Origin: a virus
Length of the DNA: 64,000 nt
Reading direction: 5' to 3' (one strand)
IMG/VR virus record: IMGVR_UViG_3300036828_000771
Location: 1-64,000 of that record
Translations under genes and position numbers: made by a program
Notes under the pieces: generated by a model
Database searches by the model: none
The model's input: only the letters and a program-made list of their open reading frames with translations
What the model was told of the DNA's origin: nothing
Shown: in pieces, positions 1 to 64,000 of the stretch
Layout of the letters: every line of letters starts with the position of its first letter
How positions within the stretch are numbered: position 1 is the stretch's first letter

Positions 1-178
1 GGCCGCGCGCGATCCCGCCAGCGTCCCGGTGGGCACGCTGCGGGCTGTTCAAACCCGCACGCCCACGGGTCATCTTGAGACCCGCTTCATTGGCAGCCCG
101 AGCGTCTGGCTGAACCGTGGCACCCCCAACCGGCGCTACGTCAAAGCCATCAACCTGATGAAGGATAACCGGCCATGA
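1..178 (+). CDS. 3' end of probable prohead protease/scaffold gene (partial)
   Basis: Open frame AARDPASVPVGTLRAVQTRTPTGHLETRFIG...NRP*; stop overlaps ATG of next gene (ATGA); lies upstream of decoration and capsid genes. Confidence 0.55.
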   Translation, partial: AARDPASVPVGTLRAVQTRTPTGHLETRFIGSPSVWLNRGTPNRRYVKAINLMKDNRP

Positions 179-816
179 CGATCAGCATCTCTCCCCAGAT
201 CACCAAGACGGCGGCGGGTACGTTCGGCGTCCAGTGGGATGGCCTTGTGCAGGGCACTTCGTGGCCCTCGCCCACTGCGATCTTCCATCTGGCCGGCGGC
301 TTCGTTGCTGGCACGGAGACCGATCCCATGTTCGCTGGGCTGGCGATCACCGAACTGGTGCCGACCCAGCCGGGCTCGCCGCCGATCACGCCAGCCGTCG
401 AACTCGGTGGCGCGATCAAGCGGGCGACGACTGTGCCAGCGCCCCCGGCGGTCGTGCAGACCGACATCACGGGCTTCGTGGTGTCCGATCAGAATCCTTC
501 GGCGATCAACTCGCCGCAGTCGCCGGTGCCGTTGTCCGACATCTACATGCAGGTCAACTTCTACCGGCTGGGCTCAGGTGCACGCATCGTCGTGGCGATG
601 GACCCTGCGCTGGTCAGCCTGTACGGCCAGAATATCCGTGGGCCGGTCGGCTGGGACTTCGCGAATCAGCGCATCACGGTGCCGGGAACCGCCCCGTTGC
701 CGGGCGTCCAAGTCCTCCGGGCGCAGCCCTCGGGGAACATGACCATCACCTACAACTCGACCACCAAGCAGGCCCAGTGGAACTACAACGGTTCCGCTGC
801 GGTCATCCTGCTCTGA
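175..816 (+). CDS. Probable head decoration/cement protein
   Basis: 213 aa, beta-rich, directly before the major capsid gene. Confidence 0.6.
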   Translation: MTISISPQITKTAAGTFGVQWDGLVQGTSWPSPTAIFHLAGGFVAGTETDPMFAGLAITELVPTQPGSPPITPAVELGGAIKRATTVPAPPAVVQTDITGFVVSDQNPSAINSPQSPVPLSDIYMQVNFYRLGSGARIVVAMDPALVSLYGQNIRGPVGWDFANQRITVPGTAPLPGVQVLRAQPSGNMTITYNSTTKQAQWNYNGSAAVILL

Positions 817-834
817 GAAGGGAGAACCTGAGCC

Positions 835-1857
835 ATGGCACTGAACGCGCCAGCCTTTGTGACGGTCAACCCGTCACTCATCGAACCCGGTCTCATCCTC
901 CCGTATGCGCAGGCGTCCGGTGCCTTCGACCTTCTCGAAGGCGGCGAGCCTCGCATCAAACTCGGGGAGGGCGACCTCTACGTCTACATGAAGCGTGTAG
1001 ACCTGCGCACCTCGATGGCGGCAGGCCCGGCGAGCTACAACATGCTGCCGGGCGTGTCGATCAGCTTCTCGCAGGTGCAGACGCCGACCTACCTGTTGCA
1101 GGTCGCCGCCAACTACAATCACCACGATGAGGCAGCGGCCTCGAACTGGGGCGTGTCGCTCAGCGAGGCCTATCGCCTCGGCATGCGGCAAGGCCACTTC
1201 CAGCTTACCCGCAACGCGATGCTCTACGGCATGCAGCCGCAGAACGGCGAGGGGCTGGTCAACGCGGCGGGCGCGACCGCCATCAACCTGCCGGCGGATT
1301 CAGGCGGCAACACCACGGTCGTCCTCTACGACAATGGCGAGATGGCGCAGTTCCTGCTCCAGCAGCTTGGCGCGGTGAAGACCCGCACCAACCAGTTGGG
1401 CATCGGGCGCAACTTCACGCTCATCGGACCGCAGCGCGTGATGGAGCAGTTCGAGTACCCCGGCATTGTGCAGTTGACGCAGTACCAGCGAATCGGTGCT
1501 GGCTCGGCGACGACGGCGCAGATGGTCAAGGAAGTGATGATGAGCAACGGCGACACCATCATCTGGGGTTATGACGACACGCTGATCGGCAAGGGCGCAG
1601 GCGGCAACGACCTCGTCATCATCGGCATGCCGGAAGTCGAGAAGCCCAATGAGCCCGGCATCAACACCAACGAGTTCGCCAAGCTGTCGCCGGGCAACAA
1701 TGCGTGCATCACGATGTACGGCGATCAGGCGGCCCCGAAGGAGCTTACCTCGCCGATGGCGCGCGGCATGACCGACGTGCTGTCGGAGATGCGCATCACC
1801 TCGGGCTGGGCGATCCGACCGGAGTCGCTGACTCTGATCTCGATGCAGTACCAGTAA
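835..1857 (+). CDS. Major capsid protein
   Basis: 340 aa; RBS AAGGGAG; motifs RQGH..RNAMLYG and DDTLIGKGAGG recalled from capsids of SEN34-like proteobacterial myoviruses; synteny. Confidence 0.85.
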   Translation: MALNAPAFVTVNPSLIEPGLILPYAQASGAFDLLEGGEPRIKLGEGDLYVYMKRVDLRTSMAAGPASYNMLPGVSISFSQVQTPTYLLQVAANYNHHDEAAASNWGVSLSEAYRLGMRQGHFQLTRNAMLYGMQPQNGEGLVNAAGATAINLPADSGGNTTVVLYDNGEMAQFLLQQLGAVKTRTNQLGIGRNFTLIGPQRVMEQFEYPGIVQLTQYQRIGAGSATTAQMVKEVMMSNGDTIIWGYDDTLIGKGAGGNDLVIIGMPEVEKPNEPGINTNEFAKLSPGNNACITMYGDQAAPKELTSPMARGMTDVLSEMRITSGWAIRPESLTLISMQYQ

Positions 1858-1920
1858 CGCCTCGCGGTGTCCCCGGCAGGGGGAGAGCCGGGCGCATCGC
1901 TTAACCAAAAGGAGGGCTTC

Positions 1921-2415
1921 ATGAAGCTCTACATCGCCAACTGCACTGACCAGATGCAGGTCGTGAACGTGCGCCCACCCAAGAGCAAGAAGGTCTTCAC
2001 GCAGACCATCGACATCGGCCGGCAGGTGATCTTTGCGGCGCAGGAACTCGATGGTGAGGCCATAACGCTCGTCACCGAGTTCCTCGCGATCTACGGTGCT
2101 CGCTCATACGCCGACTTCGAGCACGCGCGCGAGCAGGGCTTGACGATCCCGCTGCTGTGGAGCACCGACCAGCCGGTCCCCCACGAGACCCACATGCGAG
2201 TCGTGAAGTGGAATCGTGGCGTGCTGTTCGGGCGCGGCAAGAAGCTGCGCGAGGAGGCGGCGATTGCGACCTCGGTCGGCATGCGCAACATGGCTCCCAA
2301 CGCGGCTGACACGCTGTGGATGAGCGTGCAGGAGGAGAAGCCGGGCACGATGCCTGACAGCGACACCCTGAACGAGGGCGTGCGCATGGATGTGACCGCG
2401 CCGCCGTTTGCGTGA
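1921..2415 (+). CDS. Virion-associated hypothetical protein
   Basis: MKLYIANCT start after GGAGGG RBS; follows capsid gene. Confidence 0.6.
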   Translation: MKLYIANCTDQMQVVNVRPPKSKKVFTQTIDIGRQVIFAAQELDGEAITLVTEFLAIYGARSYADFEHAREQGLTIPLLWSTDQPVPHETHMRVVKWNRGVLFGRGKKLREEAAIATSVGMRNMAPNAADTLWMSVQEEKPGTMPDSDTLNEGVRMDVTAPPFA

Positions 2416-2421
2416 TGCGCC

Positions 2422-2910
2422 ATGGACCCGACGCTTGCGGGCTTCATCCAGTTCGTGCGCCAGATCATGGGCATCCCGGCGACGATCCTGCCGGACACCA
2501 GCACGTATCTGGCGGAAGCGTTCTGGGCGTCGATGACCATCGTCAACCAGTATCTGGAGATCGTCGGCACGGCTGAGCCACCAGTGCAGCAGTTCCCGAC
2601 CTACTACGGCTACGCGGTCTACAATCTCGCGGGTGACTTCCTCGTGCGCTACACGCTGGACGACACCACGCTGACGCCGCCGAACGACACCTACTTCCAG
2701 ACGCTGCGCAAGCAGATGAACCTCAACGCCTTCGTGCCGGGGATCATCCAGTCGTCGAGCGATGGCGGCACCAGCCAGTCGTTCGCGATCCCCGACTTCA
2801 TCAAGAGCATGACGATGGGCGATCTCCAGTTGATGCAAACGCCGTGGGGACGCAACTATCTCAATCTGGCCCAAGCCTATGGTCCAACCATCTGGGGGCT
2901 GACACCATGA
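2422..2910 (+). CDS. Head-tail connector/adaptor (DUF4054-like)
   Basis: AVYNLAGD, SSSDGGTSQS and QTPWGRNYL motifs; position. Confidence 0.65.
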   Translation: MDPTLAGFIQFVRQIMGIPATILPDTSTYLAEAFWASMTIVNQYLEIVGTAEPPVQQFPTYYGYAVYNLAGDFLVRYTLDDTTLTPPNDTYFQTLRKQMNLNAFVPGIIQSSSDGGTSQSFAIPDFIKSMTMGDLQLMQTPWGRNYLNLAQAYGPTIWGLTP

Positions 2911-3146
2911 AGTATCATCTGATCGTTGCCGTGCTGATCGCACTGGCGACAGTGGACGCCAGCGCACAGCAGCAACCCGTGCCGACCCTGAAGCCGGGCC
3001 GCGCGACGGCCGATTATCAGCGGCTGGCCACCCAACCCAGCCGTCCGATCCGGGGCTGGCAGGTCTTCAAGGGCGCGAAGGAGTGCACGCAGACCGCCGG
3101 CAAGCTGACCTGCGACAACGGCTATTCGACACAGGTGCGACCATGA
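2907..3146 (+). CDS. Small exported protein (signal peptide, 2 Cys)
   Basis: MKYHLIVAVLIALATVDASA-QQQ; ATGA coupling at both ends. Confidence 0.6.
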   Translation: MKYHLIVAVLIALATVDASAQQQPVPTLKPGRATADYQRLATQPSRPIRGWQVFKGAKECTQTAGKLTCDNGYSTQVRP

Positions 3147-3619
3147 CCGTGCTGCACCTCGGCGTCGTCGACCAGCCGTACCGCCATGTCGGGCATCGCA
3201 AGGCGAGCAAGCGCGGCAAGCGCATCGTGAAGGCGGCGAAGATCAGCAGCCGGTCGACATACGAAGTGGCGTGCATCTTGGAAGCGAAGTACGGGATCAT
3301 GCACCACTTCTTCAAGGCGCATGAGAACGAGATCATCGAGGCGATGATCAACGCCTACGAGGGCGCGCGCGAGCAGGTGCAGTTGACCGGCCGGTTCATC
3401 GATCCGTCAGCGGACGGCATCAATGACATCCAAATCATGTTCAACCGCTTCATCGACGAGAAGGAGATGGACCGCATGGGCGTCGCGGGCGTGCCAACGG
3501 CGGCGGCGCTGCACGGCGTGAGCCACCGCTTTTTCCATCCCTACGCCAAGCGCGGACCTCGGGCGAGCTTCTATGACACCGGGCTCTACGAGGACTCGTT
3601 CCGGGCATGGGTGGACTGA
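3143..3619 (+). CDS. Neck/virion morphogenesis protein
   Basis: MTVLHLGVVDQPY...RASFYDTGLYEDSFRAWVD; ATGA overlap. Confidence 0.6.
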   Translation: MTVLHLGVVDQPYRHVGHRKASKRGKRIVKAAKISSRSTYEVACILEAKYGIMHHFFKAHENEIIEAMINAYEGAREQVQLTGRFIDPSADGINDIQIMFNRFIDEKEMDRMGVAGVPTAAALHGVSHRFFHPYAKRGPRASFYDTGLYEDSFRAWVD

Positions 3620-3948
3620 TGGCCGACCTCTCGCTCAGCACCTACCAGCACGCCCACGCCGAGAAGTCGCAGCACGGTATGGTGCCGGGCATCGGCTTCG
3701 TGCGCATGGGGCCACTGCCCATGCCGCCGATTCCGCTCGGAGCGGAAGACGCTTGCGCGCCGCCGTATGGCACGGAGACGGGCACGCTGCACACGCTGCT
3801 CGAACCGGGCGGCGACGAGCACCCGAACATGCGCTGGCACAGCGAGACCCACGAATGGGCACCGATAGTGCCGTTCGCCGGACACCGGCTGGGCTACACC
3901 GCAACCTACCTCGCCGCCCACGGGTGGAAGTATGGCCACAGTCAATGA
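3619..3948 (+). CDS. Hypothetical protein
   Basis: TGATG coupling; genome-typical codon use. Confidence 0.5.
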   Translation: MADLSLSTYQHAHAEKSQHGMVPGIGFVRMGPLPMPPIPLGAEDACAPPYGTETGTLHTLLEPGGDEHPNMRWHSETHEWAPIVPFAGHRLGYTATYLAAHGWKYGHSQ

Positions 3949-4945
3949 AGCCGAGGCGGCACGAACTGCGCTAGGCGCGGCGCTCAAGGCTGGTCTCGAC
4001 ACCCTCGATCTCAACCAGACGATCACGTTCACGCTTTACCAGCGGGTCGTGCTGCCGCTCGACGGCTACGTGTTCTGGGTGAAGTCGACGATCTCGAACA
4101 TCGCGACGACGACGCCGCCGTCGATGGATGTGATGGGCGCGGTGCACTACATCTCCGACCTGCGGCAGGACGAGGACAACAGCGTTTCCAACAATCGGGT
4201 GGTCTTCACGGCCGAGGACCCGGTGCAGAACTTCAATCTCACTGCGCCGAACGAACTCTATATCGGCGACTTCGACGGCGTCCGCTTCTCCTTCTCATCG
4301 CGCGGCGCGTACTTCCAGCAGTCGAACCTGCACCACTACATCGGCATGGGTTACTCGTCGTGGATGATGACGCAGATTATCGACGACATCAGCGACTTGC
4401 CGCCGACCACCGATCTGCTCGTGAGCAACAGCCTGTCGATCTGGCTGTCGCTGAGCGGCTACAATCCGGCGTGGCACGTCGACATTCCGATGCCGCCGAT
4501 CCCGCTGTTCCCGTCGTTCTTGAGTCCGCTGAACATCCTGCCGCCCTACGGCACCATCCACATCGACCCCGAACAGACGACGGCCTATCAGGCGGTGCCG
4601 TTGCGGTCCTCGGTGCTCGACCACTCGCAGCTTACGCACGACCGGGTGATCGTGACGCTGTACGGCTGCGACAACAGGACGGCGCTCGATTTCCTCGATG
4701 CGACGCTCCAGTACATGCTCGACACCGATCACATGGGCCTCGTCGGCGTGCCGCCTATCGTGCGCGACGACAAGAAGACGACGACCGAGGCGCTGATCCT
4801 CGCGCAGAAGAAGCGGATCATCTTCGAGGTCAGCTACTACCAAGGCACCGCGCGCAACATCGCCCGCCAGTTGATCGAGAAGGCGCTCGTCGGCCTGTGG
4901 GTGCAGGACAGCTTCATCGGCAGCGTCCCGATCCAGATTCGCTGA
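3932..4945 (+). CDS. Head-closure/tail-completion protein
   Basis: 337 aa, VVLPLDGYVFWV motif, between neck and sheath genes. Confidence 0.55.
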   Translation: MATVNEAEAARTALGAALKAGLDTLDLNQTITFTLYQRVVLPLDGYVFWVKSTISNIATTTPPSMDVMGAVHYISDLRQDEDNSVSNNRVVFTAEDPVQNFNLTAPNELYIGDFDGVRFSFSSRGAYFQQSNLHHYIGMGYSSWMMTQIIDDISDLPPTTDLLVSNSLSIWLSLSGYNPAWHVDIPMPPIPLFPSFLSPLNILPPYGTIHIDPEQTTAYQAVPLRSSVLDHSQLTHDRVIVTLYGCDNRTALDFLDATLQYMLDTDHMGLVGVPPIVRDDKKTTTEALILAQKKRIIFEVSYYQGTARNIARQLIEKALVGLWVQDSFIGSVPIQIR

Positions 4946-4973
4946 CTACCCCGTCAACCAACAGGAGACAGTT

Positions 4974-5255
4974 ATGCCCCAGAACCGTCCGTTTCTTCAG
5001 GGACGCATCCGGCGCGGCCTCAACGCGCCAGCCGTGCTCAAGGCGAAGCCGGGCACTGTCATCAGCGTGCTTTGCCTCACGCCGGGGACGCTCGACCTGA
5101 TCAACGATGTCACGACCGGCGGAGCCGGGGCTGCGATCAGCGGCTTCCCGGCCACGATGGTCGCCGGGCAGGTGCTGCCGCTCAACTCCTCGGCCTCTGT
5201 CGGCATCACCGCAAAGGCACCAGTGACGGGGTCTTACAACGTCGTGTTCAGCTAA
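4974..5255 (+). CDS. Small virion structural protein
   Basis: RBS AGGAG; beta-rich 93 aa just before the sheath gene. Confidence 0.5.
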   Translation: MPQNRPFLQGRIRRGLNAPAVLKAKPGTVISVLCLTPGTLDLINDVTTGGAGAAISGFPATMVAGQVLPLNSSASVGITAKAPVTGSYNVVFS

Positions 5256-5286
5256 CCGGCGCAACGGCTAATCAGGAGACCGCCCC

Positions 5287-6942
5287 ATGGCGAATCCCAT
5301 TGTCACCGTCCAAGTCACCCAGACTGTCGCGCCGACTCCGAGCAAGCTCCAGAAAACCGGCGCAATGATCTCCTCGGGTGCCACCACGCTGGCCGTAGGG
5401 GCAACAGCCCTGCTCCAGCAACCCGCCGACCTCGCCCAGTACCTGCTGGGAGCGCTGGCGCTGACCACGCTTGCGTGGACCTCGGCCTATGGCGGCATGG
5501 TGACGGCGACGACTGCCGTCCCGCACAACATCCCGACCGGCCAGAGTTTCCCCGTGACCATCGCGGGCATGTCGCCCAGTGGCTACAACGGCAGCTTCAA
5601 CGCGACCTCGACCGGGCCATCGGCCTTCACCTACTACCTGCCGATCAATCCGGGTGTGCAGACCGTGGCGGGCACCTTCACCGGCGCTGCGGAGGGCGAG
5701 CTTCAGGCGATGGTGAACACGTTCTTCGCGCAAGGCTTCCAGCAGGGCGTCTACATCATCGAACTGGGCTCAGGCGGTGTGGCGGCGCAGGTCGCGAACT
5801 TGCAGCAGTTCATCAACAACAGCGCCCAGTTCTTCTACAGCTACCTCGTGCCGCGCGCGTGGGACGCCGACCCTTCGTTCCTCGCGCTGATCGCGCAGTA
5901 TGAGAACACCACGGGCAAGACCTACTTCTTCGTCACCACGACGCTCGACAACTACTCGCTCTACACGGCGGTGATGAAGGACGTGGTCGCGATGACCGAG
6001 GCTCCGCAGTACGGCGCGTGGCCGCAGGAGAATCTGGCATCGGCGACGTATTTGGCGGGCACGGTGACGGCGGCGACGGTGGCCAACCACAACGTCAAGC
6101 CCGGCGACTGGTTCACGATCCAAGGCACCGTGCCGGCCGGCTACGACGGCATCCATCAGGCGGGGCCGGGCACCACGGGCACGGCGCTGATCTGGGAATC
6201 GGAAGTCGATCCGGGTGGTCCTGCCACGACGCCGGGCTTCCTCGCGCAGAGCATCTACACCTCGCCCGGCGTCCCGGCGACTGAGTTCTCGGCGGCGTCC
6301 GATTGGTGGGTGTCGCTGAACTACACGCCGTCCTCGACGAACAAGGTCACGCCCTTCAGCTATTCGTTCCTGTACGGCGTGACCCAATTCCCGCCACAGG
6401 GCAATGGCCCGCTGATGGCGACGCTGAAGACGGCGAACGTCAACCTCGTCGGCTTCGGCGCAGAGGGCGGGATCAGCGACACCATCCTGATCTATGGCCA
6501 CACGATGGACGGTCGACCGTTCAATTACTGGTACTCGGTCGACTGGATGCAGATCAACATCGACCTCGACATCTCGGCCGCGATCATCAATGGGTCGAAC
6601 GATCCGATCAATCCGCTCTACTACAATCAGGACGGCATCAACCGTCTCTCAGCGGTAGCGGCGAACACTGGATCGAACGCCATCGCCTATGGCATGGCGC
6701 TGGGCACGGTCAAGCAGGTGGCGCTCGACCCGCAGACCTTCGTCAACAACATCAATGCCGGCCTCTACGCTGGCATGCTGGTCGTGAACGCAGTGCCGTT
6801 CCCGACCTACACGGCAGCCAATCCCTCGCACTACAAGATCGGCGAGTACGACGGCTTGAGCATGGTCTACACGCCGCTCCGTGGCTTCGAGCATATTATA
6901 TTCAACATACACGTGACAGATTTTGCAGCGGCACCCGTATGA
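5287..6942 (+). CDS. Tail sheath protein with two inserted beta domains
   Basis: 551 aa; FNYWYSVDW and NPLYYNQDGINRL sheath C-terminal motifs (DUF3383-like); followed by tube gene. Confidence 0.8.
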   Translation: MANPIVTVQVTQTVAPTPSKLQKTGAMISSGATTLAVGATALLQQPADLAQYLLGALALTTLAWTSAYGGMVTATTAVPHNIPTGQSFPVTIAGMSPSGYNGSFNATSTGPSAFTYYLPINPGVQTVAGTFTGAAEGELQAMVNTFFAQGFQQGVYIIELGSGGVAAQVANLQQFINNSAQFFYSYLVPRAWDADPSFLALIAQYENTTGKTYFFVTTTLDNYSLYTAVMKDVVAMTEAPQYGAWPQENLASATYLAGTVTAATVANHNVKPGDWFTIQGTVPAGYDGIHQAGPGTTGTALIWESEVDPGGPATTPGFLAQSIYTSPGVPATEFSAASDWWVSLNYTPSSTNKVTPFSYSFLYGVTQFPPQGNGPLMATLKTANVNLVGFGAEGGISDTILIYGHTMDGRPFNYWYSVDWMQINIDLDISAAIINGSNDPINPLYYNQDGINRLSAVAANTGSNAIAYGMALGTVKQVALDPQTFVNNINAGLYAGMLVVNAVPFPTYTAANPSHYKIGEYDGLSMVYTPLRGFEHIIFNIHVTDFAAAPV

Positions 6943-7538
6943 GTCTGATGTTGGTGAATCCACACTTTGCGCAGCGCGCGATTCAGCGACGGTATGGCGC
7001 TGCGCATCGAGAGACTTGCCGGTCGGCGTGTGCTCGATGGCGTGCGAGGAATCCCGGCTATCAGGTCGAATGGAACCGGGCGAACTCCGAGCGCCATCGT
7101 GCCATCGTGAAGAAGACCAACGCGAAGTCCGAGACCAAGCAAAGGCGGCGGCGCTGGCTTGAGGACAACCCAGACAAGGTGGTGGCCCAGCGCGAACGCC
7201 ACCTCGTCCTGCATCCACGGTCGGCTGCTGATCGGATGATGCGATACAGAGAGAAGCACCCCGAAACGTCACGCAACGACAGCGCTCGCCGACGTTCGCG
7301 GAAGAAGGGGCTGAAACTGTCCGAGGGCCTGATCGAGTTGCTGTTATCTGAACAAGGGAGTCAGTGCCCGTACTGCCCAGCAGATATCAGCAAGCGTTAC
7401 GCCATCGACCACTACATGCCTCTGTCCCGAGGCGGCCTGCACGTCGACGAGAACATTCAACTGACCTGTCGGCCGTGCAACGCCCGCAAGGCCTCGAAGC
7501 ATCCGGCCGAGTTCCTGATGGAGATGACCCATGGCTGA
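6939..7538 (+). CDS. Freestanding HNH homing endonuclease
   Basis: CPYC...IDHYMPLSRGGLH..ENIQLTCRPCNARK; basic repeated N-terminus; overlaps both neighbours. Confidence 0.85.
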   Translation: MSLMLVNPHFAQRAIQRRYGAAHRETCRSACARWRARNPGYQVEWNRANSERHRAIVKKTNAKSETKQRRRRWLEDNPDKVVAQRERHLVLHPRSAADRMMRYREKHPETSRNDSARRRSRKKGLKLSEGLIELLLSEQGSQCPYCPADISKRYAIDHYMPLSRGGLHVDENIQLTCRPCNARKASKHPAEFLMEMTHG

Positions 7539-7986
7539 CCCTCTTGTTGCTCTTGGTTCACTGAATCGCCTGCGCGCTTCGGTGGTGTGGAACAGCTTCC
7601 CCAGCCTGAACATCACCCAGTCCTATCTGGGCGTGGACGGGCTCAGGCTGGCGCTCGACGGCGGATCGGTGGCGTTTCTCCCGGCCATGACCGGGGCGGT
7701 CCTGTCACCGGAGCCGTACCAGATGATCACCCTGTCGGCGACGCTGCTGAAGACCCAGCAGCTTGCCGAACTCTACAAGACGCAGATGGAACTCGACGCC
7801 CGCATCGGCGACGGTACGGTCTACCCGGACGTGGCGATCAACCAAGGCGGCATCGGGGTCTACCAGATCAAGAACTGCGCCATCGAATCGGTGGCGGAGT
7901 TGAGCTTCGCCGGGACCGACGCTTCGTTCCGCGTCACCCTGCGCGGCTACTATCTCGTCAACAGTTCGCTGTGGGGCGGGCCATGA
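7531..7986 (+). CDS. Tail tube protein
   Basis: 151 aa after sheath; GSLNRLRASV and SPEPYQ motifs. Confidence 0.7.
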   Translation: MADPLVALGSLNRLRASVVWNSFPSLNITQSYLGVDGLRLALDGGSVAFLPAMTGAVLSPEPYQMITLSATLLKTQQLAELYKTQMELDARIGDGTVYPDVAINQGGIGVYQIKNCAIESVAELSFAGTDASFRVTLRGYYLVNSSLWGGP

Positions 7987-8168
7987 GCAGCATTCTCATA
8001 TTCGTCGTCGTCGTCATCGTCGTGATGGCGCTGGTGATGTGGCTGATCTACTACCTGCCGCTGCCGCCGGGCTCGCCGGCATGGGTCAAGAATTTCCTCT
8101 ACGTGATGGCGCTGCTGGCCGCCATCGTCGTCATCCTCGTGAAATCGGGCTTGGCGGCCAGTATCTAA
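7983..8168 (+). CDS. Small two-TM membrane protein (possible holin-like)
   Basis: Two hydrophobic helices separated by YLPLPPG; ATGA overlap. Confidence 0.55.
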   Translation: MSSILIFVVVVIVVMALVMWLIYYLPLPPGSPAWVKNFLYVMALLAAIVVILVKSGLAASI

Positions 8169-8186
8169 TTGGCGTCTAATTAGGGC

Positions 8187-8765
8187 ATGAAGATCGACCG
8201 TCGCCTGAACCTTGTCCTGACTGTCACCACTGACGACGACAAAACCATCTACGTCCACCACACGCCGATTCGCCGGGAGATATTCGAGGCGCACTTTCTC
8301 ATCCTGACGAAGCTGATGGCGGGGATGTACGAGCAGAACCTGCCGCCGCCGATGGCGCAACGCATTGCCATGCTCATGCTGCGCAAGGTGGCGAAGGACA
8401 TGGGCGTCGAACAGTCGGTCGAGACCTCGCTGCTGCCGGAAATCTGGCGCGTGACAAACTGCTTGGTGCAGGGCTTGGGCCAGATCGACACGGGGTGGAC
8501 CACGCTGCCGTTCGAGAAGATCACGGCCGAGAAGATGATCAGCGAGGACGACGCGGCGGAGGTGCGCAACCACATCGTTTTTTTTACGGCAGCCTCGTGG
8601 GTCCACAAGCGCGACGAGTTGACGGACCTGATCTACCCCATGCTCGCGACATCTGGCTCGCAGACCACGTCATTGACCTCTACGGAATGGATTGCGTCCT
8701 TGCCGACATCGACGCCGGTCGAGAATACTGGCGCGAAGGCGACAGTGTCGTCCATTCCATCCTAG
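8187..8765 (+). CDS. Tail assembly chaperone (G)
   Basis: Between tube and tape measure genes; contains a T8 slippery run. Confidence 0.7.
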   Translation: MKIDRRLNLVLTVTTDDDKTIYVHHTPIRREIFEAHFLILTKLMAGMYEQNLPPPMAQRIAMLMLRKVAKDMGVEQSVETSLLPEIWRVTNCLVQGLGQIDTGWTTLPFEKITAEKMISEDDAAEVRNHIVFFTAASWVHKRDELTDLIYPMLATSGSQTTSLTSTEWIASLPTSTPVENTGAKATVSSIPS

Positions 8766-8890
8766 ATTGGGTCGTCACCGAGGGCTACGTGCCCTACTTC
8801 AAGCGGCTGCCCGACTGGAACTTCTTGTCTGCCGCCGATTACCGGAATCGCTACCTGATCGCGCTGGGCAAGTCCCTGAGCGGGAGATGA
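8578..8890 (+). CDS. -1 frameshift extension of tail chaperone (G-T)
   Basis: T TTT TTT at 8578-8585; -1 frame open to TGA at 8890, 3 nt before the tape measure ATG. Confidence 0.6.
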
Positions 8891-8893
8891 TCC

Positions 8894-11044
8894 ATGGCAG
8901 TGAATGCAAAAGCTGTCGTCGACATCGACGTAGACGACAAGGCCTTCAAGAGCTTCATGGTGTCGTTCGAGAAGTACCAGCGGGTGCTGGCGAAGACGCC
9001 GAGCGCGTGGGCCGCTGTGTCGAAAGAGAACAAGATCGCGTTCGAGGCCTTCAATCGCATGACGGCGGCGCTGATGGCGCAGGGCGACATCATGCGCAAG
9101 AACGTGTCCGCCCAGAAAGACTTGGCCGTCAGTGCGCACGCGGTATCCCGCGACTGGGAGAAGACGAAGGATCACGCCACCAAGTTCTACGAGAAGATCA
9201 AGGACACGACGTGGCACCTGATCAAGTGGACCGGCATCTTTGCCGGGATCGGCAGTCTGGCCGCGAGCTTCACGACGCTGTGGGGTCTCCAAGCGGCAGC
9301 GGAGGGAATCCGTGCCCGGCAGGCGTCAGCGTCAGGCGTCGGTCTGTCGAGCGGCCAGCAGAAGGCGCTCGAACTGAACTTCGGCGATACGTTCGACGTT
9401 CCCGGCCTGACGAGAGGCGTCGAGACGGCGCGGGCTGACCGGCGGTCGAAAGCCTTCCGGGCGCTCGGCAAGATGCACATTGGTCGTGGTCTGTCGGCGC
9501 ACGATCAGAACAGAGCGGTGCTGAACGCGGCTTGGGAGGCGTCGCACAAGCTGGGCCGCTCGCAGTGGGGCGGCTGGATCGAGAGGCAGGGTGCGGGCGA
9601 GTTCGGCATCACGACAGAGAGCATGGAGCGGGCGCATGGCATGAGCCGCGAAGAGTTTCAGGGCGTGATGGGGCGGGAATCCAAGGAGGCGGGCGAGGTC
9701 GGCTTCAAGGAAAAGTCGGCGAAGGCGTGGAGCGAGTTCCTGCACATGCTCGAAAAGGCGAAGGAGACCATCGGATCGGCACTGGTCGACGAGATCGCCA
9801 AGCTCATGCCGTGTCTCTCGAAATTGACCGACAGAATCACCAACCTCATCACCAACTGGTTGAGAGGTGGCGGCTTAGACAACATCATCGGTCTGCTGAA
9901 CGACGGCCTCGACTGGCTGGTCAAATTCTTCGGCGAGGGTGGCGGCTTCAAGAAGGACGTGATCCCTGCTCTGATTGAATTTGGGGTGCAACTGAAAGCC
10001 ATCACCCACTTCTTCAAGACCGATAGCTCGAAGTACACGCCCGAGCAGTGGAAGAACATGACGACGAAGCAGCGCATTCACGTCATGAGCGGCGGTATCT
10101 ACTATCCGAACGATGACCCGGACAATCCCGACGCGCCGAAGTCGACGAACATCTGGACTGATGCAGGCAAGGGCATTGCCAAGGGGCTTGCCGCTGGTAT
10201 CCCGGTTCCCAGTGGGACGCCGGACCCGAATTGGAAAGCACCGGGCACCGACGCCGTGCACGATTTTGTCAACCGGGTGAAAGGTTGGTTCACCGGCGCG
10301 AACATTCCCCCGCCGACCTATGGCGGTGACGGTGGCGGCGGTGGCGGCGGTGATGGCGGCGGCGCGACAGAGACGCATGGCGGCGGACGACGCGGGCAGG
10401 CTGGTCAGCGGCGCAGCGGCGGACGAAGCACCGCCGCGATGCGCATGGGCTTCACGCGGCGTGGTTCTTCGGCCGGTGGTGGTGACGGTGGCGGCGGCGG
10501 TGGCGGTGGCGGAGGACGCGGCGGGCACGGAGCGTGGCAAGGCGGCGGCAAAGTCCCCGGGCTGAGCGATCCCGGCACCTCAGCGGGCGACATCAAGACC
10601 CTGATGGGCTTCGGCTGGAGCTATGAGAACGCGGTCGGCATCGTCACCAACATCCTTGCGGAGTCGAGTGGCAGGACTGACGCAGTCGGCGACGGCGGCC
10701 TCGCCTACGGTCTGGCGCAGTGGCACCCGGACCGGCAGGCCGAGTTCAAGAAACTGTTCGGCCACGACATCCGCCAGTCGACGCGCTTGGAGCAACTGAA
10801 GTTCATCGACTGGGAACTGAAGCACACCGAGGCGGGCGCGGGCCAGAGGCTGATGGCGGAGCACACAGCCGGTGGGTCGGCGGGTGCCTTCTCGCAGTAT
10901 TACGAGCGGCCAGCGGCTGTCCAAGAAGCAAGATACAACCGCAGCCATCAGGGCGAGCAGTTGGCCTACAAGATTCCGCGCGTGCAGGTGGACGTGAGAG
11001 AGAACACCGGCGGCAACGTCCACGCCAGCGCGAGCACCCTGTAA
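8894..11044 (+). CDS. Tape measure protein with C-terminal phage tail lysozyme domain
   Basis: Helical N-terminus, Gly-rich linker, then AVGIVTNILAES..GDGGLAYGLAQWH..R..QLKFIDWEL..YYERP. Confidence 0.85.
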   Translation: MAVNAKAVVDIDVDDKAFKSFMVSFEKYQRVLAKTPSAWAAVSKENKIAFEAFNRMTAALMAQGDIMRKNVSAQKDLAVSAHAVSRDWEKTKDHATKFYEKIKDTTWHLIKWTGIFAGIGSLAASFTTLWGLQAAAEGIRARQASASGVGLSSGQQKALELNFGDTFDVPGLTRGVETARADRRSKAFRALGKMHIGRGLSAHDQNRAVLNAAWEASHKLGRSQWGGWIERQGAGEFGITTESMERAHGMSREEFQGVMGRESKEAGEVGFKEKSAKAWSEFLHMLEKAKETIGSALVDEIAKLMPCLSKLTDRITNLITNWLRGGGLDNIIGLLNDGLDWLVKFFGEGGGFKKDVIPALIEFGVQLKAITHFFKTDSSKYTPEQWKNMTTKQRIHVMSGGIYYPNDDPDNPDAPKSTNIWTDAGKGIAKGLAAGIPVPSGTPDPNWKAPGTDAVHDFVNRVKGWFTGANIPPPTYGGDGGGGGGGDGGGATETHGGGRRGQAGQRRSGGRSTAAMRMGFTRRGSSAGGGDGGGGGGGGGGRGGHGAWQGGGKVPGLSDPGTSAGDIKTLMGFGWSYENAVGIVTNILAESSGRTDAVGDGGLAYGLAQWHPDRQAEFKKLFGHDIRQSTRLEQLKFIDWELKHTEAGAGQRLMAEHTAGGSAGAFSQYYERPAAVQEARYNRSHQGEQLAYKIPRVQVDVRENTGGNVHASASTL

Positions 11045-11053
11045 GGAGCAGCC

Positions 11054-11896
11054 ATGGGTGTAGGGCTTGCCGCGTTTAAGATGGCGTTCGAGCTATCGCC
11101 GATCATCTTGGTCGGCGGGGTGGCCGATCTTGTGCCGTTCAAGATGCTGCCGATCATGGCGATCACCGAGGCGATCAACCTGCCGCTCGGCCTACTTGGC
11201 CCGAGTGGCGATGTGAACCTCGACAACTTCTTCGCCCACTACCAGCCGCTGCCCGGTGCGTCTCTAATTGAGCAGGATATTGCGACATACCCGTTCGCCA
11301 ACCAGCAGACCGCCGCCAACGCGATCATCACCAAGCCGATGCAGGTGTCGTTCCAGATGACGGTGCCTGCCAAGGGGCCGGGCGGCTATTACGCCAAGCT
11401 GCCGATCATGATGATGCTTCAGCGCGTGCTGGAGACGCACAACAAAAGCGGCGGCACCTACACGCTGCTGACGCCGAGCTTCATCTACGTGAACTGCCTC
11501 CTCGTATCGATGCGCGACACCTCGACCTCGGCGACCCGGCAGGTGCAGAACACATGGCAACTGGAGTTCGTCAAACCGCTCATCACCATCAATGATGCCC
11601 AGAACGCCGAGGGGGCGTTGAACAACCTGATGCAACAGATGGACAGCGGCAGTCAGGTCGCCGGCCAGCCTTCGCTGTCCGGTCTGTCGACCGGCGGCGC
11701 GGTGCCGGCGGACACTGGTGCGGCAGCGCCTGTCGCCGGTGCGACCAACCCCGTGGCCGTTCCGGGCTACAGCGATTCAGGCTTCGGTGCGAACACGCCG
11801 GTGGCAGCCAGCGATTCGGGCTTCACCGCGAACACACCGGCGGCCCCGGCGTTCAGCGAGTCGGGCTTCGGCGCACCGCAAGTCTCGCGGCGCTGA
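11054..11896 (+). CDS. Baseplate/tube-initiator protein
   Basis: Follows TMP; YPFANQQTAANA and YTLLTPSFIY motifs; low-complexity tail with three S(D/E)SGF repeats. Confidence 0.6.
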   Translation: MGVGLAAFKMAFELSPIILVGGVADLVPFKMLPIMAITEAINLPLGLLGPSGDVNLDNFFAHYQPLPGASLIEQDIATYPFANQQTAANAIITKPMQVSFQMTVPAKGPGGYYAKLPIMMMLQRVLETHNKSGGTYTLLTPSFIYVNCLLVSMRDTSTSATRQVQNTWQLEFVKPLITINDAQNAEGALNNLMQQMDSGSQVAGQPSLSGLSTGGAVPADTGAAAPVAGATNPVAVPGYSDSGFGANTPVAASDSGFTANTPAAPAFSESGFGAPQVSRR

Positions 11897-11898
11897 CC

Positions 11899-12396
11899 AT
11901 GCAATCGTTCGCCTTCACGCCGTCCAGTGTCGGCAATCGAGTGCCCTACAGGTTCCAGCCTGTGCTCGACGGCAATGGCTACGCGGCGATGGTCTACTGG
12001 AACCTCGCCGGGCAGCGCTGGTACATCGCGCTGACCAACCCGAACGGCCTGCTGGTGTTCGACATGGCGCTGTCCGGGTCGCCTATCGGCCAGACCGTCG
12101 ACACACTGGAATGGGAGAACGGCTTCGCGCTGGGCTCGACCGTGGTGCCGACCGGCTTGCGGATCGGCGACACGCTCGACCTCGTGATCGCCGACACCCT
12201 GCCCGATGGCTACAACGGCTTGCAGCGCTGCCTGATCACCGGCCCGAACACGTTCAGCTATCCGCTGGCGACCGACCCCGGGCTGATCACCAACTACGGC
12301 ACCTTGAGCTTCGATATCGACATGCTGGCGGGCTACCAGTTCACTTCGACGCTGGTCTACCGGGAGACCAGCCGGGTGTTCGAGGTCCAGCCGTGA
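11899..12396 (+). CDS. Baseplate protein with inserted beta domain
   Basis: FQPVLDG..WNLAGQRWY motif; position. Confidence 0.6.
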   Translation: MQSFAFTPSSVGNRVPYRFQPVLDGNGYAAMVYWNLAGQRWYIALTNPNGLLVFDMALSGSPIGQTVDTLEWENGFALGSTVVPTGLRIGDTLDLVIADTLPDGYNGLQRCLITGPNTFSYPLATDPGLITNYGTLSFDIDMLAGYQFTSTLVYRETSRVFEVQP

Positions 12397-13622
12397 GGTT
12401 CTACCAGATCAAAATCCTCAAGAATGACGCGCTGTGGATTCCGCCGTCGATGAAGGCACTGGGCGCGACCGATGCGAGCTACACCAGCTTCGTCAACGGC
12501 CAGCACCTGACCTCGGCGCTCGATATCAGCTTCGACATCCCGATTGCGTATGCCGACGCGCCGGAAGGCGGCGAGATAGTCAAGGTGTATGGCTGCGGCC
12601 TGCAAGACCTTGCGCAAAGCACCAACCTCGTCGGCTGCAAGATCGAGATCAGGGCGGGGATGAAGAAGGGCCTGCCGCTGGCGATCCCCAAGACGCCGGA
12701 CATCATCGTCAAAGCCCACATCGAGAGCGCGTGGGGCGAGTGGAACGGCCCGGTGATCGCGCTCAACATGCTGCTGCGCGCGGGCGACGAGGACGATCCC
12801 GCAGTCGCCCAGCCGAACGTCACCTTCCACTGGCTGGACGGCCAGCCGATGGCCAACGCCATCGCCGCTACGCTGCGCAACTCCTTCACCAACCCGAATC
12901 TTCAGATCGCGATCAGCGACAAGCTCAAGGTGAAGGGCAATCAGGACGGCTTCTACGGCACGCTGGGCCAGTTCGCCTCAGCGGTTAAGCAGTACACCAT
13001 GGCCAAGCAGTTCGCCGGGCTGAAGCGACTGGACGGCACGCCATGGCAGGGCGTCCAGATCAGGTTGGACGGCGACACGATTGTCGTCAGCGACGGAACG
13101 GTTGCCGCTGACACGCTGTCGATCAAGCAGTTGGACTTCATCGACCTGATCGGCCAGCCGTCGTGGCAAGAGCAGGATTTGATCCAAGTCACGACGGTGC
13201 TGCGCGGCGACATTCAACTCGACGACGTGGTGAAGCTGCCGAGTTCGCTGAAATCACCCTATGTGGTCCAGTCGGGTACAACTGCACCGTATGAGAATGG
13301 CGACCCATCGGGGTCAGCCAATCCGCTGATCTTCCAAGGCAGCTTCTCTGTCGAGAGTATCCATCACCACGCGCGCTTCCGTCAGGCCGATGCTCCGTCG
13401 TGGACGACGCTCTACACCATGTCCACCCCGTCGACTGACCCTGCGACCGATACCACCAAGCCGGCCGCCGGCTCGCAGCCCAGCGCCACTAACCCGACTC
13501 CACCTCCTGCGGCGGGCGATGTCAGCCTGCCGTTCGGTGGAACGCTCATCAACAAGATGAAGCAGCAGCCCAAGGCGGACCCGCCGCAGAATCCCACCCC
13601 AGCCAACAAAGACTTCGCATGA
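12393..13622 (+). CDS. Baseplate hub protein
   Basis: GTG start in GTGA overlap; AGMKKGLPLA and DLIGQPSW motifs; precedes spike gene. Confidence 0.65.
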   Translation: MRFYQIKILKNDALWIPPSMKALGATDASYTSFVNGQHLTSALDISFDIPIAYADAPEGGEIVKVYGCGLQDLAQSTNLVGCKIEIRAGMKKGLPLAIPKTPDIIVKAHIESAWGEWNGPVIALNMLLRAGDEDDPAVAQPNVTFHWLDGQPMANAIAATLRNSFTNPNLQIAISDKLKVKGNQDGFYGTLGQFASAVKQYTMAKQFAGLKRLDGTPWQGVQIRLDGDTIVVSDGTVAADTLSIKQLDFIDLIGQPSWQEQDLIQVTTVLRGDIQLDDVVKLPSSLKSPYVVQSGTTAPYENGDPSGSANPLIFQGSFSVESIHHHARFRQADAPSWTTLYTMSTPSTDPATDTTKPAAGSQPSATNPTPPPAAGDVSLPFGGTLINKMKQQPKADPPQNPTPANKDFA

Positions 13623-14848
13623 CCACTGCCCAGCGACAGCCCTTCGCGAGGAACATGAACCGCTTTGCGCGGGACAAGTTCTCTGCCCAGCAGCAGGTGA
13701 TGAAGAAGTCGCTGCCGGCGACCATCGTCGAGATGGACCCGACCAACACCATCGCCACGGTGCAGTTCGAGATCGACAGCCAGTTCACGCTGCCGCAGGT
13801 CAAGATGCCGGTCTATGGGCCGCAGTACGTGCGCTGGCCGCTGAAGAAGGGCGACAAGGGCGTGGTGCTGTCGGGCGATACGGCGCTCGGCGCGATGTCG
13901 GGACTGGGCGAGGGTGTGGCGACGCTGGCGACGCAGTTCAACCTGTCGACCGGCGTCTTCTTCCCGATGGGCAACACCGGGTTCGACGACACCGACGATG
14001 CCAAGGCGACACTGGTCTATGCGCCGAACGGCGTGATCCTGCGCGACGACCAGAAGAAGTCGGTGCTGACGCTGACGCCGACGCAGATCGAGTACAAGCT
14101 GAACGACTACGTCAACGTCCACATCGACAAGGACAAGCTGCTGCTGTCGTTCAAGAATGCGGGCGGCGACTGCACGATGACCATGGACGCCAACGGAATC
14201 CGGCTCGACGCCTTCGGCAACGAGATCAAGATCGACCAGAACGGCGTCACCAACAGCCACGGCAACAACACGCACTTCATGACGCTCACGGACGGCGGCT
14301 TCGTGTTCAGCACACCGGCCAACATTCAGGAGGCCTGTGTCAATTACACGATGAACGCCAGCGCCAATTACACGATGAACGCCAGCGGCGCGGCGGCGCT
14401 CACCGCCCCGACCATGAACGTGACGGGCACCTCGACGGCCAACTACAACGGCCCCTCGGGCTACGCGCTCCAGTTCAACGGCAGCAGCGGCACGCTCTAC
14501 GGCAACGGCACGAACATGCAGGTGGCACCGAGCCAAGCCAGCATCGGTACGCCATGGGCCAACCTCACGATGAACAGCAGCAACGGCCTCTTGCAGTACG
14601 GTGGTGGTCCGTATGTCCAAGTGACCGGCGGGAACGCCACCATGAATGTCAGCGGCGCGACCGTGCAATGTGGGGGGAACGCCATCGCCCTCAGCAGCGC
14701 GGGCACCATCGGCATCAACTCGCCGAACGGTCAGGGAATCAACATGGACCCGGGCCGGGTCGGTATCCAAGGCATGGACTTCAAGCAGCACCAGCACGGC
14801 GGCATCCAGACGGGCGGCAGCTACACGCAAGGCCCCTCCGGGCCATGA
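13619..14848 (+). CDS. Baseplate central spike (gpV/gp138-like)
   Basis: OB-fold-like N-terminus, beta-helix repeats, terminal HQH metal-binding motif. Confidence 0.8.
   Translation: MTTAQRQPFARNMNRFARDKFSAQQQVMKKSLPATIVEMDPTNTIATVQFEIDSQFTLPQVKMPVYGPQYVRWPLKKGDKGVVLSGDTALGAMSGLGEGVATLATQFNLSTGVFFPMGNTGFDDTDDAKATLVYAPNGVILRDDQKKSVLTLTPTQIEYKLNDYVNVHIDKDKLLLSFKNAGGDCTMTMDANGIRLDAFGNEIKIDQNGVTNSHGNNTHFMTLTDGGFVFSTPANIQEACVNYTMNASANYTMNASGAAALTAPTMNVTGTSTANYNGPSGYALQFNGSSGTLYGNGTNMQVAPSQASIGTPWANLTMNSSNGLLQYGGGPYVQVTGGNATMNVSGATVQCGGNAIALSSAGTIGINSPNGQGINMDPGRVGIQGMDFKQHQHGGIQTGGSYTQGPSGP
14341..14388 (+). repeat. 24-bp tandem duplication within spike gene
   Basis: CAATTACACGATGAACGCCAGCG(C/G) x2, encoding NYTMNAS twice. 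Confidence 0.9.
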
Positions 14849-14852
14849 CCTG

Positions 14853-15206
14853 ATGCGCACCTACGGTCGGCCCGACAATCCTGATGGCACCAAAGGTCCG
14901 TGGACGATGGTCATGACCGACGCCAACGGACTGAACGACATGGTGATGCTGACGACGTTGGCGCAGGTGCTGAAGCTCAACCTCGGCGAGTCGCCGTTCT
15001 TCGCCAACTACGGCATCCCGGCGGTCATGTCGGTGATGACGCAGATACACCCGGACTACAACGTCGCCTTCACCCAGCAGGCGTTCTCGCGCCAGTTCGC
15101 CTCGCTGCTGGTCGCCAAGCGCGACGACCCGACGCCGACCTACGACATCTATGTGACGACGAAGCTGGGCGTTAAGCTCACCGTCTCGATCCCCGTCCCG
15201 ACCTAG
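14853..15206 (+). CDS. Baseplate wedge protein (gp25/W-like)
   Basis: MRTYGR..LKLNLGESPFFANYGIP; between spike and J-like genes. Confidence 0.65.
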   Translation: MRTYGRPDNPDGTKGPWTMVMTDANGLNDMVMLTTLAQVLKLNLGESPFFANYGIPAVMSVMTQIHPDYNVAFTQQAFSRQFASLLVAKRDDPTPTYDIYVTTKLGVKLTVSIPVPT

Positions 15207-15216
15207 AGGCCAGCGC

Positions 15217-17244
15217 ATGGCGAACGACCTCTCCGAAGACATCGGCAATCTGCCTCTGGTCCTCGGACCGGCCGGACTGATGCCGCAATCGCCGGCCGAT
15301 CTGCGCGCCCAACTGATCGCGCTCGTCAGCAAGACCAACCCCGACTACACCGCGAACCTGCCGGGCTCGCTGGTCGAGGACATCGCCTCGACCGATGTCG
15401 CCGCGCTGATCCTGATCGACCGCATGCGAGTCGAGATGCTGAACTCGCTGACGCCGAGGGGGTGCAACGCCTTCGTGCTGAACCAGCTTGGCCAGATTTA
15501 CGGCGTGCAGGTCGGCCAGTCGACGAACACCTCGGTCTATGTCCGCTTCACTGGCCTGCCGGGCTTCGTCGTCGGCAAGGGCTTCACCGTCACCGATGGC
15601 AACTTCCAGTACGCCCTGAGCGATGGCGGCGTGTGCGGCTCTGACGGCAACACCCCGCCGCTGTTCGCGCTCGCCACCCAGCCCGGCATCTGGGCGGTGC
15701 CCGCCGGCACTGTCACAGGAATCATCTCCTCGGTGCCGAGCGGCTTCACGCTCAGCGTCGTCAACGATGAGCCGGGCTTCCCCGGCACCGATGTCGAGAC
15801 GATCACGAGCTATCGCTCGCGCGTGCTGATGGCTGGACTCGCGGCCAGCCAAGGCATGGGCCGCTACCTGCGCACGCTGCTGGGCAACGTCCCCGGCGTC
15901 CAGCCGCGACTGATTGGCATCCAGCAGCAGCCGAACGGGCAGTGGTCGATCATCGTGGGCGGCGGCGATCCCTATCAGGTCGCCTACGCGATCTACACCG
16001 CGCTGTTCGACATCAACAATCTGGTGGGCTCGACGCTGGGTGTCGTGACGATCAGCCAAGCCAATCCGGGGCTGGTCACACTCAACCTCAACCACCTCTA
16101 CATGCCCGGCCAGCCAGTCACCATCGCCGGGGTGACGCCGCCGACCTACAACGGCAGCTTCGCCGTCATCGACACGCCGACGCAGCAGAGCTTCCACATC
16201 GGCACGCCCTACTCGAACAATGCGATCCAGAGCTTGGTGTGGGCAGCCACTGCGGCACCGGGTGCCAACGGCGCGCTCTCCCAGACGGCGGGCGGCGCGC
16301 TGGCCGCACGAACGCTGTATGTGCGCAGCACATGGGTCACGCCTTTGGGCGAGACGACTGCCGCACCCGAGACTTCGCTCGCTGTGCTGGCGAACAATCT
16401 CCTGAACGTCGCGGCACCAGCGTCGCCACCTTCCGGCGTCACGGGCTGGAACGTCTATGTCTCTAACGCCACCGGCACAGAGACCAAGCAGAACACCACT
16501 CCCATCGCGCTAGGCGCAACTTGGGTTCAGCCCGTTAGCGGCATCATCACCACGGGTTCGGCTTTGCCGTCGAGCAGCACAGCAGGCGGCGTGGCGACGG
16601 CGGTGACGCTCGCACCGCACGGTGTGACGGTCGGCTCGACGTTTGCGATCTCGGGGGCCACGCCGGCCGGCTGGAACAGCACCGCTCTGGTGGCGACCGC
16701 TGGCACAGCCGGGACGACGCTGAACTGGGCGCTGGCGGCCAGCCCGGGAGCGGCGACGGTGAACGGCCAGCTTGTCGCTGGCGTGGCTCTGTTCAACACC
16801 AGCGGCCTCGCGGCCTACGTCAGCGGCGGCGTGGTCACGCCGAACCTGCGCAACAACATCGTGACGCTGTCCGACTACCCGGACACCTACCAGATTCCGT
16901 TCATCATCCCGCCGCAGCAGACCATCGCCTCGACCGTGCAGTGGCACACGACGAGCCCGAACTTCGTGTCGGCGGCGGCGGTGGCGCAGTTGGCGATCCC
17001 GGCGCTGGTCGACTACATCAACAGCATCCCGGTCGGCCAGCCGATCAATCTCTACGCGATGCAGGACGTGTTCACCGATGCGGTCGAGCCCGTCCTGCCG
17101 GCGTCGCTGATCTCGACCATCATCATCTCGATCTCGATCAACGGCGTCGGCACGCCCGTGACGCCGGGCACGGGCCTGTTCAATGGCGACCCGCAGTCGT
17201 ACTTCTTCGCCACGTCGTCGAACTTCAACATCGTTCAGATATAA
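15217..17244 (+). CDS. Baseplate J-like wedge protein with inserted domains
   Basis: NLPGSLVEDIAST, LNQLG and ETITSYRSRV motifs; 675 aa, enlarged by insertions. Confidence 0.8.
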   Translation: MANDLSEDIGNLPLVLGPAGLMPQSPADLRAQLIALVSKTNPDYTANLPGSLVEDIASTDVAALILIDRMRVEMLNSLTPRGCNAFVLNQLGQIYGVQVGQSTNTSVYVRFTGLPGFVVGKGFTVTDGNFQYALSDGGVCGSDGNTPPLFALATQPGIWAVPAGTVTGIISSVPSGFTLSVVNDEPGFPGTDVETITSYRSRVLMAGLAASQGMGRYLRTLLGNVPGVQPRLIGIQQQPNGQWSIIVGGGDPYQVAYAIYTALFDINNLVGSTLGVVTISQANPGLVTLNLNHLYMPGQPVTIAGVTPPTYNGSFAVIDTPTQQSFHIGTPYSNNAIQSLVWAATAAPGANGALSQTAGGALAARTLYVRSTWVTPLGETTAAPETSLAVLANNLLNVAAPASPPSGVTGWNVYVSNATGTETKQNTTPIALGATWVQPVSGIITTGSALPSSSTAGGVATAVTLAPHGVTVGSTFAISGATPAGWNSTALVATAGTAGTTLNWALAASPGAATVNGQLVAGVALFNTSGLAAYVSGGVVTPNLRNNIVTLSDYPDTYQIPFIIPPQQTIASTVQWHTTSPNFVSAAAVAQLAIPALVDYINSIPVGQPINLYAMQDVFTDAVEPVLPASLISTIIISISINGVGTPVTPGTGLFNGDPQSYFFATSSNFNIVQI

Positions 17245-17247
17245 GCC

Positions 17248-18327
17248 ATGGCCGAGATTCAAATCTGGCCGCTGGCGATCTCCGAGGTCCCGGTCGCGTC
17301 CAAGCCGGTCACGGTGCTGTACGGCCCCTGCCTCGGCGGCTTCATCCAGAACCCCGCGTCGGCGCGCGATCAGGGACTGGCCATTGTCGAGGCCCTCTTC
17401 GTCAACATGAGCGGCCCGGCGACGCCGTTCGTGACTGGCACGACGTTCGCCGTCCAGCCCGGGCAAATCTGGCAGGTGCCGTTCAACTTCGCGGGTGATC
17501 TCAGCGTGACGGCGGCGTCGTCGCATCACCGCTTCGCTGGCATCGTGATGCAGCCGCAGACGGTGTTCTCCCGTTCCGAGGCCTTCGAGGAGGGGCTGGT
17601 CTTCCCGCCGGCCGGGCCGGTGACGTTGCAGCGGACGATCCCGTCGTACCTCTACCAGCAGTACAACGACGACGACGACTTGCAGGCCTTCGTCAACGCC
17701 TACAACACGATGACCCAGCAGTACGCGCTGTGGATGTCGAACATCAACCTCGCCGTCTACACCGGCGACAACATCTCGGGCGCACTGCTCGACTGGGTGG
17801 CGGAGGGGCTCTACGGCATCAAGCGAGGTGCCCTCAGTACCGGACATGGCCGAACGGTTGGCCCGTTCAACACCTACGCCTTCAACACGACAGTGCTGAA
17901 CGTGCTCAAGAACATCCCGCCGACCGACTACTCGCTGACGAACGACGACATCTTCAAGCGCATCATGACGTGGCACATCGACAAGGGCGACGGCAAGGTC
18001 TTCGACATCCGCTGGCTGAAACGGCGCGTCCAGCAATTCCTCACCGGCACCAACGGCAGCGAGGGCCAGACCGATACGACCTATCCGGTGTCGGTCACGT
18101 TCGGAGCCGGCAATCAGGTCAACATCAACCTCCAGCCGAACCGCAGGCGCTTCGTCAGAGGGGCGCTCCTCGGCACCTTCCTGATGAACAGCGTGCCGCT
18201 CAACGACTTCGAGTCGTCTCTGACGCAGGTCCCGGTGAGCCCCTACGCGCCGATCCTGAAAGCAGCCATCGCTGCGGGCGTGTTGGAGCTACCGTTTCAA
18301 TTTACGTTTGTGGTCAATATTAGTTAG
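17248..18327 (+). CDS. Baseplate wedge (gpI/DUF2612-like) with extra N-terminal domain
   Basis: IPSYLYQQY, GALLDWVAEGLYG and DDIFKRIMTW motifs. Confidence 0.65.
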   Translation: MAEIQIWPLAISEVPVASKPVTVLYGPCLGGFIQNPASARDQGLAIVEALFVNMSGPATPFVTGTTFAVQPGQIWQVPFNFAGDLSVTAASSHHRFAGIVMQPQTVFSRSEAFEEGLVFPPAGPVTLQRTIPSYLYQQYNDDDDLQAFVNAYNTMTQQYALWMSNINLAVYTGDNISGALLDWVAEGLYGIKRGALSTGHGRTVGPFNTYAFNTTVLNVLKNIPPTDYSLTNDDIFKRIMTWHIDKGDGKVFDIRWLKRRVQQFLTGTNGSEGQTDTTYPVSVTFGAGNQVNINLQPNRRRFVRGALLGTFLMNSVPLNDFESSLTQVPVSPYAPILKAAIAAGVLELPFQFTFVVNIS

Positions 18328-18341
18328 CGAGGCTCTGACCC

Positions 18342-19505
18342 ATGGCCCAACTGATCTTCAAAAACAACGCCCAGAGCACGCTGGCCGGATCGATCAGCAA
18401 CACTGCCACGTCAATCCAGCTTGCAGCGGGCACTGGCATCCTGTTCCCCAGCCCGGCAGCCGGGCAGTATTTCGTCGCCACCTTGATCGACGCCGCGACC
18501 GGACTCGTCAACGAGATCGTCTGGTGCACGCAGATGGTTGGCGACATCGCCACCGTGGTGCGCGCGCAGGAAGGCACCACGAACAAGCCGTGGAACGCCA
18601 ACGACGCCTTCGCCGAACTGTGGACCGCTGGCCAAGCCGGCCAGATGCTTCAGCAAGGCCAGAACCAAGCGCAGAGCGGCAACTACGGCACCGACGTTGG
18701 CAGCCAGAATGCCGTGCGTGTCGTGCTCAACCCGCCGCTCACCTCGCCCATCCCGGGCATGCCGATCCGCGTGCTGATCGCGAACACCAACACCGGCGAC
18801 TCCACTCTCGATCCCGGTCCCGGCCCGGCGCAGATCATGCAGGGCAACGGCGTCCCGCTGCCTCCTAACGCGCTGGTTGCCAACTTCATCTCGGAGTTCG
18901 CGTGGAACGGCACCAAGTACGAACTGATCGCACCGAATCTCGCGCAGGCGATAGCGCCCGGCACGGTCGCGCATTACGCGGGCTCCAACCCACCGGGCGG
19001 TTGGCTGTTCTGCGATGGCTCATCGCAGGTGCAGGCGAACTTCCCCGCCCTGTTCGCGGTCATCGGCACGATCTACGGCTCGGTCGACGGCACGCACTTC
19101 AATCTGCCCGACGTGCGCGGCCGGGTGATCGCGACGCTTGATGGTGGCGTCGGCCGCCTGACCACTGCATCGATCAATACGCCCAACGCGCTCGCCGGTG
19201 TCGGCGGTGCCCAGTCGAACAGCGCCAGTATCAGCGGTACGGCGAGCGGCACCCTCAGCGTGAGCACGAGTGTGAGCGTGGGTGGTTCCGGCAGCACCGG
19301 CGGCGAGAACGTCGAGAGCAACGCCAACTCCGGGCCGGGCGGCAGCTTCAACTTCCCCGCAGTCGGTCACGCCCACAACTTCAGCGTCAATTCCAACGGC
19401 AGCGGCTCAGGCAGCGCCAGCGGCAATATGGGCGTGAGCGGTGGGACGGCGAGCTTCATCATCGTCCAGCCGACGATCATGATGAACACCATGATCAAGA
19501 CCTGA
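18342..19505 (+). CDS. Tail fibre protein with tail-collar domain
   Basis: NNAQSTLAG..EIV..VVRAQEGT anchor; PPGGWLFCDGS..LFAVIGTIYG..FNLPDVRGR collar. Confidence 0.8.
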   Translation: MAQLIFKNNAQSTLAGSISNTATSIQLAAGTGILFPSPAAGQYFVATLIDAATGLVNEIVWCTQMVGDIATVVRAQEGTTNKPWNANDAFAELWTAGQAGQMLQQGQNQAQSGNYGTDVGSQNAVRVVLNPPLTSPIPGMPIRVLIANTNTGDSTLDPGPGPAQIMQGNGVPLPPNALVANFISEFAWNGTKYELIAPNLAQAIAPGTVAHYAGSNPPGGWLFCDGSSQVQANFPALFAVIGTIYGSVDGTHFNLPDVRGRVIATLDGGVGRLTTASINTPNALAGVGGAQSNSASISGTASGTLSVSTSVSVGGSGSTGGENVESNANSGPGGSFNFPAVGHAHNFSVNSNGSGSGSASGNMGVSGGTASFIIVQPTIMMNTMIKT

Positions 19506-19518
19506 GCGGGAGCGCGCC

Positions 19519-19827
19519 ATGGCAGTCAATCCTCAACCCGGCACGAACTCGGTGGTGTCGCAAGCCGGCGTCGCCGTGCAAGCCGTGCCCGCGAATCCGC
19601 AAGGCGGCGGCATCATCACCAACCCGGTGAGCAACACCGATCAGGGTATCACCGGGGCCTCTGAGCCGCTCTACGTCTGCCCGAACGGCTCGGCAGCGCT
19701 ACAAGGCAACGGCACGACCTTCGCGCTCGCGCCCGGCCAGTCGTGGAACGTGATCCCCGGCCAGATCACTGCCACCAGCGTCAACGCTGCCACCGCCGGG
19801 CACAAGTTCAGCGTCGTGTGGTGGTAG
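19519..19827 (+). CDS. Small virion protein, paralog of the N-terminal domain of 17248..18327
   Basis: Shared GG.I.NP....DQG, GTTFA..PGQ.W.V and SV.AA...H.F motifs. Confidence 0.65.
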   Translation: MAVNPQPGTNSVVSQAGVAVQAVPANPQGGGIITNPVSNTDQGITGASEPLYVCPNGSAALQGNGTTFALAPGQSWNVIPGQITATSVNAATAGHKFSVVWW

Positions 19828-19830
19828 ACC

Positions 19831-21378
19831 ATGCCTGACGGTAGCCAGAAGGCCTCGCAGTTCCTGAGCGGTGCTGCGCCGGTGGCGACGACCACGACCG
19901 TGGTCGCCACACCCGGCCCGGGGGCTCCGCCGAGTCCGTGGATACAAAACGGCCCGACTGTCTCCTACGATCAAGGTGGCGCGGTCGTTCCGAGCAGCGT
20001 GCCCGGCGGCACCAAGGGCGTGGGCTCGATCAACGCCGAGGCGATCTACATCAACGGCCAGCCACTCGCGACTTCGGAAGTGACGGTCAGACTCTTGCAA
20101 GGCGTCGGCATCGCCCTCACGCCGAATCCGATCCTCAGCGACGGCACGATTGCGCTGGCGAACACGGTCGTGACACCGAGCAGCTACGGCGATGCCGGGC
20201 ACGTCGCAGGCTTCACGGTCGATCAACAGGGCCGGCTGACGGCGGCTGGCAACATCGCGATCACGCCCAGTGCCATCGGCGCGCAGCCCGCCGGGAATTA
20301 CGTGGTCGAAGCGCCCTCGGACGGCAACACCTATGGCCGCAGCAATGCTGCGTGGGTTCTCGTTGGTGGCGGGAGCGGTGTGGGCAATACGACCGAGTAC
20401 AGCTTCAACGCCACCACGACATCGCCGCCAAGCAGCGGTCAGATCAGGGCCAATACCACCGACCAGACGCTGGCGACCGCGCTCTATATGAGCGGCACCA
20501 ACGCGCCGGGGGTCAATGTCTACAATTACCTGATGGCCGAGTTGTCTGCTGGCGGAAAGCTCTACCTGCAAACCAAGGACGACAGCACAAAGTACGTCAC
20601 CTACCTCATCGCAGGGCCGCCGGTCGGTAACACGACATGGGTGAACGTGCCGGTCACGTACCAAAGTGGACCGGGCGGTGTGGCGGCAGGTCAGCGCTGT
20701 ATCATCGTCAACATCAGCAGCGGTGGCGGTGCCAGCATCACGATTTCGGACACTCCCCCGGCTTCACCGACTGCCGGTGCGCTGTGGTGGAACTCTACCC
20801 TTGGGCAGATGTTCATCTGGTTCACAGACCCGACAAGCTCCCAGTGGGTGCCTGCTTCGCCGTCGGCCAGCGCGCAGACGATTCCGCCCGGCGCGCTCAT
20901 GGACTTCGCCGGAACGACCGTGCCGACCGGCTGGCTGATGTGCGACGGCTCGCAGGTGAGCCGCACGACCAACGCACCGCTGTTCTCGGCCATCGGCACG
21001 ACCTACGGCGCGGGCGACGGCAGCACGACGTTTAACCTGCCCGACTGTCGCGGGCGCGTGACGGCGGGCCTCGATCCGGGTGGGACAGCGGGACGATTGA
21101 CGGCGGGCGGCTCGGGCATCGCTGGTCAGACGTTGGGTGCGGCGGGCGGGATCGAGACTGAAACGCTGACGGCGGCACAAATGCCATCGCACAACCACAC
21201 GCTCGGCGGTAACACTGTCTCGTTCCTCGCCAGCGGCGGCAATCTTTGGTCAGCCTTGGCAAATGCGCCTGCCGCTATAAATGCTTGGTACATCTCCCAA
21301 ACTGACACTGCTGGCAGCGGCGCTGCGCATCAAAACACCCAGCCGACCATCATCATGAACAAGATCATCAAGACGTAA
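19831..21378 (+). CDS. Tail fibre protein with collar domain
   Basis: FTVDQQGRLTAA, EAPSDGNTYGR, PTGWLMCDGS..FNLPDCRGR, MPSHNH..HQNTQP. Confidence 0.8.
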   Translation: MPDGSQKASQFLSGAAPVATTTTVVATPGPGAPPSPWIQNGPTVSYDQGGAVVPSSVPGGTKGVGSINAEAIYINGQPLATSEVTVRLLQGVGIALTPNPILSDGTIALANTVVTPSSYGDAGHVAGFTVDQQGRLTAAGNIAITPSAIGAQPAGNYVVEAPSDGNTYGRSNAAWVLVGGGSGVGNTTEYSFNATTTSPPSSGQIRANTTDQTLATALYMSGTNAPGVNVYNYLMAELSAGGKLYLQTKDDSTKYVTYLIAGPPVGNTTWVNVPVTYQSGPGGVAAGQRCIIVNISSGGGASITISDTPPASPTAGALWWNSTLGQMFIWFTDPTSSQWVPASPSASAQTIPPGALMDFAGTTVPTGWLMCDGSQVSRTTNAPLFSAIGTTYGAGDGSTTFNLPDCRGRVTAGLDPGGTAGRLTAGGSGIAGQTLGAAGGIETETLTAAQMPSHNHTLGGNTVSFLASGGNLWSALANAPAAINAWYISQTDTAGSGAAHQNTQPTIIMNKIIKT

Positions 21379-21381
21379 TCC

Positions 21382-22644
21382 ATGATCGACTTCCCGAACA
21401 GCCCTGCCGATCAGGCCATCTTCAACGGCCCTAACGGCGTGATCTATCAGTGGATCGCCGCGTCGAACCTGTGGAAGGCGCTGGGGGTGGGCCAGCAGAG
21501 CATTGTCGTGGGCGACACCGCCCCGGCCAGTCCGTTCAACGGGATGATGTGGTGGAACAGCACACTGGCGCAGTTGTTCATCTACTATAACGATGGCAAC
21601 TCCAGCCAGTGGGTGCCAGCAGTGCCACCCGCCACCCAGCTGCTGACGACTCCGGGCGGCGACTTCTTCGCCTATCACAGCGCGCCGCCGTCATTGGGTA
21701 CTGCACTCACGCAGATGATTCCCAATACGATCTACTCGGGAAATTCAGGGAATTGGTATAATCCATCCAATGGCCGTTACACGCCGCCGCCCGGACGCTA
21801 TCTGCTGATGGCGGGATATGTGAGTTACGCGGGTTCAGCGACGACCGCTCAGCTTTGGTTGCGCAAGAACGGCGTGAATTTGGGCGGCGCTGGCAGCACC
21901 CTTCTCGGCATTGGCATGCAGGTTCCTGCTGGAGCGAGTTGGCAAGGTGATCCGCAAGGCACGGCCATCGTCGATGCCAATGGCACGGATTACTTCGACT
22001 ACGTTGTCCAGAACAACGCGGCTTCGACCGTCCTTTCTGAGTGGTTCGGTGCCTTCCCGATCTCCGGCGTGCAGGGACCAGCGGGGCCGCCGGGCGTGGT
22101 GGGCACGACGTGGCGGCAGTTGCAGCGCACGGTGATCTCGGCTGCTCAGCCCTCGTTCGACATCACCGGCATCCCCGCCGACATCAACGAACTGATGTTC
22201 ACCTACGACCTGACGCCAGTGACAGCCTCTGGCCTCGTCTTCCAGTTCTACAACAACACCGGAACGCTGGACGCCACCGGCCCCTACGGATGGGTCGGCA
22301 AGTGGGCGAACAATGCGATGGCGGGTGGCGCGGCGGTCGTCACCTACAGCGGCAATTCTCAGGGCTTTACTACAGGTGTCGTCTTCAATGGTTCGGTTGC
22401 TGGATGGGGCGTCAGCACCACGAGCGGCGGTCGCGGTAGAGGACAGGTGGTCAACATCAGGGACACGACGCGCGGTAAGAACGTGGATTTCGCGTGCAGT
22501 TGGGTCGACCAGACGAACTCCTATCTGGGCACGTTCGATGGCCAAGGCTGGCGCGGTACTGTTGGTGCGATCACCGGCCTGCGCCTGTCGTTCGGCACCG
22601 GCAACATCGCCTCCGGCGCGGTCGAAGTGTGGGGTTCACCATGA
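21382..22644 (+). CDS. Fibre/receptor-binding protein, one C1q-like module
   Basis: MIDFPNSP start; WYNPSNGRYTPPPGRY..LRKNG..DANGTDYF; collagen-like linker. Confidence 0.65.
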   Translation: MIDFPNSPADQAIFNGPNGVIYQWIAASNLWKALGVGQQSIVVGDTAPASPFNGMMWWNSTLAQLFIYYNDGNSSQWVPAVPPATQLLTTPGGDFFAYHSAPPSLGTALTQMIPNTIYSGNSGNWYNPSNGRYTPPPGRYLLMAGYVSYAGSATTAQLWLRKNGVNLGGAGSTLLGIGMQVPAGASWQGDPQGTAIVDANGTDYFDYVVQNNAASTVLSEWFGAFPISGVQGPAGPPGVVGTTWRQLQRTVISAAQPSFDITGIPADINELMFTYDLTPVTASGLVFQFYNNTGTLDATGPYGWVGKWANNAMAGGAAVVTYSGNSQGFTTGVVFNGSVAGWGVSTTSGGRGRGQVVNIRDTTRGKNVDFACSWVDQTNSYLGTFDGQGWRGTVGAITGLRLSFGTGNIASGAVEVWGSP

Positions 22645-24149
22645 TCGACTTCCCGAACAGCCCATCGGACGGCCAGACGTTCCTCGCACCGACCGGCGTG
22701 CAGTATCGCTGGGTGGCGGCGTCCGGGCTGTGGCTGGCCACCTCGGGCACGACTCCGGGCGGGGATTTTAGCGCGTTAATACCGTCAGGCTCTAGTTTGA
22801 CGACGGCCTACACCACGATCCTCTTTAGCGTCATCACTTCGGGGAACAGCGGGAATTGGTACAACCCAGCCAATGGTCGCTTTACGCCCCCCGCAGGTCG
22901 CTACAATTTGTCGGCCGGTTATACTGGTGGCGGTTCTGCACAGTTGAACCTGCAAGTTCGCAAGAACGGAGTTAATATCGTACCTGCGATTTCGTATGGG
23001 ACCGCCGGAGCGTCGCAAGCTGGTGGCGTTGACATCAACATCAACGTGGATGCCAACGGCACTGATTACTTTGACGTGCAAGCATCGGCGACTGTAGCGG
23101 GGCAGATTTTCAGCGGTTATTTCACTGCCTTCCCGCTCTCCGGCATTCAAGGTCCGCCGGGTCCGGTCGGGCCAGCGTCGGCGGGGGATTTCTTTGCGGC
23201 TGGAACAGGAACAATCCCGACCACGCAAACACCTGTTGCGCTGCCTGTTCTTACTGGAAATTCGGGCGGCTGGTACAACGCAGCCAATGGTCGGTTTACG
23301 CCACCGGCTGGTCGCTACTTTCTGTATGGCGGAGCAACCGCTAGCAGTTCGGCGTCAGGGGGTGTGGCTATTGGCTATCTTCGTAAGAACGGCACTGTCT
23401 TCAACCAAGCTAGCAGTAACTATTACACAGCCAATGCGGCCTCCGAGATTTCGGTACAGGCGACAGTCGATGCCAATGGCAGCGACTATTTTGAGTTCGC
23501 CACAGCAGGCAACATCGCTACCAATGTCGCGCAGCAGATGTTCTTTGGTGCCTTCCCCATCACCGGCATTCAAGGTGTGCAGGGTCCGCCGGGACCGGGC
23601 AATGCGTGGCGCATCCTACAGCGGCAGGTGGTGAGCACGGCACAGGCTTTCGTTGAGTTGCAGAGTATCCCGAGCGACATCAACGAGATCGAGGTCCACT
23701 TCGATCTGCTGCCGGTGACTAACGCGGTCGATCTTTTTTGCGCGTTCTATGGCGCGAATGGCGTGCTCGATGTGACGGCGAACCACTACATCGGGGTCGT
23801 CTACGGCCAGACTAATACAGCGTCAGCTAACACCACTGTCGTTTCTGAAGGTTCTAGTGCTAGTGGTTATAGTACTGCTATGGCGTTGAGCTACGCATCG
23901 GCGGGCAACAACATCTCGAATACGGCAGGCTACGGCATCAAGGGACATTTTATGGTCCCCAACATCAAGGGCGCGGCGCAAAAGGATTTGATGGGGCAGT
24001 CCAGCTATATAGTCACTGGCAATACCTTTTGGTGGATGCTCACCGTCGGCGGTTCTCGGCAGGTCGTCGAGGCGATCACCGGGCTCCGTCTGTTTTTCAC
24101 CAGTGGCAACATCGCCAGCGGCAGCTTCGAAGTGTGGGGCTCGCCGTGA
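22641..24149 (+). CDS. Fibre/receptor-binding protein, two C1q-like modules; paralog of 21382
   Basis: ATGA overlap; same N-terminus and GNIASG..EVWGSP C-terminus. Confidence 0.65.
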   Translation: MIDFPNSPSDGQTFLAPTGVQYRWVAASGLWLATSGTTPGGDFSALIPSGSSLTTAYTTILFSVITSGNSGNWYNPANGRFTPPAGRYNLSAGYTGGGSAQLNLQVRKNGVNIVPAISYGTAGASQAGGVDININVDANGTDYFDVQASATVAGQIFSGYFTAFPLSGIQGPPGPVGPASAGDFFAAGTGTIPTTQTPVALPVLTGNSGGWYNAANGRFTPPAGRYFLYGGATASSSASGGVAIGYLRKNGTVFNQASSNYYTANAASEISVQATVDANGSDYFEFATAGNIATNVAQQMFFGAFPITGIQGVQGPPGPGNAWRILQRQVVSTAQAFVELQSIPSDINEIEVHFDLLPVTNAVDLFCAFYGANGVLDVTANHYIGVVYGQTNTASANTTVVSEGSSASGYSTAMALSYASAGNNISNTAGYGIKGHFMVPNIKGAAQKDLMGQSSYIVTGNTFWWMLTVGGSRQVVEAITGLRLFFTSGNIASGSFEVWGSP

Positions 24150-24158
24150 GGTCAACGC

Positions 24159-24434
24159 ATGAGCGACAGGCCGCCGTTCGACACGCACCGCTGGGGCTTC
24201 ATCCTGCTGTTCACCGTGGTCATCATCTACGGCCTCGTGATCCTGTCGGGCATGGGCGCGTGCATCTGGTTCATGGACAGCGTGGTCAGCGGCAAGTTCA
24301 AGTGCGATGCTGACTCTCGACTGGTCGACTTGCTCGCGCAGTTGCTCGCCGCATCGCTCGGCTACGTCGCGGGTCGCATGCCGCCGCCAGATCAGAAGCC
24401 GCCGCGAGATCGAAACAAAGGAGAGACTCCATGA
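24159..24434 (+). CDS. Membrane protein, holin candidate
   Basis: Hydrophobic segments and charged C-tail at end of late operon. Confidence 0.45.
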   Translation: MSDRPPFDTHRWGFILLFTVVIIYGLVILSGMGACIWFMDSVVSGKFKCDADSRLVDLLAQLLAASLGYVAGRMPPPDQKPPRDRNKGETP

Positions 24435-24766
24435 CGACGACCTACAAGGTACTCGACGCCGAAGGCCCCAAGCTCACGGTCAAGTACAGCGATGGCACCC
24501 GCTCGATGACTCTCGAACGCATGTGGGACGGCAAGGTCCCCATCGACGAGTTCCTTGGCGGGTTCGATCCGCTGCCGCCCGTGGCCACAGGTCCGGCCGC
24601 CGACACCAGCGGGCTCGTCGGCAAGACCGGCACCGCCCAGATGCCGGTCCCCTTGGCCGCGCCGCCGATCACCCCGCCACCGGCAGCGTCAGCGCCAAAT
24701 CCGGCCCCCACGGTGCCGCCGGCCGCCGACGCGCCGCCGCCCACCGCCCCGGCTACCTCCCCCTAA
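24431..24766 (+). CDS. Hypothetical protein with Pro/Ala-rich tail
   Basis: RBS AAGGAGA; ATGA overlap; last + strand late gene. Confidence 0.55.
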   Translation: MTTTYKVLDAEGPKLTVKYSDGTRSMTLERMWDGKVPIDEFLGGFDPLPPVATGPAADTSGLVGKTGTAQMPVPLAAPPITPPPAASAPNPAPTVPPAADAPPPTAPATSP

Positions 24767-24951
24767 AGTCGGCCGAGTTACAGGGGGGAAATCGATTAAA
24801 TGTCACAGGGTACAGGAACAAACCCGGACTCCGGGAACGGACCCGGAACCTGATTTCCTCGCCAGAGAGCATCCCCTCGGGTGGCACTACACCCTCAAGC
24901 CTCTGCGAAATTCGCTCAGGCGGCCCTACCGGGGGCCGGGAAACAGCATCT

Positions 24952-25224
24952 TTAGCGCGGCCCGCCTTCTGGTTTGGCGGGCAAGACGCCGCCGGGACAT
25001 TTTCTTGCGTCATTGGCGACGATGATCCGGGCGAGGATGACCTCCTGAAACACCGCCAGCCGCTTGCGCAGGTCGGTGATCGTCTTAAGCGCCTCAGCGA
25101 ATCCGTCGACCTGCGGCTGAAGCTCCGAGATCGTCGCCCAGTCCTCGCGTTGGAAGGCCTCGTCCCGGGTCGCGGCGAGCTTGTCGCGCTGGGCCGCCAG
25201 CCAGTCGGTGATGTCGGCCATCAC
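24952..25224 (-). CDS. Hypothetical coiled-coil protein
   Basis: Coupled to upstream gene; helical composition. Confidence 0.5.
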   Translation of the reverse strand: MMADITDWLAAQRDKLAATRDEAFQREDWATISELQPQVDGFAEALKTITDLRKRLAVFQEVILARIIVANDARKCPGGVLPAKPEGGPR

Positions 25225-25343
25225 TTACCTCGGCACCAGCGATAGATCATCCATGTCGTCCAGAATGGCAGCACGAGGAGAGTTGCCACGGTCATTGCCA
25301 TGAGGGTTGCGATCCACAAAACGATCTTCACCGTGACCGACAT
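25221..25343 (-). CDS. Small membrane protein
   Basis: MSVTVKIVLWIATL...; GGAGG upstream. Confidence 0.4.
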   Translation of the reverse strand: MSVTVKIVLWIATLMAMTVATLLVLPFWTTWMIYRWCRGK

Positions 25344-25456
25344 TACATCACTGACCTCCTCCGAGCATCGCCCACCAGCCAAGGCCGACAGCGCTGGCGA
25401 AGCCGAACGCGATGATGACCCAGAACACGATGGAGTCGCGGCGGGTGGAGTGCAAC

Positions 25457-25783
25457 CTAGGCACCGGGCACGACCTTGATGTCGGCGTGCGCACCACGCA
25501 GATCGGGCAGCCGGAACTCGCCGGGGCGATACGCATCGGCAGGGCCGGGTAGGCTGAGCAGCCGGCGCAGCCATTGCCTGAACGGCGTCTCGGGCCACAG
25601 CGTGTAGCGCAGGCCGATGACCTCGAACAGTTGCGGGTAGTCTTCGCGTCGCACCACCCGGCCGTCGAACACGATCCAGCCTTCAGGCAGTGGCGAGCCC
25701 TCGATAATGGGCATGATCATGCCGATGGGCTGCCCGGGGTCGCTGGCGTTGCCTGCCGGCGTCAAGGTGATGACTGGTTCCAT
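25457..25783 (-). CDS. Stand-alone tail-collar-domain protein
   Basis: PIGMIMP..LPEGWIVFDGR...YPQLFEVIG..Y...FRLPDLRG. Confidence 0.7.
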   Translation of the reverse strand: MEPVITLTPAGNASDPGQPIGMIMPIIEGSPLPEGWIVFDGRVVRREDYPQLFEVIGLRYTLWPETPFRQWLRRLLSLPGPADAYRPGEFRLPDLRGAHADIKVVPGA

Positions 25784-25788
25784 CTGCG

Positions 25789-26028
25789 TCAGTTCTTCCT
25801 CTCGCTGCGGTGATCGGTCACTTCCAGCCCGGGGATGAGGTCCAAGAACTTCTTGGCCAGCGCGTCCTCGGTCGGCCCCACCACGATGACGATCTCACCC
25901 TCGTAGCCCAGTTCATCGCCGTGGATGTGGATCGGCAGCCCTTCGCGCATCTTGGTGATGTTGATCTCGGACAAGCCGAGCACGATCAGATTGCGCCCGT
26001 TCGGCCGCGTGCCGCTGAACTTGATCAT
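25789..26028 (-). CDS. Hypothetical protein
   Basis: ORF in co-oriented cluster. Confidence 0.55.
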   Translation of the reverse strand: MIKFSGTRPNGRNLIVLGLSEINITKMREGLPIHIHGDELGYEGEIVIVVGPTEDALAKKFLDLIPGLEVTDHRSERKN

Positions 26029-26032
26029 GCGA

Positions 26033-26254
26033 CTAGTCCCAGTACAAGGACACGAAGGCTCCCCCGAGCATGGCGCTGAGGCCCGCCATGATCGCAGCGG
26101 CCTTCCACCAAGTCATGGACAGCGGCTCGACGCCGTCCACCGGCGGAATCAAGCTGCCGTTATCGTAGCAGTTCCTGATGAACTCATCGGTGAGCGGCGC
26201 GAGCGGCGGGTGCTGGTCGCTGGGCTTCCGGCCGTACCAATCATGCCGTAGCAT
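26033..26254 (-). CDS. Hypothetical protein with C-terminal TM
   Basis: GGAG upstream; co-oriented. Confidence 0.5.
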   Translation of the reverse strand: MLRHDWYGRKPSDQHPPLAPLTDEFIRNCYDNGSLIPPVDGVEPLSMTWWKAAAIMAGLSAMLGGAFVSLYWD

Positions 26255-26495
26255 TTTCGATCTCTTCCTCCAGCGCCTCGACGCTCGACTGGCAGCGGTC
26301 GATGATTCGACCGTAGAACTCGACGGCCTGCTGCTTGCTCATCAGGGCTGGCGCGCAGTGAGCATCGACTCCATCCATGGCGTCCTCGAACGCTTCATCC
26401 AAACTCATCGCGATGAACGGCCGCTTGGTCTTCACCCGCGCCTTGGCCACCTTGCGCTTCGCCTTGGCCTTCGCCTTCTTCTTTCCCTTCGCCAT
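26241..26495 (-). CDS. Hypothetical protein with Lys/Ala-rich N-terminus
   Basis: RBS AGGGGAG; MAKGKKKAKAKAKRK. Confidence 0.55.
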   Translation of the reverse strand: MAKGKKKAKAKAKRKVAKARVKTKRPFIAMSLDEAFEDAMDGVDAHCAPALMSKQQAVEFYGRIIDRCQSSVEALEEEIENATA

Positions 26496-26507
26496 GATGT
26501 ACTCCCC

Positions 26508-26753
26508 TTACTTCCTCGGTGGAATGATGGTGAAGCCGCCGTTGCTGTCCGGCAGGATCGTGGTGCCGTCCGTGCAGCGCACATTGCCGAAGCTGTCCTT
26601 GATGCAGCGGACGTTCTGCGGCGGCGGCGGGCGGCGTACCTCCGGCACCGGCTGGCGCGGTTGCTGGGCGTGCGCCGCGTTCACGCACTCGCCGAGGCCG
26701 AAGCCGATGAGCGCCACCACGGCAGCCAATAGAGCGGCGCGGATCATCGGCAT
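26508..26753 (-). CDS. Small exported protein (signal peptide, Cys pair)
   Basis: MPMIRAALLAAVVALIG...AHA-QQP; TGATG coupling. Confidence 0.55.
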   Translation of the reverse strand: MPMIRAALLAAVVALIGFGLGECVNAAHAQQPRQPVPEVRRPPPPQNVRCIKDSFGNVRCTDGTTILPDSNGGFTIIPPRK

Positions 26754-27184
26754 CAGTTGGGTCTCTTCAGCCGGGTGAGATCGCCATCGAGCGGCTCGAT
26801 GAACTCGACGATCAGCGCACCGTCCTCGGTGCGCGAAGTCCACGACGGCAGATTCTCCAACGGGTGCTTGAAGCCGAACTCCTGAAGGATCACCTGCACC
26901 GCTACCGGGTTCGGGCCGAAGCCGGGCTGCGCGTCCTCGACGCTGATGCTGATGTGCGCGCACACGCAGTCCTCGCGCTGCTTCTCCTGCGTATAGGTCA
27001 CATGGAAGCCGCGCGGGATCGTGATCGTGAAGGCGTTGTTGGCGTCGTCGGTCTCGACGCCGGCCGCGCGCCGCTCACCACCAGCGCGCACGGCCTCCAG
27101 CGGTGTGATGTGGCGGCTGGCCTTGTCGATCAGGTGGCTGATGCGCAGGCGAGCGCCGTCGTCGATCAGGAGCGCGCGGGTCAT
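26753..27184 (-). CDS. Hypothetical protein
   Basis: MTRALLID start; HISISV..PNP motif. Confidence 0.55.
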   Translation of the reverse strand: MTRALLIDDGARLRISHLIDKASRHITPLEAVRAGGERRAAGVETDDANNAFTITIPRGFHVTYTQEKQREDCVCAHISISVEDAQPGFGPNPVAVQVILQEFGFKHPLENLPSWTSRTEDGALIVEFIEPLDGDLTRLKRPN

Positions 27185-27531
27185 CACAGCGGCTCCGTCA
27201 GGCGTTCGCTGATCTTCTTCTCGGTGGTCTCGCCGAGGATATGCTGCACGTCGACCACGTCGCCGTCCTGAAGCTCGTGCCAGTGCTCGTAGATGTAGTT
27301 GTGCGCCGTTGCATAGGTGCGCGCGTTGCCGCGCCAGCCATACGGGTCGTTCCAGATGGGAGCGCCTGACAGGTCGAGATGCGTCATGGCGACGTTCGGC
27401 CGACCGTCGAGCGGGAAGCCCAAGCGGCGCAGGTAGTAGCGCTGGGCCTCGTTCGCCGGGTCGTTCATGTTCACGCAGAGGACGGGGACGCACGTCGCCT
27501 CGTCCCTGATCTCCAGAATCTTGATGTCCAT
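27184..27531 (-). CDS. Hypothetical protein
   Basis: MDIKILEIRD..DPYGW..DGDVVDV. Confidence 0.6.
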   Translation of the reverse strand: MDIKILEIRDEATCVPVLCVNMNDPANEAQRYYLRRLGFPLDGRPNVAMTHLDLSGAPIWNDPYGWRGNARTYATAHNYIYEHWHELQDGDVVDVQHILGETTEKKISERLTEPL

Positions 27532-27533
27532 GT

Positions 27534-27881
27534 TCAGTGCTTCTTCTCGGTAGGAGGAGTTTCGGCCTGCCCTTCCATGAGGGCGATCATCGGCCCGGCG
27601 ATCATCGAGCCGTACAGCCGGCAGATGTCGTCCCTGAGCGCCATCATCAGGTCGAGCGGCACGTCGATGTCCGCGCCGTCCTTGTCCTTCAGGGCGTGAA
27701 TCTGCTTGGCCAGCATGTGCCGCAGCATGTGCTCGTCGCGCGAGCGCGGCGGCTTGGTGGGATCGCCGGGCTGCACGGCGGCGTTGATCAGCACGAGCCC
27801 CACCGTCCAGATGGTCTTGCCGTCCGGCGTCCGCATCGGCTGGCCGTCGAAGTCGACCAGCGTCTTGTTCTTCACGATCAT
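27534..27881 (-). CDS. Hypothetical protein
   Basis: ATGA-coupled to upstream HTH gene. Confidence 0.55.
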   Translation of the reverse strand: MIVKNKTLVDFDGQPMRTPDGKTIWTVGLVLINAAVQPGDPTKPPRSRDEHMLRHMLAKQIHALKDKDGADIDVPLDLMMALRDDICRLYGSMIAGPMIALMEGQAETPPTEKKH

Positions 27882-28213
27882 GCCGCAAGCCTTTCCGCCG
27901 CGCGCTGCTGTGCACGCTGTGCGGCGCGCTCCTCCTTCTCGACCTCGGCGACCTTGACGTTCAGATCGTTCTGCACGCCAGCAACGATGTCGGCGTGCTT
28001 GTCGAGCTTGTCCTTCAGCATCCGCCAGTAGTCGCGCTGGAACGTCGACTTGCCGGCGACCCAGCGGCGGCTGGTGCGCAGGTTGACCTTGAGCGACCGC
28101 CCGAGGTCGGACTTCCAGCGCTTGCCGAAGATAGCCTTCCCCACCCGCGTCAGAAGTTGGATGTCGGCACGCTTACTCATTTCGGAATCCTTGTCGTTCA
28201 TCAGAGGGTACAT
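27878..28213 (-). CDS. HTH DNA-binding protein with C-terminal coiled coil (repressor candidate)
   Basis: FGKRWKSDLGRSLKVNLRTSRRWVAG xre/Cro-like HTH; own promoter with operator-like site over its start. Confidence 0.65.
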   Translation of the reverse strand: MYPLMNDKDSEMSKRADIQLLTRVGKAIFGKRWKSDLGRSLKVNLRTSRRWVAGKSTFQRDYWRMLKDKLDKHADIVAGVQNDLNVKVAEVEKEERAAQRAQQRAAERLAA

Positions 28214-28216
28214 GCC

Positions 28217-28245
28217 CTAATATAAGGCTCCCGCTGCCCTGTAAA
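28217..28245 (-). promoter_or_regulatory. Putative promoter for the HTH gene
   Basis: TTTACA-N17-TATTAG overlapping degenerate palindrome ATGCCCTAATATAAGGC. Confidence 0.4.
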
Positions 28246-28277
28246 CAGGGCCGCCGTGCTGATGAGCCGCATTTTCT

Positions 28278-28811
28278 CTACGCGACCTTGGCGACAGCCA
28301 GAGCCTGCTTCGCCTCGGTCAGTGCCCGGCGCAGCTTCGCCTTGATCTCGGCGAAGTAGGCGCAGCGCACTTCGGCGCGCACCAGCATCAGCGACCGGCC
28401 GAGGTTGTTCGCGCCGACACCGTTGCAGACTCCCCAGCAGGTGTCGTTCCACGTATTGCCCTCGATCAGGTGGGCCTCGTCGGTCGACATCAGCTTGCCA
28501 GCCAGTTCGGCATCGCTGAACTTGATGCGCAGCAGGTCGATCATGATGTCGTACTTCACGGTCTCCCAGTCGCGGCGCAATGCGATGCCGAAGCGGTCGA
28601 ACTGCCGGGCCTGTCCCAGCCACTTCGCCTGACCCGGCGTTTCGGCGAGGCGGATTTTCTGCTGGTAGTTCGTGTCGTGCGTCTTCGCCGCCTGATAGGC
28701 GTGCTCGGTCGTTGGCCAAAGCTGGCCCCGCCATTCGATGCGGTGCAGGTAGAAGTTCGACAGCCACTCGTAGGGCGGGGCGTCGAAGTAATCGATGGTC
28801 TTCTCAGTCAT
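28278..28811 (-). CDS. NADAR (YbiA-like) family protein
   Basis: WLSNFY, PTTEHAYQAAK, LRRDWE.VK, KF, LIEGNTWNDTCWG, G.NNLGRSLM.VR. Confidence 0.9.
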   Translation of the reverse strand: MTEKTIDYFDAPPYEWLSNFYLHRIEWRGQLWPTTEHAYQAAKTHDTNYQQKIRLAETPGQAKWLGQARQFDRFGIALRRDWETVKYDIMIDLLRIKFSDAELAGKLMSTDEAHLIEGNTWNDTCWGVCNGVGANNLGRSLMLVRAEVRCAYFAEIKAKLRRALTEAKQALAVAKVA

Positions 28812-28825
28812 TGTCTTGTCCTTTT

Positions 28826-29152
28826 TCAAATGTCGTCCATGAACTCGTTGTCGCCGAACAGCACCACGACCGGACCGGCGAGCCAGTCGTCGATGGGATG
28901 CGGCAAGCCGCGCTGCCACACCGTGGTCGCCACGACGTTGAGCCGCAGCCCCTTGTTCTTGCCGTCCTCGTCGCAGAACGCGACACAGCGGTGCACTGCG
29001 CCGCCGAGACTGATCTTGTCGAAGTAGGGCACGATCTCCAGCGAGCCGCCGTCGAGCCCGCCCTTGATGATGTCGAGTTCCGGTCGGCCGTCGATGTCGA
29101 CGCGCTTTGTCGCGAAGCTCGCCGGATAGATCACCAGCATAGTGCCCTTCAT
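28826..29152 (-). CDS. DUF3846-like protein
   Basis: GGSLEIV..CDEDGK.KGL.LN..AT..LAGPVV. Confidence 0.65.
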   Translation of the reverse strand: MKGTMLVIYPASFATKRVDIDGRPELDIIKGGLDGGSLEIVPYFDKISLGGAVHRCVAFCDEDGKNKGLRLNVVATTVWQRGLPHPIDDWLAGPVVVLFGDNEFMDDI

Positions 29153-30411
29153 GGAATCCTCGCTTGGTGGTCGAGCTTGACCACGTAATCCTTTTTCACC
29201 CATCCTAAGCTGGCATCGCCTCGGACGTGCTCGTGGATGAACCGGCCGTAGGCCATGCACTTGCCGCACAGGCGATAGCCGTCGACATGGTCGTACTCCC
29301 AGTCGTGCTGCTCGGCCGCGCAGTGCTGCTCGTGCAGGTACGTGCGCCAGTGGCCACGCACCTCGTGCGCCCGGTGCTTGCGCTCGACGTTACTGAGGTA
29401 GCGTTCGAGGTACGGGATCGGCCTCGTCTTCGGCAGCCGCAGCGTGCACTTGTGGTAGTCGACGAAGTTGTGGCGCGTCGCACCGGCACGCATCGAGTGA
29501 CTGGGCTGGATGTGATCGGTGCGCACCGGCACTTCGTTCAGCATCCCGAGCGCCGCGACCAGCCAGCGAATCTGGCCCATGAACTCGCGGGCCTCGATGA
29601 CCGTCGCCCGATTCAGATTGTCTTCCTGTCCGCGATGGACGAACACGTCGAAGAACGAGGCATGCAATCGGCTGAGGCCCAGAACACCATGGCGTTCCAG
29701 AAAGACCGGCGTCTTCAGTCCTCGCGGATCGAGAAGCTCGCTGACGCTGCCAGCCCTCTTGCGTGTCTCCAGCTTGCCGTCAGCGTAGCCCCACAGGGCC
29801 GCCGTCCGCAGGAAGGCAGGAAGGCTGGGAGAGAATGGCGTACAACCGAAATGGTCGGTGGTGAAGTCGCGCTCGACCGTCGAGAAGAAGTAGGACACCT
29901 GATGCGGCAGCACTCCGTTCGCGATCTCGCTGACCAGCGAGCACACCGCGTCGGTGTCGTTGATCCGCTGGATCAGCATCCCGAGTCTCGGCGGAACATC
30001 GCTCAGGTCTGATGGGGTGCCCGCGATCTCATTCGCGACGCGCACCTTCACCCGGCAATCGAACTCGATCCACGTCGTCTCGTAGGGCAGCGTGGCGTAC
30101 TGCAATCGCGCGAGCGTCTTCTCCGCCGTGGCAGCGGCCATGCGGGTGACGTACTCGGTGAACTCGTTGTCGAGCACGAAGCGGTGGGCCTTGCGCATGT
30201 CGATGCGGTACTGCAACAGCGCGGCCTCGGCCTGCCTCTTGTATCGCCCGGGCATCCCGATGAAGGGAGTAGGCAGCTTGTAGGTGGCGGCCATGAACTG
30301 GTCGGCCAGCGTCGGCTCCTCCTTCCCCATGTTGCCGAGGATGTGCGAAGCAACCGCCAAGGCTGGCGATTGCTTGAACAGTTCTTTATCGATTGGCAGA
30401 GGCGGCTTCAT
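29149..30411 (-). CDS. Large hypothetical protein with HEVRGHWR motif
   Basis: 420 aa; ATG chosen just downstream of a strong promoter; C-terminal RAHEVRGHWR..CGKC..HVRGD. Confidence 0.7.
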   Translation of the reverse strand: MKPPLPIDKELFKQSPALAVASHILGNMGKEEPTLADQFMAATYKLPTPFIGMPGRYKRQAEAALLQYRIDMRKAHRFVLDNEFTEYVTRMAAATAEKTLARLQYATLPYETTWIEFDCRVKVRVANEIAGTPSDLSDVPPRLGMLIQRINDTDAVCSLVSEIANGVLPHQVSYFFSTVERDFTTDHFGCTPFSPSLPAFLRTAALWGYADGKLETRKRAGSVSELLDPRGLKTPVFLERHGVLGLSRLHASFFDVFVHRGQEDNLNRATVIEAREFMGQIRWLVAALGMLNEVPVRTDHIQPSHSMRAGATRHNFVDYHKCTLRLPKTRPIPYLERYLSNVERKHRAHEVRGHWRTYLHEQHCAAEQHDWEYDHVDGYRLCGKCMAYGRFIHEHVRGDASLGWVKKDYVVKLDHQARIP

Positions 30412-30412
30412 G

Positions 30413-30450
30413 ATGTCCCTAATATAGGGCACCCTATATTAGTTCTCAAG
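30413..30450 (-). promoter_or_regulatory. RpoD-type promoter with 20-bp operator
   Basis: CTTGAG-N17-CTATAT; palindrome ATGTCCCTAATATAGGGCAC at 30413-30432 covers the -10. Confidence 0.75.
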
Positions 30451-30460
30451 GGCTCGTCGC

Positions 30461-30850
30461 TCATGGCGACACTATCCCCAGCGCCATCGCGAAGAACCAT
30501 CCGACCGGCAGGAGCACGATCAGGCTCACCGCGATGAGAGCAAGGCTGCCGGTGCTGGCGGCGGGCGACGGCGGGACCACCACCGCCTTGCCACCAGAAG
30601 CCGCCACGGCGGCCAGAAGCTCGCGGTGCTGTTGGTCGCGCTTGGCGACCTCGGCGTTGGTCTCACCCGAGCACGCCCAGATGAAGGCGATGAACCAGCC
30701 GATCAGAGTCCAGCCGAGGCACAGGTTGACGAAGAACACGCCAGTCGTGCCGTTGGCCTTGCCGCGCACCGTCGCGATGACGGTCGGCAGGAAGTAGCAG
30801 GCCAGCGCGATCAGAATCAGGATCAGGCCGCCCGTTGCGTCGGCGTTCAT
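30461..30850 (-). CDS. Superinfection immunity (T4 Imm-like) membrane protein
   Basis: YFLPTVIA..R...FFVNLCLGWTLIGWFIAFIWA; ATGA-coupled start. Confidence 0.85.
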   Translation of the reverse strand: MNADATGGLILILIALACYFLPTVIATVRGKANGTTGVFFVNLCLGWTLIGWFIAFIWACSGETNAEVAKRDQQHRELLAAVAASGGKAVVVPPSPAASTGSLALIAVSLIVLLPVGWFFAMALGIVSP

Positions 30851-31014
30851 GGCCGGCTCCACGCGCTCAGGTCGGCCGGCAAGTTGAGCGAGTCAAACCC
30901 CGCAGGCATGCTGCCATGGTAGCTGCTGATAGCAGCCGCCAGCGCCACGACAGCGACAGCGACAGCAAGAAAGGTCAGAAACGCGCGCCCTTCTACGCGC
31001 TTGTTGTAAAACAC
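30847..31014 (-). CDS. Small membrane/exported protein
   Basis: GTG after GGAGAG RBS; hydrophobic FLTFLAVAVAVVALAAAI. Confidence 0.45.
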   Translation of the reverse strand: MFYNKRVEGRAFLTFLAVAVAVVALAAAISSYHGSMPAGFDSLNLPADLSAWSRP

Positions 31015-31038
31015 AGGTCTCTCCAGTTGACAGTTAAT

Positions 31039-31584
31039 GGGCGGAATTGCCCTTCGACTCCGTGCGAGCACCGCACGGTTCAGCGCCTCGACCGAGCCTT
31101 GCCCGAAGTCCGGGTGCGGTTCGGTCGCGCGGTCCTGACGTGCCCGAATCTCGGCCATCACTTCGTCGATCTTTTTCACGCAGCGGCCTGCCAAGCGTCG
31201 GCAAGGTTGCTGCTCGATGGCGCGAGAATGTTGTACCAGTCACACTCATAGACACGCTCGCGCTCAGCGTCGGGGTCGACGCCGGGCGGCATGTAGCCCG
31301 GGCGGCCCGTCTCTCTGGCGACCACCAGACAGTTGAGCAGCGGCAGGTCGTTCTGCTGGCAGTATTGCAGGATGCAGCCAAGGATTTCGTCGAGCACGCC
31401 ATGGCTGCGGCGGTGGAACATCAACTCGCCCAGTTGGGCGTAGGTGATGGTCTGTCGGTTCATGCCGTGTCCAATGAGGATTTGCCACGCCTGAACGGCC
31501 CGCACGGGCCGCACGCTGCTCGGATTGAAACGTACACTCATCTCGACACTCCCTTTCTATCGGGCGGAATTGCCCTTCGACTCC
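31039..31584. repeat. 23-bp direct repeat (31039-31061 and 31562-31584)
   Basis: GGGCGGAATTGCCCTTCGACTCC identical twice; related copy at 32942-32955. Confidence 0.9.
31176..31541 (-). CDS. Hypothetical protein, probable winged-helix
   Basis: RQTITYAQLG..LG.I..YC...DLPLL..LVV...TG.PG; RBS AAGGGAG. Confidence 0.6.
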   Translation of the reverse strand: MSVRFNPSSVRPVRAVQAWQILIGHGMNRQTITYAQLGELMFHRRSHGVLDEILGCILQYCQQNDLPLLNCLVVARETGRPGYMPPGVDPDAERERVYECDWYNILAPSSSNLADAWQAAA

Positions 31585-31621
31585 TAAAGCCCGCGCCAGC
31601 TTTTCAGGGCTGGGCGGGCTG
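31576..31621 (-). promoter_or_regulatory. Bulged-hairpin leader element D
   Basis: AGCCCGC-CCAGC-loop-GCTGG-C-GCGGGCT-TT-AGGAGTC. Confidence 0.55.
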
Positions 31622-31644
31622 GTAGGGCGGGGGAACCAACTTGC

Positions 31645-31801
31645 CTTCAATGCAGACGGTCTGGCAGAAGACCGCCGCGTGACTCGGTTTGACCATGGCC
31701 TCGTCCAACGACTAGGGGAGGGAAACGAGGCTTAGGCAGCAGTGGCTTGGTGTTCCGGGCTGCCCCCGGGCAACCCTGAAAGCGTCACGCCCCTCCTGAA
31801 G
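31645..31801. ncRNA. Candidate structured RNA
   Basis: Nested stems GCGTGAC/GTCACGC, GGGTTGCC/GGCAGCCC, GCCTCGT/ACGAGGC; no credible ORF. Confidence 0.35.
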
Positions 31802-31835
31802 AAGTGACCCGGGGCCGTAACCCCGGGCCGTCGCG

Positions 31836-32924
31836 TTACTGGGCCAGTTCGAGGAGCTTGCCGCCCTCCTTCTCCAGTTCGACGCGGGCGTCCTGATGGA
31901 CGATGCCGCGCGCCTTGGCCGTCACTGCCGTGGCCGCATCGAACAGGGTCTCAATCGGGCGACCCTCTTCGAGCTTGTGGACCTCCTGAAGCTGGGCAGC
32001 CATGCCGCGCGAGAAGCGCTTGGCCAGCCACTCATCGACGTTGTCGATGCGCTTTTCCTTGGCGGCCTCGATAGCCTTCACGACGTTCGTCGCCGAGGAG
32101 TTCGCGTAGCTCGTCAGAGCCGGGGCCATCTGCTCCAGCCACTTGTCGGGAGCGCTCACCGTGTGGCGGATGGTGATCTGCTTGTACTCGGCAGCACCCC
32201 ACACGATGCGGTTCATGCAGACGTAGTCGAACAGGAAGGTCGCCACGCCGAAGGTCTTGTCGCCGACCTCCGAGTTCCACACGAAGAACCCGCGAGCCAT
32301 CGCGCCGGTCTCGCCGTTGCGGCGATTCGGAATCTCGATGCGGTTCTGCTCGTCGGCGAGGAACACGAACATATCGCGGTCGCCGGCATAGAGCGTGGTG
32401 TTGGACTTGTTGACCGTCACGGCCTTGCCGAACTCGCCCGGCACCTTGAACCGGCCGGTGACGCCATCGCCCACCGCCTGAATCAGGCCGCGCACGATGC
32501 CAGAGTTCCAGATGCGGCCATAGTTCGGGCCGGTGGCGCAGCGCAGGATGTTGCTGCCGTTCTGCTGGAGCAGGACGCCAACGTCTTCCACGTCGCGCTT
32601 GTACTGGAGTCCGTAGTTGATGCAGTCGGCGGCCAGAGGGGCCGGCAACGTGCGGAGGTAGCCGCCCGGCGACTTCGCGAGGCTCGCGAGTTGGCCGAAG
32701 GCGTGGTTGGTGGGAGCGTAGGCGTGCCCGTTGGGGCCGACTACCATGAGCGCCTTGCTGTCGCTCGGGACAGGCTGCAACTCGATCTTGCGGCTCGACA
32801 CCGTCAGGGCGCGAGACTGCTCACGGACCCGGTCGAAATGCTCCTGCATCTCGGGAAGGGACGTAAACCGCTCGTCATCCGGTCGGCTCGACCACTGGTG
32901 GCTGGCTTGCATTAACGTAGACAA
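31836..32924 (-). CDS. DUF932/DUF945-family protein
   Basis: QWSSRPDDERFTSL, YGRIWN, LYAGDRDMFVFLAD, RGFFVWNSEVG, VCMNRIVWG. Confidence 0.8.
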   Translation of the reverse strand: MSTLMQASHQWSSRPDDERFTSLPEMQEHFDRVREQSRALTVSSRKIELQPVPSDSKALMVVGPNGHAYAPTNHAFGQLASLAKSPGGYLRTLPAPLAADCINYGLQYKRDVEDVGVLLQQNGSNILRCATGPNYGRIWNSGIVRGLIQAVGDGVTGRFKVPGEFGKAVTVNKSNTTLYAGDRDMFVFLADEQNRIEIPNRRNGETGAMARGFFVWNSEVGDKTFGVATFLFDYVCMNRIVWGAAEYKQITIRHTVSAPDKWLEQMAPALTSYANSSATNVVKAIEAAKEKRIDNVDEWLAKRFSRGMAAQLQEVHKLEEGRPIETLFDAATAVTAKARGIVHQDARVELEKEGGKLLELAQ

Positions 32925-32961
32925 CTGATCTTCTCCTTGGTGGGCGGAAATGCCCGTTTCG

Positions 32962-33016
32962 ATGTCCTCTATTTAGGGTGTCCACGTCCTGATTGCAAGC
33001 CCTAATTTTAGGGCCG
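32962..33016 (-). promoter_or_regulatory. RpoD-type promoter flanked by two operators
   Basis: CTTGCA-N17-CTAAAT (32971-32999); palindromes at 32962-32981 and 32997-33016. Confidence 0.7.
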
Positions 33017-33029
33017 GTTTTACGGGGTT

Positions 33030-33449
33030 TCACTCGCCTCGCAGGTCGACCGACGCGGGTTCCTGTTGCGGCTCCTCGTCGTCGAGCGCCGACTGGAACG
33101 ACTGGCCGATGTATTCCTTGATGAAGTTGCGGTCGCGCCCGGAGACCGAAAGATGGAAGCAAAACGCCAGACTGGGCAGCACCGTCACGGTGTGCTCGGT
33201 CCAGCCGTCGTACATGCCGTTCTCGTCCATGTGATGGAACGAGGTCGTGAAGACGAGCTTGTCCCCATTGGACTTGTCGAGATCGATCTTGGTGCCGGCG
33301 TCGAAGCCTCCGCCGCTCGGCAGGTGATCGCGCACCAGCTTGAGCAGCCGCTCCTCGTGGCGCTCTCGCCATTCCGCCTTGTCGGTATCGATGCAGGCCT
33401 TGCGGGCCATCACCAGACTGGCCAACGCTTGGTAAAGTTTCCTTCTCAT
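33030..33449 (-). CDS. Conserved-looking phage hypothetical protein
   Basis: LPSGGGFDAGT..FHHMDENGMYDGWTEH. Confidence 0.6.
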   Translation of the reverse strand: MRRKLYQALASLVMARKACIDTDKAEWRERHEERLLKLVRDHLPSGGGFDAGTKIDLDKSNGDKLVFTTSFHHMDENGMYDGWTEHTVTVLPSLAFCFHLSVSGRDRNFIKEYIGQSFQSALDDEEPQQEPASVDLRGE

Positions 33450-33727
33450 GGTGTCGCCTCATCCTCGGCATAGGCCGATTCGATGCGCTGGCCTGTGTCG
33501 GAACAGAACAGCGCCGGGTCCTCCCAGTTGATGTCGACGCCGGCCGGCAGCCAGCCGTCGTTGTCGTGGTCGCGGATCGATTCGAGGATCAGCCGGCGGT
33601 TCGTCTTCGCTGACTCGAAGCTCAGCGCCTCGCCGTCAGCCATCACGAAGTAGCGCGGGTAGCCACCGGGCCACGCCCATTTGCCGTAGCGCATGTCGCG
33701 CCGGAAGTCGGAGATGGTGTAGGTCAT
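33446..33727 (-). CDS. Conserved-looking phage hypothetical protein
   Basis: AWPGGYP..DGEAL..INWED..LFC..IESAY. Confidence 0.65.
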   Translation of the reverse strand: MTYTISDFRRDMRYGKWAWPGGYPRYFVMADGEALSFESAKTNRRLILESIRDHDNDGWLPAGVDINWEDPALFCSDTGQRIESAYAEDEATP

Positions 33728-34008
33728 GCGTCCCTCCGGGCCGTCCGGGCATCGACCTGAGCGCTGATGTTCAGGGCGATAGCCAGAAGCTCGCTGCGCA
33801 CTTTCTCCAGCGCGGCGATGCGCGCGGCGTGCTGGGCGAAGGCCGTCGAGGCGGCCTCGCTGCTGATCGGGTAGTAGTCCCGACCGTGGCAGGTGATGGC
33901 CTTCGTGAAGTCGATGGCCGTCTGGACGGCATCCATGGCGAGCATGTATTCGGCCAGCAGTTGCGGACCATGGGTGCCGTTCAGGTTGATGCGGGGGAAT
34001 TGGGTCAT
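33724..34008 (-). CDS. Hypothetical protein
   Basis: INLNGT..HGRDYY motif; RBS GAGGT. Confidence 0.6.
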   Translation of the reverse strand: MTQFPRINLNGTHGPQLLAEYMLAMDAVQTAIDFTKAITCHGRDYYPISSEAASTAFAQHAARIAALEKVRSELLAIALNISAQVDARTARRDA

Positions 34009-34011
34009 GGC

Positions 34012-34635
34012 TTAGACCTCGCCCGGATCGGCGTTGATCGCTTCGTCGCGCGCGTCGGAGAGCTTCGACTCGTACTCTTCGTCGGCTTCGCGCTGGCGCT
34101 CGGCGCAGTCGCTCTGGTAGTCCTCCCACAGGAGGTACGCCCATTCGATCAGGTCGCCCAGTTCGGCCGGCTGCGGCGTCGCATCGTTGTCGAGGAACTC
34201 CTCAAACGCCGGATGCTCCGCTTCCTCGCGCGTGACTTCATCGAGGTTCTCGATGTCGCTCGCCCATGATTCGCAGTTGTCGATGCGCTCCTGCAACATC
34301 TCGCCGGTCGCGCCCTGCTGGAGTCCTTCCGGCATATTGTCCAGCGACGACTGGCACTCCTCGCCAAGCTCGCGGATGCGGCCGGCGATGTCCTGAAGCG
34401 AGTCGCTCAAGGTTTCGTCGAGCGCCAGTTCGGCGATCTCCTCTTGGAAGCCGCGCCACTGCGACTTGAAGTTTGAACGCGTCAATTGGCTGGGCTTGGG
34501 GTACGTCTTGCTGACGACCTTGGTCCCCGGGCCAGTCTGATTCTTGAACGTCCACCAGAAATAGCTGTCGCCCGGCACGACGCCGATGCTCGGTATGGCC
34601 TTGCGGGCCTTCTCGACTTTGTTGACTCTCGGCAT
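34012..34635 (-). CDS. Hypothetical protein with acidic C-terminus
   Basis: GDSYFWW..PKPSQLT..LDNMPEGLQ. Confidence 0.6.
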   Translation of the reverse strand: MPRVNKVEKARKAIPSIGVVPGDSYFWWTFKNQTGPGTKVVSKTYPKPSQLTRSNFKSQWRGFQEEIAELALDETLSDSLQDIAGRIRELGEECQSSLDNMPEGLQQGATGEMLQERIDNCESWASDIENLDEVTREEAEHPAFEEFLDNDATPQPAELGDLIEWAYLLWEDYQSDCAERQREADEEYESKLSDARDEAINADPGEV

Positions 34636-34659
34636 TGATGAAAATTCCTGTTTCCTTTG

Positions 34660-34702
34660 CTGCCCTAGATGTAGGACATGCAATGTCCTAAATCAAGCCC
34701 TG
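34660..34702 (-). promoter_or_regulatory. RpoD-type promoter with operators
   Basis: CTTGAT-N17-CTACAT (34669-34697); CTGCCCTAGATGTAGGACAT at 34660-34679 and a partial site at 34683. Confidence 0.7.
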
Positions 34703-34852
34703 CAACCGTTCTAGGGTGCCGAGGTAGTTAGCGGGCCTGAAGCCGCCGCGATCAATCCACACCGCGAGATCGAGCAAGCCTAGCGTCGCTTCCTCGAAGT
34801 CGCGGTCGGAGATCGCTCGCTCGATGCGCTCCATGCAGGCGTTGGGGTCCAT
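34688..34852 (-). CDS. Small hypothetical protein (54 aa, not in ORF track)
   Basis: MDPNAC...L..W..RGGF.P; TAATG coupling to upstream gene. Confidence 0.6.
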   Translation of the reverse strand: MDPNACMERIERAISDRDFEEATLGLLDLAVWIDRGGFRPANYLGTLERLQGLI

Positions 34853-35466
34853 TACTTCCACCTCTTGAGCCAGCTAGGGCCGAACTGGTTGCGGACTTGC
34901 CGCAGCAGGTGGCCGTTCGGCTCGCGCGCGTCGGCACCGTTCATCCAGCAGGTGATCAGGTGCTCTTTCCAGCCGCCACTTTTGGTCGCGTATTTGACGG
35001 CGAAGGCCTGCACGGCTTGAAGCTGCTCCGGGGTCGGGGTCTGGCTCAGGTCGGTGTCGTTGGCGTTCACGATCATCGCCATGGAGTAGTTGCCGAACGG
35101 CTTGAACTGCTCGACGCCCTCGTAGACGTACAGCCGGCGCTTGACGATCTTGCCATCCACCTCGGTGGTGATGGTCTTGTCCGTGCGGGCCTTGATCGGG
35201 AAGTGCGCGAAAAGCTGACTGTCGCCAGTGAAGCTGTCGCTGTAGGTCTTGCCGACCTCGAAGCGTTTGACGGTCGGCGGGTTCACCATTTCTTCCGGCG
35301 CATTGATGCCGTAGCCGCCGCGATGCACCTTGTCCGGGTCGACCTTCTCGCGCTCGGCGATCCAGTCCTCGGCTTGCTTCACGGTGTCGACGCGGGCGAC
35401 GACCACCAGCCGGTCGCCCGGTTTGGTCGCGCTCTCTTCGTCGGTGATAGTCACTTGCTTGCGCAT
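34852..35466 (-). CDS. Hypothetical protein, apparently multi-module
   Basis: RBS GAAAGGA; FEVGKTY and LRQVRNQFGPSWL segments. Confidence 0.6.
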   Translation of the reverse strand: MRKQVTITDEESATKPGDRLVVVARVDTVKQAEDWIAEREKVDPDKVHRGGYGINAPEEMVNPPTVKRFEVGKTYSDSFTGDSQLFAHFPIKARTDKTITTEVDGKIVKRRLYVYEGVEQFKPFGNYSMAMIVNANDTDLSQTPTPEQLQAVQAFAVKYATKSGGWKEHLITCWMNGADAREPNGHLLRQVRNQFGPSWLKRWK

Positions 35467-35472
35467 GTCATT

Positions 35473-35524
35473 GTCCTTTCGACGCCTCGACCCCGCACCG
35501 GGTTCTCAGGCCCGGGCGGGGTTG
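35473..35524 (-). promoter_or_regulatory. Bulged-hairpin leader element A
   Basis: CAACCCCGC-CCGGG-loop-CCCGG-T-GCGGGG-TCG-AGGCGTC-GAAAGGAC. Confidence 0.65.
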
Positions 35525-35527
35525 GCT

Positions 35528-35593
35528 TCAGATGTGGATCACTGCGTCGAGCAGGATCATCAGCAGGGTGAGGACGAGCGCGGCCATCAGCAT
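35528..35593 (-). CDS. 21-aa hydrophobic peptide
   Basis: AAGGAG-N4-ATG; MLMAALVLTLLMILLDAVIHI*. Confidence 0.45.
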   Translation of the reverse strand: MLMAALVLTLLMILLDAVIHI

Positions 35594-35601
35594 GGGACTC
35601 C

Positions 35602-35805
35602 TTACTGCCGGATCGTCTCGACGAAGGTGGCGATACGGTCGCCCAGCACTTCGTCGGTGACGCCCTCGGCGATGGCCTTGTGGCCCTCGCGGAAGACCTT
35701 GCCGATGTCCATCACACTGATCTGGACACCGCAGCAGCGGGTTCTGTAGGCCTCCTCGATTCGCAGGTCGTCGCGCTTGGCCTGAGCCTTGGTCGGTTTA
35801 CGCAT
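35602..35805 (-). CDS. Hypothetical protein
   Basis: RBS GAGGAG. Confidence 0.55.
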   Translation of the reverse strand: MRKPTKAQAKRDDLRIEEAYRTRCCGVQISVMDIGKVFREGHKAIAEGVTDEVLGDRIATFVETIRQ

Positions 35806-36004
35806 TGGCCGACTCCTCGTTGAACTTGCGACCCGTGCCTTCCCAGTAGGTCGCCGTCACTTGGAAACCCTCGCTCTCGGGGAACCGATGGCGGATCGAG
35901 GCGAGCACGTCCAAGACGTGAGCGCGGTCGGTGCCGCTGCGGGGCGCGGTAGCGAAAAAGTGTCGGCCGTTCAGGCTGACGTTGATCTCGACGTGGCTTT
36001 GCAT
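35798..36004 (-). CDS. Hypothetical protein
   Basis: EINVSLNGRHFFAT..FPESEGF.V; RBS GAAAGGA. Confidence 0.6.
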   Translation of the reverse strand: MQSHVEINVSLNGRHFFATAPRSGTDRAHVLDVLASIRHRFPESEGFQVTATYWEGTGRKFNEESANA

Positions 36005-36010
36005 GGTGTA

Positions 36011-36061
36011 GTCCTTTCGACTCCTCGACCCCGCTCACGGGTCCTAGCCGTGGCGGGGTTG
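36011..36061 (-). promoter_or_regulatory. Bulged-hairpin leader element B
   Basis: CAACCCCGC-CACGG-loop-CCGTG-A-GCGGGG-TCG-AGGAGTC-GAAAGGAC. Confidence 0.65.
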
Positions 36062-36067
36062 TTGGGG

Positions 36068-36277
36068 TTACTGCGCGTCGACCTGAGCCTGAAGCTCCTC
36101 GACCTTGGCCTCGGCTTCCTGCCAGAGCATCACGATGCTCGACAGGCTGGGCCGGTGGCCGGTCTCGGTCTTGTACCGGGCGATGAAGTCGAACGCGGCT
36201 TGCGCCTTGCTGACCTGCGAGACCACGTTGAAGGCCTCGACCGCTGCCACGATTTTGTCGTTCACTTGATTGACCAT
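36068..36277 (-). CDS. Hypothetical protein
   Basis: ORF between elements C and B; exact start uncertain. Confidence 0.5.
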   Translation of the reverse strand: MVNQVNDKIVAAVEAFNVVSQVSKAQAAFDFIARYKTETGHRPSLSSIVMLWQEAEAKVEELQAQVDAQ

Positions 36278-36295
36278 CCTTTCGTTGTTGCTACT

Positions 36296-36339
36296 GACTC
36301 CTTGACCCCGCTCAGCGGTGTCATGCGCTGGCGGGGTTG
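36296..36339 (-). promoter_or_regulatory. Bulged-hairpin leader element C
   Basis: CAACCCCGC-CAGCG-loop-CGCTG-A-GCGGGG-TCA-AGGAGTC. Confidence 0.65.
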
Positions 36340-36494
36340 AGGGTCGGACAGGAGAGGCTGGAGCAGGCGGGGCTTTTCGCGTTTCCAAATGTTAAGGCGA
36401 AGTAGCCGGTCGGCTTTTCTCCTGATCTCTCACTGGGAGGGACCGTGCCGGGGTCGCCGGCCGCTTCGTCCCTCCCCACTAAGATGGGGATGGC

Positions 36495-36561
36495 ATGCCC
36501 TAAATCAAGGGCATGTGGATAACCTTTCCTGCCGTTTGCACATGCCCTGCATTTAGGGCAC
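36495..36561. promoter_or_regulatory. Pair of 20-bp palindromic operators
   Basis: ATGCCCTAAATCAAGGGCAT (36495-36514) and ATGCCCTGCATTTAGGGCAC (36542-36561). Confidence 0.75.
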
Positions 36562-37078
36562 GGGCCAGCCCGCGCTCCCGGGCACGTAGCTTGCGCAGCG
36601 CCGTCGCTGCGCGCTTGGCCTTGGTCTCCCAGCGCTTGATGGATGCCCGGGTGGCGTCGAGCTTGGCCGAGCGGGCCTCGACCGGGCTGGGCTTGGGCGG
36701 CGCAGCCTTGACCGGCTTGGGCAGGTGCCAGCCCTTGGCCAGCACATGCTGAATCATCTCCAGTTCGAGGGCGGCGTGCCGGGCGCTGTGCGCCTTGAAC
36801 CACCTCTTGCCGTGCCGCCGCTCGAACACCCAATGCGAGGCGTCGTGCACCATGCGCGGCAGACCGTTGCCTCGGGCGTACTGGGTGTCGGTGCCCTTCG
36901 GCGCAGCCCACGCGCGGTTCACGCGGTGACTCCACCATGGCCCTCGCAGGTGCTTGCCGCCGAATTTCTTCAGCAGCTTGTCGAAGATCGGCTTGGCCTC
37001 GGCGGCGGTGACGGGAGGCAACTTGACGTTGCCCCACGCATCGTTCACGTCGCTGTAGGAGGTGAGCGATTCCATCAC
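36500..37078 (-). CDS. Hypothetical basic protein
   Basis: MVHDASH..H..H motif; RWETKAKRA.TALRKL tail. Confidence 0.6.
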   Translation of the reverse strand: MMESLTSYSDVNDAWGNVKLPPVTAAEAKPIFDKLLKKFGGKHLRGPWWSHRVNRAWAAPKGTDTQYARGNGLPRMVHDASHWVFERRHGKRWFKAHSARHAALELEMIQHVLAKGWHLPKPVKAAPPKPSPVEARSAKLDATRASIKRWETKAKRAATALRKLRARERGLARALNAGHVQTAGKVIHMPLI

Positions 37079-37407
37079 GACACCTTCCTGCCCTTGGCGA
37101 TCAGCAGTCGCCAGTCGGCCATGCTGATCGTGACCTCATGCGTGCCGTCGCGGATGTGCATCTTGGCCGAGCCGTCTTCGGCTTCCGCCGCCCACACGAG
37201 GCGCTTGCCTGAGCCGAGCTTGGCCAGAGCGCTGGCCTTGGTGTTCGTGATGAACACTTCCCACCGCTCGGCATCGGCCCATCGCTCGCCTTCCGGCCGT
37301 GCGGCCTTCGGGAGCTTCTTCCATCTCCGCTCCTTCACCTTCTTCGCTGGCCCGCTGCGGATCAGGAAGGTGGGGATCGTGAGATCGTCGTTCGATTGAA
37401 ATAGCAA
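37075..37407 (-). CDS. Hypothetical protein
   Basis: TTG after GGAG; DLTIPTFLIR. Confidence 0.55.
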   Translation of the reverse strand: MLFQSNDDLTIPTFLIRSGPAKKVKERRWKKLPKAARPEGERWADAERWEVFITNTKASALAKLGSGKRLVWAAEAEDGSAKMHIRDGTHEVTISMADWRLLIAKGRKVS

Positions 37408-37425
37408 CTTAGACTCCGTTTGTTG

Positions 37426-37500
37426 ATGTCCACATTATAGGGCATGTCAACAACAAAGTCCATCCGCTGCATTTTGTGGTGTGTCCTAATTTAAGGGCAC
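37426..37500 (-). promoter_or_regulatory. Promoter with two operators
   Basis: TGGACT-N17-TATAAT (37434-37462); palindromes at 37426-37445 and 37481-37500. Confidence 0.7.
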
Positions 37501-37716
37501 TATCGTTGGGATGACTTGGAGTTCCTGCTCGAACTCGCGCAGCTTCTCCTCGTCATCGGTCTGCGGCTGCAACGCCATCACGAACACCACACAGGCAATG
37601 CCGCTGTCGGTCATGCCGTGCCAGATGCGACATGGGGTGAACTCCATGCCCTCATCAACGAGCAGGCTCGTCGGAATCTCAACGAAGTCTTCGGTCGATT
37701 CGATTACGATCTTCAT
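37486..37716 (-). CDS. Hypothetical protein
   Basis: MKIVIESTED..CRIWHG.TDSGI; RBS GAGGT. Confidence 0.55.
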   Translation of the reverse strand: MKIVIESTEDFVEIPTSLLVDEGMEFTPCRIWHGMTDSGIACVVFVMALQPQTDDEEKLREFEQELQVIPTIVPLN

Positions 37717-37742
37717 GATTGCTACCTCTTGGTCGTCATGCG

Positions 37743-38105
37743 TCACACCATGATCTTGGGCGGCAGTGGGATCGTCGCACGATGGGGTCGCCAGATGTGC
37801 AAGACATTCGGGTGGATGTTGATGTGATCGTCGACCGGCACATGGAGTTGCATCGCCACTTCGGTCGGCTTGAAGAACATCCGCTTGACGTACTCCATCT
37901 CCGCCCACGTCGGCGTGCGACCAGCGACGCTGACGCTGACGTGGTCCCAGCCCTCGCCGTTGCTCGCGATGCAGCGCATGTAGAACAGGCCACACGGAAT
38001 CGCGAACGCGCCGCCACGGTCGTTGCCCTTGCCGCCGTACCTCCACGGCTCCGGGCAGTCTTTCAACGGCACCCGGTACTGTTCGAGTTCGCTGAGCTTC
38101 TTCAT
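37743..38105 (-). CDS. Conserved-looking phage hypothetical protein
   Basis: GWDHVSVS..RTPTW.EM..VK..FF..HPNVLHIW. Confidence 0.7.
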   Translation of the reverse strand: MKKLSELEQYRVPLKDCPEPWRYGGKGNDRGGAFAIPCGLFYMRCIASNGEGWDHVSVSVAGRTPTWAEMEYVKRMFFKPTEVAMQLHVPVDDHINIHPNVLHIWRPHRATIPLPPKIMV

Positions 38106-38284
38106 TGCTTGGGCTCGAACTGTGACGGTGCCGGTGCATTCGCTCGTCTTTCCCCGGCCGCCATCCGCAGATATCTCAGGTATCTCAGTACCTGCTCGAC
38201 GGTGATTCCGACCTCAAGGCAGAGCGCCAATTCCTCGGCGATCTCGTCCGCCAGCTTTTCCGGCTCTGTGATAGGCTCGCTCAT
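38102..38284 (-). CDS. Hypothetical protein
   Basis: ATGA-coupled to 37743 gene; no clear RBS. Confidence 0.4.
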   Translation of the reverse strand: MSEPITEPEKLADEIAEELALCLEVGITVEQVLRYLRYLRMAAGERRANAPAPSQFEPKQ

Positions 38285-38298
38285 TGGAGGACTCCATC

Positions 38299-38745
38299 AT
38301 GCCAACCGAAATGCTCAGTCCCCATTTCGCCCTCAGCGAGTTCACGATCAGCGAGACCGCAGGCCGTCACGGTCTCGACAATACGCCGCCGCCCGAGATC
38401 GTCGAGGAACTGCGCAAGATGGCGGCGCTGATGGAGAGGGTGCGCACCTTGCTCGGCGACAAGCCGATCCAGATCACCAGCGGCTACCGTGCGCCTGCGG
38501 TCAACGCTGCGGTCGGCTCCAGTGCGTTCTCGCACCACTGCAAGGGACAGGCCGTCGATTTCATCTGCCCGGGATTCGGGACGCCGCGTGAGATCGCCGA
38601 GGCGTTGCTGCCGCACCTGCACACCCTCGAAATCGATCAACTGATCTGGGAGTTCGGATCGTGGGTCCATCTCAGCCACCATGACACGCCCCGCAAGATG
38701 GCGCTGACGATTGATCATGGTGGCACCCGGTCAGGGATCGGCTGA
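38299..38745 (+). CDS. Peptidase M15A (D-Ala-D-Ala type) endolysin
   Basis: LSPHFALSEF, PIQITSGYR..VN.AVG...SHH..GQAVD, DQLIWE..WVHLS; RBS GGAGG. Confidence 0.9.
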   Translation: MPTEMLSPHFALSEFTISETAGRHGLDNTPPPEIVEELRKMAALMERVRTLLGDKPIQITSGYRAPAVNAAVGSSAFSHHCKGQAVDFICPGFGTPREIAEALLPHLHTLEIDQLIWEFGSWVHLSHHDTPRKMALTIDHGGTRSGIG

Positions 38746-38747
38746 CT

Positions 38748-39026
38748 TCACGGCTCGACCGGCTGCTCTCCTTCATCCAGTTCTGGCGGTTGGTTCTTGT
38801 GCAAGCGCCACACCTCCATGTGCTCGGCGCACACCAGCGCTTCCTTGACCTGAGCCTCGTCGTCGGCAGGCTTTTCGCCCGCGTCGATGGCCTCCTGCCG
38901 GCGGACCGCCCACAGGCGCACGAGATTGGCGGCAGCAGGATCGCGCCCCATCAGCAGGAAGTAGGGCTCGTCCGGTTCGAGGTTGGCGTAGCAGTCGTAG
39001 GGACTCGGCCTTGCCTTGGTTCCCAT
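38748..39026 (-). CDS. Hypothetical protein
   Basis: YDCY....PDEP.F.L.GRDP.A..LVR.W; RBS AAGGAGG. Confidence 0.6.
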   Translation of the reverse strand: MGTKARPSPYDCYANLEPDEPYFLLMGRDPAAANLVRLWAVRRQEAIDAGEKPADDEAQVKEALVCAEHMEVWRLHKNQPPELDEGEQPVEP

Positions 39027-39028
39027 GG

Positions 39029-40816
39029 TCATCCCTCCTTCAGAAAACAGATGCTGGTGGCGGCAACAGTCTGCGGCGTCGGGTAGTCGAGTACGCCCAT
39101 GGCGCGCAGCCGGCCGAGGTTCTGGGCGAACGAGCCCGAGCCCGGCGACACGCCGACCGTCTCCGCGAGGTCCTGCTTGCCCGGCGCGCGCGGCCAGACC
39201 CGGATCAGTTCCCGCATGATGCTGGCCCTTGCAGGCGTCAGGCGGGAGAACAGCGCTGCGTGGACCTCCTCCTGCGAGGCGGTGGTCCTGCGGGCCTGTA
39301 TCTCGCCCTGTGGCGTCAGCGCCGCCGTGTCGGGGCTTGGGTAGGCCAGCAGACCCGAGGCCTTCAGGGCGGCCAGATTCTGGGCGTAGCTGCCCGATCC
39401 CGGGCTCACCCCGGACCACAGCGCCACCTGAGCCTTGGTCGGCTGACCGACCCGCATGGCGGCGAAGAAGGCCAGCATGTTGAGGATGCGCTGCTGGGCC
39501 GGCGGCAGGCTGCCGTCGCCGTGAGCAACTTTCTTTTCCGTAGCTCGGGATGCAGTAGCTGGGCGCAGCACCTCGGGCGGCTCGCCAGTCCATGGCGTGT
39601 CGGGCACCGGGTGCGCCGGCCGCTCACCTTTTCCCCCGGCGCGGTGGTACTGAGGATTCTCTTCTCTGTGAGCGGGCTCTGCGGTCGCGCCGGCCGTGAT
39701 GCCGACGCGCATCGTGTGGGAGATGACCTTGATCTCCTCCTCGATCTTGTCGCGCAGCGCGAACAGCTTCTCCCGGGCATCGTTGAACGCCGGGATCGCG
39801 GCCTCCATGGCCAGTCGCCGACCGTGCTCGCGGACGCTGGCGATCAGCTTGTCGTCCAGCATGGGCGGCACCGGGGCCTTCAGTCGCGCCTCCAGTTCGG
39901 CGACGCGACGGCGCAACTCGGTGGGATCGTTGGCCTTGAACTCGGCCTCGATCTGCGGCAGTTCGCCGAGCAGCTTGGTGACGAAGCTCTCGACGTTCAC
40001 CGGCTGGGTTTTGACCTTGACCTCGCCGCGCAGCACCCGGCGATCCGGGTGGAAGGAATCCTTGGGCGGCACCTTCACCAGCACCGGCTTGTCGGAGCGC
40101 TCCAGCCACACCCAGCACTGGCCGGTCGGCAGCGTGGCCAGAGTCTTGATGATTGGCTTGGCGTCCTGCACATCGGCGATGTCGAACCACTTCGACAAAT
40201 TCATTAGCGAGTTGCGGCCTTTCTGCCGGTGCAGGAACAGGTTGTCGCACAGTTCGAGGACGGATTTGTTCACCTCTTCGGAGCGCTGGTTGATCAGCGT
40301 GCAGCCCAGCCGCTGATTGCCGCCCAGCCGCACCAGCCGCTCCACCTCGGCGTAGACCAGCCCGTCGTTGATCCGCTGCGGCACGAACTCGGCCGCCTCC
40401 TCGATGAAGACATGACGCAGGCCATGGTCATGGTTCTTGTTCATAAGCAGGCGCACGCAGTCGCGCACGATGCGCCGCCAGTCGGCCTTGCTGAGATCGC
40501 CGGCAAGGTTCAGCACCAACGACACGCCGCTCTGGAGCGCGGCCTCGACGATCTTCGGAGCCGTCATCGGATTGAGCGGCATGTCACCATGCTCACCGAC
40601 CACCACGACAGGCCGACCCTTGCCTTTCCCGGGCACACGCAGGAAGCGCCAGACGCCGGTCGGATCGAAGACGGTCAGCGGGATTCCGGCGTCGTACAGA
40701 TGCTCGGCGATCTCCGTCCCGGTGTATGTTTTCCCTGAATCCCGTATCCCGAGGATGCCATTGGCGCGGCTGCCGATCTCGACTGGGTCGAGCTTCAGGC
40801 TGCCGAACTTGAACAC
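39029..40816 (-). CDS. HerA/FtsK-like (DUF87) ATPase with tandem C-terminal winged helices
   Basis: Walker A GIRDSGKT, FDPTG, Walker B FIEEA, RLGG, NQR; two GVSPGSGS.AQNL repeats. Confidence 0.75.
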   Translation of the reverse strand: MFKFGSLKLDPVEIGSRANGILGIRDSGKTYTGTEIAEHLYDAGIPLTVFDPTGVWRFLRVPGKGKGRPVVVVGEHGDMPLNPMTAPKIVEAALQSGVSLVLNLAGDLSKADWRRIVRDCVRLLMNKNHDHGLRHVFIEEAAEFVPQRINDGLVYAEVERLVRLGGNQRLGCTLINQRSEEVNKSVLELCDNLFLHRQKGRNSLMNLSKWFDIADVQDAKPIIKTLATLPTGQCWVWLERSDKPVLVKVPPKDSFHPDRRVLRGEVKVKTQPVNVESFVTKLLGELPQIEAEFKANDPTELRRRVAELEARLKAPVPPMLDDKLIASVREHGRRLAMEAAIPAFNDAREKLFALRDKIEEEIKVISHTMRVGITAGATAEPAHREENPQYHRAGGKGERPAHPVPDTPWTGEPPEVLRPATASRATEKKVAHGDGSLPPAQQRILNMLAFFAAMRVGQPTKAQVALWSGVSPGSGSYAQNLAALKASGLLAYPSPDTAALTPQGEIQARRTTASQEEVHAALFSRLTPARASIMRELIRVWPRAPGKQDLAETVGVSPGSGSFAQNLGRLRAMGVLDYPTPQTVAATSICFLKEG

Positions 40817-40817
40817 G

Positions 40818-41177
40818 TCAGAACCACACCTTGGCGTCGAACAGCACGGCCGGGCCGTAGATCGCAGGCGGATCGATCAGCGCCGGATTCTCCGGGTCGT
40901 GCGTGCGCATGTTGTTGAGGTAGATTTTGGTTGCCTTGTCGTTGCGCGGCAGCCCCTTCAGAGCGCTCATCTCGTCCACGAACATATCGAGGTACTGGCC
41001 GGTCCAGAACACGTTGACATGCTCGTACTCCTCCGCCGGTTCGAGCGCCGTCAGGATGTAGGGCTTCAGGAGTTCAAACACCGGCGTGCCGTCCGGGTTC
41101 AGTTCGACCGAGATCAGTTTCCCGGTCTTCTTCCCGGCCGCCGTCATCACGATCATCTGCAACAGCGTTTGCGCCAT
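40818..41177 (-). CDS. DUF3846-like protein (second copy)
   Basis: MFVDE...KGLPRN.KAT..IYGPAVL. Confidence 0.55.
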   Translation of the reverse strand: MAQTLLQMIVMTAAGKKTGKLISVELNPDGTPVFELLKPYILTALEPAEEYEHVNVFWTGQYLDMFVDEMSALKGLPRNDKATKIYLNNMRTHDPENPALIDPPAIYGPAVLFDAKVWF

Positions 41178-41196
41178 CTCACGCCTCCCCGGATAA

Positions 41197-41312
41197 ATCG
41201 GCCCGACCTAACCGCATCGGGGTTCTTTCTACCCCTTAGCGGGCTACTGGGCCGGGCCGACTCGTCCACCGGGGCCGTTGTCAGGTCCCCGGTAGCTAGT
41301 GACGGGTGTACC
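41197..41312. ncRNA. Candidate structured RNA/leader
   Basis: Hairpins TGACGGGT/ACCCGTCA and ACCGGGG/CCCCGGT, plus TCGGCCCG/CGGGCCGA enclosing CCGC/GCGG and GGGGT/ACCCC. Confidence 0.35.
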
Positions 41313-41319
41313 CGACCCG

Positions 41320-41595
41320 TCAGTGTTTCGTTTCTACCGCTTCGCCAACCTCGACGCCCGCCGCTTTGAACATCTCTTTGTTGCCGGCGATGTCGTCGTC
41401 CTGCAATTCCTTCCACTCGCCCTCAGTATAGGGCAGGGAAGGATGATAGGGCATGCGTCCCGTCAAGGTCATGACGCCCTTCCGCTTCTCGTAGATCAGC
41501 GCCGTGCGCGGACAGCACCACACCCCGCCCTCTTGCAGCGAGTCGAACAGTTTCTCCGCCCATGCGATGCAGGCCGGATTGGTTGGGTAAATCAT
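41320..41595 (-). CDS. Hypothetical protein
   Basis: ATGA-coupled; EGGVW..PR. Confidence 0.55.
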   Translation of the reverse strand: MIYPTNPACIAWAEKLFDSLQEGGVWCCPRTALIYEKRKGVMTLTGRMPYHPSLPYTEGEWKELQDDDIAGNKEMFKAAGVEVGEAVETKH

Positions 41596-42623
41596 TGCTC
41601 GCTCGCGCGCGGCGGCTCAGCGCCGGGCTTGCCGCCAGCGCGCAGGTGCAAGCGCCAAGCGTTGGCCACGTCGAACAGGCGCTTGTGCTCGGGCGGCCGG
41701 TTCTTCGCCAGCCACTGCACCTGCTTCTGGACCTGCGGTTCGGCCATGATCGCGTCGACCTTCTCCCCGGTGTCCTGCTCTTTGATGCGCTTCAATAACT
41801 CGGTGACGCCCTGCGTGATCTTGTCGGGCGCACCTTTTGCCCACAGTGCCAGATACGCGCCGGGCTGCTCGCCGATCTGCACGCCGTCAGGAAAGTAGCC
41901 GAGATGGTCCTCGTGAATCTTGCGCGGCAGCTTGTAGTCGACGACACCCGGTGCGGCGCTGCTCAGCGTGATCAGCGTCGTCAACTCGAACATGAAACGC
42001 TGATCGCCGATGGGCTGCCAGCCCAGCGACTGGATGCCGCCGCCGGTGGTCGGCTTCACCCGCTCCTCGGCGCGGAAGCAGAAGATGATCGGGATTTTCC
42101 TCTGAAGGAAGCTGTTCACCATCGACTTGTGCGCCGACTTCGGCTTGATCCACGCGCGCATGTTCTGGCGCTCACGCTTGGCCTCGTCTTCGCCTGCGAA
42201 CCTGTCGAGTTCGTGGTCATGCCATTCCAGCACGCCGCCATCGCCCGCCCACTCATGGCTCATCGAATCGATGATCAGGCAGTCGTACTTGGCAGCCTCG
42301 GCGTCCTCGGCCAGCTTGCGGAAGACCGGCGGCTCGAACGGCGGCAGGATGTCGGTGACATCGAACTTGTCGTGACCGGCGTAGTAGCTCATGCGGCGGC
42401 CCTCGGTGTCGCCCGCTGCAATCCTGCCGTTCGGCCCAACCATGCCACGCGCCAGCCTGAGCGCTGACTTGGTCTTACCCGAGCCGGTGCCACCGGCCAA
42501 TCCGACGAACACATTGATGTTCTCGCGCTTGGCCGGCTGGAAGTTGTAGCGAATGACGTTGCTGTTGGTGTTGGTTGGCGGAGGGGATTGCTGCTCTTTC
42601 GGTGGTGTTGGTGTCTTGGCCAT
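41592..42623 (-). CDS. Sak4-like AAA ATPase (recombinase)
   Basis: GGTGSGKTKSAL, DTE, LIIDSMSHEW.G.GG, IFCFRA; adjacent to exonuclease. Confidence 0.8.
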   Translation of the reverse strand: MAKTPTPPKEQQSPPPTNTNSNVIRYNFQPAKRENINVFVGLAGGTGSGKTKSALRLARGMVGPNGRIAAGDTEGRRMSYYAGHDKFDVTDILPPFEPPVFRKLAEDAEAAKYDCLIIDSMSHEWAGDGGVLEWHDHELDRFAGEDEAKRERQNMRAWIKPKSAHKSMVNSFLQRKIPIIFCFRAEERVKPTTGGGIQSLGWQPIGDQRFMFELTTLITLSSAAPGVVDYKLPRKIHEDHLGYFPDGVQIGEQPGAYLALWAKGAPDKITQGVTELLKRIKEQDTGEKVDAIMAEPQVQKQVQWLAKNRPPEHKRLFDVANAWRLHLRAGGKPGAEPPRASEQ

Positions 42624-42634
42624 GCGAGTCCTCT

Positions 42635-42940
42635 TCATGCGTTGCCTTCCGCTGGGCTGTCGAGGGCGAGGAACATGGCGCGGTAGCGTGCCACCGCCGC
42701 CTCGTCGCCCTTGACCGTATGATCGAAGAAGTGCCGGCACGCCGCGATCATGCTGGCACGGTCGTCGTCGGTCTCGGAGGTGCAGATGCGCGTGTAGATC
42801 ACGCCCAGCAGGGCATTGATCTCGACATCAGCCTCGGGCTTCTGGTTCCGACAGATGCCGTACACGTCGAGGATCACCATCAGGTGCTCGCCCAGCGCCT
42901 TGACCTCGACCTCGTCAGGGAACGTGACCTCTTTCTTCAC
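42635..42940 (-). CDS. Hypothetical protein
   Basis: GTGA overlap with exonuclease stop. Confidence 0.5.
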   Translation of the reverse strand: MKKEVTFPDEVEVKALGEHLMVILDVYGICRNQKPEADVEINALLGVIYTRICTSETDDDRASMIAACRHFFDHTVKGDEAAVARYRAMFLALDSPAEGNA

Positions 42941-43896
42941 TGCGGCCTCTGCCAAAGGGCGATGCGGTTCAGTGCGTCGAGCCGGCGCTGCTCCTTCAGG
43001 TTCGAGCGCCAGAACGCGGGATCGAGCGGCGCGGCGTCGCTGTCGTAGCCGGGCCATTCGTTCTTGGCCATGCAGACCGACCACATATCGATGCCGACCT
43101 CGACCAGTGTCGAGGCTTCGAGCGCCGCCTGATTGCCCATCCTGACGATGGACAGCCCGTAGGGCGGCTTCTGTTCGAGCACGATCCACATGAACTCGAC
43201 CGTTTGGATGCTCGGCAGCAGTGCCTTCAGGCCGCGCTCGTAGAATCCCGCCTGATAGTCGTAGGCTTGGTCGAAGAATACCGACTGCCAGTCCAGCGGG
43301 TGCGCAGAGCCGGCCGTCGTCTTCAGTTCTGGCACCGTGATGTGAGTGCCGCCCTTGCGCACTTCGTCGTGCAGGTAGTCGAGCCGACTGCGGCACCACA
43401 CGCCGCCGCGATCCTTCCACGCCATGGTGAGTTCGGCCTGTCCGCCGGTGAACAGCTTGTCGAGACCTTCGTTGGCCAGTTGCTCCTTGGCCGCCTTCTC
43501 GATCTCCAGCACGATCTCCATGTCCGGGTTCACGAGCGGGATGAGCCCGGCGTCGCGCGCCTCGTCGCGTTCGTCCTGCGCGTCATGCTTCTTGTAATCA
43601 TCGTAGGGGATCACGGCGATGTTCGCGCCCTCGCCGAGGATCAGCGAGTGAACCGCCGACCCGATGTCCCTCACCCGGTTGGTTTTCTCTTCTGTCTCCA
43701 GAATGTTCGGGTTGAGTCTTGGGTGCCAGTAGCGTGCGTGGCGCGGCGAGCGGTTCACCATCATCTTGCAGATGGTGTTGTTGAGCGACGGCTCGACCAC
43801 CGGGTCCTCCAGATAGCGGGGCTCGGAGATGCCCGGGTAGAAGCCGGGCTTGTCGATGACCTTGGGTGGTTTGGGTGGGCGCTTGGTTCTTGCCAT
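42937..43896 (-). CDS. RecE/exonuclease VIII-like PD-(D/E)XK nuclease
   Basis: IGSAVH..ILG, CRSRLD, ELKTT, YDYQAGFY, EQKPPY, WPGY. Confidence 0.85.
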   Translation of the reverse strand: MARTKRPPKPPKVIDKPGFYPGISEPRYLEDPVVEPSLNNTICKMMVNRSPRHARYWHPRLNPNILETEEKTNRVRDIGSAVHSLILGEGANIAVIPYDDYKKHDAQDERDEARDAGLIPLVNPDMEIVLEIEKAAKEQLANEGLDKLFTGGQAELTMAWKDRGGVWCRSRLDYLHDEVRKGGTHITVPELKTTAGSAHPLDWQSVFFDQAYDYQAGFYERGLKALLPSIQTVEFMWIVLEQKPPYGLSIVRMGNQAALEASTLVEVGIDMWSVCMAKNEWPGYDSDAAPLDPAFWRSNLKEQRRLDALNRIALWQRPQ

Positions 43897-43905
43897 GGTT
43901 CACAT

Positions 43906-44427
43906 TTAGGGCATCTGCCAGTTTCTGTCACTGTGGACAGTTTCCGGCTGCTGGCGTGAGCGCGTGCTCACTTTGGGCCGCCCGAAGTAGCGCCATGGCT
44001 TCTCCGACCTGTCGACGCGAAGCATGAGGCCCAGCATCGCAGCGTTGTCCTGAAAGCTGATCGCCTGCCAACCCAGCACCGGCAGCATTTCGGGGCGGGT
44101 CACGCCTTCAGGACGCATCAAGTGGCGCTCGATCATCTTCATCTTGCTGCCGCGTGTGGTCTTCAGGGGCTCCTCGGGCTCCTCGGGGAGCGGCTCGTCC
44201 TTGCGGCCTTTCAGGTAGCTCTCGATCAACGGCAGGCAATGCCGGCAGAAGTGGCTGACCGTCGTGGTGTCGATCAGTTTGTCGGGCCGGTCGACTTTGG
44301 TGGTCTCGACGCGCAGCCAGCCTCGTGGGAGTCGGACAAATGACTTGTCGTCCGTTAGCTTGATGCCGTCGCTCTCGATGACCTTGCAGCCATCACAGCG
44401 GAAGCGGCCGATAGACTTGAAACTCAT
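43906..44427 (-). CDS. Zn-ribbon plus winged-helix (DUF3489-like) protein
   Basis: CDGC..HFCRHC; SK...I...L.RPEGVT..EM...LGWQ; RBS GGAGG. Confidence 0.5.
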   Translation of the reverse strand: MSFKSIGRFRCDGCKVIESDGIKLTDDKSFVRLPRGWLRVETTKVDRPDKLIDTTTVSHFCRHCLPLIESYLKGRKDEPLPEEPEEPLKTTRGSKMKMIERHLMRPEGVTRPEMLPVLGWQAISFQDNAAMLGLMLRVDRSEKPWRYFGRPKVSTRSRQQPETVHSDRNWQMP

Positions 44428-44439
44428 CTCATCCTCCAG

Positions 44440-44485
44440 AAAAAATTGCCGGTCGCGAGTAGCTTCCCACGCCAACTCCACCGGC
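44440..44485 (-). terminator. Probable intrinsic terminator
   Basis: GCCGGT...ACCGGC stem followed by AATTTTTT on the - strand. Confidence 0.5.
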
Positions 44486-44529
44486 CCTCGACTCCACGGC
44501 ACACCCATATCGTGGCGTCGAGCAGTCCA

Positions 44530-44733
44530 TCATGGGCGCTTCTCGAAATCGAAGACCTTGTTGTTGTCGTCCGTGATCGACACGCGCGGCCGACCGGCCC
44601 GCAACTGCCGGCGCACCTTGCGCCGCACGGAGCGCTTGGCGTTGATCTTCAGGTCGGTCCATGCCCGCTTGACCGATGGGAAATACTCGCCGTTGACGAG
44701 GACTTTGATGCGCGATCTGTCAAAGTCCATCAT
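44530..44733 (-). CDS. Hypothetical protein
   Basis: VLVNGEYFPSVKRA (NUMOD1-like); RBS AAGGA. Confidence 0.5.
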   Translation of the reverse strand: MMDFDRSRIKVLVNGEYFPSVKRAWTDLKINAKRSVRRKVRRQLRAGRPRVSITDDNNKVFDFEKRP

Positions 44734-44884
44734 GAGGTTCCTTGATCAGCGTTGCACACTCCTGCACCATCAGGTCGCGGCCGGCTCCGAACGGCAGGAA
44801 GCACGGGGCATGGCGGACCTGCCAGACCATCAGGATGACGATCAGCAGGGCGATAATCGCGAGTTGCAGGAACCGATATGTCAT
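44720..44884 (-). CDS. Small membrane protein (54 aa)
   Basis: MTYRFLQLAIIALLIVILMVWQ; start just downstream of the operator. Confidence 0.4.
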   Translation of the reverse strand: MTYRFLQLAIIALLIVILMVWQVRHAPCFLPFGAGRDLMVQECATLIKEPHDGL

Positions 44885-44892
44885 AGTCCACA

Positions 44893-44912
44893 ATGCCCCA
44901 AATATGGGGCAT
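44893..44912. promoter_or_regulatory. 20-bp palindromic operator
   Basis: ATGCCCCAAATATGGGGCAT. Confidence 0.7.
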
Positions 44913-44925
44913 CATACCGACAGGA

Positions 44926-45597
44926 TCAAGTGTGCGGCTTGGTAGCGATCTCGATAGTCTGGCCATCTGGTGAGCGAAGCACCGTCTTCGTCATGCCCGT
45001 GGCGCTCGGCTCGCCCTCGAACTCGACGGTATAGGCCAGCCTGTCTACGAGCTTGTTGATCCGGGTCTGCTTCATCTCGGGACTCGCTTTCGAGTCTCTT
45101 TCGTACCAGCCCTCGCCGGTCAGGCTGGGCGGCGCGAGGAAGATGGAATCTCGTTCATTGAACCGGATCAGGGCGGCCTTGCGCTGACGGTCGATGTAGC
45201 GCCGCAGCGCCGGATCACGGTGCGCGTCGGGGTAGTCCGGGTCGACCCATATCTGGATGACTTCCATCTCAATCGTCTCGCCAGTGTCGTGGCGCACCAT
45301 CTCGACGAGGTCCGGCATGATGTCGATCACGTAGTGCACGCGGTCCGGGCGTTGCATGTCGTGCGTGTCGTTGTTCACCAGCCAGCGGCAGTTCCAGATC
45401 GAGCACGAGTACGGCATGGCCTTGGTGCCATGGAGCTTGCAGCCCACACCGTGCTTCTGGTGCGGGCAGCGCTGTCCCGCCTTCTTGTTCAGCGCTCCCG
45501 GCATCTGTAGCGTCCTGCCGTCGCTGGTGATGATGTTCGCGCCATCGGCAACCGGCAGCAGGACGCAGCAAAGCTGACAGTCGCCGCACTTACGCAT
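44926..45597 (-). CDS. CxxCxxCC (YkgJ-like) metal-binding protein
   Basis: MRKCGDCQLCC..CPH..GC..C..WNC.WL..RPDR. Confidence 0.65.
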   Translation of the reverse strand: MRKCGDCQLCCVLLPVADGANIITSDGRTLQMPGALNKKAGQRCPHQKHGVGCKLHGTKAMPYSCSIWNCRWLVNNDTHDMQRPDRVHYVIDIMPDLVEMVRHDTGETIEMEVIQIWVDPDYPDAHRDPALRRYIDRQRKAALIRFNERDSIFLAPPSLTGEGWYERDSKASPEMKQTRINKLVDRLAYTVEFEGEPSATGMTKTVLRSPDGQTIEIATKPHT

Positions 45598-46111
45598 CGG
45601 TGCGAAGTCCTTCGAGAAGACGGGGTGTACGGTCGGTGATTTGGCAGCAGACCCACAGCGTCGTCTCAGCGCTGTTGGCTCCCCTATAGCGAGCATAATA
45701 GACATTGTCTTTCAACTCTTTCAGTTCACGCTCCAGCATCTTGCGCGTTGCCTTCCACATCGTTTTGACGTGGTCATTGAAGTCTGGCTGCCATGTCGAG
45801 TCGAAGGTCCATCTTCGATATCTTTTTGTCCCGCGCTGTTGCCACTTGAAGGTCGGCTCATTCACCAGCACCTTGGGCGCGGGAGGTAACACCATGGCTT
45901 TGAGTTCTGCCTTCAGCCGAGCGATCTTCGGGGCGTACTTCTGCTCAACGATGACTTGCGTTACACCCAGAAAATTGTACCGAGAGCGACCGCCGTACCA
46001 CGCATCTCGCTGACCTGAAGACCATCTGCTACACGCCTCATAACATGATTTGCAGAGGCCGAACCGCTCAGGTCTTCCCGGTGTACGGCAGACAACGCAA
46101 TAGCGTCTCAC
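45590..46111 (-). CDS. Hypothetical Zn-finger protein, lower GC
   Basis: CVVC..CKSC; GTGA overlap. Confidence 0.45.
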   Translation of the reverse strand: MRRYCVVCRTPGRPERFGLCKSCYEACSRWSSGQRDAWYGGRSRYNFLGVTQVIVEQKYAPKIARLKAELKAMVLPPAPKVLVNEPTFKWQQRGTKRYRRWTFDSTWQPDFNDHVKTMWKATRKMLERELKELKDNVYYARYRGANSAETTLWVCCQITDRTPRLLEGLRTDA

Positions 46112-46371
46112 TCGCCTGATTCCTCTGTGACGAGGTTGATCGTCTTGACTTCACCGATACCGCGTCGCGCATACTCCAGATCAAGGTAGGCCGCCGAAAT
46201 GATCTGAGCGCTCACCTGCGCCATGACGCGAGCGCGATTCCAGTCTCCGATTCCCGCCCCCAATAAATCCAACTGATGGAACAATGCTTCGCGCAATCCG
46301 TCGCTGGTGCGCCTTACCCGGTTCACGACAACAGACGGCGCAGACGGCGGGGATGATGATGGCTTACGCAT
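46108..46371 (-). CDS. Hypothetical protein, lower GC
   Basis: LREALFHQLD.L..RA...AQII. Confidence 0.5.
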   Translation of the reverse strand: MRKPSSSPPSAPSVVVNRVRRTSDGLREALFHQLDLLGAGIGDWNRARVMAQVSAQIISAAYLDLEYARRGIGEVKTINLVTEESGE

Positions 46372-46831
46372 CGGCGAGAGCCCTGAACAGGCCCGGTCCC
46401 TTCGGCGCGTTCGCGCGCACGTTGTCGATGAAGTGCATCACCTTGGGCTGGCGGCCGGTCTGGCCCAGCTTGCCTCTGGGCTTGACGTGCGCCCCCAGTT
46501 TCTCGATGCCTTTTGGTGCTCTGAGGATGAAGTCGCCGGCTTCCATGCGACCGCCCCGGTCGAAGATCATCAACTCGGTGTAGAGATTGCCCGGCGTGAT
46601 GAAGCGCAACCAGTAGCCGTCCCGGCGCTCGACGTAGGTCTTCGTCTTGTAGACCATCGCCTGCCTGAAATGCTCCTGCCGGCACAGGGCGTTGGCGGCG
46701 GCGCAGGCCGCGTTGTCGCGCCGCTTGGCCGACTTGATATCGGATTCTGTGACGGTGACGATGAGATCGCGCGTGGCATCCTTCAAGGGTGCGTTGGGGT
46801 TGGGCCGCTGAGGTCTCGGTGATCGTGCCAA
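46364..46831 (-). CDS. Hypothetical protein
   Basis: LKDATRDL..CAAANALCR..FDRGG. Confidence 0.55.
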   Translation of the reverse strand: MARSPRPQRPNPNAPLKDATRDLIVTVTESDIKSAKRRDNAACAAANALCRQEHFRQAMVYKTKTYVERRDGYWLRFITPGNLYTELMIFDRGGRMEAGDFILRAPKGIEKLGAHVKPRGKLGQTGRQPKVMHFIDNVRANAPKGPGLFRALADA

Positions 46832-47020
46832 GGGTTCGCCTATGTGATTGTGGAGGAGAAGTTCTGCTAGTTTTTTGCAATACCCTAAATTGTAGCCACG
46901 GGCAACTGGTGCAGTTTCACATCCGTCGTTCGCTTGGGTAATAGGTCCAGCCCTGATCGACGCAGGCGTAGACGAAGGCCAGCAGCATCACGACAAGGCA
47001 CAGGTTGACGAAGAGGGGTT

Positions 47021-47275
47021 TCATTCGACCTTGCGCCACGTTTTGTAGATGGAGCGCCAGTGCTGCCACACGCTCTCGGTGTGCGGCCGGTCGGGCAGTT
47101 CGGGGATTATCGGTGTACCCGTCAACGTCAGGGCATGGCTGCCGGCCGCGACCTTGAGCAAGGCGGCGCGCATTTCGACGGCCTGCGGGCTGGTGTCGTA
47201 CTTGAGCAGGATGAGCGTATAAATCATGGCCTCGCCGCGCACTTTGGCGGCCTGCCACGCCGGGACCTGCCTCAT
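47021..47275 (-). CDS. Hypothetical protein
   Basis: ATGA-coupled chain. Confidence 0.45.
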   Translation of the reverse strand: MRQVPAWQAAKVRGEAMIYTLILLKYDTSPQAVEMRAALLKVAAGSHALTLTGTPIIPELPDRPHTESVWQHWRSIYKTWRKVE

Positions 47276-47631
47276 TGGGCTTCCTCCACGATCATCGGCA
47301 ACTGGCGCAGCTTGGCGCGCACCATCGCCACCGCCGAATTGTGCATGTTGATCGCTTGATCCCACGTCGCGCAGCGCGTCTGGTAGCGGTCCCACTGATC
47401 GGTTGGGAAGATCATGGTCTCGAACAGGATCGGCGGAGCGTCGGCGTCGCCGTGGATGATCGCCGCGTGATTGTGATCGAGGCCGAGGAACGTCGTGCTG
47501 ACAAACGCGCCACCGATCTCGTCGCCGGCCACATGCCGGTCGTCACCGAACGTCATCGCCCAGTCCACCACGTCGTCGCCGCACGGGACCGCGAGCTTGC
47601 CGAGCAACTTGTAGAACATCGGACGGTGCAC
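47272..47631 (-). CDS. Conserved-looking phage hypothetical protein
   Basis: VSTTFLGLDH..PILFETMIF. Confidence 0.6.
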   Translation of the reverse strand: MHRPMFYKLLGKLAVPCGDDVVDWAMTFGDDRHVAGDEIGGAFVSTTFLGLDHNHAAIIHGDADAPPILFETMIFPTDQWDRYQTRCATWDQAINMHNSAVAMVRAKLRQLPMIVEEAQ

Positions 47632-47632
47632 G

Positions 47633-47893
47633 TTATCGTCCCTCGACGACCTCGTCGTCGGCTTCGCCGTTCAGAGCCCGAACCTTGGTGATCAGCGACT
47701 TCACGGAATCGCGCAGCGTCTCGGATACCTGCAAGAGGGTGCTGAAGTCGATCTCGTCCGGGGTCTTGAACTCGACGCGCCGGAGGACCGTGCCGTTCTG
47801 GAAGAACTCGAACGCCTTGACGCGCGGGCAGGCCATGTCGCCGTGCGTGGACTGGCCGCACCACTGGCAGCGAGGCTGGGGGGCTGTGGTCAT
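47633..47893 (-). CDS. Hypothetical Zn-finger protein
   Basis: CQWCG..H...CPRVKA.E. Confidence 0.5.
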   Translation of the reverse strand: MTTAPQPRCQWCGQSTHGDMACPRVKAFEFFQNGTVLRRVEFKTPDEIDFSTLLQVSETLRDSVKSLITKVRALNGEADDEVVEGR

Positions 47894-47946
47894 GAGGACA
47901 AGAGGGTGCCGGACCCGGCAGGAACCGGGTCCGACCTCTGACAGAA

Positions 47947-48639
47947 TCAGGGTTTCGCTTGCGGTGTCGGCACGGCACCACCGGATGGCGGATTGTACGG
48001 AGGGCCGACTTTCTGGACCGCCCACCGCAGACCTTCCGGCGTCTTGACGATCACCAGAACAGTTCCGACCGGCACGCTGTCGGGCGGCGGCAAGGTCGGC
48101 GGCTGGTTGGGCGGCGGCAGCACGATGGGATGCTCGGGAACCGGCGGCGATCCACCCGGCGCAATCGGATGACCGACGCTGACATTGGGTGGCCACACCA
48201 CGGGCGGCGGCAGCACGATGGGATGCGACGGCACGCCGGGTGAAACGGCATCCGGAGGGATCACGATGGGATGCGCCGGCTGACCGGGGCCGGGCCAGAC
48301 TTCGGGTGGCAGCGGCGGCAGCACAATCGGGTGCGTCGGCACGCCGGGGCCAATCGCCTCGGGCGGGATCACAATGGGGTGGCCCGGTTGAACCGGAATG
48401 TAGATCGGATGGCTCGGTGTGCCGGGCGCAATCGCATCGGGCGGAATCGGCAGCACGATGGGCTGGGTCGGAAAGCCGGGGCCTTGGCTCGGGCCGGGCG
48501 GCGGGCCGCCGGGGGCGATGGGATGCGCGGGGTAGCCGGGGCTCGGCCAGATTCCGGGCGGCGGTCCACCCGGGGCAATCGGGTGGGTCGGTTCACCGCC
48601 GCTGGCGAGCGGAACAATATAGGCGAGAAATGCATTCAT
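47947..48639 (-). CDS. Pro-rich repeat protein
   Basis: Ten P-x-(H/Q)-P-I type repeats; RBS AGGAG. Confidence 0.7.
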   Translation of the reverse strand: MNAFLAYIVPLASGGEPTHPIAPGGPPPGIWPSPGYPAHPIAPGGPPPGPSQGPGFPTQPIVLPIPPDAIAPGTPSHPIYIPVQPGHPIVIPPEAIGPGVPTHPIVLPPLPPEVWPGPGQPAHPIVIPPDAVSPGVPSHPIVLPPPVVWPPNVSVGHPIAPGGSPPVPEHPIVLPPPNQPPTLPPPDSVPVGTVLVIVKTPEGLRWAVQKVGPPYNPPSGGAVPTPQAKP

Positions 48640-48697
48640 TGAGGTCTCCTGTTCAGGTCGGTACGATTTTAGGGCGCGGTCTCATCTCTCCCTTACC

Positions 48698-48889
48698 CTA
48701 GGGCCGCTTGGAACGCACGCCCCTCTTCTTCGCCTGCGGTGGATGAGGGAAGACAATATCGAGGGCAGACACGCTAATGTCATACGCGCGACGGCACGCC
48801 AGCAACCGACGATATCGGCGATGGAAATCGCGGATGAGCACCGCAAGCTCCATCGCCTGTGCGCGGTGCCACTTCGGCTTCGGCCGCAC
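48698..48889 (-). CDS. Hypothetical protein
   Basis: TAGTG coupling to upstream gene. Confidence 0.35.
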   Translation of the reverse strand: MRPKPKWHRAQAMELAVLIRDFHRRYRRLLACRRAYDISVSALDIVFPHPPQAKKRGVRSKRP

Positions 48890-49908
48890 TAGACCGCAAC
48901 GAACTCGGGCGGTGTATTCGGCAGCTTCGGCAGCTTCGGATAATCGGAATCCGGTTCAACCGACTTCCCTAAATCATTCGGCCCGAGCGTGTGCCCGGTC
49001 ATGGACTTGCTTAGCGCCCGTGCGATCATGATGTTGCGGATGTTCTCGTGCAGTCGACCCTCAGCCCTCTGCATGCGCTCGTGCACACGCTTCACCAGCT
49101 TGGCGGCGTTCGAGCGAGCCCGTGTGCCTTCCGTCATCATGCTGTTGGCGAACTCCACGACGCGGCCCCAGTGCGAAGCGCTGACGCTGCCATAGAGGTA
49201 GAAGAATGCCGCCAGCGCACCGGCCGGGAAATTGCGCTGGCCCTTGAGCATGGTTTCCTTGGAGACTGTGCGAGCAAGTTCAATGGACCGTGCGAACAAC
49301 TTGTCCGCCTGATAGCGATCTTCCCAGTAGGCCCGCATCTCCTCGTTCTGGATCACGAGACCACGATTGTGCGGCGTCTCGGACGACAGGATGGTGAGCC
49401 AGCGAATCGCACCGGCAACCGTGCCAGCGTTGGTGACGCCAAGCGCTTCGAGCACGTTGGCGTTGGTCCGCTTGCGGCCCATGTCGAGGAAGCTGAAGGC
49501 GCTGTCCTCGACGCCGAACACGGCGAGCACCCGCAGTTTCTTGCCCGACATCGCCGTTGCAGCCAGCCGTTGGTAGCCGTCGAGCAGCACGCCCGTCTTC
49601 GAGAAGATGATGGTCTGGCCGGTAAGGCCGAACCAATCGTTGCTGATCATCGCCTCAGCATACTGCTTGATCTTGGCCGCCGAGGTCTTGCGATTCAGCC
49701 GCTTGAAGTCGTCGAGGATGTGCTGGGCGAGTTGTGGGGTGACGGTGATGGTTCGAGCGAAGGGCTCGACCTTGCCGTGCCACCCGCCGGCATCGACCAT
49801 GTGCGCCAGCATGGTCTTCTGTTCGTCGATAGTCTGGTTGGTGGGATTGAGATAGAGCTTAGGACGCAGCGCATTTTCGTGCATTGGCACGGTGTTGCCG
49901 TCAGGCAT
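48889..49908 (-). CDS. ParB/Srx-like (DGQHR-type) domain protein
   Basis: VTPQLA..L..NR...YA..M...W.LTGQTI.F...G.LLDGYQRL.A..D.G.KRT; RBS GGAG. Confidence 0.7.
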   Translation of the reverse strand: MPDGNTVPMHENALRPKLYLNPTNQTIDEQKTMLAHMVDAGGWHGKVEPFARTITVTPQLAQHILDDFKRLNRKTSAAKIKQYAEAMISNDWFGLTGQTIIFSKTGVLLDGYQRLAATAMSGKKLRVLAVFGVEDSAFSFLDMGRKRTNANVLEALGVTNAGTVAGAIRWLTILSSETPHNRGLVIQNEEMRAYWEDRYQADKLFARSIELARTVSKETMLKGQRNFPAGALAAFFYLYGSVSASHWGRVVEFANSMMTEGTRARSNAAKLVKRVHERMQRAEGRLHENIRNIMIARALSKSMTGHTLGPNDLGKSVEPDSDYPKLPKLPNTPPEFVAV

Positions 49909-49957
49909 GGGACGTACTCCAAATGCCGCTGACATGCCCAGCGGCGTGGCGGCGTCA

Positions 49958-50030
49958 AATTAGGGCGTCCGCCAAGTTCTGGCAATCAACAAAATAGGGC
50001 GTGCCTAAAGTAGGCGGTGAAGTGCTATAG
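49958..50030. promoter_or_regulatory. Divergent control region
   Basis: - strand ATTGCC-N17-CTAATT; + strand TGCTATAG shortly before the ATG at 50039; TAGGGC half-sites. Confidence 0.5.
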
Positions 50031-50038
50031 GTAGCCCC

Positions 50039-50278
50039 ATGCCAGCACCACGAGAATTTCGCCGGGCCGTGCGCCTGCTCGGCGGATCACACCGTACTGC
50101 CAAGATGTCCGGGGTCGGCCGCACGCGCATCGACTACTGGCTCAACAAGAACGTCCCGCGCTGGGCGAAAGACGATGTCGAGCGTATCATCAGCTTGGCG
50201 CAAGATGCCAAGAACTGGAAAGAGGGGAACTGCCATGGCGAAACGCAAGGCAAGGCCAAAGACAAAGCGCGCCACTGA
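50039..50278 (+). CDS. Cro-like HTH protein
   Basis: AVRLLGGSHRTAKMSGVGRTRIDYW; first gene of rightward unit. Confidence 0.6.
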   Translation: MPAPREFRRAVRLLGGSHRTAKMSGVGRTRIDYWLNKNVPRWAKDDVERIISLAQDAKNWKEGNCHGETQGKAKDKARH

Positions 50279-50912
50279 CCACGCCGACTTCGCGGGGTCG
50301 AAGGCCGACAAAGCCGAGGTCAAGCGGCTGGCCGCCGCTGGCGAGGCCAAGAACCGCAAGGGTCGTAAGAAGGCCAACGGTTCCAGTCCGGGCCTGCCGC
50401 TCACCGGCGGTGGTAACGTCGGCCAGCCCAGCGTCGAGTCCGTCAGCCGGCACATCAAGGACATCCGAGGCGCGATCAATCGCTACAACAAGGCGTCGCA
50501 GACTGCTCGCGATCTCAAGAAGGTCGTGAACAACTACTTCAAGACCGCCGAGACCGATGGCCTCGACATCAAGGCGCTGAAGAAGAAGTTCGCCGACGAG
50601 AATCGCCCAGTCGGTGAGGTCATCGCCGAACGCCGCAACATCGCCCGCTACGAGAAGATCGACGGCGGTGGGATCGGCACCCAGTGGAATCTGCTCAACG
50701 ACGAGGGCGTGGCGAACAAGATCGACGCCTACGCTTCGGGCGAGCACGCCGGCATGAACGGTGAGCCGCGCGACAACAACCCCAACATCCCGGGCTCCGA
50801 TGACGCCCAGCGCTGGTCAGCCGGCCATGCTGCTGGAGCAGCCAAGGCCGACGCGGTCTTCGACAATGCTCGGCCGCCGCAGGAGCCGCCGCCCGAACCC
50901 GAAGCCGCGTGA
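50235..50912 (+). CDS. GapR/DUF2312-like protein with RMF-like C-terminal motif
   Basis: FKTAETDGLDIKALK..R..Y; AYASG..AG..G.PRD.NP.....W.AG. Confidence 0.5.
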   Translation: MAKRKARPKTKRATDHADFAGSKADKAEVKRLAAAGEAKNRKGRKKANGSSPGLPLTGGGNVGQPSVESVSRHIKDIRGAINRYNKASQTARDLKKVVNNYFKTAETDGLDIKALKKKFADENRPVGEVIAERRNIARYEKIDGGGIGTQWNLLNDEGVANKIDAYASGEHAGMNGEPRDNNPNIPGSDDAQRWSAGHAAGAAKADAVFDNARPPQEPPPEPEAA

Positions 50913-51400
50913 GCGGCCGGCTCCTCGCCCTCGACCCCTCGAAGCAGGTCGGCTGGTGCCTGATGCTGCGCGATGAGACGCCGGATTTCGGCACCGTCGA
51001 CTTGGAGAAGTATCCAACCCTGCACGAGCGGCTCGGCCGCTTCGGCGACTGGCTGATCGGCTTCCACCGCACCAGACCGTTCTCTGCGATGTCGTGGGAA
51101 GCCCCGCTGCTCATGCCGCATGACAAGATGGAGCAACTGCTCCTGCTGTACGGCCTGCAAGCGCTCTGCCGTCACTTCGTGTGGACCCATCACATGCCAT
51201 GGCAGACTGTCACGCCCAGCATCGTCAAGGCCACGCTCACGGGCATGGCACGGGCTCCCAAGGGCGAGAAGATCGACAAAGACGCGATGATCGCCGCCGC
51301 CTATAAGCTCGGCTGGGAAGTCCTCGATCACCATCAGGCCGACGCCGGTGGGGTCGGGCTCGCGACCTACTCGCTGATTTTCCCCAAGGTCGAAGCATGA
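50909..51400 (+). CDS. RuvC-like Holliday junction resolvase
   Basis: LLALDPS..GW, WEAP, VKA.LTG...A.K, HHQADA. Confidence 0.75.
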   Translation: MSGRLLALDPSKQVGWCLMLRDETPDFGTVDLEKYPTLHERLGRFGDWLIGFHRTRPFSAMSWEAPLLMPHDKMEQLLLLYGLQALCRHFVWTHHMPWQTVTPSIVKATLTGMARAPKGEKIDKDAMIAAAYKLGWEVLDHHQADAGGVGLATYSLIFPKVEA

Positions 51401-51624
51401 TGGAGAGAACGATGGATTGGGCAGATATGGCATTTCTGGCAGGCGGCGTCGCGCTCGGAGTCGTGATCGCCATCGTCGCCTTCTTCGGTCTGGTGGCACT
51501 CGCTATGCCCGGCAATCCCGGCCGGCGCGACCCAGCGGAATACGAGCCGAGGAGCCGGCGTCGCTCGGTCTACTTCGACCCAAAAGAGGGGCCGCCGTGG
51601 AATCGCAAGCGCCCGATCCGCTGA
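51397..51624 (+). CDS. Small membrane protein
   Basis: One TM helix; ATGA overlap. Confidence 0.45.
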   Translation: MMERTMDWADMAFLAGGVALGVVIAIVAFFGLVALAMPGNPGRRDPAEYEPRSRRRSVYFDPKEGPPWNRKRPIR

Positions 51625-51800
51625 CCGAGCGCGAGAAGAAACTGGAGGCGGTCCTGCGTCTAGGGCAAGAGATGCGGCGCGCACAGACCGACTACTTCAG
51701 CCTGCGCTCCCAAGCACTGCTGATCCGGTCGAAAGAGCTTGAGCGCCAATTCGACTATGAGGCTGCCGAAGCCCTCGACGAACCCGACCTATTCGGCTAG
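51597..51800 (+). CDS. Hypothetical protein
   Basis: GTG after GAGGGG; EMRRAQTDYF..SKELERQFD. Confidence 0.55.
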   Translation: MESQAPDPLTEREKKLEAVLRLGQEMRRAQTDYFSLRSQALLIRSKELERQFDYEAAEALDEPDLFG

Positions 51801-51809
51801 ACCCTAAAT

Positions 51810-51916
51810 TGTGCGGACAACGACCTGTCCATTGGTCGCTGCCCGGTGGGATAAGCAGGTCGTGGTTATCCCCAATGACCGCGCACCTTCTCCCCCTCCT
51901 GCCGGGCTAACGCACA
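51810..51916. ncRNA. Candidate kissing-loop RNA
   Basis: Hairpins GGACA[ACGACC]TGTCC and GGGATAA[GCAGGTCGTGG]TTATCCC have complementary loops; outer TGTGCG/CGCACA stem. Confidence 0.35.
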
Positions 51917-51933
51917 GCCAGTCGACATGATAT

Positions 51934-51991
51934 AAAACTGCCGCGTCCTCCAGTTTGTCGACCGGGTTGGGACGCGGCAGGTAGTGGTTTT
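51934..51991. terminator. Probable terminator between convergent genes
   Basis: 11-bp stem CTGCCGCGTCC/GGACGCGGCAG flanked by A and T runs. Confidence 0.55.
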
Positions 51992-52531
51992 CTAAGCGGC
52001 GCGTTGCATCTCACGAATGAGCGCGTCTGCTTTCTTCTCGATCTTCACAAAGTCGGCTGCAATCTCGGCCATGCGACGCCTTACCGGCATCGATGGTGCA
52101 GTCCGCGACACCGCTTCCAGCGCCTTCGACTCGTTGGCGCTCTTGCGATGCACTTCGCGTAGGGTACTGACGATACCAGCGTCGATGTGGCGTTTGTGAT
52201 CTTCGTTGAAGATCGTATCCTTGTCGTCCCACAGGACAGCGTTGAAGCGATCCTCGTCGCCCTTCACCAGCACCTCGCGACCGTCCGCCATATGCACTTT
52301 TCGAGTCGGTCTAGGCTGGCCGCGTCTCACATGCGGGATCGTCCATCCGTACTGCTCGGGATGCCTCCGCAGATACACTATGGCGTTATCGACAACACCC
52401 TTCGAGATGCGCTCACCCAGATGGCGGCTGACCTTGCGAGCGAGTCCCTTGAGGGTTGTCGCAGGCAGGCAGTGCCATATAGCGTCGATGATCGCATCAC
52501 GACGAGTAGTCGGCTCGATTTTGTCTGTCAT
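51992..52531 (-). CDS. Hypothetical protein, possible DNA-binding
   Basis: RBS GGAGGTG; HTH-like N-terminus. Confidence 0.55.
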   Translation of the reverse strand: MTDKIEPTTRRDAIIDAIWHCLPATTLKGLARKVSRHLGERISKGVVDNAIVYLRRHPEQYGWTIPHVRRGQPRPTRKVHMADGREVLVKGDEDRFNAVLWDDKDTIFNEDHKRHIDAGIVSTLREVHRKSANESKALEAVSRTAPSMPVRRRMAEIAADFVKIEKKADALIREMQRAA

Positions 52532-52577
52532 TTTCTCTCTTCACCTCCCTTCCCGGTCGAGTGATCGCGGCAGGCCT

Positions 52578-53408
52578 TCAGCCCGTCGCGACGTACAAGT
52601 GACCGCGCTTGTTCGGGCTCGCCTTGGCGAGCTTGTCCACAATTCCTTTCAGCAGGTTCATCGCCGTCAGCGCGTCCTCGCGGTACACGTCGAGCGCCGA
52701 CTCACGCACACTGGAGAGAAGTTCCGTGGTCAACTTCCTGTCGATCTGCTTCACCAGTACGACCAGACCACCGAGGTCCGCCGACACACCCGATTCGATG
52801 ACCGCCTGCGGTTCGACTTCCTCGGTGATGATGCCGGTACGTGCGGGCGGCGGGCGGCGGGCCGCGATCTTCGCGGCTTCCAGCTTCTCAGCTTGCTCGG
52901 CGAGTTTGGCGCGAGCAGCGGCCTTGTCGGTCGCTTTGATGACGGCTTCGCGTGCCTCCTTGACGGCCTTCTTCTGCCGTTCGAGTTCGCGCTGAGTGCG
53001 CTCACGTTCGGCCTCGCGCTCCTTCTCTTCGACCCGGCGCTGGGCTGCGCGGACAGAGAGGATGTAAGGACCACCGATTTTCTTGCCCCTCGCGCCCTTC
53101 CTGATGGCGTCGAGCATGTCAGGCGTGCCTGCTACCCGGTGTGCATAGAAGGACAGGTCGGGATGACGCCGCGACTTTGGAAAGTCGTGGGCTGTTTGGC
53201 GGATGAAGCCTAGGGCGCGAGGATCGTAGTCCTCATAACCATGCAGTTCGAGGTAGGCGGCAGCAGCCGTCAGCTTCTCATAGCTGCCGTCATTCATATT
53301 CTGTTCGCTTGGCTTGCCGACTTCGGCCAGCAGTGCATCACCGATGGCCCACTTGGACTGTTGCTCCTTCTTCACCGCAGCGAGAAGCAGCGGATACTCT
53401 TTCTTCAT
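52578..53408 (-). CDS. LmbU-like DNA-binding protein with coiled coil
   Basis: WAIGDAL..Y...A..FPKSRR.PDLSFYAH..A; RBS AAGGAG. Confidence 0.55.
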   Translation of the reverse strand: MKKEYPLLLAAVKKEQQSKWAIGDALLAEVGKPSEQNMNDGSYEKLTAAAAYLELHGYEDYDPRALGFIRQTAHDFPKSRRHPDLSFYAHRVAGTPDMLDAIRKGARGKKIGGPYILSVRAAQRRVEEKEREAERERTQRELERQKKAVKEAREAVIKATDKAAARAKLAEQAEKLEAAKIAARRPPPARTGIITEEVEPQAVIESGVSADLGGLVVLVKQIDRKLTTELLSSVRESALDVYREDALTAMNLLKGIVDKLAKASPNKRGHLYVATG

Positions 53409-53533
53409 CTCTTAATCTCCTTCCGAGGACGATCGTGTCGATGGTCCTCTATAACCCGTTGAAAAACCTTAGAAACCTCTAAGTGGCGAACTACTTAGGG
53501 TGTTAAGGCACCCCGTCAACTCGTCGAGGTACG

Positions 53534-53562
53534 ATGTAGGGCACGCCCTATATATCGTCAAG
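53534..53562 (-). promoter_or_regulatory. RpoD-type promoter
   Basis: CTTGAC-N17-CTACAT containing back-to-back half-sites TAGGGCACGCCCTA. Confidence 0.65.
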
Positions 53563-53667
53563 CTAACGATTGCCAGTTTTTTGCAGGATTGGCCTTGTGC
53601 CGGTCAGACGACCAGCCTACATGGAGGCGGCCCTATTTTTGGGGCATAACACTTATGGAGACCACCG

Positions 53668-54762
53668 TTGTCTGAACTTCAGGATACCTACGCCGCCGAA
53701 TTGCGGCACTCTGTGCAGCAGAAAAACCGCTGGCACAGAATCGTCTTGGCCACCTGCTCAGTCGTGCAGGGCACCGCCGTCTACTTCGGCCTCGGCGGTC
53801 TGATGACCGACACCGGATTCGCCGGCACCACCATTCCCATCGTCGTCGGGCTCGGCACCGCCATCGTGCTCTACATGACATGGGACATCTTTTTCACCAA
53901 TTTCCCGCTGCTCCACTCGCCAGTGCGTCAGGTTATGGCCGCCGCCTTCGCCATCGTCATGGGGCTGGCAACGGTCGGTATGTCGTCGTGGTTCATCGCC
54001 GCCGCCATCGGCGGGGATCAGGCCATCGTCGCCCACCAGCAGGACTACGTGAAGGAAGCGACGCGCCAGTTCGAGACCGCGCTGCACAATTCCAAGCACG
54101 AGGATGCGGTGCAGACCAAGGCGTTGGAGATCAGCGCCTACTGGCGAGCCAAGGCCGAGGGCGAGGAGAAGTTCGGCTCCAGCAAGACCAAACCGGGTGC
54201 CGGTCCCGATGCGCTGCTGCTGACCAAGGTTGCAGCGAACGCTCAGGCGTTTGCCGCTCACGTTCAGGCGAAGCGCGACGAAGCCGACGCCTTGTACGCT
54301 CAGGGCAGTACGTTGATCGCCGACATGGGCAACATCACCGAGCCACACAAGTTCATCGCCGAAGCCGCCAAGCTCAAGGCGCTGCTGGTCAAGCTCGATG
54401 CCACCACGGCGGCACCTGATGCGATGAATCTCGGTATCGTCATCCCCGAGAGCAGGAGCGATGATCACTACTCCATCGAGAAGCAGACCACCGACCTTCG
54501 CAAGGTCGCCAAGGAAGTCATCGGTGAGCACGAGAAGATCGTATTCGACGCCTTCGTGCCGATGTCACCCGCCATCGCCGTCATCCGCCACGCTGGCGCG
54601 GCCCCCGGCGGCTGGATCGTCGGCGTCGTGCTCGACCTCGTACCCATGATCCTGCTGCTCGCCATGATGATGCTGCACGGCGAGGCGCGCGAGCCGTTCG
54701 TTCGGCGCACGCCCTTTGCCCCGTCAGCCGACGTGGTGCCGATGCGCCGGCCGGCGGAGTAG
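53668..54762 (+). CDS. Multi-TM protein with long soluble coiled region
   Basis: Three N-terminal TMs, EE..G....G.GP motif, C-terminal TM; TTG after GGAG. Confidence 0.65.
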   Translation: MSELQDTYAAELRHSVQQKNRWHRIVLATCSVVQGTAVYFGLGGLMTDTGFAGTTIPIVVGLGTAIVLYMTWDIFFTNFPLLHSPVRQVMAAAFAIVMGLATVGMSSWFIAAAIGGDQAIVAHQQDYVKEATRQFETALHNSKHEDAVQTKALEISAYWRAKAEGEEKFGSSKTKPGAGPDALLLTKVAANAQAFAAHVQAKRDEADALYAQGSTLIADMGNITEPHKFIAEAAKLKALLVKLDATTAAPDAMNLGIVIPESRSDDHYSIEKQTTDLRKVAKEVIGEHEKIVFDAFVPMSPAIAVIRHAGAAPGGWIVGVVLDLVPMILLLAMMMLHGEAREPFVRRTPFAPSADVVPMRRPAE

Positions 54763-54765
54763 ACC

Positions 54766-54954
54766 ATGCCCAACCCCATCATGACGGTCGCCAACTTGCG
54801 CTCGGTGCTCAGCAAGATCGGCCCAGAGTTCGATAACTGCCCGGTGGCCATCTGGCTCCCGGACAGCCGGGTCGATCTTCATCAGTTGATCAGCAGGAAG
54901 CCAGTGCAAGGCTCGATCTTGATCGAAGGCAACCTGCGCCCCGGTGGCCGATGA
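54766..54954 (+). CDS. Hypothetical protein
   Basis: RBS GGAG; coupled chain. Confidence 0.5.
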   Translation: MPNPIMTVANLRSVLSKIGPEFDNCPVAIWLPDSRVDLHQLISRKPVQGSILIEGNLRPGGR

Positions 54955-55184
54955 CCCCCGCCGCTCTCACCAACGTCATCGCCACGCTGCTTGAGCTTGC
55001 CGGTGATGCCATCACGGTTGATGTCTTCACCACGGAATCCAACGGCTGTTACACCGGGTTGGTTGTGCCACGCATCAACGACGGCACCGTGCTGGTGCTG
55101 AGGGATGCCAACGACGTGACCCGCGACTACGAGTGGTACATCGCCTGCGAGCACATCGTCGCGATCAGGATGGCCCAGCCATGA
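54951..55184 (+). CDS. Hypothetical protein, possibly Sm/LSm-like beta fold
   Basis: VDVFT..YTG...DGTVLVL...WYIACEHIVAIR. Confidence 0.5.
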   Translation: MTPAALTNVIATLLELAGDAITVDVFTTESNGCYTGLVVPRINDGTVLVLRDANDVTRDYEWYIACEHIVAIRMAQP

Positions 55185-55456
55185 CCCGCCTGATCGAGTG
55201 GCTGTTCCTCAGCCTCGTCCCCATCTTGCTGATCGCCGGCATCGCTGACCACGCCCACGCCCGGGATCGCAAGGTGGCGCAGGAGTTCGAGCGCCTCAAC
55301 CCGTGCCCATCGACCGGCCGCACCCATGGCGCGTGCCCGGGCTACGTCCGAGACCATGTCATACCGCTCTGCAAGGGCGGCCCGGACTCCGTCGACAACA
55401 TGCAGTGGCAGACCGTCGCCGAGGGCAAAGCCAAGGACAAATGGGAGTGCAAATGA
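55181..55456 (+). CDS. Signal-peptide-bearing HNH-like nuclease
   Basis: Hydrophobic leader ending AHA; CPSTG..GACPGYVRDHVIPLCKGGPDSVDNMQWQT. Confidence 0.75.
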   Translation: MTRLIEWLFLSLVPILLIAGIADHAHARDRKVAQEFERLNPCPSTGRTHGACPGYVRDHVIPLCKGGPDSVDNMQWQTVAEGKAKDKWECK

Positions 55457-55517
55457 CGCGCGAGGCAGCGCGCTGATTTCCCCAGAACATACAGGAGACA
55501 TCAAACCTTAACAGTCT

Positions 55518-55670
55518 TGATCCTGCTCCCAAAAGGCGCAGGGTCAGCGCTGCCGGGGACAAGAGGGCGACGGTCCTTTTCCCCAACCCACCAGCCAGCC
55601 GACAGCGCTTCGGACCCCGACGCTGTTGGGTGCTGTTGGTGGAAGGATACCCGGCGGCGTCTCTACTGTT
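55518..55670. ncRNA. Structured RNA upstream of ProQ/FinO gene
   Basis: TGATCCTGC/GCAGGGTCA hairpin; GCGCTGCCGGG/CCCGGCGGCGT closing two inner hairpins. Confidence 0.4.
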
Positions 55671-55680
55671 GAGGGGTTCG

Positions 55681-56019
55681 ATGTCCGAGTTTCATCGCGC
55701 ATTGGAGCTTTTAGCGGACCTCGGACACCCGTTGTTCATGCGCATGAACGCCGAACACCGCGCCGTGCCGATGGCCATCGGCATCGCCAAGACCGTCCTC
55801 GACAACATCGACACGCTGCGCCGCCCGGCCGTCAAGCGCTCGATCAGATCGCTGACCAACTCCTACCAGTATCTCGATGCGCTCAAGGCCGAGGGAGCCA
55901 AGCGCCACGATCTCGCCGGCAATCCGGTCGGGCCGGTCTCGTCTGACCATCAGACTGCCGCGCGCGAGCGGCTCAAGATCATGCACCGGAGGAAGCACCC
56001 ACCCCAACCCAAGGGATAG
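55681..56019 (+). CDS. ProQ/FinO-domain RNA chaperone
   Basis: PMAIGI..T.S..YL..L..GAKR.DLAG.P.G.V...H...A; RBS GAGGGG. Confidence 0.8.
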   Translation: MSEFHRALELLADLGHPLFMRMNAEHRAVPMAIGIAKTVLDNIDTLRRPAVKRSIRSLTNSYQYLDALKAEGAKRHDLAGNPVGPVSSDHQTAARERLKIMHRRKHPPQPKG

Positions 56020-56024
56020 ATGCA

Positions 56025-57176
56025 GTGCAGTACCATCCGCTTGCCAACATCTTCCCGCTGATCGACGGCGAAGCCTTCGACGCCCTGAAGGCCGACATCA
56101 AAGCGAAGGGCCTGCGCGAGCCCATCGCTCTCTACCAGAAGCAGATACTGGACGGCCGGAATCGTTTCCGCGCCTGCAAGGCCGTTCGCGTGCGCCCGAA
56201 GTTCGAGACCTATCGGGGCAAGGACCCGCTCGGCTACGTCATCAGCCTGAACGTCAAGCGCCGGCACCTCGACGAATCCCAGCGCGCCATGGCCGGCGCG
56301 CGCGTCGCCACGCTGCCATGGGGTGTCCGCAAGGATCGGCAACAGGGACCAATTGGTCCCTCTATGACCATGCCCGAAGCGGCGAAGATGATGAACGTCG
56401 GCACGATGTCGCTGAAGCGCGCCCGGCTGGTGCTGGACAAGGGCGACAAGGACATCATCGCCGCTGTCGAAGCTGGCGACCTCGCCGTCGATGCTGCTGC
56501 CGAAGCCATCAAGCTGGAGATCGAGGAGCGCCGCGAGATCGCCAAGCTGGCCCGCCTGAAGTCGGGACAGGGCCGCAAGCTCGTGCGCAAGGTCATCAAG
56601 CGTAGCAAGCGCCGCAAGGTCGAGGAGGCGCTCGCCGAGCAGATCGCCGCGCTGCCCGACAAGAAGTACGGCGTCATCCTCGCCGACCCGGAATGGAAGT
56701 TCGAGACGTGGTCGGACGATGGGCAGAACAAGAACGCCGCCCTCCACTATGCCGTGAGCGACCTCTCCGACATCAAGGCGCGCGACGTGCCCTCAATTGC
56801 GGCCAAGGACTGCGTACTGTTCCTGTGGGCAACCGTGCCCATGCTGCCGCAGGCACTGGAGGTCATGGCAGCGTGGGACTTCGAGTACAAGACCCACTTC
56901 GCGTGGGTGAAGGACAAGACTGGCACCGGCTACTGGAACAAGAACCAACACGAGCTTCTCCTGCTCGGCACCAAGGGCAACATCCCGTCGCCAGCCGATG
57001 GCACCCAATGGTCGACCGTCATCCATGCACCACGCGCCCGACACAGCGAGAAGCCCGAGAAGGCCCTCGAACTGATCGAGGCTTACTTCCCCAACCTGCC
57101 CAAGATCGAACTCAACCGGCGCGGCCCCGCTCGACCCGGCTGGGATGCTTGGGGAGCGGAGGCCGAGCATGCCTGA
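56025..57176 (+). CDS. ParB-N fused MT-A70 adenine methyltransferase
   Basis: HPLA..FP..LKADI..GL.EPI..ILDGRNR; ILADPEW, LFLWAT, W.K, HELLL.G.KG, HSEKP. Confidence 0.85.
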   Translation: MQYHPLANIFPLIDGEAFDALKADIKAKGLREPIALYQKQILDGRNRFRACKAVRVRPKFETYRGKDPLGYVISLNVKRRHLDESQRAMAGARVATLPWGVRKDRQQGPIGPSMTMPEAAKMMNVGTMSLKRARLVLDKGDKDIIAAVEAGDLAVDAAAEAIKLEIEERREIAKLARLKSGQGRKLVRKVIKRSKRRKVEEALAEQIAALPDKKYGVILADPEWKFETWSDDGQNKNAALHYAVSDLSDIKARDVPSIAAKDCVLFLWATVPMLPQALEVMAAWDFEYKTHFAWVKDKTGTGYWNKNQHELLLLGTKGNIPSPADGTQWSTVIHAPRARHSEKPEKALELIEAYFPNLPKIELNRRGPARPGWDAWGAEAEHA

Positions 57177-57768
57177 AGCCTATTCGATTCGCGGACTGCC
57201 CAACGACCGACAGAAGCATCTGATCCGGCTCACCGAGTTCGAGGAGACTGTCGCAGCGCGCATCGCGCACGACCGGCGCTCCATCAACAACCGCTTCACC
57301 GTCCACCAGAATCCCGACCAGCAGTTACTGGGCGCTCGCGCCGAGATGGCGTTCTGCAAGGGCATGAACGTGTCGATCAAGCACCTCAACGTCATAGAGG
57401 ACTACGACGCCATCCTGTGCGGCCAGCGCTGCGACATCAAAGGCTACCGGCCGCACTACCAATACCATCATGTGGCAAAAACGCTGCGCCAAGTGTTCGA
57501 GCAGCGCGCGTTCGACTGGTACATGGCGATGGTCGCCCACGACGACGGCGCACTCGAATGGATCGGCGGCATGACCAAGGCCAGATTCGCCGCCTGCTAT
57601 CACATCTCACCCGGACCCGAGCACGGCCATGATCTCGACGAAGGTACGCCGTGCGTGCCGTTCAGCATGCTGACCAAGCCGCAGCGTTGGTGCACCGCCG
57701 TCCAGTGCGGCCAGCGCTGCGACAAGCGCTGCCCGTGGAACGCAGAGGCTCAACAACCAACCCCGTGA
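57169..57768 (+). CDS. Hypothetical protein, possible PD-(D/E)XK fold
   Basis: LGARAEMAF..DYD....CDIK. Confidence 0.5.
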   Translation: MPEAYSIRGLPNDRQKHLIRLTEFEETVAARIAHDRRSINNRFTVHQNPDQQLLGARAEMAFCKGMNVSIKHLNVIEDYDAILCGQRCDIKGYRPHYQYHHVAKTLRQVFEQRAFDWYMAMVAHDDGALEWIGGMTKARFAACYHISPGPEHGHDLDEGTPCVPFSMLTKPQRWCTAVQCGQRCDKRCPWNAEAQQPTP

Positions 57769-57777
57769 GAAGGGACC

Positions 57778-58296
57778 ATGTGTAACCTGCATGCCGAACT
57801 GCATCGTGCGAATCTGCATTCCAGAAATCGGATGGTCGATGGCCTGCTAGCCACGCTGGTATCGCCCAAGCTGCGCACCGTGGTCGGTATCGACCACGTC
57901 GAAATTTACGACGGCCACTATACGCCGTTGGCCGGCGGCTCGTTCGGCCTGATCATCGGTGTCGTCGAGTTCGGTGATCTCGTCGACCTCGCCGCCCTCG
58001 ATCTTGACAGCGAGCGAATCGGCACCCGCCTCGGTGTCGGTCGTGCACTGGGCCATGATGCGCTGGACTACGCCCGCCACAATGGCACTACGGTTTACCT
58101 GCGCGAGCGCGTGGTCGACTGGCTACACGAACCTGACGCCGCCGCCTTCATCCTCGACTGGTCGCTCGCCGGTCCGCTGCTCGGTGCTGACATCGGTGAC
58201 TGGCGGCTGCGCTGTGCAAGCTGGGACCTCGCCCACGTTGTCGCCAAGGTACTCGACCGGCCGTTGCCCCGGCCGCGCATCGAGGTTCAGCGATGA
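57778..58296 (+). CDS. Hypothetical replication-associated protein
   Basis: GDLVDLAA..ALG..V.DWL..FILDW; directly upstream of helicase. Confidence 0.5.
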   Translation: MCNLHAELHRANLHSRNRMVDGLLATLVSPKLRTVVGIDHVEIYDGHYTPLAGGSFGLIIGVVEFGDLVDLAALDLDSERIGTRLGVGRALGHDALDYARHNGTTVYLRERVVDWLHEPDAAAFILDWSLAGPLLGADIGDWRLRCASWDLAHVVAKVLDRPLPRPRIEVQR

Positions 58297-59567
58297 GCGC
58301 CGACGACGAATGGGACGACTATGATCAGGCCACTGGCGGCTCGAAGCGCTTCAAGGTCGTGCCCGGTTCGCCCGAGGGCAAGGGCTTTCCTCAGCCTCGT
58401 GTCATCACCGACGAAGACCTCGACGAAGACACGCTACCGCCTCGACGATGGCTCAAGGGCCGTAGTCTTATTCGCGGCGATCTCACTGGCATCGTCGGCG
58501 ATGGCGGTGTCGGCAAGTCGAGCCTCGAACTGATGACCGCTATTTCCCTCATCACTGGCCGCGAAACACTGGTCGGCGAAATGATATACGAGAACGGCCC
58601 GGTGTGGCTGCACAACTGCGAGGACTCCGTCGAGGAGGTCCGTCGCCGCCTGATCGCCATCCTCAAACACTTCAATATCCCGAACGATGATGTCGTCAAC
58701 CGGCTGTTCATCACCAGCGGCCTCGACAACGAGTTCATCGTCATGCGGCGCGACCGCTTCAGCGGTCTACTGGTCCCGACCCCGCATGTCGCGAACTGCA
58801 TCGAACACATCAAAGACCTCGGCATCATCTACGCCAGCTTCGATCCGTTCGGCGGGTTGGTCGAGGACACCAACGAGAACAGCAATCTCGAAGTCCGCAA
58901 GGGTCTCACTCAGTTTAAGCAGATCGCCTACCAGACCAGCGCATCCATCGCCGTCGACCATCACACCGGCAAGGCACCGCGCGGCTACAAGAGCGATCCC
59001 ACTGACCCCAACGTCGCACGCGGCGGCAGAGCCTTCGTCGACACTTGCCGAATCGTCCAGCAGATCACCACCATCACCGAGGCTGACGCCGATAAGTTCG
59101 AGATTCATACCGACGACAGGCATCTCTACCTGCGGCGCGACAACGGCAAGATCAATCTCTCGCTGCTCGATGGCAAAGCACTCGGCTGGTACAAGCGCGA
59201 GACCATCACCTTGCGCAACGGCGATGATGTCGGTGTCATCGTCCCGCACAAGTTCGGCAAAGGCGAGACCATCGAGGGCATCGAGGACGAGCGCGACGAG
59301 AACCTCATCCTCGCGCTGGTCGAACGCCGCTTCTCCGAAGGCCAGCCCTTGTCGTCCACGCCGCAGGCCGCCATGCGCTACCTGCCCGTCGTGATCGCCC
59401 AGTTGCCTATCGGCGAGAGAGTCGCCGAAGGCAGGGCCAAAAGGATCATGACCAAGCTCTATGCCCATGACCGAATCTGGGTCGTCACGACCAGCAAGAA
59501 GGACAAGACCAAGGGCCTCTGCACAGCCCAGCAAGCCCGCACGCTCAACTTGCAAAAGGAGGAATAG
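58293..59567 (+). CDS. AAA_25 / RepA-like replicative helicase
   Basis: RRWL, GDGGVGKS, NCED..EVRRR, FDP, ENSN, DHHTGK, ARGG, K.N. Confidence 0.85.
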   Translation: MSADDEWDDYDQATGGSKRFKVVPGSPEGKGFPQPRVITDEDLDEDTLPPRRWLKGRSLIRGDLTGIVGDGGVGKSSLELMTAISLITGRETLVGEMIYENGPVWLHNCEDSVEEVRRRLIAILKHFNIPNDDVVNRLFITSGLDNEFIVMRRDRFSGLLVPTPHVANCIEHIKDLGIIYASFDPFGGLVEDTNENSNLEVRKGLTQFKQIAYQTSASIAVDHHTGKAPRGYKSDPTDPNVARGGRAFVDTCRIVQQITTITEADADKFEIHTDDRHLYLRRDNGKINLSLLDGKALGWYKRETITLRNGDDVGVIVPHKFGKGETIEGIEDERDENLILALVERRFSEGQPLSSTPQAAMRYLPVVIAQLPIGERVAEGRAKRIMTKLYAHDRIWVVTTSKKDKTKGLCTAQQARTLNLQKEE

Positions 59568-59574
59568 TATTTTC

Positions 59575-59735
59575 AACCATCGGCTAGCGGAGCGGAAGTT
59601 CCAAGAGGGTCGCGGAAGTAGTTCCGGGGCCGTTGATAACAAAGCGGAAGTTCGCGGCGGAAGTTTCTCCCTAGAACCCTAGTGTGAGTCTTCGTCTCAC
59701 ACACTCCCTACGGTCGTGTGAGATCGACTCACCCC
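59575..59735. other. Putative replication origin
   Basis: Four GCGGAAGT repeats (59592, 59612, 59644, 59657) plus GTGTGAG/CTCACAC inverted repeats just after the helicase. Confidence 0.55.
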
Positions 59736-59780
59736 GGCGATTACCAGAGTAATTTTATTACCCACTCGAAAGGATACCCC

Positions 59781-59987
59781 ATGACCCGCCTCGACCAGTA
59801 CGACACCCTCCTCGATCTCCTCGTCCAAGCCGTCCGCACCCTCCATGCCCCGGTCGACGATGGCGAACCCTCGCCCATGATCGAGCACTACCGCCACCAC
59901 ATCGGTCTCCAGCTTCAACTCACCGAGCGACTCGTCCACGACTACTTCGACATGCTTGACGTGACCAAAGCCGATGCCCCACATTAA
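59781..59987 (+). CDS. Hypothetical protein
   Basis: RBS GAAAGGA. Confidence 0.5.
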   Translation: MTRLDQYDTLLDLLVQAVRTLHAPVDDGEPSPMIEHYRHHIGLQLQLTERLVHDYFDMLDVTKADAPH

Positions 59988-59993
59988 GGGCAT
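59974..59993. promoter_or_regulatory. 20-bp palindromic operator
   Basis: ATGCCCCACATTAAGGGCAT. Confidence 0.65.
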
Positions 59994-60250
59994 CTTGAAA
60001 GTCGTCGGCTGGCTCTGTGCCATCGCCTTTGCCCTGTGGGGATTCGCCATGCTCGACAGCCAGACCGCCTGCCAGTTGGCCTGCCAATGAACAGCGAAGC
60101 CCTGCGCGGCAGCACCAAGGTCGACGCTGGCGGACACATGCCCCACTTCGGCGACACCGAAAGGTTCGATGAACCAATGCTCGCCGGCCTGCTGTTCTCC
60201 GCCATCGCCCTCATCGTCATCGCCCTCATCGCCCTGCGGAGAAAACACCG

Positions 60251-60415
60251 ATGAGCAAAATCGTCTACCAAGTCACCATCGAAACCAAAGGCAACGAGCC
60301 CGAGCCCGATGACGAACTCGCCGGCACTCTCGAATTTGTAATCCTCGAAGCCTACGCATCCGGCGATCCCATCACCGTCAAAGTCAAAGTCCTCGAACGC
60401 ACCGACACGCCATGA
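60251..60415 (+). CDS. Hypothetical protein (54 aa)
   Basis: GGAG RBS; MSKIVYQVTIE; ATGA-coupled. Confidence 0.5.
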   Translation: MSKIVYQVTIETKGNEPEPDDELAGTLEFVILEAYASGDPITVKVKVLERTDTP

Positions 60416-60675
60416 CCCAACCCATCACCCGCAACGACGGCCAGCCGCTCCGCCTCAGCTTCTACGAAGCCATGCTCTACACCGGACTCGACCGAGCCCT
60501 CCTCAGCTTCATCCTCATCAACCATCTCAGCCTCAACGCCGTCGAACGCCGCAGCATCGCCATCGAAACCCTCGACCGCGCCACCCTCATCGCCCGCCGA
60601 TATCCCACCGGACCACCCCACAAATCCCAACCCGCAAGGCCCCTCCATCCGCGACAGATCGCACGTCGCGCTTGA
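60412..60675 (+). CDS. Hypothetical protein, possible excisionase-like HTH
   Basis: LSFYEAMLYTGLDR..L. Confidence 0.4.
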   Translation: MTQPITRNDGQPLRLSFYEAMLYTGLDRALLSFILINHLSLNAVERRSIAIETLDRATLIARRYPTGPPHKSQPARPLHPRQIARRA

Positions 60676-60798
60676 CAGGCACCCCGATGTTGTGGCTGGA
60701 ATCCGCCCTGTCGCAAACTGTGGAACTGTCGGGGAGGCTCCAATGAGGGGTTCGTAGCACAAAGCGCACATTGCACTGTCCGGCAGGCGTGTACGGAG

Positions 60799-60818
60799 AT
60801 GTCCTAATTTAAGGGCAG
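60799..60818. promoter_or_regulatory. 20-bp operator upstream of NusG-like gene
   Basis: ATGTCCTAATTTAAGGGCAG. Confidence 0.65.
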
Positions 60819-60849
60819 GAGGTTCCCCCACCAACAGTAGTTCAGTTCA

Positions 60850-61386
60850 ATGTTCGCGTGGCATGTCGCTACCACAAGACCATTCTCCGAACTCATCGCA
60901 GAGAGACACCTCGAACAGCAACGCTTCCAAGCGTTCAACCCCAAGTGCCTCGATATGCGAATCGTCCGGGGTCGCCGTGTCACCGTCGAAAAGCCCTACA
61001 TCCCCGGTTATATCTTCATCAATTTCGACGACACCGCCGAAAACTGGCAGTCCATCAACTACACGCGCGGCATCATCTCCCTCATCTACGCCTCGCCCGA
61101 GCATCCCGCCGTCGTCAAACCCGACGCCATGCAAATCCTCATCGACCGATGCTCCGGTGGCCAGTACATCACCGAGCACGAGATCGACCAGCACATCGCC
61201 AAGCTCGTCCCCATCGCCGCTACCGTCCGCATCACCAGCGGCCCGTTCGACGGCCTCCACGGCATCGTCAAGTGGTCCCACCACCACAGAGTCGCCGTCC
61301 TCATGCGCTTCCTCGGCGTCGTCCGCGAAATTGACATCTCCGCCAAGGCTGTAGAGGTTATCTCCCCTCTGCCACCACGATCCTAA
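60850..61386 (+). CDS. NusG/RfaH-family transcription antiterminator
   Basis: W.V..T, F.P, PYIPGYIFI.F, W..IN.TRGI..L; KOW VRITSGPFDGLHG. Confidence 0.85.
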   Translation: MFAWHVATTRPFSELIAERHLEQQRFQAFNPKCLDMRIVRGRRVTVEKPYIPGYIFINFDDTAENWQSINYTRGIISLIYASPEHPAVVKPDAMQILIDRCSGGQYITEHEIDQHIAKLVPIAATVRITSGPFDGLHGIVKWSHHHRVAVLMRFLGVVREIDISAKAVEVISPLPPRS

Positions 61387-61405
61387 ATGTAGTCGCGAGT
61401 AGATC

Positions 61406-61870
61406 ATGGCTCAGACCAGCGTTGTCCCGCTGCCCAAGCCTCGACCCGGTCCACCGAAAGGCGTCCGCTACGGCGGCAGGCAGAAAGGCACACCGAACAA
61501 GCGCACACCCGAGATGGTGCTGCTCGCGCGGCAGTACGGACCAGAGGTGCTCGCCAAGTTCATCAACCTGCTGCGCAAAAGCGACGACGAGGACATTGTC
61601 CTAAGAGCAGGGCAGGAGATTCTCAACCGAGGCTTCGGCCGACCTCCAACCGCTGTTGCTTTGACCGGCCCACAAGGCGAGCCGCTCGACTTCACGAGGC
61701 TCGATGATGGACAACTCCAACGGCTTCTCGCCCACCTCGAACAGTTTGTCCTTGGAACGGGCGAGGAGAGTCATCCCATACTTGAAGGCCGAGCTACAGA
61801 AGCGCGAACGATTGGCGAGGGAACGGCAGGACCTCGCGAACCGACTGGAGGAGATTCGCGAGAGGTGTGA
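61406..61870 (+). CDS. Terminase small subunit
   Basis: GGRQKGTPNKRT..LAR..EILNRGFGRP..LTG..G.P. Confidence 0.75.
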   Translation: MAQTSVVPLPKPRPGPPKGVRYGGRQKGTPNKRTPEMVLLARQYGPEVLAKFINLLRKSDDEDIVLRAGQEILNRGFGRPPTAVALTGPQGEPLDFTRLDDGQLQRLLAHLEQFVLGTGEESHPILEGRATEARTIGEGTAGPREPTGGDSREV

Positions 61871-63341
61871 GAACTTCGTCGGCTTCATCAAGGAAGCGTG
61901 GAACAAGCTCGAACCGACCACCAACTACAAGCCTTCGTTCCACCACGACGCCATCGGCGATCACCTGCACGCCGTCAATCTCGGCCAGATACAGCGCCTC
62001 GTCATCAACCAGCCACCCGGCACGATGAAGTCGCTCACCGTCTCCGTGCTGTTGCAGGCATGGGAATGGGGACCGCGCAAAGCACCCGGCTTACGCTACC
62101 TCACTACCTCGTATCGCGAAGACTGGGCGCGGCGAGACTCGCGCAAGAGCCGCGATCTCATCCAGAGCGAATGGTATCGCACGCTCTACCCAGAGATCGT
62201 GCTGATCCGCGACGGCGAGACCGACTTCGAGAACACCTTCCTCGGCACCCGCAAAGCGGTGCCCTTCAAGTCCCTCACCGCCGGGCGCGGCAATCGTGTC
62301 GTGGTCGACGATCCTCACTCCACCGAACAGGCTGAGTCGGATGCTGACCGCGAAGTAGCGACTCGTGTCTTTCGTGAATCGGTGACTAGTCGACTCAACG
62401 ATCCCGAAAAGGACTGCATCATCATCTGCATGCACCGACTGCATCCAGACGATGTGTGCGGGGTCATCGAACGGCTCGGCCTGCCCTACACCAAGCTCGT
62501 GCTGCCCATGGAGTACAGCCGCAGCCTCGAAGTGCGCACGCCATGGTTCAAGGACCCGCGCACCAAGGAGAACGAGCTTCTCTGCCCCAACCGCATCAAC
62601 CGCGAGACCGTCGAGCAGAACAAGATCGAACTCGGCGACCACGCCTACGCCACCCAGTACCAGCAGCAGGCCAAGGCCCGCGAGGGCAGTTTCTTCTTCA
62701 ACCCCGAGCACTTCCTCGTCGAGGTCACGCGCGAGGACGGCTCGAAGTTCTTCGCGCCGGCAGCAACGCCCACGATCTGCGATTCGGTGTTCGCCGTGAT
62801 CGACACCGCGAGCAAGGTCGGCAAGGCGCGCGACGGCACAGGCTGCGGCTGGTACGCCTACACCAAGTATCCCGAGGAGCAACTGCGGCTCTTGGACTGG
62901 GACCTCATCCAGATCGAGGCGGCGGTGCTGGAGCACTGGCTGCCCGGCGTGCTGGAGCGCTGCGAGGAACTGGCCGCGCTCACCCACGCGCGCTACGGCC
63001 ACACCGGCGCGTGGATCGAGGACAAGGACTCGGGCATCGTGCTGTTGCAGCAGGCAGCCAATCGCGACCTGCTCGCTCAGCCGATTGAGACCAAGCTCAC
63101 CGGCATGGGCAAGGATGCCCGGGCGCTGTACTGCTCGGGCGATATCTACAAGGGTAAATTCAAAGTGTGTCAGGAGGCTTACGACAAGACGACCAGCTAT
63201 CATGGTCGCACGCGCAATCACTTCTGGTGGCAGGCCACCAACTTCCGCATCGGCCACGGCACGCCGACCGACGAAGACGAAATGTTCGACGTTTTGTGCT
63301 ATGGAGCCGCCATTGCATTCGGGAACCCAGATCAACTCTGA
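61704..63341 (+). CDS. Terminase large subunit
   Basis: RLVINQPPGTMKS, VVDDP, MHRLH.DD, YQQ, nuclease IDTASK, IEDKDSG, DEMFD; exact start uncertain. Confidence 0.9.
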   Translation: MMDNSNGFSPTSNSLSLERARRVIPYLKAELQKRERLARERQDLANRLEEIRERCENFVGFIKEAWNKLEPTTNYKPSFHHDAIGDHLHAVNLGQIQRLVINQPPGTMKSLTVSVLLQAWEWGPRKAPGLRYLTTSYREDWARRDSRKSRDLIQSEWYRTLYPEIVLIRDGETDFENTFLGTRKAVPFKSLTAGRGNRVVVDDPHSTEQAESDADREVATRVFRESVTSRLNDPEKDCIIICMHRLHPDDVCGVIERLGLPYTKLVLPMEYSRSLEVRTPWFKDPRTKENELLCPNRINRETVEQNKIELGDHAYATQYQQQAKAREGSFFFNPEHFLVEVTREDGSKFFAPAATPTICDSVFAVIDTASKVGKARDGTGCGWYAYTKYPEEQLRLLDWDLIQIEAAVLEHWLPGVLERCEELAALTHARYGHTGAWIEDKDSGIVLLQQAANRDLLAQPIETKLTGMGKDARALYCSGDIYKGKFKVCQEAYDKTTSYHGRTRNHFWWQATNFRIGHGTPTDEDEMFDVLCYGAAIAFGNPDQL

Positions 63342-63373
63342 TCTGCCGACTGCCGGGCGGGGCGAATCATTCC

Positions 63374-63481
63374 ATGGACTACCGGGACGTGCTGGCGGCG
63401 ATTGCCATCGTCGTGGTCTTGGTTATGCTCATCGTGTCGGTGAAGTTGATCTTCGAGGATGATGGGAACGGGAAGACATGA
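63374..63481 (+). CDS. Small single-TM peptide
   Basis: MDYRDVLAAIAIVVVLVMLIVSVKLIFEDDGNGKT. Confidence 0.45.
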   Translation: MDYRDVLAAIAIVVVLVMLIVSVKLIFEDDGNGKT

Positions 63482-63666
63482 ACCCAGCCAACGAGCGCGG
63501 CACGGTCGAGCAGGTGATGGCCTTTGCGAATAGGCTGCGTCCGCCGCAGGCTGGTGTCCATGTCCTAAATTGCTGGCATGATGGCGGTGATCCGCACGAC
63601 CTCGCCTACATGCTCGACGGCCTGATGTATCATCAATGGATTGAGCGGCATGGATTACGACAGTGA
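63478..63666 (+). CDS. Hypothetical protein
   Basis: ATGA-coupled; contains a degenerate operator at 63560-63579. Confidence 0.4.
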   Translation: MNPANERGTVEQVMAFANRLRPPQAGVHVLNCWHDGGDPHDLAYMLDGLMYHQWIERHGLRQ

Positions 63667-63772
63667 CCTACTAGCCGGCATCATCTTCATCCTGCTCTGT
63701 CTGGGCGTCGTGCTGGCTCTCCCTCTGGCCGACGACGAGAAGGATGATGAGAACGGCCCAGCGTCGTGGTGA
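63650..63772 (+). CDS. Small single-TM peptide
   Basis: MDYDSDLLAGIIFILLCLGVVLALPLADDEKDDENGPASW. Confidence 0.45.
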   Translation: MDYDSDLLAGIIFILLCLGVVLALPLADDEKDDENGPASW

Positions 63773-64000
63773 ACACCGAGGACGGCAAGCCGCTCGACTG
63801 CGAGACGCAGGGCGTCAAGACCATCGTGGCGCTCGACGAGAAGGGCGATGAGATCGGCCGCTGGCTGGTGGCCGCGAACGAGTTCCGCATCTTCCTCGGC
63901 AGCGAGTGCAAGGCTTTCACGCAGCACAACGAGGGCGCGGTCCAACTGACGGTGCGCCACATGCCGCCGGTCAGCGCGCATACAGCCTCGCTGCTGGCGG
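63769..64000 (+). CDS. Hypothetical protein (partial, runs off window)
   Basis: GTGA overlap; frame open to end of window. Confidence 0.45.
   Translation, partial: MNTEDGKPLDCETQGVKTIVALDEKGDEIGRWLVAANEFRIFLGSECKAFTQHNEGAVQLTVRHMPPVSAHTASLLA

Follow-up and report, generated by a model that had tools for sequence, protein, structure and literature searches.

A 20-bp palindrome, ATG[C/T]CCT-N6-AGG[G/A]CAT, occurs in some 20 to 30 copies in the 77.6-kb genome of an uncultured phage, and this network is confirmed as real and non-random. The palindrome is probably the operator of a dimeric phage repressor, the helix-turn-helix (HTH) protein P0010, in an arrangement where a promoter-operator unit has been multiplied and the early promoters would be turned down together. 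What the sequence data show is enrichment, conservation, promoter geometry and the co-occurrence and co-variation of the palindrome with an HTH family. The binding of P0010, the repression and its timing are what we infer from these data, as is a setting that is lytic, not lysogenic.

Distribution and conservation of the palindrome

The palindrome was first noticed in the window, i.e., the stretch of 64,000 nucleotides that was annotated at the outset; the complete genome measures 77,589 bp with a 218-bp terminal repeat. The predicted enrichment over a shuffled genome was borne out. An exact search for ATGYCCY-N6-RGGRCAY gave eight strand matches, which correspond to five distinct sites (30413, 36495, 36542, 44893 and 59974), where 0.01 were expected. 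When up to two mismatches were allowed, strand matches numbered 38, a count that no shuffle attained and for which the expectation was 8.75. A symmetric weight matrix, run over all 77,589 bp, returned 19 strong sites (above 16 bits, the 99.9th percentile over the whole genome being 4.5) against 0.05 in shuffled sequence. Since the matrix was trained on the same genome that it scanned, the exact-pattern count is the cleaner statistic. The 11 sites that the first-pass annotation had called close matches are all exactly where it put them, with scores of 18.9–28.1 bits. Its 12 degenerate sites fared unevenly: seven are real (8169, 28212, 34683, 43895, 46880, 49949 and 63560; 10.5–21.7 bits), three are bare half-sites of about 5 bits (49983, 51799 and 53543), and those at 48658 and 61378 found no support. 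Non-coding DNA makes up 9.7% of the genome yet holds 10 of the 19 strong sites (p = 3e-6), and four further strong sites touch gene ends. At three sites of this genome, the start codon of a gene is placed in an arm of the palindrome.

The network is also found in relatives. G001, a syntenic genome of 79 kb with approximately 66–81% nucleotide identity within aligned segments, carries 24 palindrome sites against three for a control pattern, and GCCCT-N6-AGGGC, at 16 copies, is the commonest palindrome in it. Five orthologous gene starts retain a site in both phages. The site before a NusG-like gene lies at the same place in G001, G002, L001 and L002 and is weak in G003; it was kept in these five relatives although its flanks have diverged. 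G003, by contrast, combines a P0010 homologue with only a weak palindrome network, which speaks against the proposal; judged after the fact, this fits the altered helix DPRTVRSW of that protein.

Promoter overlap and the individual sites

The idea that many of the palindromes overlap the -10 element of a promoter held up well. At 9/19 strong sites, a hexamer that matches TTGACA at 4/6 positions or more lies 16–18 bp before the central hexamer in the direction of the local genes, compared with 1/19 in the opposite orientation and 8.8% of random positions. In about half of the strong sites, the -10 hexamer of a sigma-70-type promoter coincides with the AT-rich centre and is preceded, at 16–18 bp, by TTGNNN, always along the local genes. 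In both of the two best sigma-70 predictions between 26 and 46 kb (10/12 each), the -10 is centred on a palindrome. A recognisable -35 is absent at the remaining half or so, namely 36495, 36542, 37481, 53628, 60799, 63560, 69113 and 76257.

Many of the sites precede genes on the minus strand. The element at 30413–30449 is composed of a -35 (TTGAGA, 30449–30444), a 17-bp spacer and a -10 (TATATT, 30426–30421) that forms the centre of the palindrome 30413–30432; an independent promoter scan scored it 10/12. It heads the operon of gene 29149–30411, a NADAR-domain gene and P0010. The pairing of sites that had been described was recovered as well. Operators 32962–32981 and 32997–33016 (element 32962–33033) lie 35 bp apart upstream of gene 31836–32924, each with its own co-oriented -35 (TTGCAA and GTGAAA). 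The operator 34660–34679 (23.3 bits), with TTGATT 17 bp ahead of its centre, adjoins a weak partner at 34683–34702, both being upstream of gene 34012–346xx. The pair 36495–36514, which is the top-scoring site of the genome at 28.1 bits, and 36542–36561 is situated at the 3' end of gene 36500–37078; its position is kept in G001 (62273/62307) and G003 (27679). The operator-promoter 37426–37445 (TGGACT-17-TATAAT, 10/12 in the promoter scan) is conserved in G001 and G003 and, together with an auxiliary operator at 37481–37500, stands upstream of the cassette 37075–37407/36500–37078. At 43895–43914 (16.6 bits; GTGACA 17 bp upstream of the centre; orthologous to 68813 in G001), the PDDEXK nuclease gene 42937–43896 takes its ATG from the outer arm. 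A perfect operator at 44893–44912 (TTGATC-17-CATATT) precedes gene 44530–44733, and a weak site at 49949–49968 (10.5 bits; TTGCCA-17-TAATTT) lies 14 bp before gene 48889–49935, within the divergent control region.

On the plus strand, a perfect operator at 59974–59993 (TTGACG-18-CACATT) precedes gene 60036–60254. The operator-promoter 8169–8188 (TTGGCG-18-TCTAAT), orthologous to 29338 in G001, supplies in its outer arm the ATG of gene 8187–8765. This site lies in the structural region, as does 17828–17847 (15.1 bits), which is within structural gene 17248–18327; two strong sites beyond the 64-kb window (69113 and 76257) are in head genes. The earlier statement that full sites do not occur in the structural operon therefore holds only loosely. 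Further sites also lie upstream of genes: a degenerate operator at 46880–46899 (15.7 bits) at 49 bp from gene 46364–46831; 53628–53647 (18.5 bits) at 21 bp from gene 53668–54762; 61596–61615 (weak, 14.4 bits) at 89 bp from gene 61704–63341, whose 545-aa product is probably the large terminase; and 63560–63579 (21.7 bits) at 62 bp from gene 63641. Two more are intragenic: 41417–41436 (16.8 bits) in gene 41320–41595, and 56787–56806 (17.8 bits) in the MT-A70 methylase gene 56025–57176.

The operator 60799–60818 (25.6 bits) was indeed found where it had been noted, 32 bp upstream of the NusG/RfaH-like gene 60850–61386 (plus strand; Pfam NusG, E = 2.7e-14). This gene opens the rightward late operon, and in the source records its homologues are named antitermination factor NusG or antiterminator RfaH. 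We propose that it is a target under operator control. An early repressor that is also positioned before a late operon would sit uneasily in a purely lytic programme and would better fit an immunity repressor.

P0010 as the candidate repressor and the half-sites linked to its family

The candidate repressor is encoded by a single-copy gene at 27878–28213 on the minus strand. P0010 is an HTH protein of 111 residues, and its AF2 model (pLDDT 93.6) places the HTH helices at 33–41 and 45–53, followed by a long C-terminal helix at 60–110 (50 residues). The protein passes no Pfam or NCBIfam threshold. Its best fold matches are XRE regulators and Aca10, Aca2 and Aca7, with P22 c2 and C proteins also listed, all of them weak (E-values of at least 0.7). 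P0010 passed a homodimer test with a score of 0.65 against 0.00 for the best control, a mark that was reached by 20/30 proteins solved as one-chain pairs and by 1/23 solved as single chains. Contact agreement between runs was at least 93% and the partner pLDDT at least 72. This modelling lends support to a predicted homodimer.

The gene lies downstream of the 30413 operator-promoter, and two weak candidate operators, 28212–28231 (13.5 bits) and 28234–28253, stand directly upstream of it and overlap its start. The second has a perfect GCCCT-N6-AGGGC core; the element at 28212 is identical at 17/20 positions to that at the start of the P0010 orthologue in G001. This layout suggests that P0010 may be autoregulated. 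Its own operator is weak, whereas other phages carry the operator upstream of a cargo gene. Immediately upstream and co-directional is the NADAR-domain gene 28278–28919 (minus strand; Pfam NADAR, E = 1.8e-22), with an NCBIfam match, below cut-off, to NADAR family anti-phage protein. It is a candidate for anti-defence cargo (PMC11257639, PMC11543638).

A homologue search with P0010 led to 58 unrelated viral loci, most of which have one strong palindrome approximately 170–940 bp upstream of the HTH gene. Usually a TTGACA-17 promoter with the palindrome comes first, a small hypervariable gene second and the HTH gene last; a TTGACA-like hexamer at exactly 17 bp was found in 18/33 co-oriented cases against 1/33 in the opposite orientation. 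Five contigs of 42–64 kb from this family hold one genuine site each. The half-site bases covary with the recognition helix. Helix [S/A/T]DRTxRRW pairs with TGTCC/GGACA (24 distinct loci), SIRTMQRW with TGGCG/CGTCA (three loci), N[LV]RTxQRW with TGTCG/CGACA (two loci), and both NDRTLRRW (locus L085) and NLRT[S/V]RRW (this phage and G001) with TGCCC/GGGCA; at loci with xPRTVRRW, the canonical palindrome was not found. Gln versus Arg at helix position 6 tracks G versus C at half-site position 6 (5/5 versus 0/24 loci; Fisher p of about 8e-6, a value in which the shared ancestry of the loci is not factored in).

A proposed multiplied promoter-operator unit, its alternatives and known systems

The basic unit would be a sigma-70-type promoter with its -10 in the AT-rich centre of the palindrome and its -35 17 bp upstream of that hexamer. 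As the -10 is inside the palindrome, a bound P0010 dimer would cover it and block RNA polymerase. In most phages with this family, a single such unit presumably drives a hypervariable small gene and the HTH gene as an autoregulated operon of the acr-aca type; in this phage and its close relatives, it appears to have been multiplied to about 20–30 copies. As P0010 made from operator-controlled early promoters builds up, it would lower the activity of most early promoters on either arm, and with them its own expression and the approach to the NusG-like gene, the first of the late operon. Simple -10 occlusion is insufficient for part of the sites, since some have no -35 and several are intragenic; copies without a -35 may have an auxiliary or cooperative role or form roadblocks. 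What stands of the original interpretation is a palindromic operator of one regulator at many early promoters and before the NusG-like head of the late operon, on the basis of promoter geometry, conservation in relatives and the linked HTH family. Its parS alternative is not supported, and its stoperator comparison holds only as to the number of sites.

The same operators and the same binder could instead serve immunity, with P0010 as a repressor that maintains a lysogenic, plasmid-like or carrier state, silences the early and late operons and blocks elongation at intragenic sites, as P1 C1 and the Cluster A stoperator repressors do. Sites before the first gene of the late operon and inside structural and other genes are consistent with this, as is one HTH-family contig (G006) classed as a provirus, and the number of sites resembles that of the numerous stoperators across Cluster A phage genomes (PMC9283540). 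However, no integrase (as had been noted before), serine recombinase, ParA-type ATPase or ParB_N domain was found in the complete genome, and two different probes gave no convincing prophage relatives among approximately 185,000 species genomes. P0010 is moreover within an early operon, co-directional with lytic genes and behind an operator-controlled promoter rather than on a separate immunity transcript, and its family typically sits in a one-promoter autoregulated cargo operon. We therefore regard immunity as unlikely and favour feedback shut-off of the early promoters. That the operators are read by another protein, of the phage or of the host, is improbable. The Cro-like P0011 (50039–50278), a short HTH protein with a weak YdaS match (E = 0.012), heads the rightward operon and has a partial homologue in G001, with which this phage (G000) also shares several uncharacterised small proteins. 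But the divergent region beside P0011 has weak or half sites only, P0011 has no detectable relatives for comparison, and the palindrome tracks the P0010 family across unrelated phages, with half-sites that shift with its recognition helix, a linkage not expected from a host factor either.

Two further readings were considered. The 7-bp arms are able to pair, the start codons in three arms could be hidden by such pairing, and Aca2 and Aca1 are reported to bind 5' UTR RNA motifs as well (PMC13551039), which might point to RNA hairpins acting as terminators, processing sites or translational operators. Yet counts of G-U pairs plus mismatches are essentially equal in sense and antisense, about 20% of arm positions are without Watson-Crick pairing, arm variants are not compensated within sites (T4/G17 in seven sites, C/G in eight, T/A in none), and a T-run after the arms was not found. 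A transcript from a central -10 would also begin within the palindrome and lack the 5' arm, so that this reading is very improbable. Chromosomal parS sites are palindromic, and the centromere sites of phage N15 are dispersed and overlap promoters. The first-pass annotation had offered parS-like centromeres, bound by a ParB-type protein in partition of a plasmid-prophage, as an alternative, citing two ParB-like genes, which were not confirmed. No ParB_N match at E of 0.001 or below exists anywhere in the genome. The supposed ParB-like gene 48889–49935 has no Pfam family, its sole PHROG is of unknown function, and it has no homologue in G001 although G001 shares the motif. The motif is linked to promoters and an HTH family, and its sites are dispersed. 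Because no integrase, ParA, ParB_N or convincing prophage relatives were found, the parS reading fails and can be given hardly any credence.

The repressor reading can be set beside several known systems. Cro of lambda, P22 and 434 and the C proteins of restriction-modification systems are small XRE-type HTH dimers on palindromic operators that overlap promoter elements, and they turn down early transcription at one or two clustered control regions. P22 c2 and C proteins are among the fold matches of P0010; here, however, the divergent control region has weak sites only, the strong ones being found at many internal promoters. P1 C1 has more than 10 operators scattered over its genome, many overlapping promoters, including that of the late-gene activator lpa; P1 operators are asymmetric 17-mers, whereas the phiC31 repressor sites are conserved inverted repeats and thus palindromic. 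Both are immunity repressors of temperate phages. They share with the present case a single repressor, many dispersed operators and promoter overlap, but, as far as tested, neither protein is related to the P0010 family.

The stoperators of Cluster A mycobacteriophages, to which the sites had been likened, show an orientation bias. They are sites of one repressor spread genome-wide at promoters and within or between genes (PMC9283540, PMC6550527), and the analogy is fair as to number. Stoperators are asymmetric, though, and are bound by a monomeric two-domain immunity repressor in temperate phages (PMC9283540), in contrast to the 20-bp palindromes, predicted dimeric binder and absence of a detected lysogeny module here. 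By analogy, an Aca-type autorepressor with a multiplied promoter-operator unit would be the closer model. In acr-aca operons (with Aca1, Aca2 or Aca10; PMC6765145, PMC9410906, PMC9410881, PMC13551039), a small dimeric HTH protein is likewise encoded last in a short operon, after fast-evolving small cargo genes, and promoter inverted repeats provide negative feedback; Aca10, Aca2 and Aca7 are fold matches of P0010, and an anti-defence-type NADAR gene is just upstream of it. The differences are that the cargo of P0010-type operons includes no known Acr and that the family, despite sub-threshold Aca2_YdiL matches, falls short of the threshold of every Aca model. For published Aca proteins, control is predicted to extend to about three neighbouring operons at most (PMC13551039), compared with 20–30 genome-wide sites here that include replication, recombination and late-switch genes. 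Relatives of P0010 elsewhere guard one promoter; in this phage, the acr-aca layout would have been expanded to 20–30 operators.

The palindrome and its genomic setting

The palindromes lie in a record of 77,589 bp with 63% G+C, the first 64 kb of which are the window. A direct terminal repeat of 218 bp with one mismatch was found at window 1-218 and genome 77372-77589, and completeness was 100% according to CheckV; the record therefore represents a complete phage genome. Despite this repeat, its entry describes a linear sequence that lacks end repeats. Gene calls based on GC3 gave three transcription blocks: a structural block read rightward over 1-25 kb, an early block read leftward from 49.9 down to 25.4 kb, and a block that runs rightward from 50.0 kb via the NusG-like gene (60850-61386 (+); Pfam NusG, E 2.7e-14) into the terminase and head genes and wraps to the structural block. 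One gene, at 30461-30862 (-), has a match (E 1e-15) to PF14373, a family of superinfection immunity proteins of the T4 Imm type. Searches of GenBank phages found no close relative.

The 20-bp palindrome ATGYCCY-N6-RGGRCAY forms a real network in this genome. Five exact sites were found against 0.01 expected, and 38 strand matches with two mismatches or fewer against 8.75. With a symmetric weight matrix trained on the genome's own sites, 19 sites scored above 16 bits genome-wide, compared with 0.05 in shuffled genomes; two of them (69113 and 76257) fall outside the window. GCCCT-N6-AGGGC is also the commonest palindrome of the genome with 5-mer arms. The 11 coordinates given as close matches in the first-pass annotation were all exact, while the 12 that it had listed as degenerate comprise seven real weaker sites, three half-sites and two positions that lack support. 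The observation itself was confirmed; the reading built on it, in which one regulator controls many early promoters and the late switch, with a parS-like role as the alternative, was borne out in part. Ten of the 19 strong sites lie in non-coding DNA, which makes up only 9.7% of the genome (p = 3e-6), and four more touch gene ends. Overall, 19-26 sites, both intergenic and intragenic, are counted here and 24-33 in the 79-kb relative G001. The spacings within site pairs are 22, 23, 35, 47 and 55 bp, and no helical phasing was found among these five values.

Promoter geometry and conservation of the sites

In the direction of local transcription, many sites have an AT-rich centre that reads as a -10 hexamer (TATAAT, TATATT, TCTAAT), with TTGNNN 17 bp upstream. 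A -35 match of at least 4/6 at 16-18 bp upstream accompanies nine of the 19 strong sites in the gene direction and one in the opposite direction, compared with 8.8% of random positions; G001 has the same orientation bias in weaker form (5/24 vs 1/24). In an independent promoter scan of 26-46 kb, the two top-ranked promoters were 37462-37434 and 30449-30421, both with the -10 at a palindrome centre. The remaining strong sites are without a -35, and several of these are the second member of a pair, 22-55 bp apart. At 8187, 28213 and 43896, a real gene takes its ATG from the outer arm (...GGGCAT then G), seven nt after the central -10-like hexamer. None of these three starts has a well-placed Shine-Dalgarno sequence, so leaderless mRNAs are predicted there. 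An ATG is likewise supplied by the arm in G001 at 29338 and several other sites.

It could be argued that the palindromes act as hairpins in the transcript rather than as duplex DNA. However, the counts of Watson-Crick, G-U and mismatched pairs in the arms are essentially equal on the sense and antisense strands, about 20% of arm positions depart from Watson-Crick pairing, and where arm position 4 varies between C and T, the opposite arm does not compensate. No T-runs follow the arms, and a promoter with its -10 at the centre would begin its own transcript inside the palindrome. A terminator scan gave matches no commoner than in shuffled sequence and none at the sites. The RNA-hairpin explanation is considered very improbable, and the palindromes are taken to be sites in duplex DNA that a symmetric protein would recognise. 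A reading as N4-type hairpin promoters was also dropped; the genome's only giant gene lies at 69300-75404.

Relatives were reached through homologues of the NusG-like protein. G001 and a further phage present on two contigs (G003/G004) are syntenic with the window genome, with many segments that align at about 65-81% nucleotide identity, and the early regions are highly mosaic between the genomes. In G001, 24 sites were found against three for a reversed control pattern, with 33 sites above 13 bits, and its top palindrome is also GCCCT-N6-AGGGC, in 16 exact copies. The motif is also present in a 17-kb fragment (G002) and in two small contigs (L001, L002). Sites are also retained where the orthologues of the 8187 gene, a PDDEXK nuclease gene, the 37075 cassette and the gene of the HTH protein P0010 start; others are lineage-specific. 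The network of G003 is faint (nine core matches vs two to three for controls). It is therefore not a clean negative for phyletic subtraction, and subtraction against G003/G004 was abandoned. Neither this motif nor any other repeated palindrome was found in 20 kb of the contigs L003 and L004, whose NusG-like proteins are 44-47% identical.

A site stands 30-45 bp before the start of the NusG-like gene in five relatives, where the flanking sequence has diverged. About 100 bp 5' of the same gene (60730-60757), a strong Shine-Dalgarno sequence, GGGGAGGC, is followed by an ATG and then by a stop after only 1-4 codons. This element occupies the same place in G001, G002 and L002, and it is conserved in four relatives despite diverged flanks. 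One possible reading is a leader of the start-stop or mini-ORF kind in front of the late operon.

Candidate binding proteins and the P0010 family

Four genes were weighed as the source of the binder: 48889, 52578, 53668 and that of P0010. The first three were set aside, as none has a homologue in G001, although this is weak evidence for 52578 and 53668, which fall at G001 contig ends, where subtraction is unreliable (genes at 51.9-58.3 kb). The first-pass annotation had named two ParB-like genes, but no match to ParB_N (PF02195) or to ParA-type PF13614 was found at E <= 0.001 in the complete genome. The putative ParB-like gene 48889-49935 matches no Pfam family and only a PHROG of unknown function, and its homologue is missing from G001, which has 24 sites. 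The parS-like role falls with these results. Pfam and PHROG scans revealed no DNA-binding family among the genes common to the window genome and G001, and the Cro-like HTH protein P0011 (50039-50278) has no relatives in viral_contigs.

The cassette 37075-37407 / 36500-37078 was also considered. Sites flank it in three phages, but its proteins are without DNA-binding features, and a role as promoters and operators suits the flanking sites better. The 110-aa protein of 37075-37407 (-) and its homologues on two other viral loci (L036:2852-3181 (-) and L039:6789-7097 (+)) carry the N-terminal motif D-D-L-x-I-P-x-F-L-x-R, which we take to be a close likeness of the conserved C-terminal peptide of FtsZ. 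This peptide docks onto FtsA, ZipA and MinC. The phage protein may imitate the FtsZ tail and thereby disturb cell division. Its 192-aa neighbour, 36500-37078 (-), has a conserved, metal-site-like GLPRMVHDxSHW...H...H..HAALE followed by a basic C-terminal coiled coil, and no family match was obtained for it.

P0010 (27878-28213 (-), 111 aa) reads as a short HTH with a long helix after it. Homologues are present in G001 and G003, and the family is single-copy in all three genomes. An AF2 model on a 30-sequence alignment (pLDDT 93.6) places helices at 7-29, 33-41, 45-53 and 60-110. A Foldseek search with this model gave nothing at E <= 0.001. All matches had E >= 0.7; the best were XRE-type regulators, including Aca10 (7xi5), Aca2 (7vjo) and Aca7 (9lx1), with P22 c2 and controller proteins of restriction-modification systems among further rows. 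In Pfam, family members give sub-threshold matches to YdaS, Aca2_YdiL and HTH_3. Only one (L085) passes HTH_3 (24.4 bits vs a cut-off of 23), all other members including P0010 being below threshold, and the highest Aca2_YdiL score in the family, 19.7 bits, lies below the cut-off of 23.8, with no match for P0010 itself. Nothing was found for the family in NCBIfam, PHROGs 12690 and 3626 are of unknown function, and a PDB sequence search with the family profile returned only noise. Membership in a described Aca family thus fails on sequence (Pfam, NCBIfam, PHROG). A two-copy complex prediction scored 0.65, compared with 0.00 for the best control, a mark reached by 20 of 30 proteins solved as same-chain pairs and by one of 23 with a single-chain structure. 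At least 93% of contacts are common to the runs, the partner pLDDT is at least 72, and the interface is symmetric along the long helix. The model supports the view that P0010 acts as a dimer.

A probe aligned from P0010 and its G001 and G003 homologues recovered 58 viral loci on otherwise unrelated contigs. In most of them, a single strong 20-bp palindrome of this kind precedes the HTH gene by a few hundred bp. A -35, in many cases TTGACA without mismatch, stands exactly 17 bp upstream of its central hexamer (18/33 co-oriented vs 1/33 opposite). The order is promoter-palindrome, short leader, small variable gene and HTH gene, and in many loci the HTH gene overlaps the small upstream gene by 4 bp. 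These small cargo genes are hypervariable: their 26 proteins fall into 23 clusters, match no Pfam or other known family and include no known Acr. Five large contigs that encode the family have only one genuine site each. In six unrelated loci (L060, L061, L082, L089, L094, L095), a similar GC-rich string (GCGCAGGGCAATCAGG or GGATGGGGAT) recurs in the leader just past the operator and may be a conserved 5'-UTR element, recalling the RNA motifs reported for Aca1 and Aca2 (PMC13551039).

The half-sites vary with the predicted recognition helix. The helix [S/A/T]DRTxRRW accompanies TGTCC...GGACA in 24 distinct loci, SIRTMQRW accompanies TGGCG...CGTCA in three, and N[LV]RTxQRW accompanies TGTCG...CGACA in two. 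TGCCC...GGGCA is found with NDRTLRRW (L085) and with NLRT[S/V]RRW (the window genome and G001), and seven loci with xPRTVRRW have no canonical palindrome. The helix of G003, with its faint network, is DPRTVRSW. Gln for Arg at helix position 6 goes with G for C at half-site position 6 in 5/5 vs 0/24 loci, an association with a Fisher p of ~8e-6 when loci are counted without ancestry correction. Such co-variation is the pattern expected if the P0010 family reads the palindrome directly, and because of it, a host factor was excluded as the main binder.

Proposed regulation and relation to known systems

Taken together with the promoter geometry, the family loci suggest that P0010 works as an Aca-like feedback repressor. 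The promoter-operator unit is present at roughly ten early promoters (49949, 44893, 43895, 37426, 34660, 32997, 32962, 30413, 59974 and 8169), and site copies without a promoter lie beside some of these, inside genes and before the NusG-like gene. Early transcription would produce P0010 through the operon of the 30413 promoter, which runs from a 420-aa gene via a NADAR-domain gene to P0010. The P0010 dimer would then cover the -10 of the operator promoters, thereby lowering their activity and its own supply, and at the NusG-like gene, the conserved upstream site would delay the switch to the late operon or set its moment. The enrichment, conservation, geometry and family link of the sites are observed, and binding, repression and timing are predicted. 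The start of P0010 itself (28212) has a -10-like centre with no clear -35, and weak operators overlap it in the window genome and in G001. The NADAR-domain gene (28278-28919 (-), Pfam E 1.8e-22) lies directly upstream of the P0010 gene. Phage NADAR enzymes were reported to reverse the ADP-ribosylation of DNA by DarT (PMC11257639, PMC11543638), and this gene is a candidate anti-defence gene.

Whether such a repressor serves a lytic programme or lysogenic immunity was weighed on lifestyle. The presence of sites in late and structural genes is the best argument that P0010 is an immunity repressor of the CI or C1 type. However, no integrase, serine recombinase or partition gene was detected in the complete genome, and two probes of genome_contigs found no convincing prophage relatives; these two negatives are no more than absence of evidence. 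On these grounds, and since the P0010 gene sits inside the early operon rather than apart, a lytic feedback role is preferred as fairly probable, and immunity is considered improbable.

If P0010 binds as proposed, an Aca-type autorepressor of a single operon would have been promoted to a global regulator of phage early genes, which would link the control of anti-defence genes to the general temporal programme. The arrangement TTGACA-17 bp-palindrome would then be a sequence handle for new candidate anti-defence genes in uncultured high-GC phages, the Arg/Gln to C/G change would be a testable recognition rule for a small HTH scaffold, and a use as orthogonal repressor-operator pairs would be possible. 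A wider proposal is put forward tentatively, as one that we would rather doubt than assume: Aca-like HTH autorepressors of one widespread family would mark the hypervariable loci of anti-defence cargo in high-GC phages via a readable helix-to-operator code, and in the window lineage, a 37-bp promoter-operator cassette would have become a repeated, portable unit that puts almost all of the early programme, in a phage that is apparently virulent, together with the NusG-like late switch, under one feedback repressor. The cassette may also be a junction for the exchange of early modules between phages.

Multi-operator immunity systems of temperate phages include P1 C1 and the phiC31 inverted repeats, and stoperators are sites of 13-14 bp with orientation bias. 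The stoperators of Cluster A mycobacteriophages are asymmetric and are read by a monomeric immunity repressor (PMC9283540). They share with the window phage only the number and the genome-wide spread of sites (PMC9283540, PMC6550527); unlike them, the window sites are 20-bp palindromes whose predicted binder is a dimer. The P0010 family loci, where the promoter of the operon itself contains an inverted repeat, have the architecture of acr-aca operons (PMC6765145, PMC9410906). P0010 differs from Aca proteins in that its sequence places it in no described Aca family and no known Acr occurs among the cargo genes, and it is called Aca-like in its working, by analogy, and not an Aca. According to a recent survey, the predicted reach of Aca proteins extends to about three neighbouring operons at most (PMC13551039), whereas the predicted regulon of the window phage, with 20-30 sites in an apparently virulent phage, would go well beyond this range.

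Follow-up and report, generated by a model that had tools for sequence, protein, structure and literature searches.

The early region of this phage carries four copies of a real, previously undescribed family of hairpin-plus-3′-box signals. All four lie on the minus strand of the window, by which we mean the whole 64,000-nt stretch analysed (positions 1 to 64,000 of IMG/VR record IMGVR_UViG_3300036828_000771). They belong to a set of 48 distinct copies recovered with a covariance model and pattern scans from about 25 phage and metagenome contigs, the carriers being a group of uncultured soil phages, probably of Alphaproteobacteria. We consider the regulatory element undescribed because the same signal recurs in these contigs while RNA-family libraries hold no match to it. 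A search of the window against Rfam 15 gave no match at the gathering score, and at E ≤ 10 the elements returned only F6 sRNA (16.4 bits versus 46) and mir-1789 (14.6 versus 88), both of which are noise; the suggestion of an undescribed cis-element, made in an earlier sequence-only reading, is upheld by these searches. GenBank phages contained no element match, the bacterial genomes sampled gave only chance-like matches among the matches listed, and a look for RNA runs containing this phage found none.

The four copies share a common anatomy, in which an invariant CCCGC/GCGGG lower stem is topped by a 5-bp upper stem that differs in each copy yet is 5/5 paired in each, with a one-base bulge on the 3′ side and a loop of 7-8 nt, mostly CCUGARAA. 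Element A (36291-36337; hairpin 36305-36337, box 36291-36304) has the inner stem CAGCG/CGCTG, the loop CATGACAC and a bulged A, and is placed in a long untranslated leader 3′ of a 191-aa gene (36500-37075), with a 65-aa gene (36068-36265) beginning 41 nt 3′ of it; its shuffle z is -6.6 and its covariance-model score 66.5 bits. Element B (36014-36059; hairpin 36028-36059, box 36014-36027; 66.2 bits) begins 10 nt past the 65-aa gene's stop codon, leaves 25 nt to the ATG of a 68-aa gene, and combines the inner stem CACGG/CCGTG with a 7-nt loop, CTAGGAC, a bulged A and a box whose purine tail, GAAAGGA, is the RBS. It is 89% identical over 56 nt to one copy in the contig G007, where the neighbouring genes are unrelated. 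Element C (35476-35522; hairpin 35490-35522, box 35476-35489; 73.3 bits), with the inner stem CCGGG/CCCGG, the loop CCTGAGAA and a bulged T, ends 25 nt 5′ of the ATG of a 204-aa gene (34852-35466). Element D (31574-31620; hairpin 31588-31620, box 31574-31587; 72.1 bits) has a G-C outer pair, the inner stem CCAGC/GCTGG, the loop CCTGAAAA and a bulged C, and lies 217 nt 3′ of a DUF932-like gene (31836-32924) and 48 nt 5′ of a 121-aa gene (31176-31541); in G007, a copy occupies the corresponding position 3′ of the DUF932-family gene.

Each of the four folds as predicted, with z between -3.0 and -6.6 relative to shuffles. The sequence-only reading had picked out these four places, and the strict pattern CCCGC-N5-N7/8-N5-N-GCGGG-N4-AGGNGTC matches exactly there in the whole 77.6-kb genome, with no match on the opposite strand and none for a reversed control. 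A covariance model built on 11 copies likewise finds only A-D in the genome, at 66-73 bits, with the reverse strand at 10-20 bits. The anatomy described from the sequence, including the variable inner stem that always pairs, the 3′ bulge and the 7-8 nt loop, holds, and its stem and box have to be extended: the stem is longer by one covarying pair at each end (the 12th C-G or G-C; the 13th A-U, G-C or G·U), and the box, first given as AGG(A/C)GTC, has the longer consensus YYRRGGNGUC followed by RRRRG (YYRRGGNGTCRR in the membership comparison). This box spans +1 to about +15 past the stem, and its positions +10 and +11 are Y and R. As had also been noted, no U-tract follows the stems of A-D, where 1-3 pyrimidines are succeeded by RGG. 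A degenerate fifth copy at 41259-41293 on the minus strand is doubtful. Here, a 9-bp hairpin with a 5′ bulged A carries the motif CCTGACAA across its top two pairs and loop, and GGACGAGTC then follows, but its stems are unlike those of the family, the covariance model misses it, and no such hairpin stands at the equivalent place in relatives.

As judged from the alignment of the 48 copies, the hairpin is under selection to pair, and conservation extends to its lower stem, its loop, the place of the bulge and the 3′ box. In this alignment 98.6% of cells are paired and 7 of 12 pairs covary, which substantiates the earlier claim that compensatory change reflects selection on structure; none of 500 shuffles matches the observed score, and slid controls are 28-53% paired. 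The outermost pair is AU in 25 copies, GC in 11 and GU in 10, and because G·U is tolerated on the sense strand alone, these ten pairs indicate that it is this strand that folds. The bulge keeps a fixed place, being A in 20 copies, C in 18, U in 5 and G in 1, and past the 13th pair the flanks pair no more often than by chance. Part of the lower-stem invariance seen across phages comes from the method, because the collection scans required CCCGC/GCGGG, while conservation of the loop CCUGARAA and of the box YYRRGGNGUC+RRRRG emerged from scans that required no loop and no box, respectively. Variants of the family occur in the single-copy phages G006, G010, G012 and G014, where the hairpin is joined to another box, GGGTGCC, and in G017, which has one weak copy with a diverged box.

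The element is strand-specific, intergenic and co-directional with genes. Every one of the 26 copies that lie in assembled contigs is intergenic, with typical distances of 10-30 nt past a stop and 24-60 nt ahead of a start, and both called neighbours are on the element's strand in 21 of them, the remainder involving doubtful small ORF calls. Clusters of elements sit in the hypervariable small-ORF part of early operons, with copies near the head of long co-directional operons, between the conserved genes F12 and F5, and G000 and G007 each have one further, mid-operon copy 3′ of the DUF932 gene. The spacing between hairpin and start codon is fixed at 24-25 nt in several copies that come from different phages, and in tightly spaced copies the purine run that ends the box doubles as the Shine-Dalgarno sequence; many other copies have a start codon 35-60 nt or more from the hairpin, with its own separate RBS. 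The copy at G003:11894 is followed by a sigma-70-like promoter and not by a gene start, which places it at the end of a transcription unit. Canonical terminators are almost absent from the genome, and the terminator and promoter scans listed neither the elements nor a promoter at them.

We tentatively propose that the element is a signal acting on the elongating polymerase or the nascent RNA, by pausing, attenuation or antitermination in the manner of nut or ops, a reading that we find plausible though short of probable. The element would be active during early-operon transcription, when the GC-rich hairpin would form in the nascent RNA and the polymerase would then sit on the adjoining conserved box of 10-15 nt. 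Pausing or attenuation, stabilised by the hairpin, could let an elongation factor of the phage or the host load or act at this point, much as happens at nut, put, ops and opsX sites, and the expression level of the downstream accessory genes would be set there. In favour of this reading are the sense-strand structure, the conserved loop, box and bulge, the placement in early operons, the box geometry, the co-occurrence with a NusG paralog and three links to transcript ends: the promoter past G003:11894, the T-run that follows the hairpin in the relative G008, and the near absence of canonical terminators. It is also possible, and we hold this idea only loosely, that the family represents a new modular class of elongation control, in which a common nascent-RNA hairpin with an exchangeable 3′ box puts a factor of phage or host origin onto the polymerase at several sites along the early operon, so that each acquired accessory cassette brings or keeps its own transcription licence. 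The box types divide in this way, RGGNGUC being found in phages with an RfaH-like NusG paralog and GGGUGCC where no such paralog was found. The box fits the E. coli consensus pause only in part, with Y-1/R+1 in agreement and G-10 not. It also counts against the proposal that pause and terminator hairpins normally need no conserved loop, and that three to five sites per operon exceed any nut or ops system known to us.

That the acting factor is the phage's own RfaH/UpxY-like NusG paralog (60850-61383, plus strand) seems unlikely to us. By profile scores the protein is closest to RfaH (79.9 bits) and UpxY (73.2), ahead of LoaP (54.2) and housekeeping NusG (44.6). The paralog is present in every RGGNGTC-type phage in which the region is covered (G000, G002, G004, G005, G007, G011 and G016) as well as in G017, and is among the approximately four protein families common to the two main clades, I and II. 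A search of the GGGTGCC-box phages G006, G010 and G012 found no paralog, and 38 other F5-bearing phage contigs of at least 34 kb have neither element nor paralog. Shared descent confounds this co-occurrence, independent lineages being few, and the clade of G018, G020 and G021 bears the paralog without the element, even with filters off on G018. The gene is also on the opposite strand; at 60.8 kb it heads the plus-strand packaging operon, and the elements, at 31-36 kb, are about 25 kb away. The covariance model finds no copy on the plus strand of the genome, and therefore none in the leader of the paralog's operon. In G004, G005 and G002, a canonical RfaH ops core, GTGCGGTAGC, lies 25-35 nt ahead of the paralog gene start, which suggests that the paralog loads where the packaging/late operon begins; the hairpin box differs in sequence from this core, and the paralog's having its own ops core (GCGGTAGC) in relatives makes direct recruitment at the hairpins doubtful.

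The intercistronic placement of the elements, directly past stop codons and just ahead of RBSs, would also suit an RNA processing or stabilising site, an explanation that we rate as rather unlikely though appreciable. Here, the early polycistronic RNA would be cleaved at the element or next to it, whether by RNase III, by a different host RNase or by an endoribonuclease of the phage, leaving a protective 3′ hairpin on the upstream message and a defined short 5′ leader, starting in the box just ahead of the RBS, on the downstream one, in the manner of the RNase III sites of T7 early genes. The constant 24-25 nt spacing in copies from different phages is in keeping with such cleavage, and the C-rich 5′ flank and G-rich 3′ box could pair as a lower helix beneath an internal loop, which in some copies is clearly more stable than shuffled flanks. 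An RNase III site had been among the sequence-only suggestions. Against processing stand the shortness of the proven helix, 12-13 bp, the absence of copy-specific complementarity in the putative lower stem (own versus cross, p = 0.12), with pairing beyond the 13th pair a matter of chance, and a box that, being G-rich, does not look like an RNase E site. Loop conservation would also be left unexplained, since RNase III does not recognise loops. The conserved loop and the fixed bulge with its A/C preference would fit an operator, where a sequence-specific RNA-binding protein would read loop, bulged base and box to control translation or stability of the downstream early gene, switching the accessory genes off or on as a group, with the MS2/PP7 coat-protein operators and T4 RegA/RegB targets as analogues. 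We think this improbable. The Shine-Dalgarno role of the box purine run in tightly spaced copies and the many unrelated small genes downstream favour it, while many copies stand 35-60 nt or more from a start codon that has a separate RBS, one copy leads into a promoter, and no candidate binding protein is common to the two main clades with their approximately four shared families. The ProQ-domain gene (55681-56019; a FinO-domain protein) is found only in G000, with no tblastn match among the 13 further element-bearing contigs then assembled, which also weakens the ProQ/FinO ligand proposed from the sequence.

Two further explanations seem less likely still. It is quite improbable that the elements are weak, factor-dependent terminator or insulator hairpins that lack a U-tract and, with no dedicated partner protein, partly halt or slow transcription between cassettes. 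CCCGC...GCGGG is a typical stem base of intrinsic terminators, the chance bacterial matches to this pattern are terminators, the phage has hardly any canonical terminators, and in one relative (G008) the family hairpin is followed by a T-run (TTTT) and resembles a true terminator; against this, at most three pyrimidines follow the stem before a conserved G-rich box, and conservation of loop and box across phages with almost no common genes would be left unexplained. We hold it very unlikely that the elements are primarily recombination joints, short conserved repeats at cassette borders for swapping unrelated small genes by homologous recombination, with any regulatory role secondary. Inner-stem differences within a genome lower recombination between copies, recombination alone requires neither pairing, bulge, strand specificity nor G·U tolerance, and homology blocks between relatives end at gene borders generally, not only at elements. 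What such joints would account for is the location in the most variable part of the early region, the 83-89% conservation of elements versus 70-75% for neighbouring genes and the occurrence of an identical hairpin subtype beside unrelated genes in different phages, and there is a precedent in the PeSL of T4-like phages (PMC4122927).

The element is common to lineages sharing only about four gene families, which implies strong selection, probably tied to a host or phage factor. The structured phage cis-regulatory elements known to us are few and almost all from coliphages (nut, put, RNase III sites, PeSL), and the family adds a well-defined, covariation-supported element from uncultured soil phages. 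If the pause or antitermination reading is true, the ops/opsX/LoaP theme would reach into the early operons of phages, and the element would offer a way to study how phages maintain expression of small genes that they have newly gained. The covariance model can serve to mark early regions and cassette borders when metagenomic phage contigs are annotated.

Among known systems, the lambdoid nut and HK022 put sites resemble the element in their early-operon position, in a leader or just past a stop codon, and in having a hairpin with a purine-rich loop adjoining a conserved linear box, and the put/boxB-like antitermination RNA proposed earlier is a possible reading. Most element loops can be drawn with a GNRA tetraloop closed by a U-A pair, and the string GCCCUGAAAA of lambda nutR boxB recurs in element D. 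In contrast to boxB, the stem is 12-13 bp with a bulge rather than 5 bp, and the loop is 8 nt rather than a pentaloop; unlike nut, the linear box is 3′ of the hairpin and dissimilar to boxA, the C-rich 5′ flank has no boxA-like consensus, and there are 3-5 copies. A lambdoid nut site was rejected on stem, loop and boxA. No N-like protein was identified among the early small proteins, which had no Pfam, NCBIfam or PHROG match; the 110-aa product of the first gene (37075-37407) has a basic N-terminal stretch and is confined to clade I. An intrinsic terminator was likewise rejected, on the tail without a U-tract and the terminator scan. The RNase III sites of T7 early genes are also related hairpins without U-tracts between consecutive early genes of one operon, but the proven helix of the element is shorter than two turns, its lower helix has no covariation support, and its loop is conserved.

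PeSL of T4-like phages are repeated intergenic stem-loops in hyperplastic early regions, between small ORFan genes, and the element similarly ends at the next gene's RBS (PMC2839356, PMC4122927). Sequences are unrelated, and a PeSL comprises a terminator-like stem with A/T-run flanks and a sigma-70 promoter between stem-loop and RBS (PMC2839356, PMC4122927), for which the 24-25 nt between hairpin and ATG in B, C and several relatives leave no room. Thus, the element is not a PeSL as defined, and of the PeSL-like joints first suggested, the hypervariable setting and unrelated neighbours remain. The SAS/ESAS of Cluster K mycobacteriophages are an inverted repeat with a variable spacer, immediately followed by a conserved asymmetric box, just upstream of start codons in a subset of genes, in one orientation only and kept across subclusters beside different gene families (PMC3203893). 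They differ in having an unrelated box (GGGATAGGAGCCC) and unrelated 17-bp repeats, 11-19 copies genome-wide and actinobacterial hosts (PMC3203893). LoaP uses a leader RNA hairpin (PMC12691694), and Bacteroides opsX sites are hairpin-plus-non-template-DNA signals of about 40 bp for NusG paralogs (PMC11685472). An RfaH ops or UpxY opsX motif, which stands on the non-template strand in the bubble of the paused complex, was rejected because the box lacks GCGGTAGC and YGCGNAGCR and the elements are not in the leader of the paralog's operon; several copies per operon and a conserved loop are further differences. Like opsX, the element is a composite of about 40-50 nt that lies in transcribed non-coding DNA ahead of a gene start and joins a hairpin of the nascent RNA to a conserved 10-15 nt box immediately 3′ of it (PMC11685472), and a cognate-type specialised NusG paralog on the same replicon co-occurs with the RGGNGTC box. 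Pause hairpins of opsX end 9-12 nt before the pause (PMC11685472), and the geometry of the element is compatible with an opsX-type pause at this distance past its hairpin.

The four hairpin sites that the sequence-only reading picked out on the - strand all share one construction (element A, 36291-36337; B, 36014-36059; C, 35476-35522; D, 31574-31620). Each element opens at its 5′ end with a C-rich, G-poor run finishing in C-A-R, followed by a stem of 13 pairs with two outer covarying pairs, an invariant CCCGC/GCGGG block and a 5-bp upper stem, where a single unpaired base sits on the 3′ side between the block and the upper stem, and a loop of 7-8 nt closes the structure. Directly 3′ of the stem is the box YYRRGGNGUC, and then a purine run. 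A strict pattern of this arrangement has exactly four matches in the complete 77,589-bp record, all on the - strand, and its reversed control has none. All four copies fold as drawn (z-scores of -3.0 to -6.6), while a covariance model (R1) run over the whole genome found no copy beyond the four and scored the reverse strand 45-55 bits below the element strand.

The element is not confined to this phage. Two independent pattern scans of IMG/VR, one with stems and box fixed and the loop free, the other with stems and loop fixed and the box free, each regained the part left free: the loops CCTGA(A/G/C)AA, CGTGACAA and ATTGAGCC, and the boxes RGGNGTC and, in a second group, GGGTGCC. In viral contigs the inner stem was fully paired in 16 of the 26 pattern matches; in bacterial genomes, among the matches listed, this held for only 3 of 120, none of which had the flanks. 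A metagenome scan added about 20 further copies, and a viral scan with loop and box but free stems gave only chance matches among the matches listed. About 25 contigs contribute 48 distinct copies to the final model-based alignment, which has pairing in 98.6% of cells (28-53% in a slid-partner control), both-sided change in 7 of 12 pairs, and a score attained by none of 500 shuffles. The outermost pair is A-U in 25 copies, G-C in 11 and G.U in 10, and because G.U is tolerated there, it is the sense strand that folds; no pairing continues past it. The invariance of CCCGC/GCGGG between phages is partly built in, since all collection scans demanded this block, and the genomes searched by covariance model held no copy with a different lower stem.

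Searches matched the element to no known family. Rfam 15 gave nothing at gathering score in the window and, at E<=10, only noise on the elements; blastn of the elements against 50,697 GenBank phage records found no match, and neither Erythrobacter phage ZS04 nor Synechococcus virus S-ESS1, cultured phages with one gene common to this region, carries it. The proposal of an undescribed structured cis-element is thus supported: the sequence-only observation holds, and it now takes in a family that numbers at least 48 copies.

The phage, from a soil metagenome, is 77.6 kb long with 63% G+C, and its record looks complete; its nearest terminases are in Paracoccus, Rhizobium and Erythrobacter phages (36-45% identity). 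Genes were called crudely on 14 related contigs, and by these calls each of the 26 copies lies between genes, mostly 10-30 nt past a stop codon and 24-60 nt ahead of a start codon, and is oriented like the genes on either side. In clade I (the studied phage, G003, G007 and G011), two to four copies lie among small, mostly unshared ORFs, in a stretch bounded by two conserved genes, one of 191 aa (36500-37075) and one of 207 aa (34012-34635), with an extra copy past a DUF932-family gene in the studied phage and G007. From one of these phages to another, element identity is 83-89%, compared with 70-75% for the shared neighbouring genes. The same hairpin subtype adjoins unrelated genes in different phages; the one with inner stem CACGG and loop ATTGAGCC, for instance, occurs in G003, G011 and one metagenome contig. 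Clade II (G004 and G005) has only about four protein families in common with the studied phage, yet carries the same elements, and in a third group (G006, G010, G012, G014 and fragments) the element occurs once, with the alternative GGGTGCC as its box.

Several other features were recorded in and around the early region. Palindromes of 20 bp, (A/G)TG(C/T)CC(C/T)-N6-(A/G)GG(A/G)CA(C/T), stand at promoter-like sites (read on the - strand, 37500-37481, 37446-37426, 36561-36541, 36515-36494, 34700-34660 and 33015-32960), two of them within the 3′-terminal part of the 191-aa gene, shortly upstream of the leader of element A. This leader (36340-36490, -) is long, structured and untranslated, with no evident ORF, and contains the 9-bp stem GGGAGGGAC...GTCCCTCCC. 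Just upstream of element C, a 20-codon ORF with its own RBS (35530-35592, -) encodes the very hydrophobic peptide MLMAALVLTLLMILLDAVIHI. The early operon has a single terminator-like hairpin, GGCCCGGGGTTACGGCCCCGGG with a T/C-rich tail (31800-31830, -), which comes right after the DUF932-like gene and some 190 nt before element D. A Peptidase_M15 (endolysin-like) gene (38299-38745, +) lies on the opposite strand within the early region, and it and a NADAR-domain gene (28278-28811, -) are among the few families common to distant element-bearing phages; a superinfection-immunity gene (Imm_superinfect) is at 30461-30862 (-). Past the window, a 2034-aa ORF (genome 69300-75404, L043:5300-11404, +), with only weak matches to PHROGs of unknown function, precedes a 645-aa protein whose N-terminal region is NUDIX-like.

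A number of structural and promoter readings were rejected. Were the loop and the box the -35 and -10 of a promoter for an ECF or phage sigma factor, transcription would start at the RBS or downstream of it, and the genome has no Sigma70_r2 match and no sigma gene. Against an N4-type hairpin promoter, the genome has no gene for a giant virion RNA polymerase, and the 2034-aa ORF shows no match of that kind. The box is complementary to the loop in many copies, but a loop-to-box pseudoknot is sterically implausible because the box begins one base past a 12-bp stem, and it is at odds with loop classes II and III. A lower stem drawn from the flanks gave no own-versus-cross signal, and a mini-hairpin within the box pairs at the level expected from column make-up. 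TIGR-type guide arrays are not applicable, since the part that varies pairs with itself and spans just 5 bp.

The genome also encodes a specialised, full-length NusG paralog with NGN and KOW domains (60850-61383, +), the first gene ahead of the large terminase (61704-63341), with profile scores of 79.9 bits for RfaH, 73.2 for UpxY, 54.2 for LoaP and 44.6 for housekeeping NusG. A tblastn search of GenBank phage records returned only mis-filed Salmonella RfaH genes (28% identity). Upstream of it, a promoter-like CTTGACA-N17-GCT(C/G)(A/G)AATCC (60665-60715, +), conserved at the equivalent place in G007 and G011, resembles the Caulobacter-type sigma-70 consensus, hinting at an alphaproteobacterial host; the paralog ATG has no well-placed Shine-Dalgarno sequence in the studied phage or G007. 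The paralog is present in every RGGNGTC-type phage whose contig spans that region, no NusG homolog was found in the three GGGTGCC-box single-copy phages searched (G006, G010, G012), and 38 other phage contigs of at least 34 kb with the 207-aa neighbour gene have neither paralog nor element. This co-occurrence is, however, confounded by descent. One paralog-bearing clade is entirely without the element, and diverged copies sought in paralog-bearing G018 were coding-sequence look-alikes only. The hairpin box is unlike the ops core in sequence, on the other strand and 25 kb from the paralog. In G004, G005 and another phage, G002, the 10-mer GTGCGGTAGC stands 25-35 nt ahead of the paralog start codon (L241 of G004, ~4250-4290; G005, ~60180-60215, -; L015 of G002, ~7075-7110, -), with a small possible hairpin 5′ of it in each; the leader in the studied phage has no exact copy. 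Within the 10-mer lies the canonical ops core of RfaH, GCGGTAGC; every E. coli ops site has this sequence (PMC11685472). With this core in its leader, the paralog is most likely loaded where the packaging/late operon begins, and GTGCGGTAGC is likely its own loading site there. Direct recruitment of this paralog at the hairpins is accordingly treated as a minority sub-version, and a doubtful one.

What the element does can be weighed among several readings. A plain structural role (terminator, 3′ stabiliser or RNase III substrate) fails to explain the conserved loop, fixed bulge and box. We tentatively favour a pause, attenuation or antitermination signal, at less than even probability, a level kept there by the confounding by descent and the points against a direct link to the paralog. 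Such a signal would be read while the early operon is transcribed, as suggested by several features: the hairpin is strand-specific, the box takes up the adjoining 10-15 nt, copies lie close to where long co-directional operons begin, one copy stands at a transcription-unit end with a promoter right after, and one relative has a T-run where the box would be. An RNA processing and stabilisation site, which is somewhat unlikely, would account for the intercistronic position and for the 24-25 nt that recur between hairpin and start codon, although the lower helix it needs is without covariation support.

Loop, bulge and RBS overlap would suit a translational operator, but copies far from any start codon, and the copy with a promoter after it, do not fit, making this reading unlikely. 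A weak terminator, quite improbable, and a PeSL-like recombination joint, which we rate as very improbable, each cover only part of the picture. The earlier suggestion of a ProQ/FinO ligand is unlikely to hold for the whole family, since only the studied phage has the ProQ-domain gene: comparison with 13 other element-bearing contigs gave no homolog of its small ProQ/FinO-domain protein (55681-56019, +; Pfam E 2.9e-15).

For the elongation signal that we favour, known systems offer points of comparison. Bacteroides opsX sites, which recruit NusG paralogs, are composites of about 40 bp that join a pause hairpin, ending 9-12 nt ahead of the pause, to a non-template-strand motif (PMC11685472), and a small leader RNA hairpin is required by LoaP (PMC12691694). 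In architecture, the closest parallels of the element are opsX/nut-type elongation signals, PeSL and SAS/ESAS.
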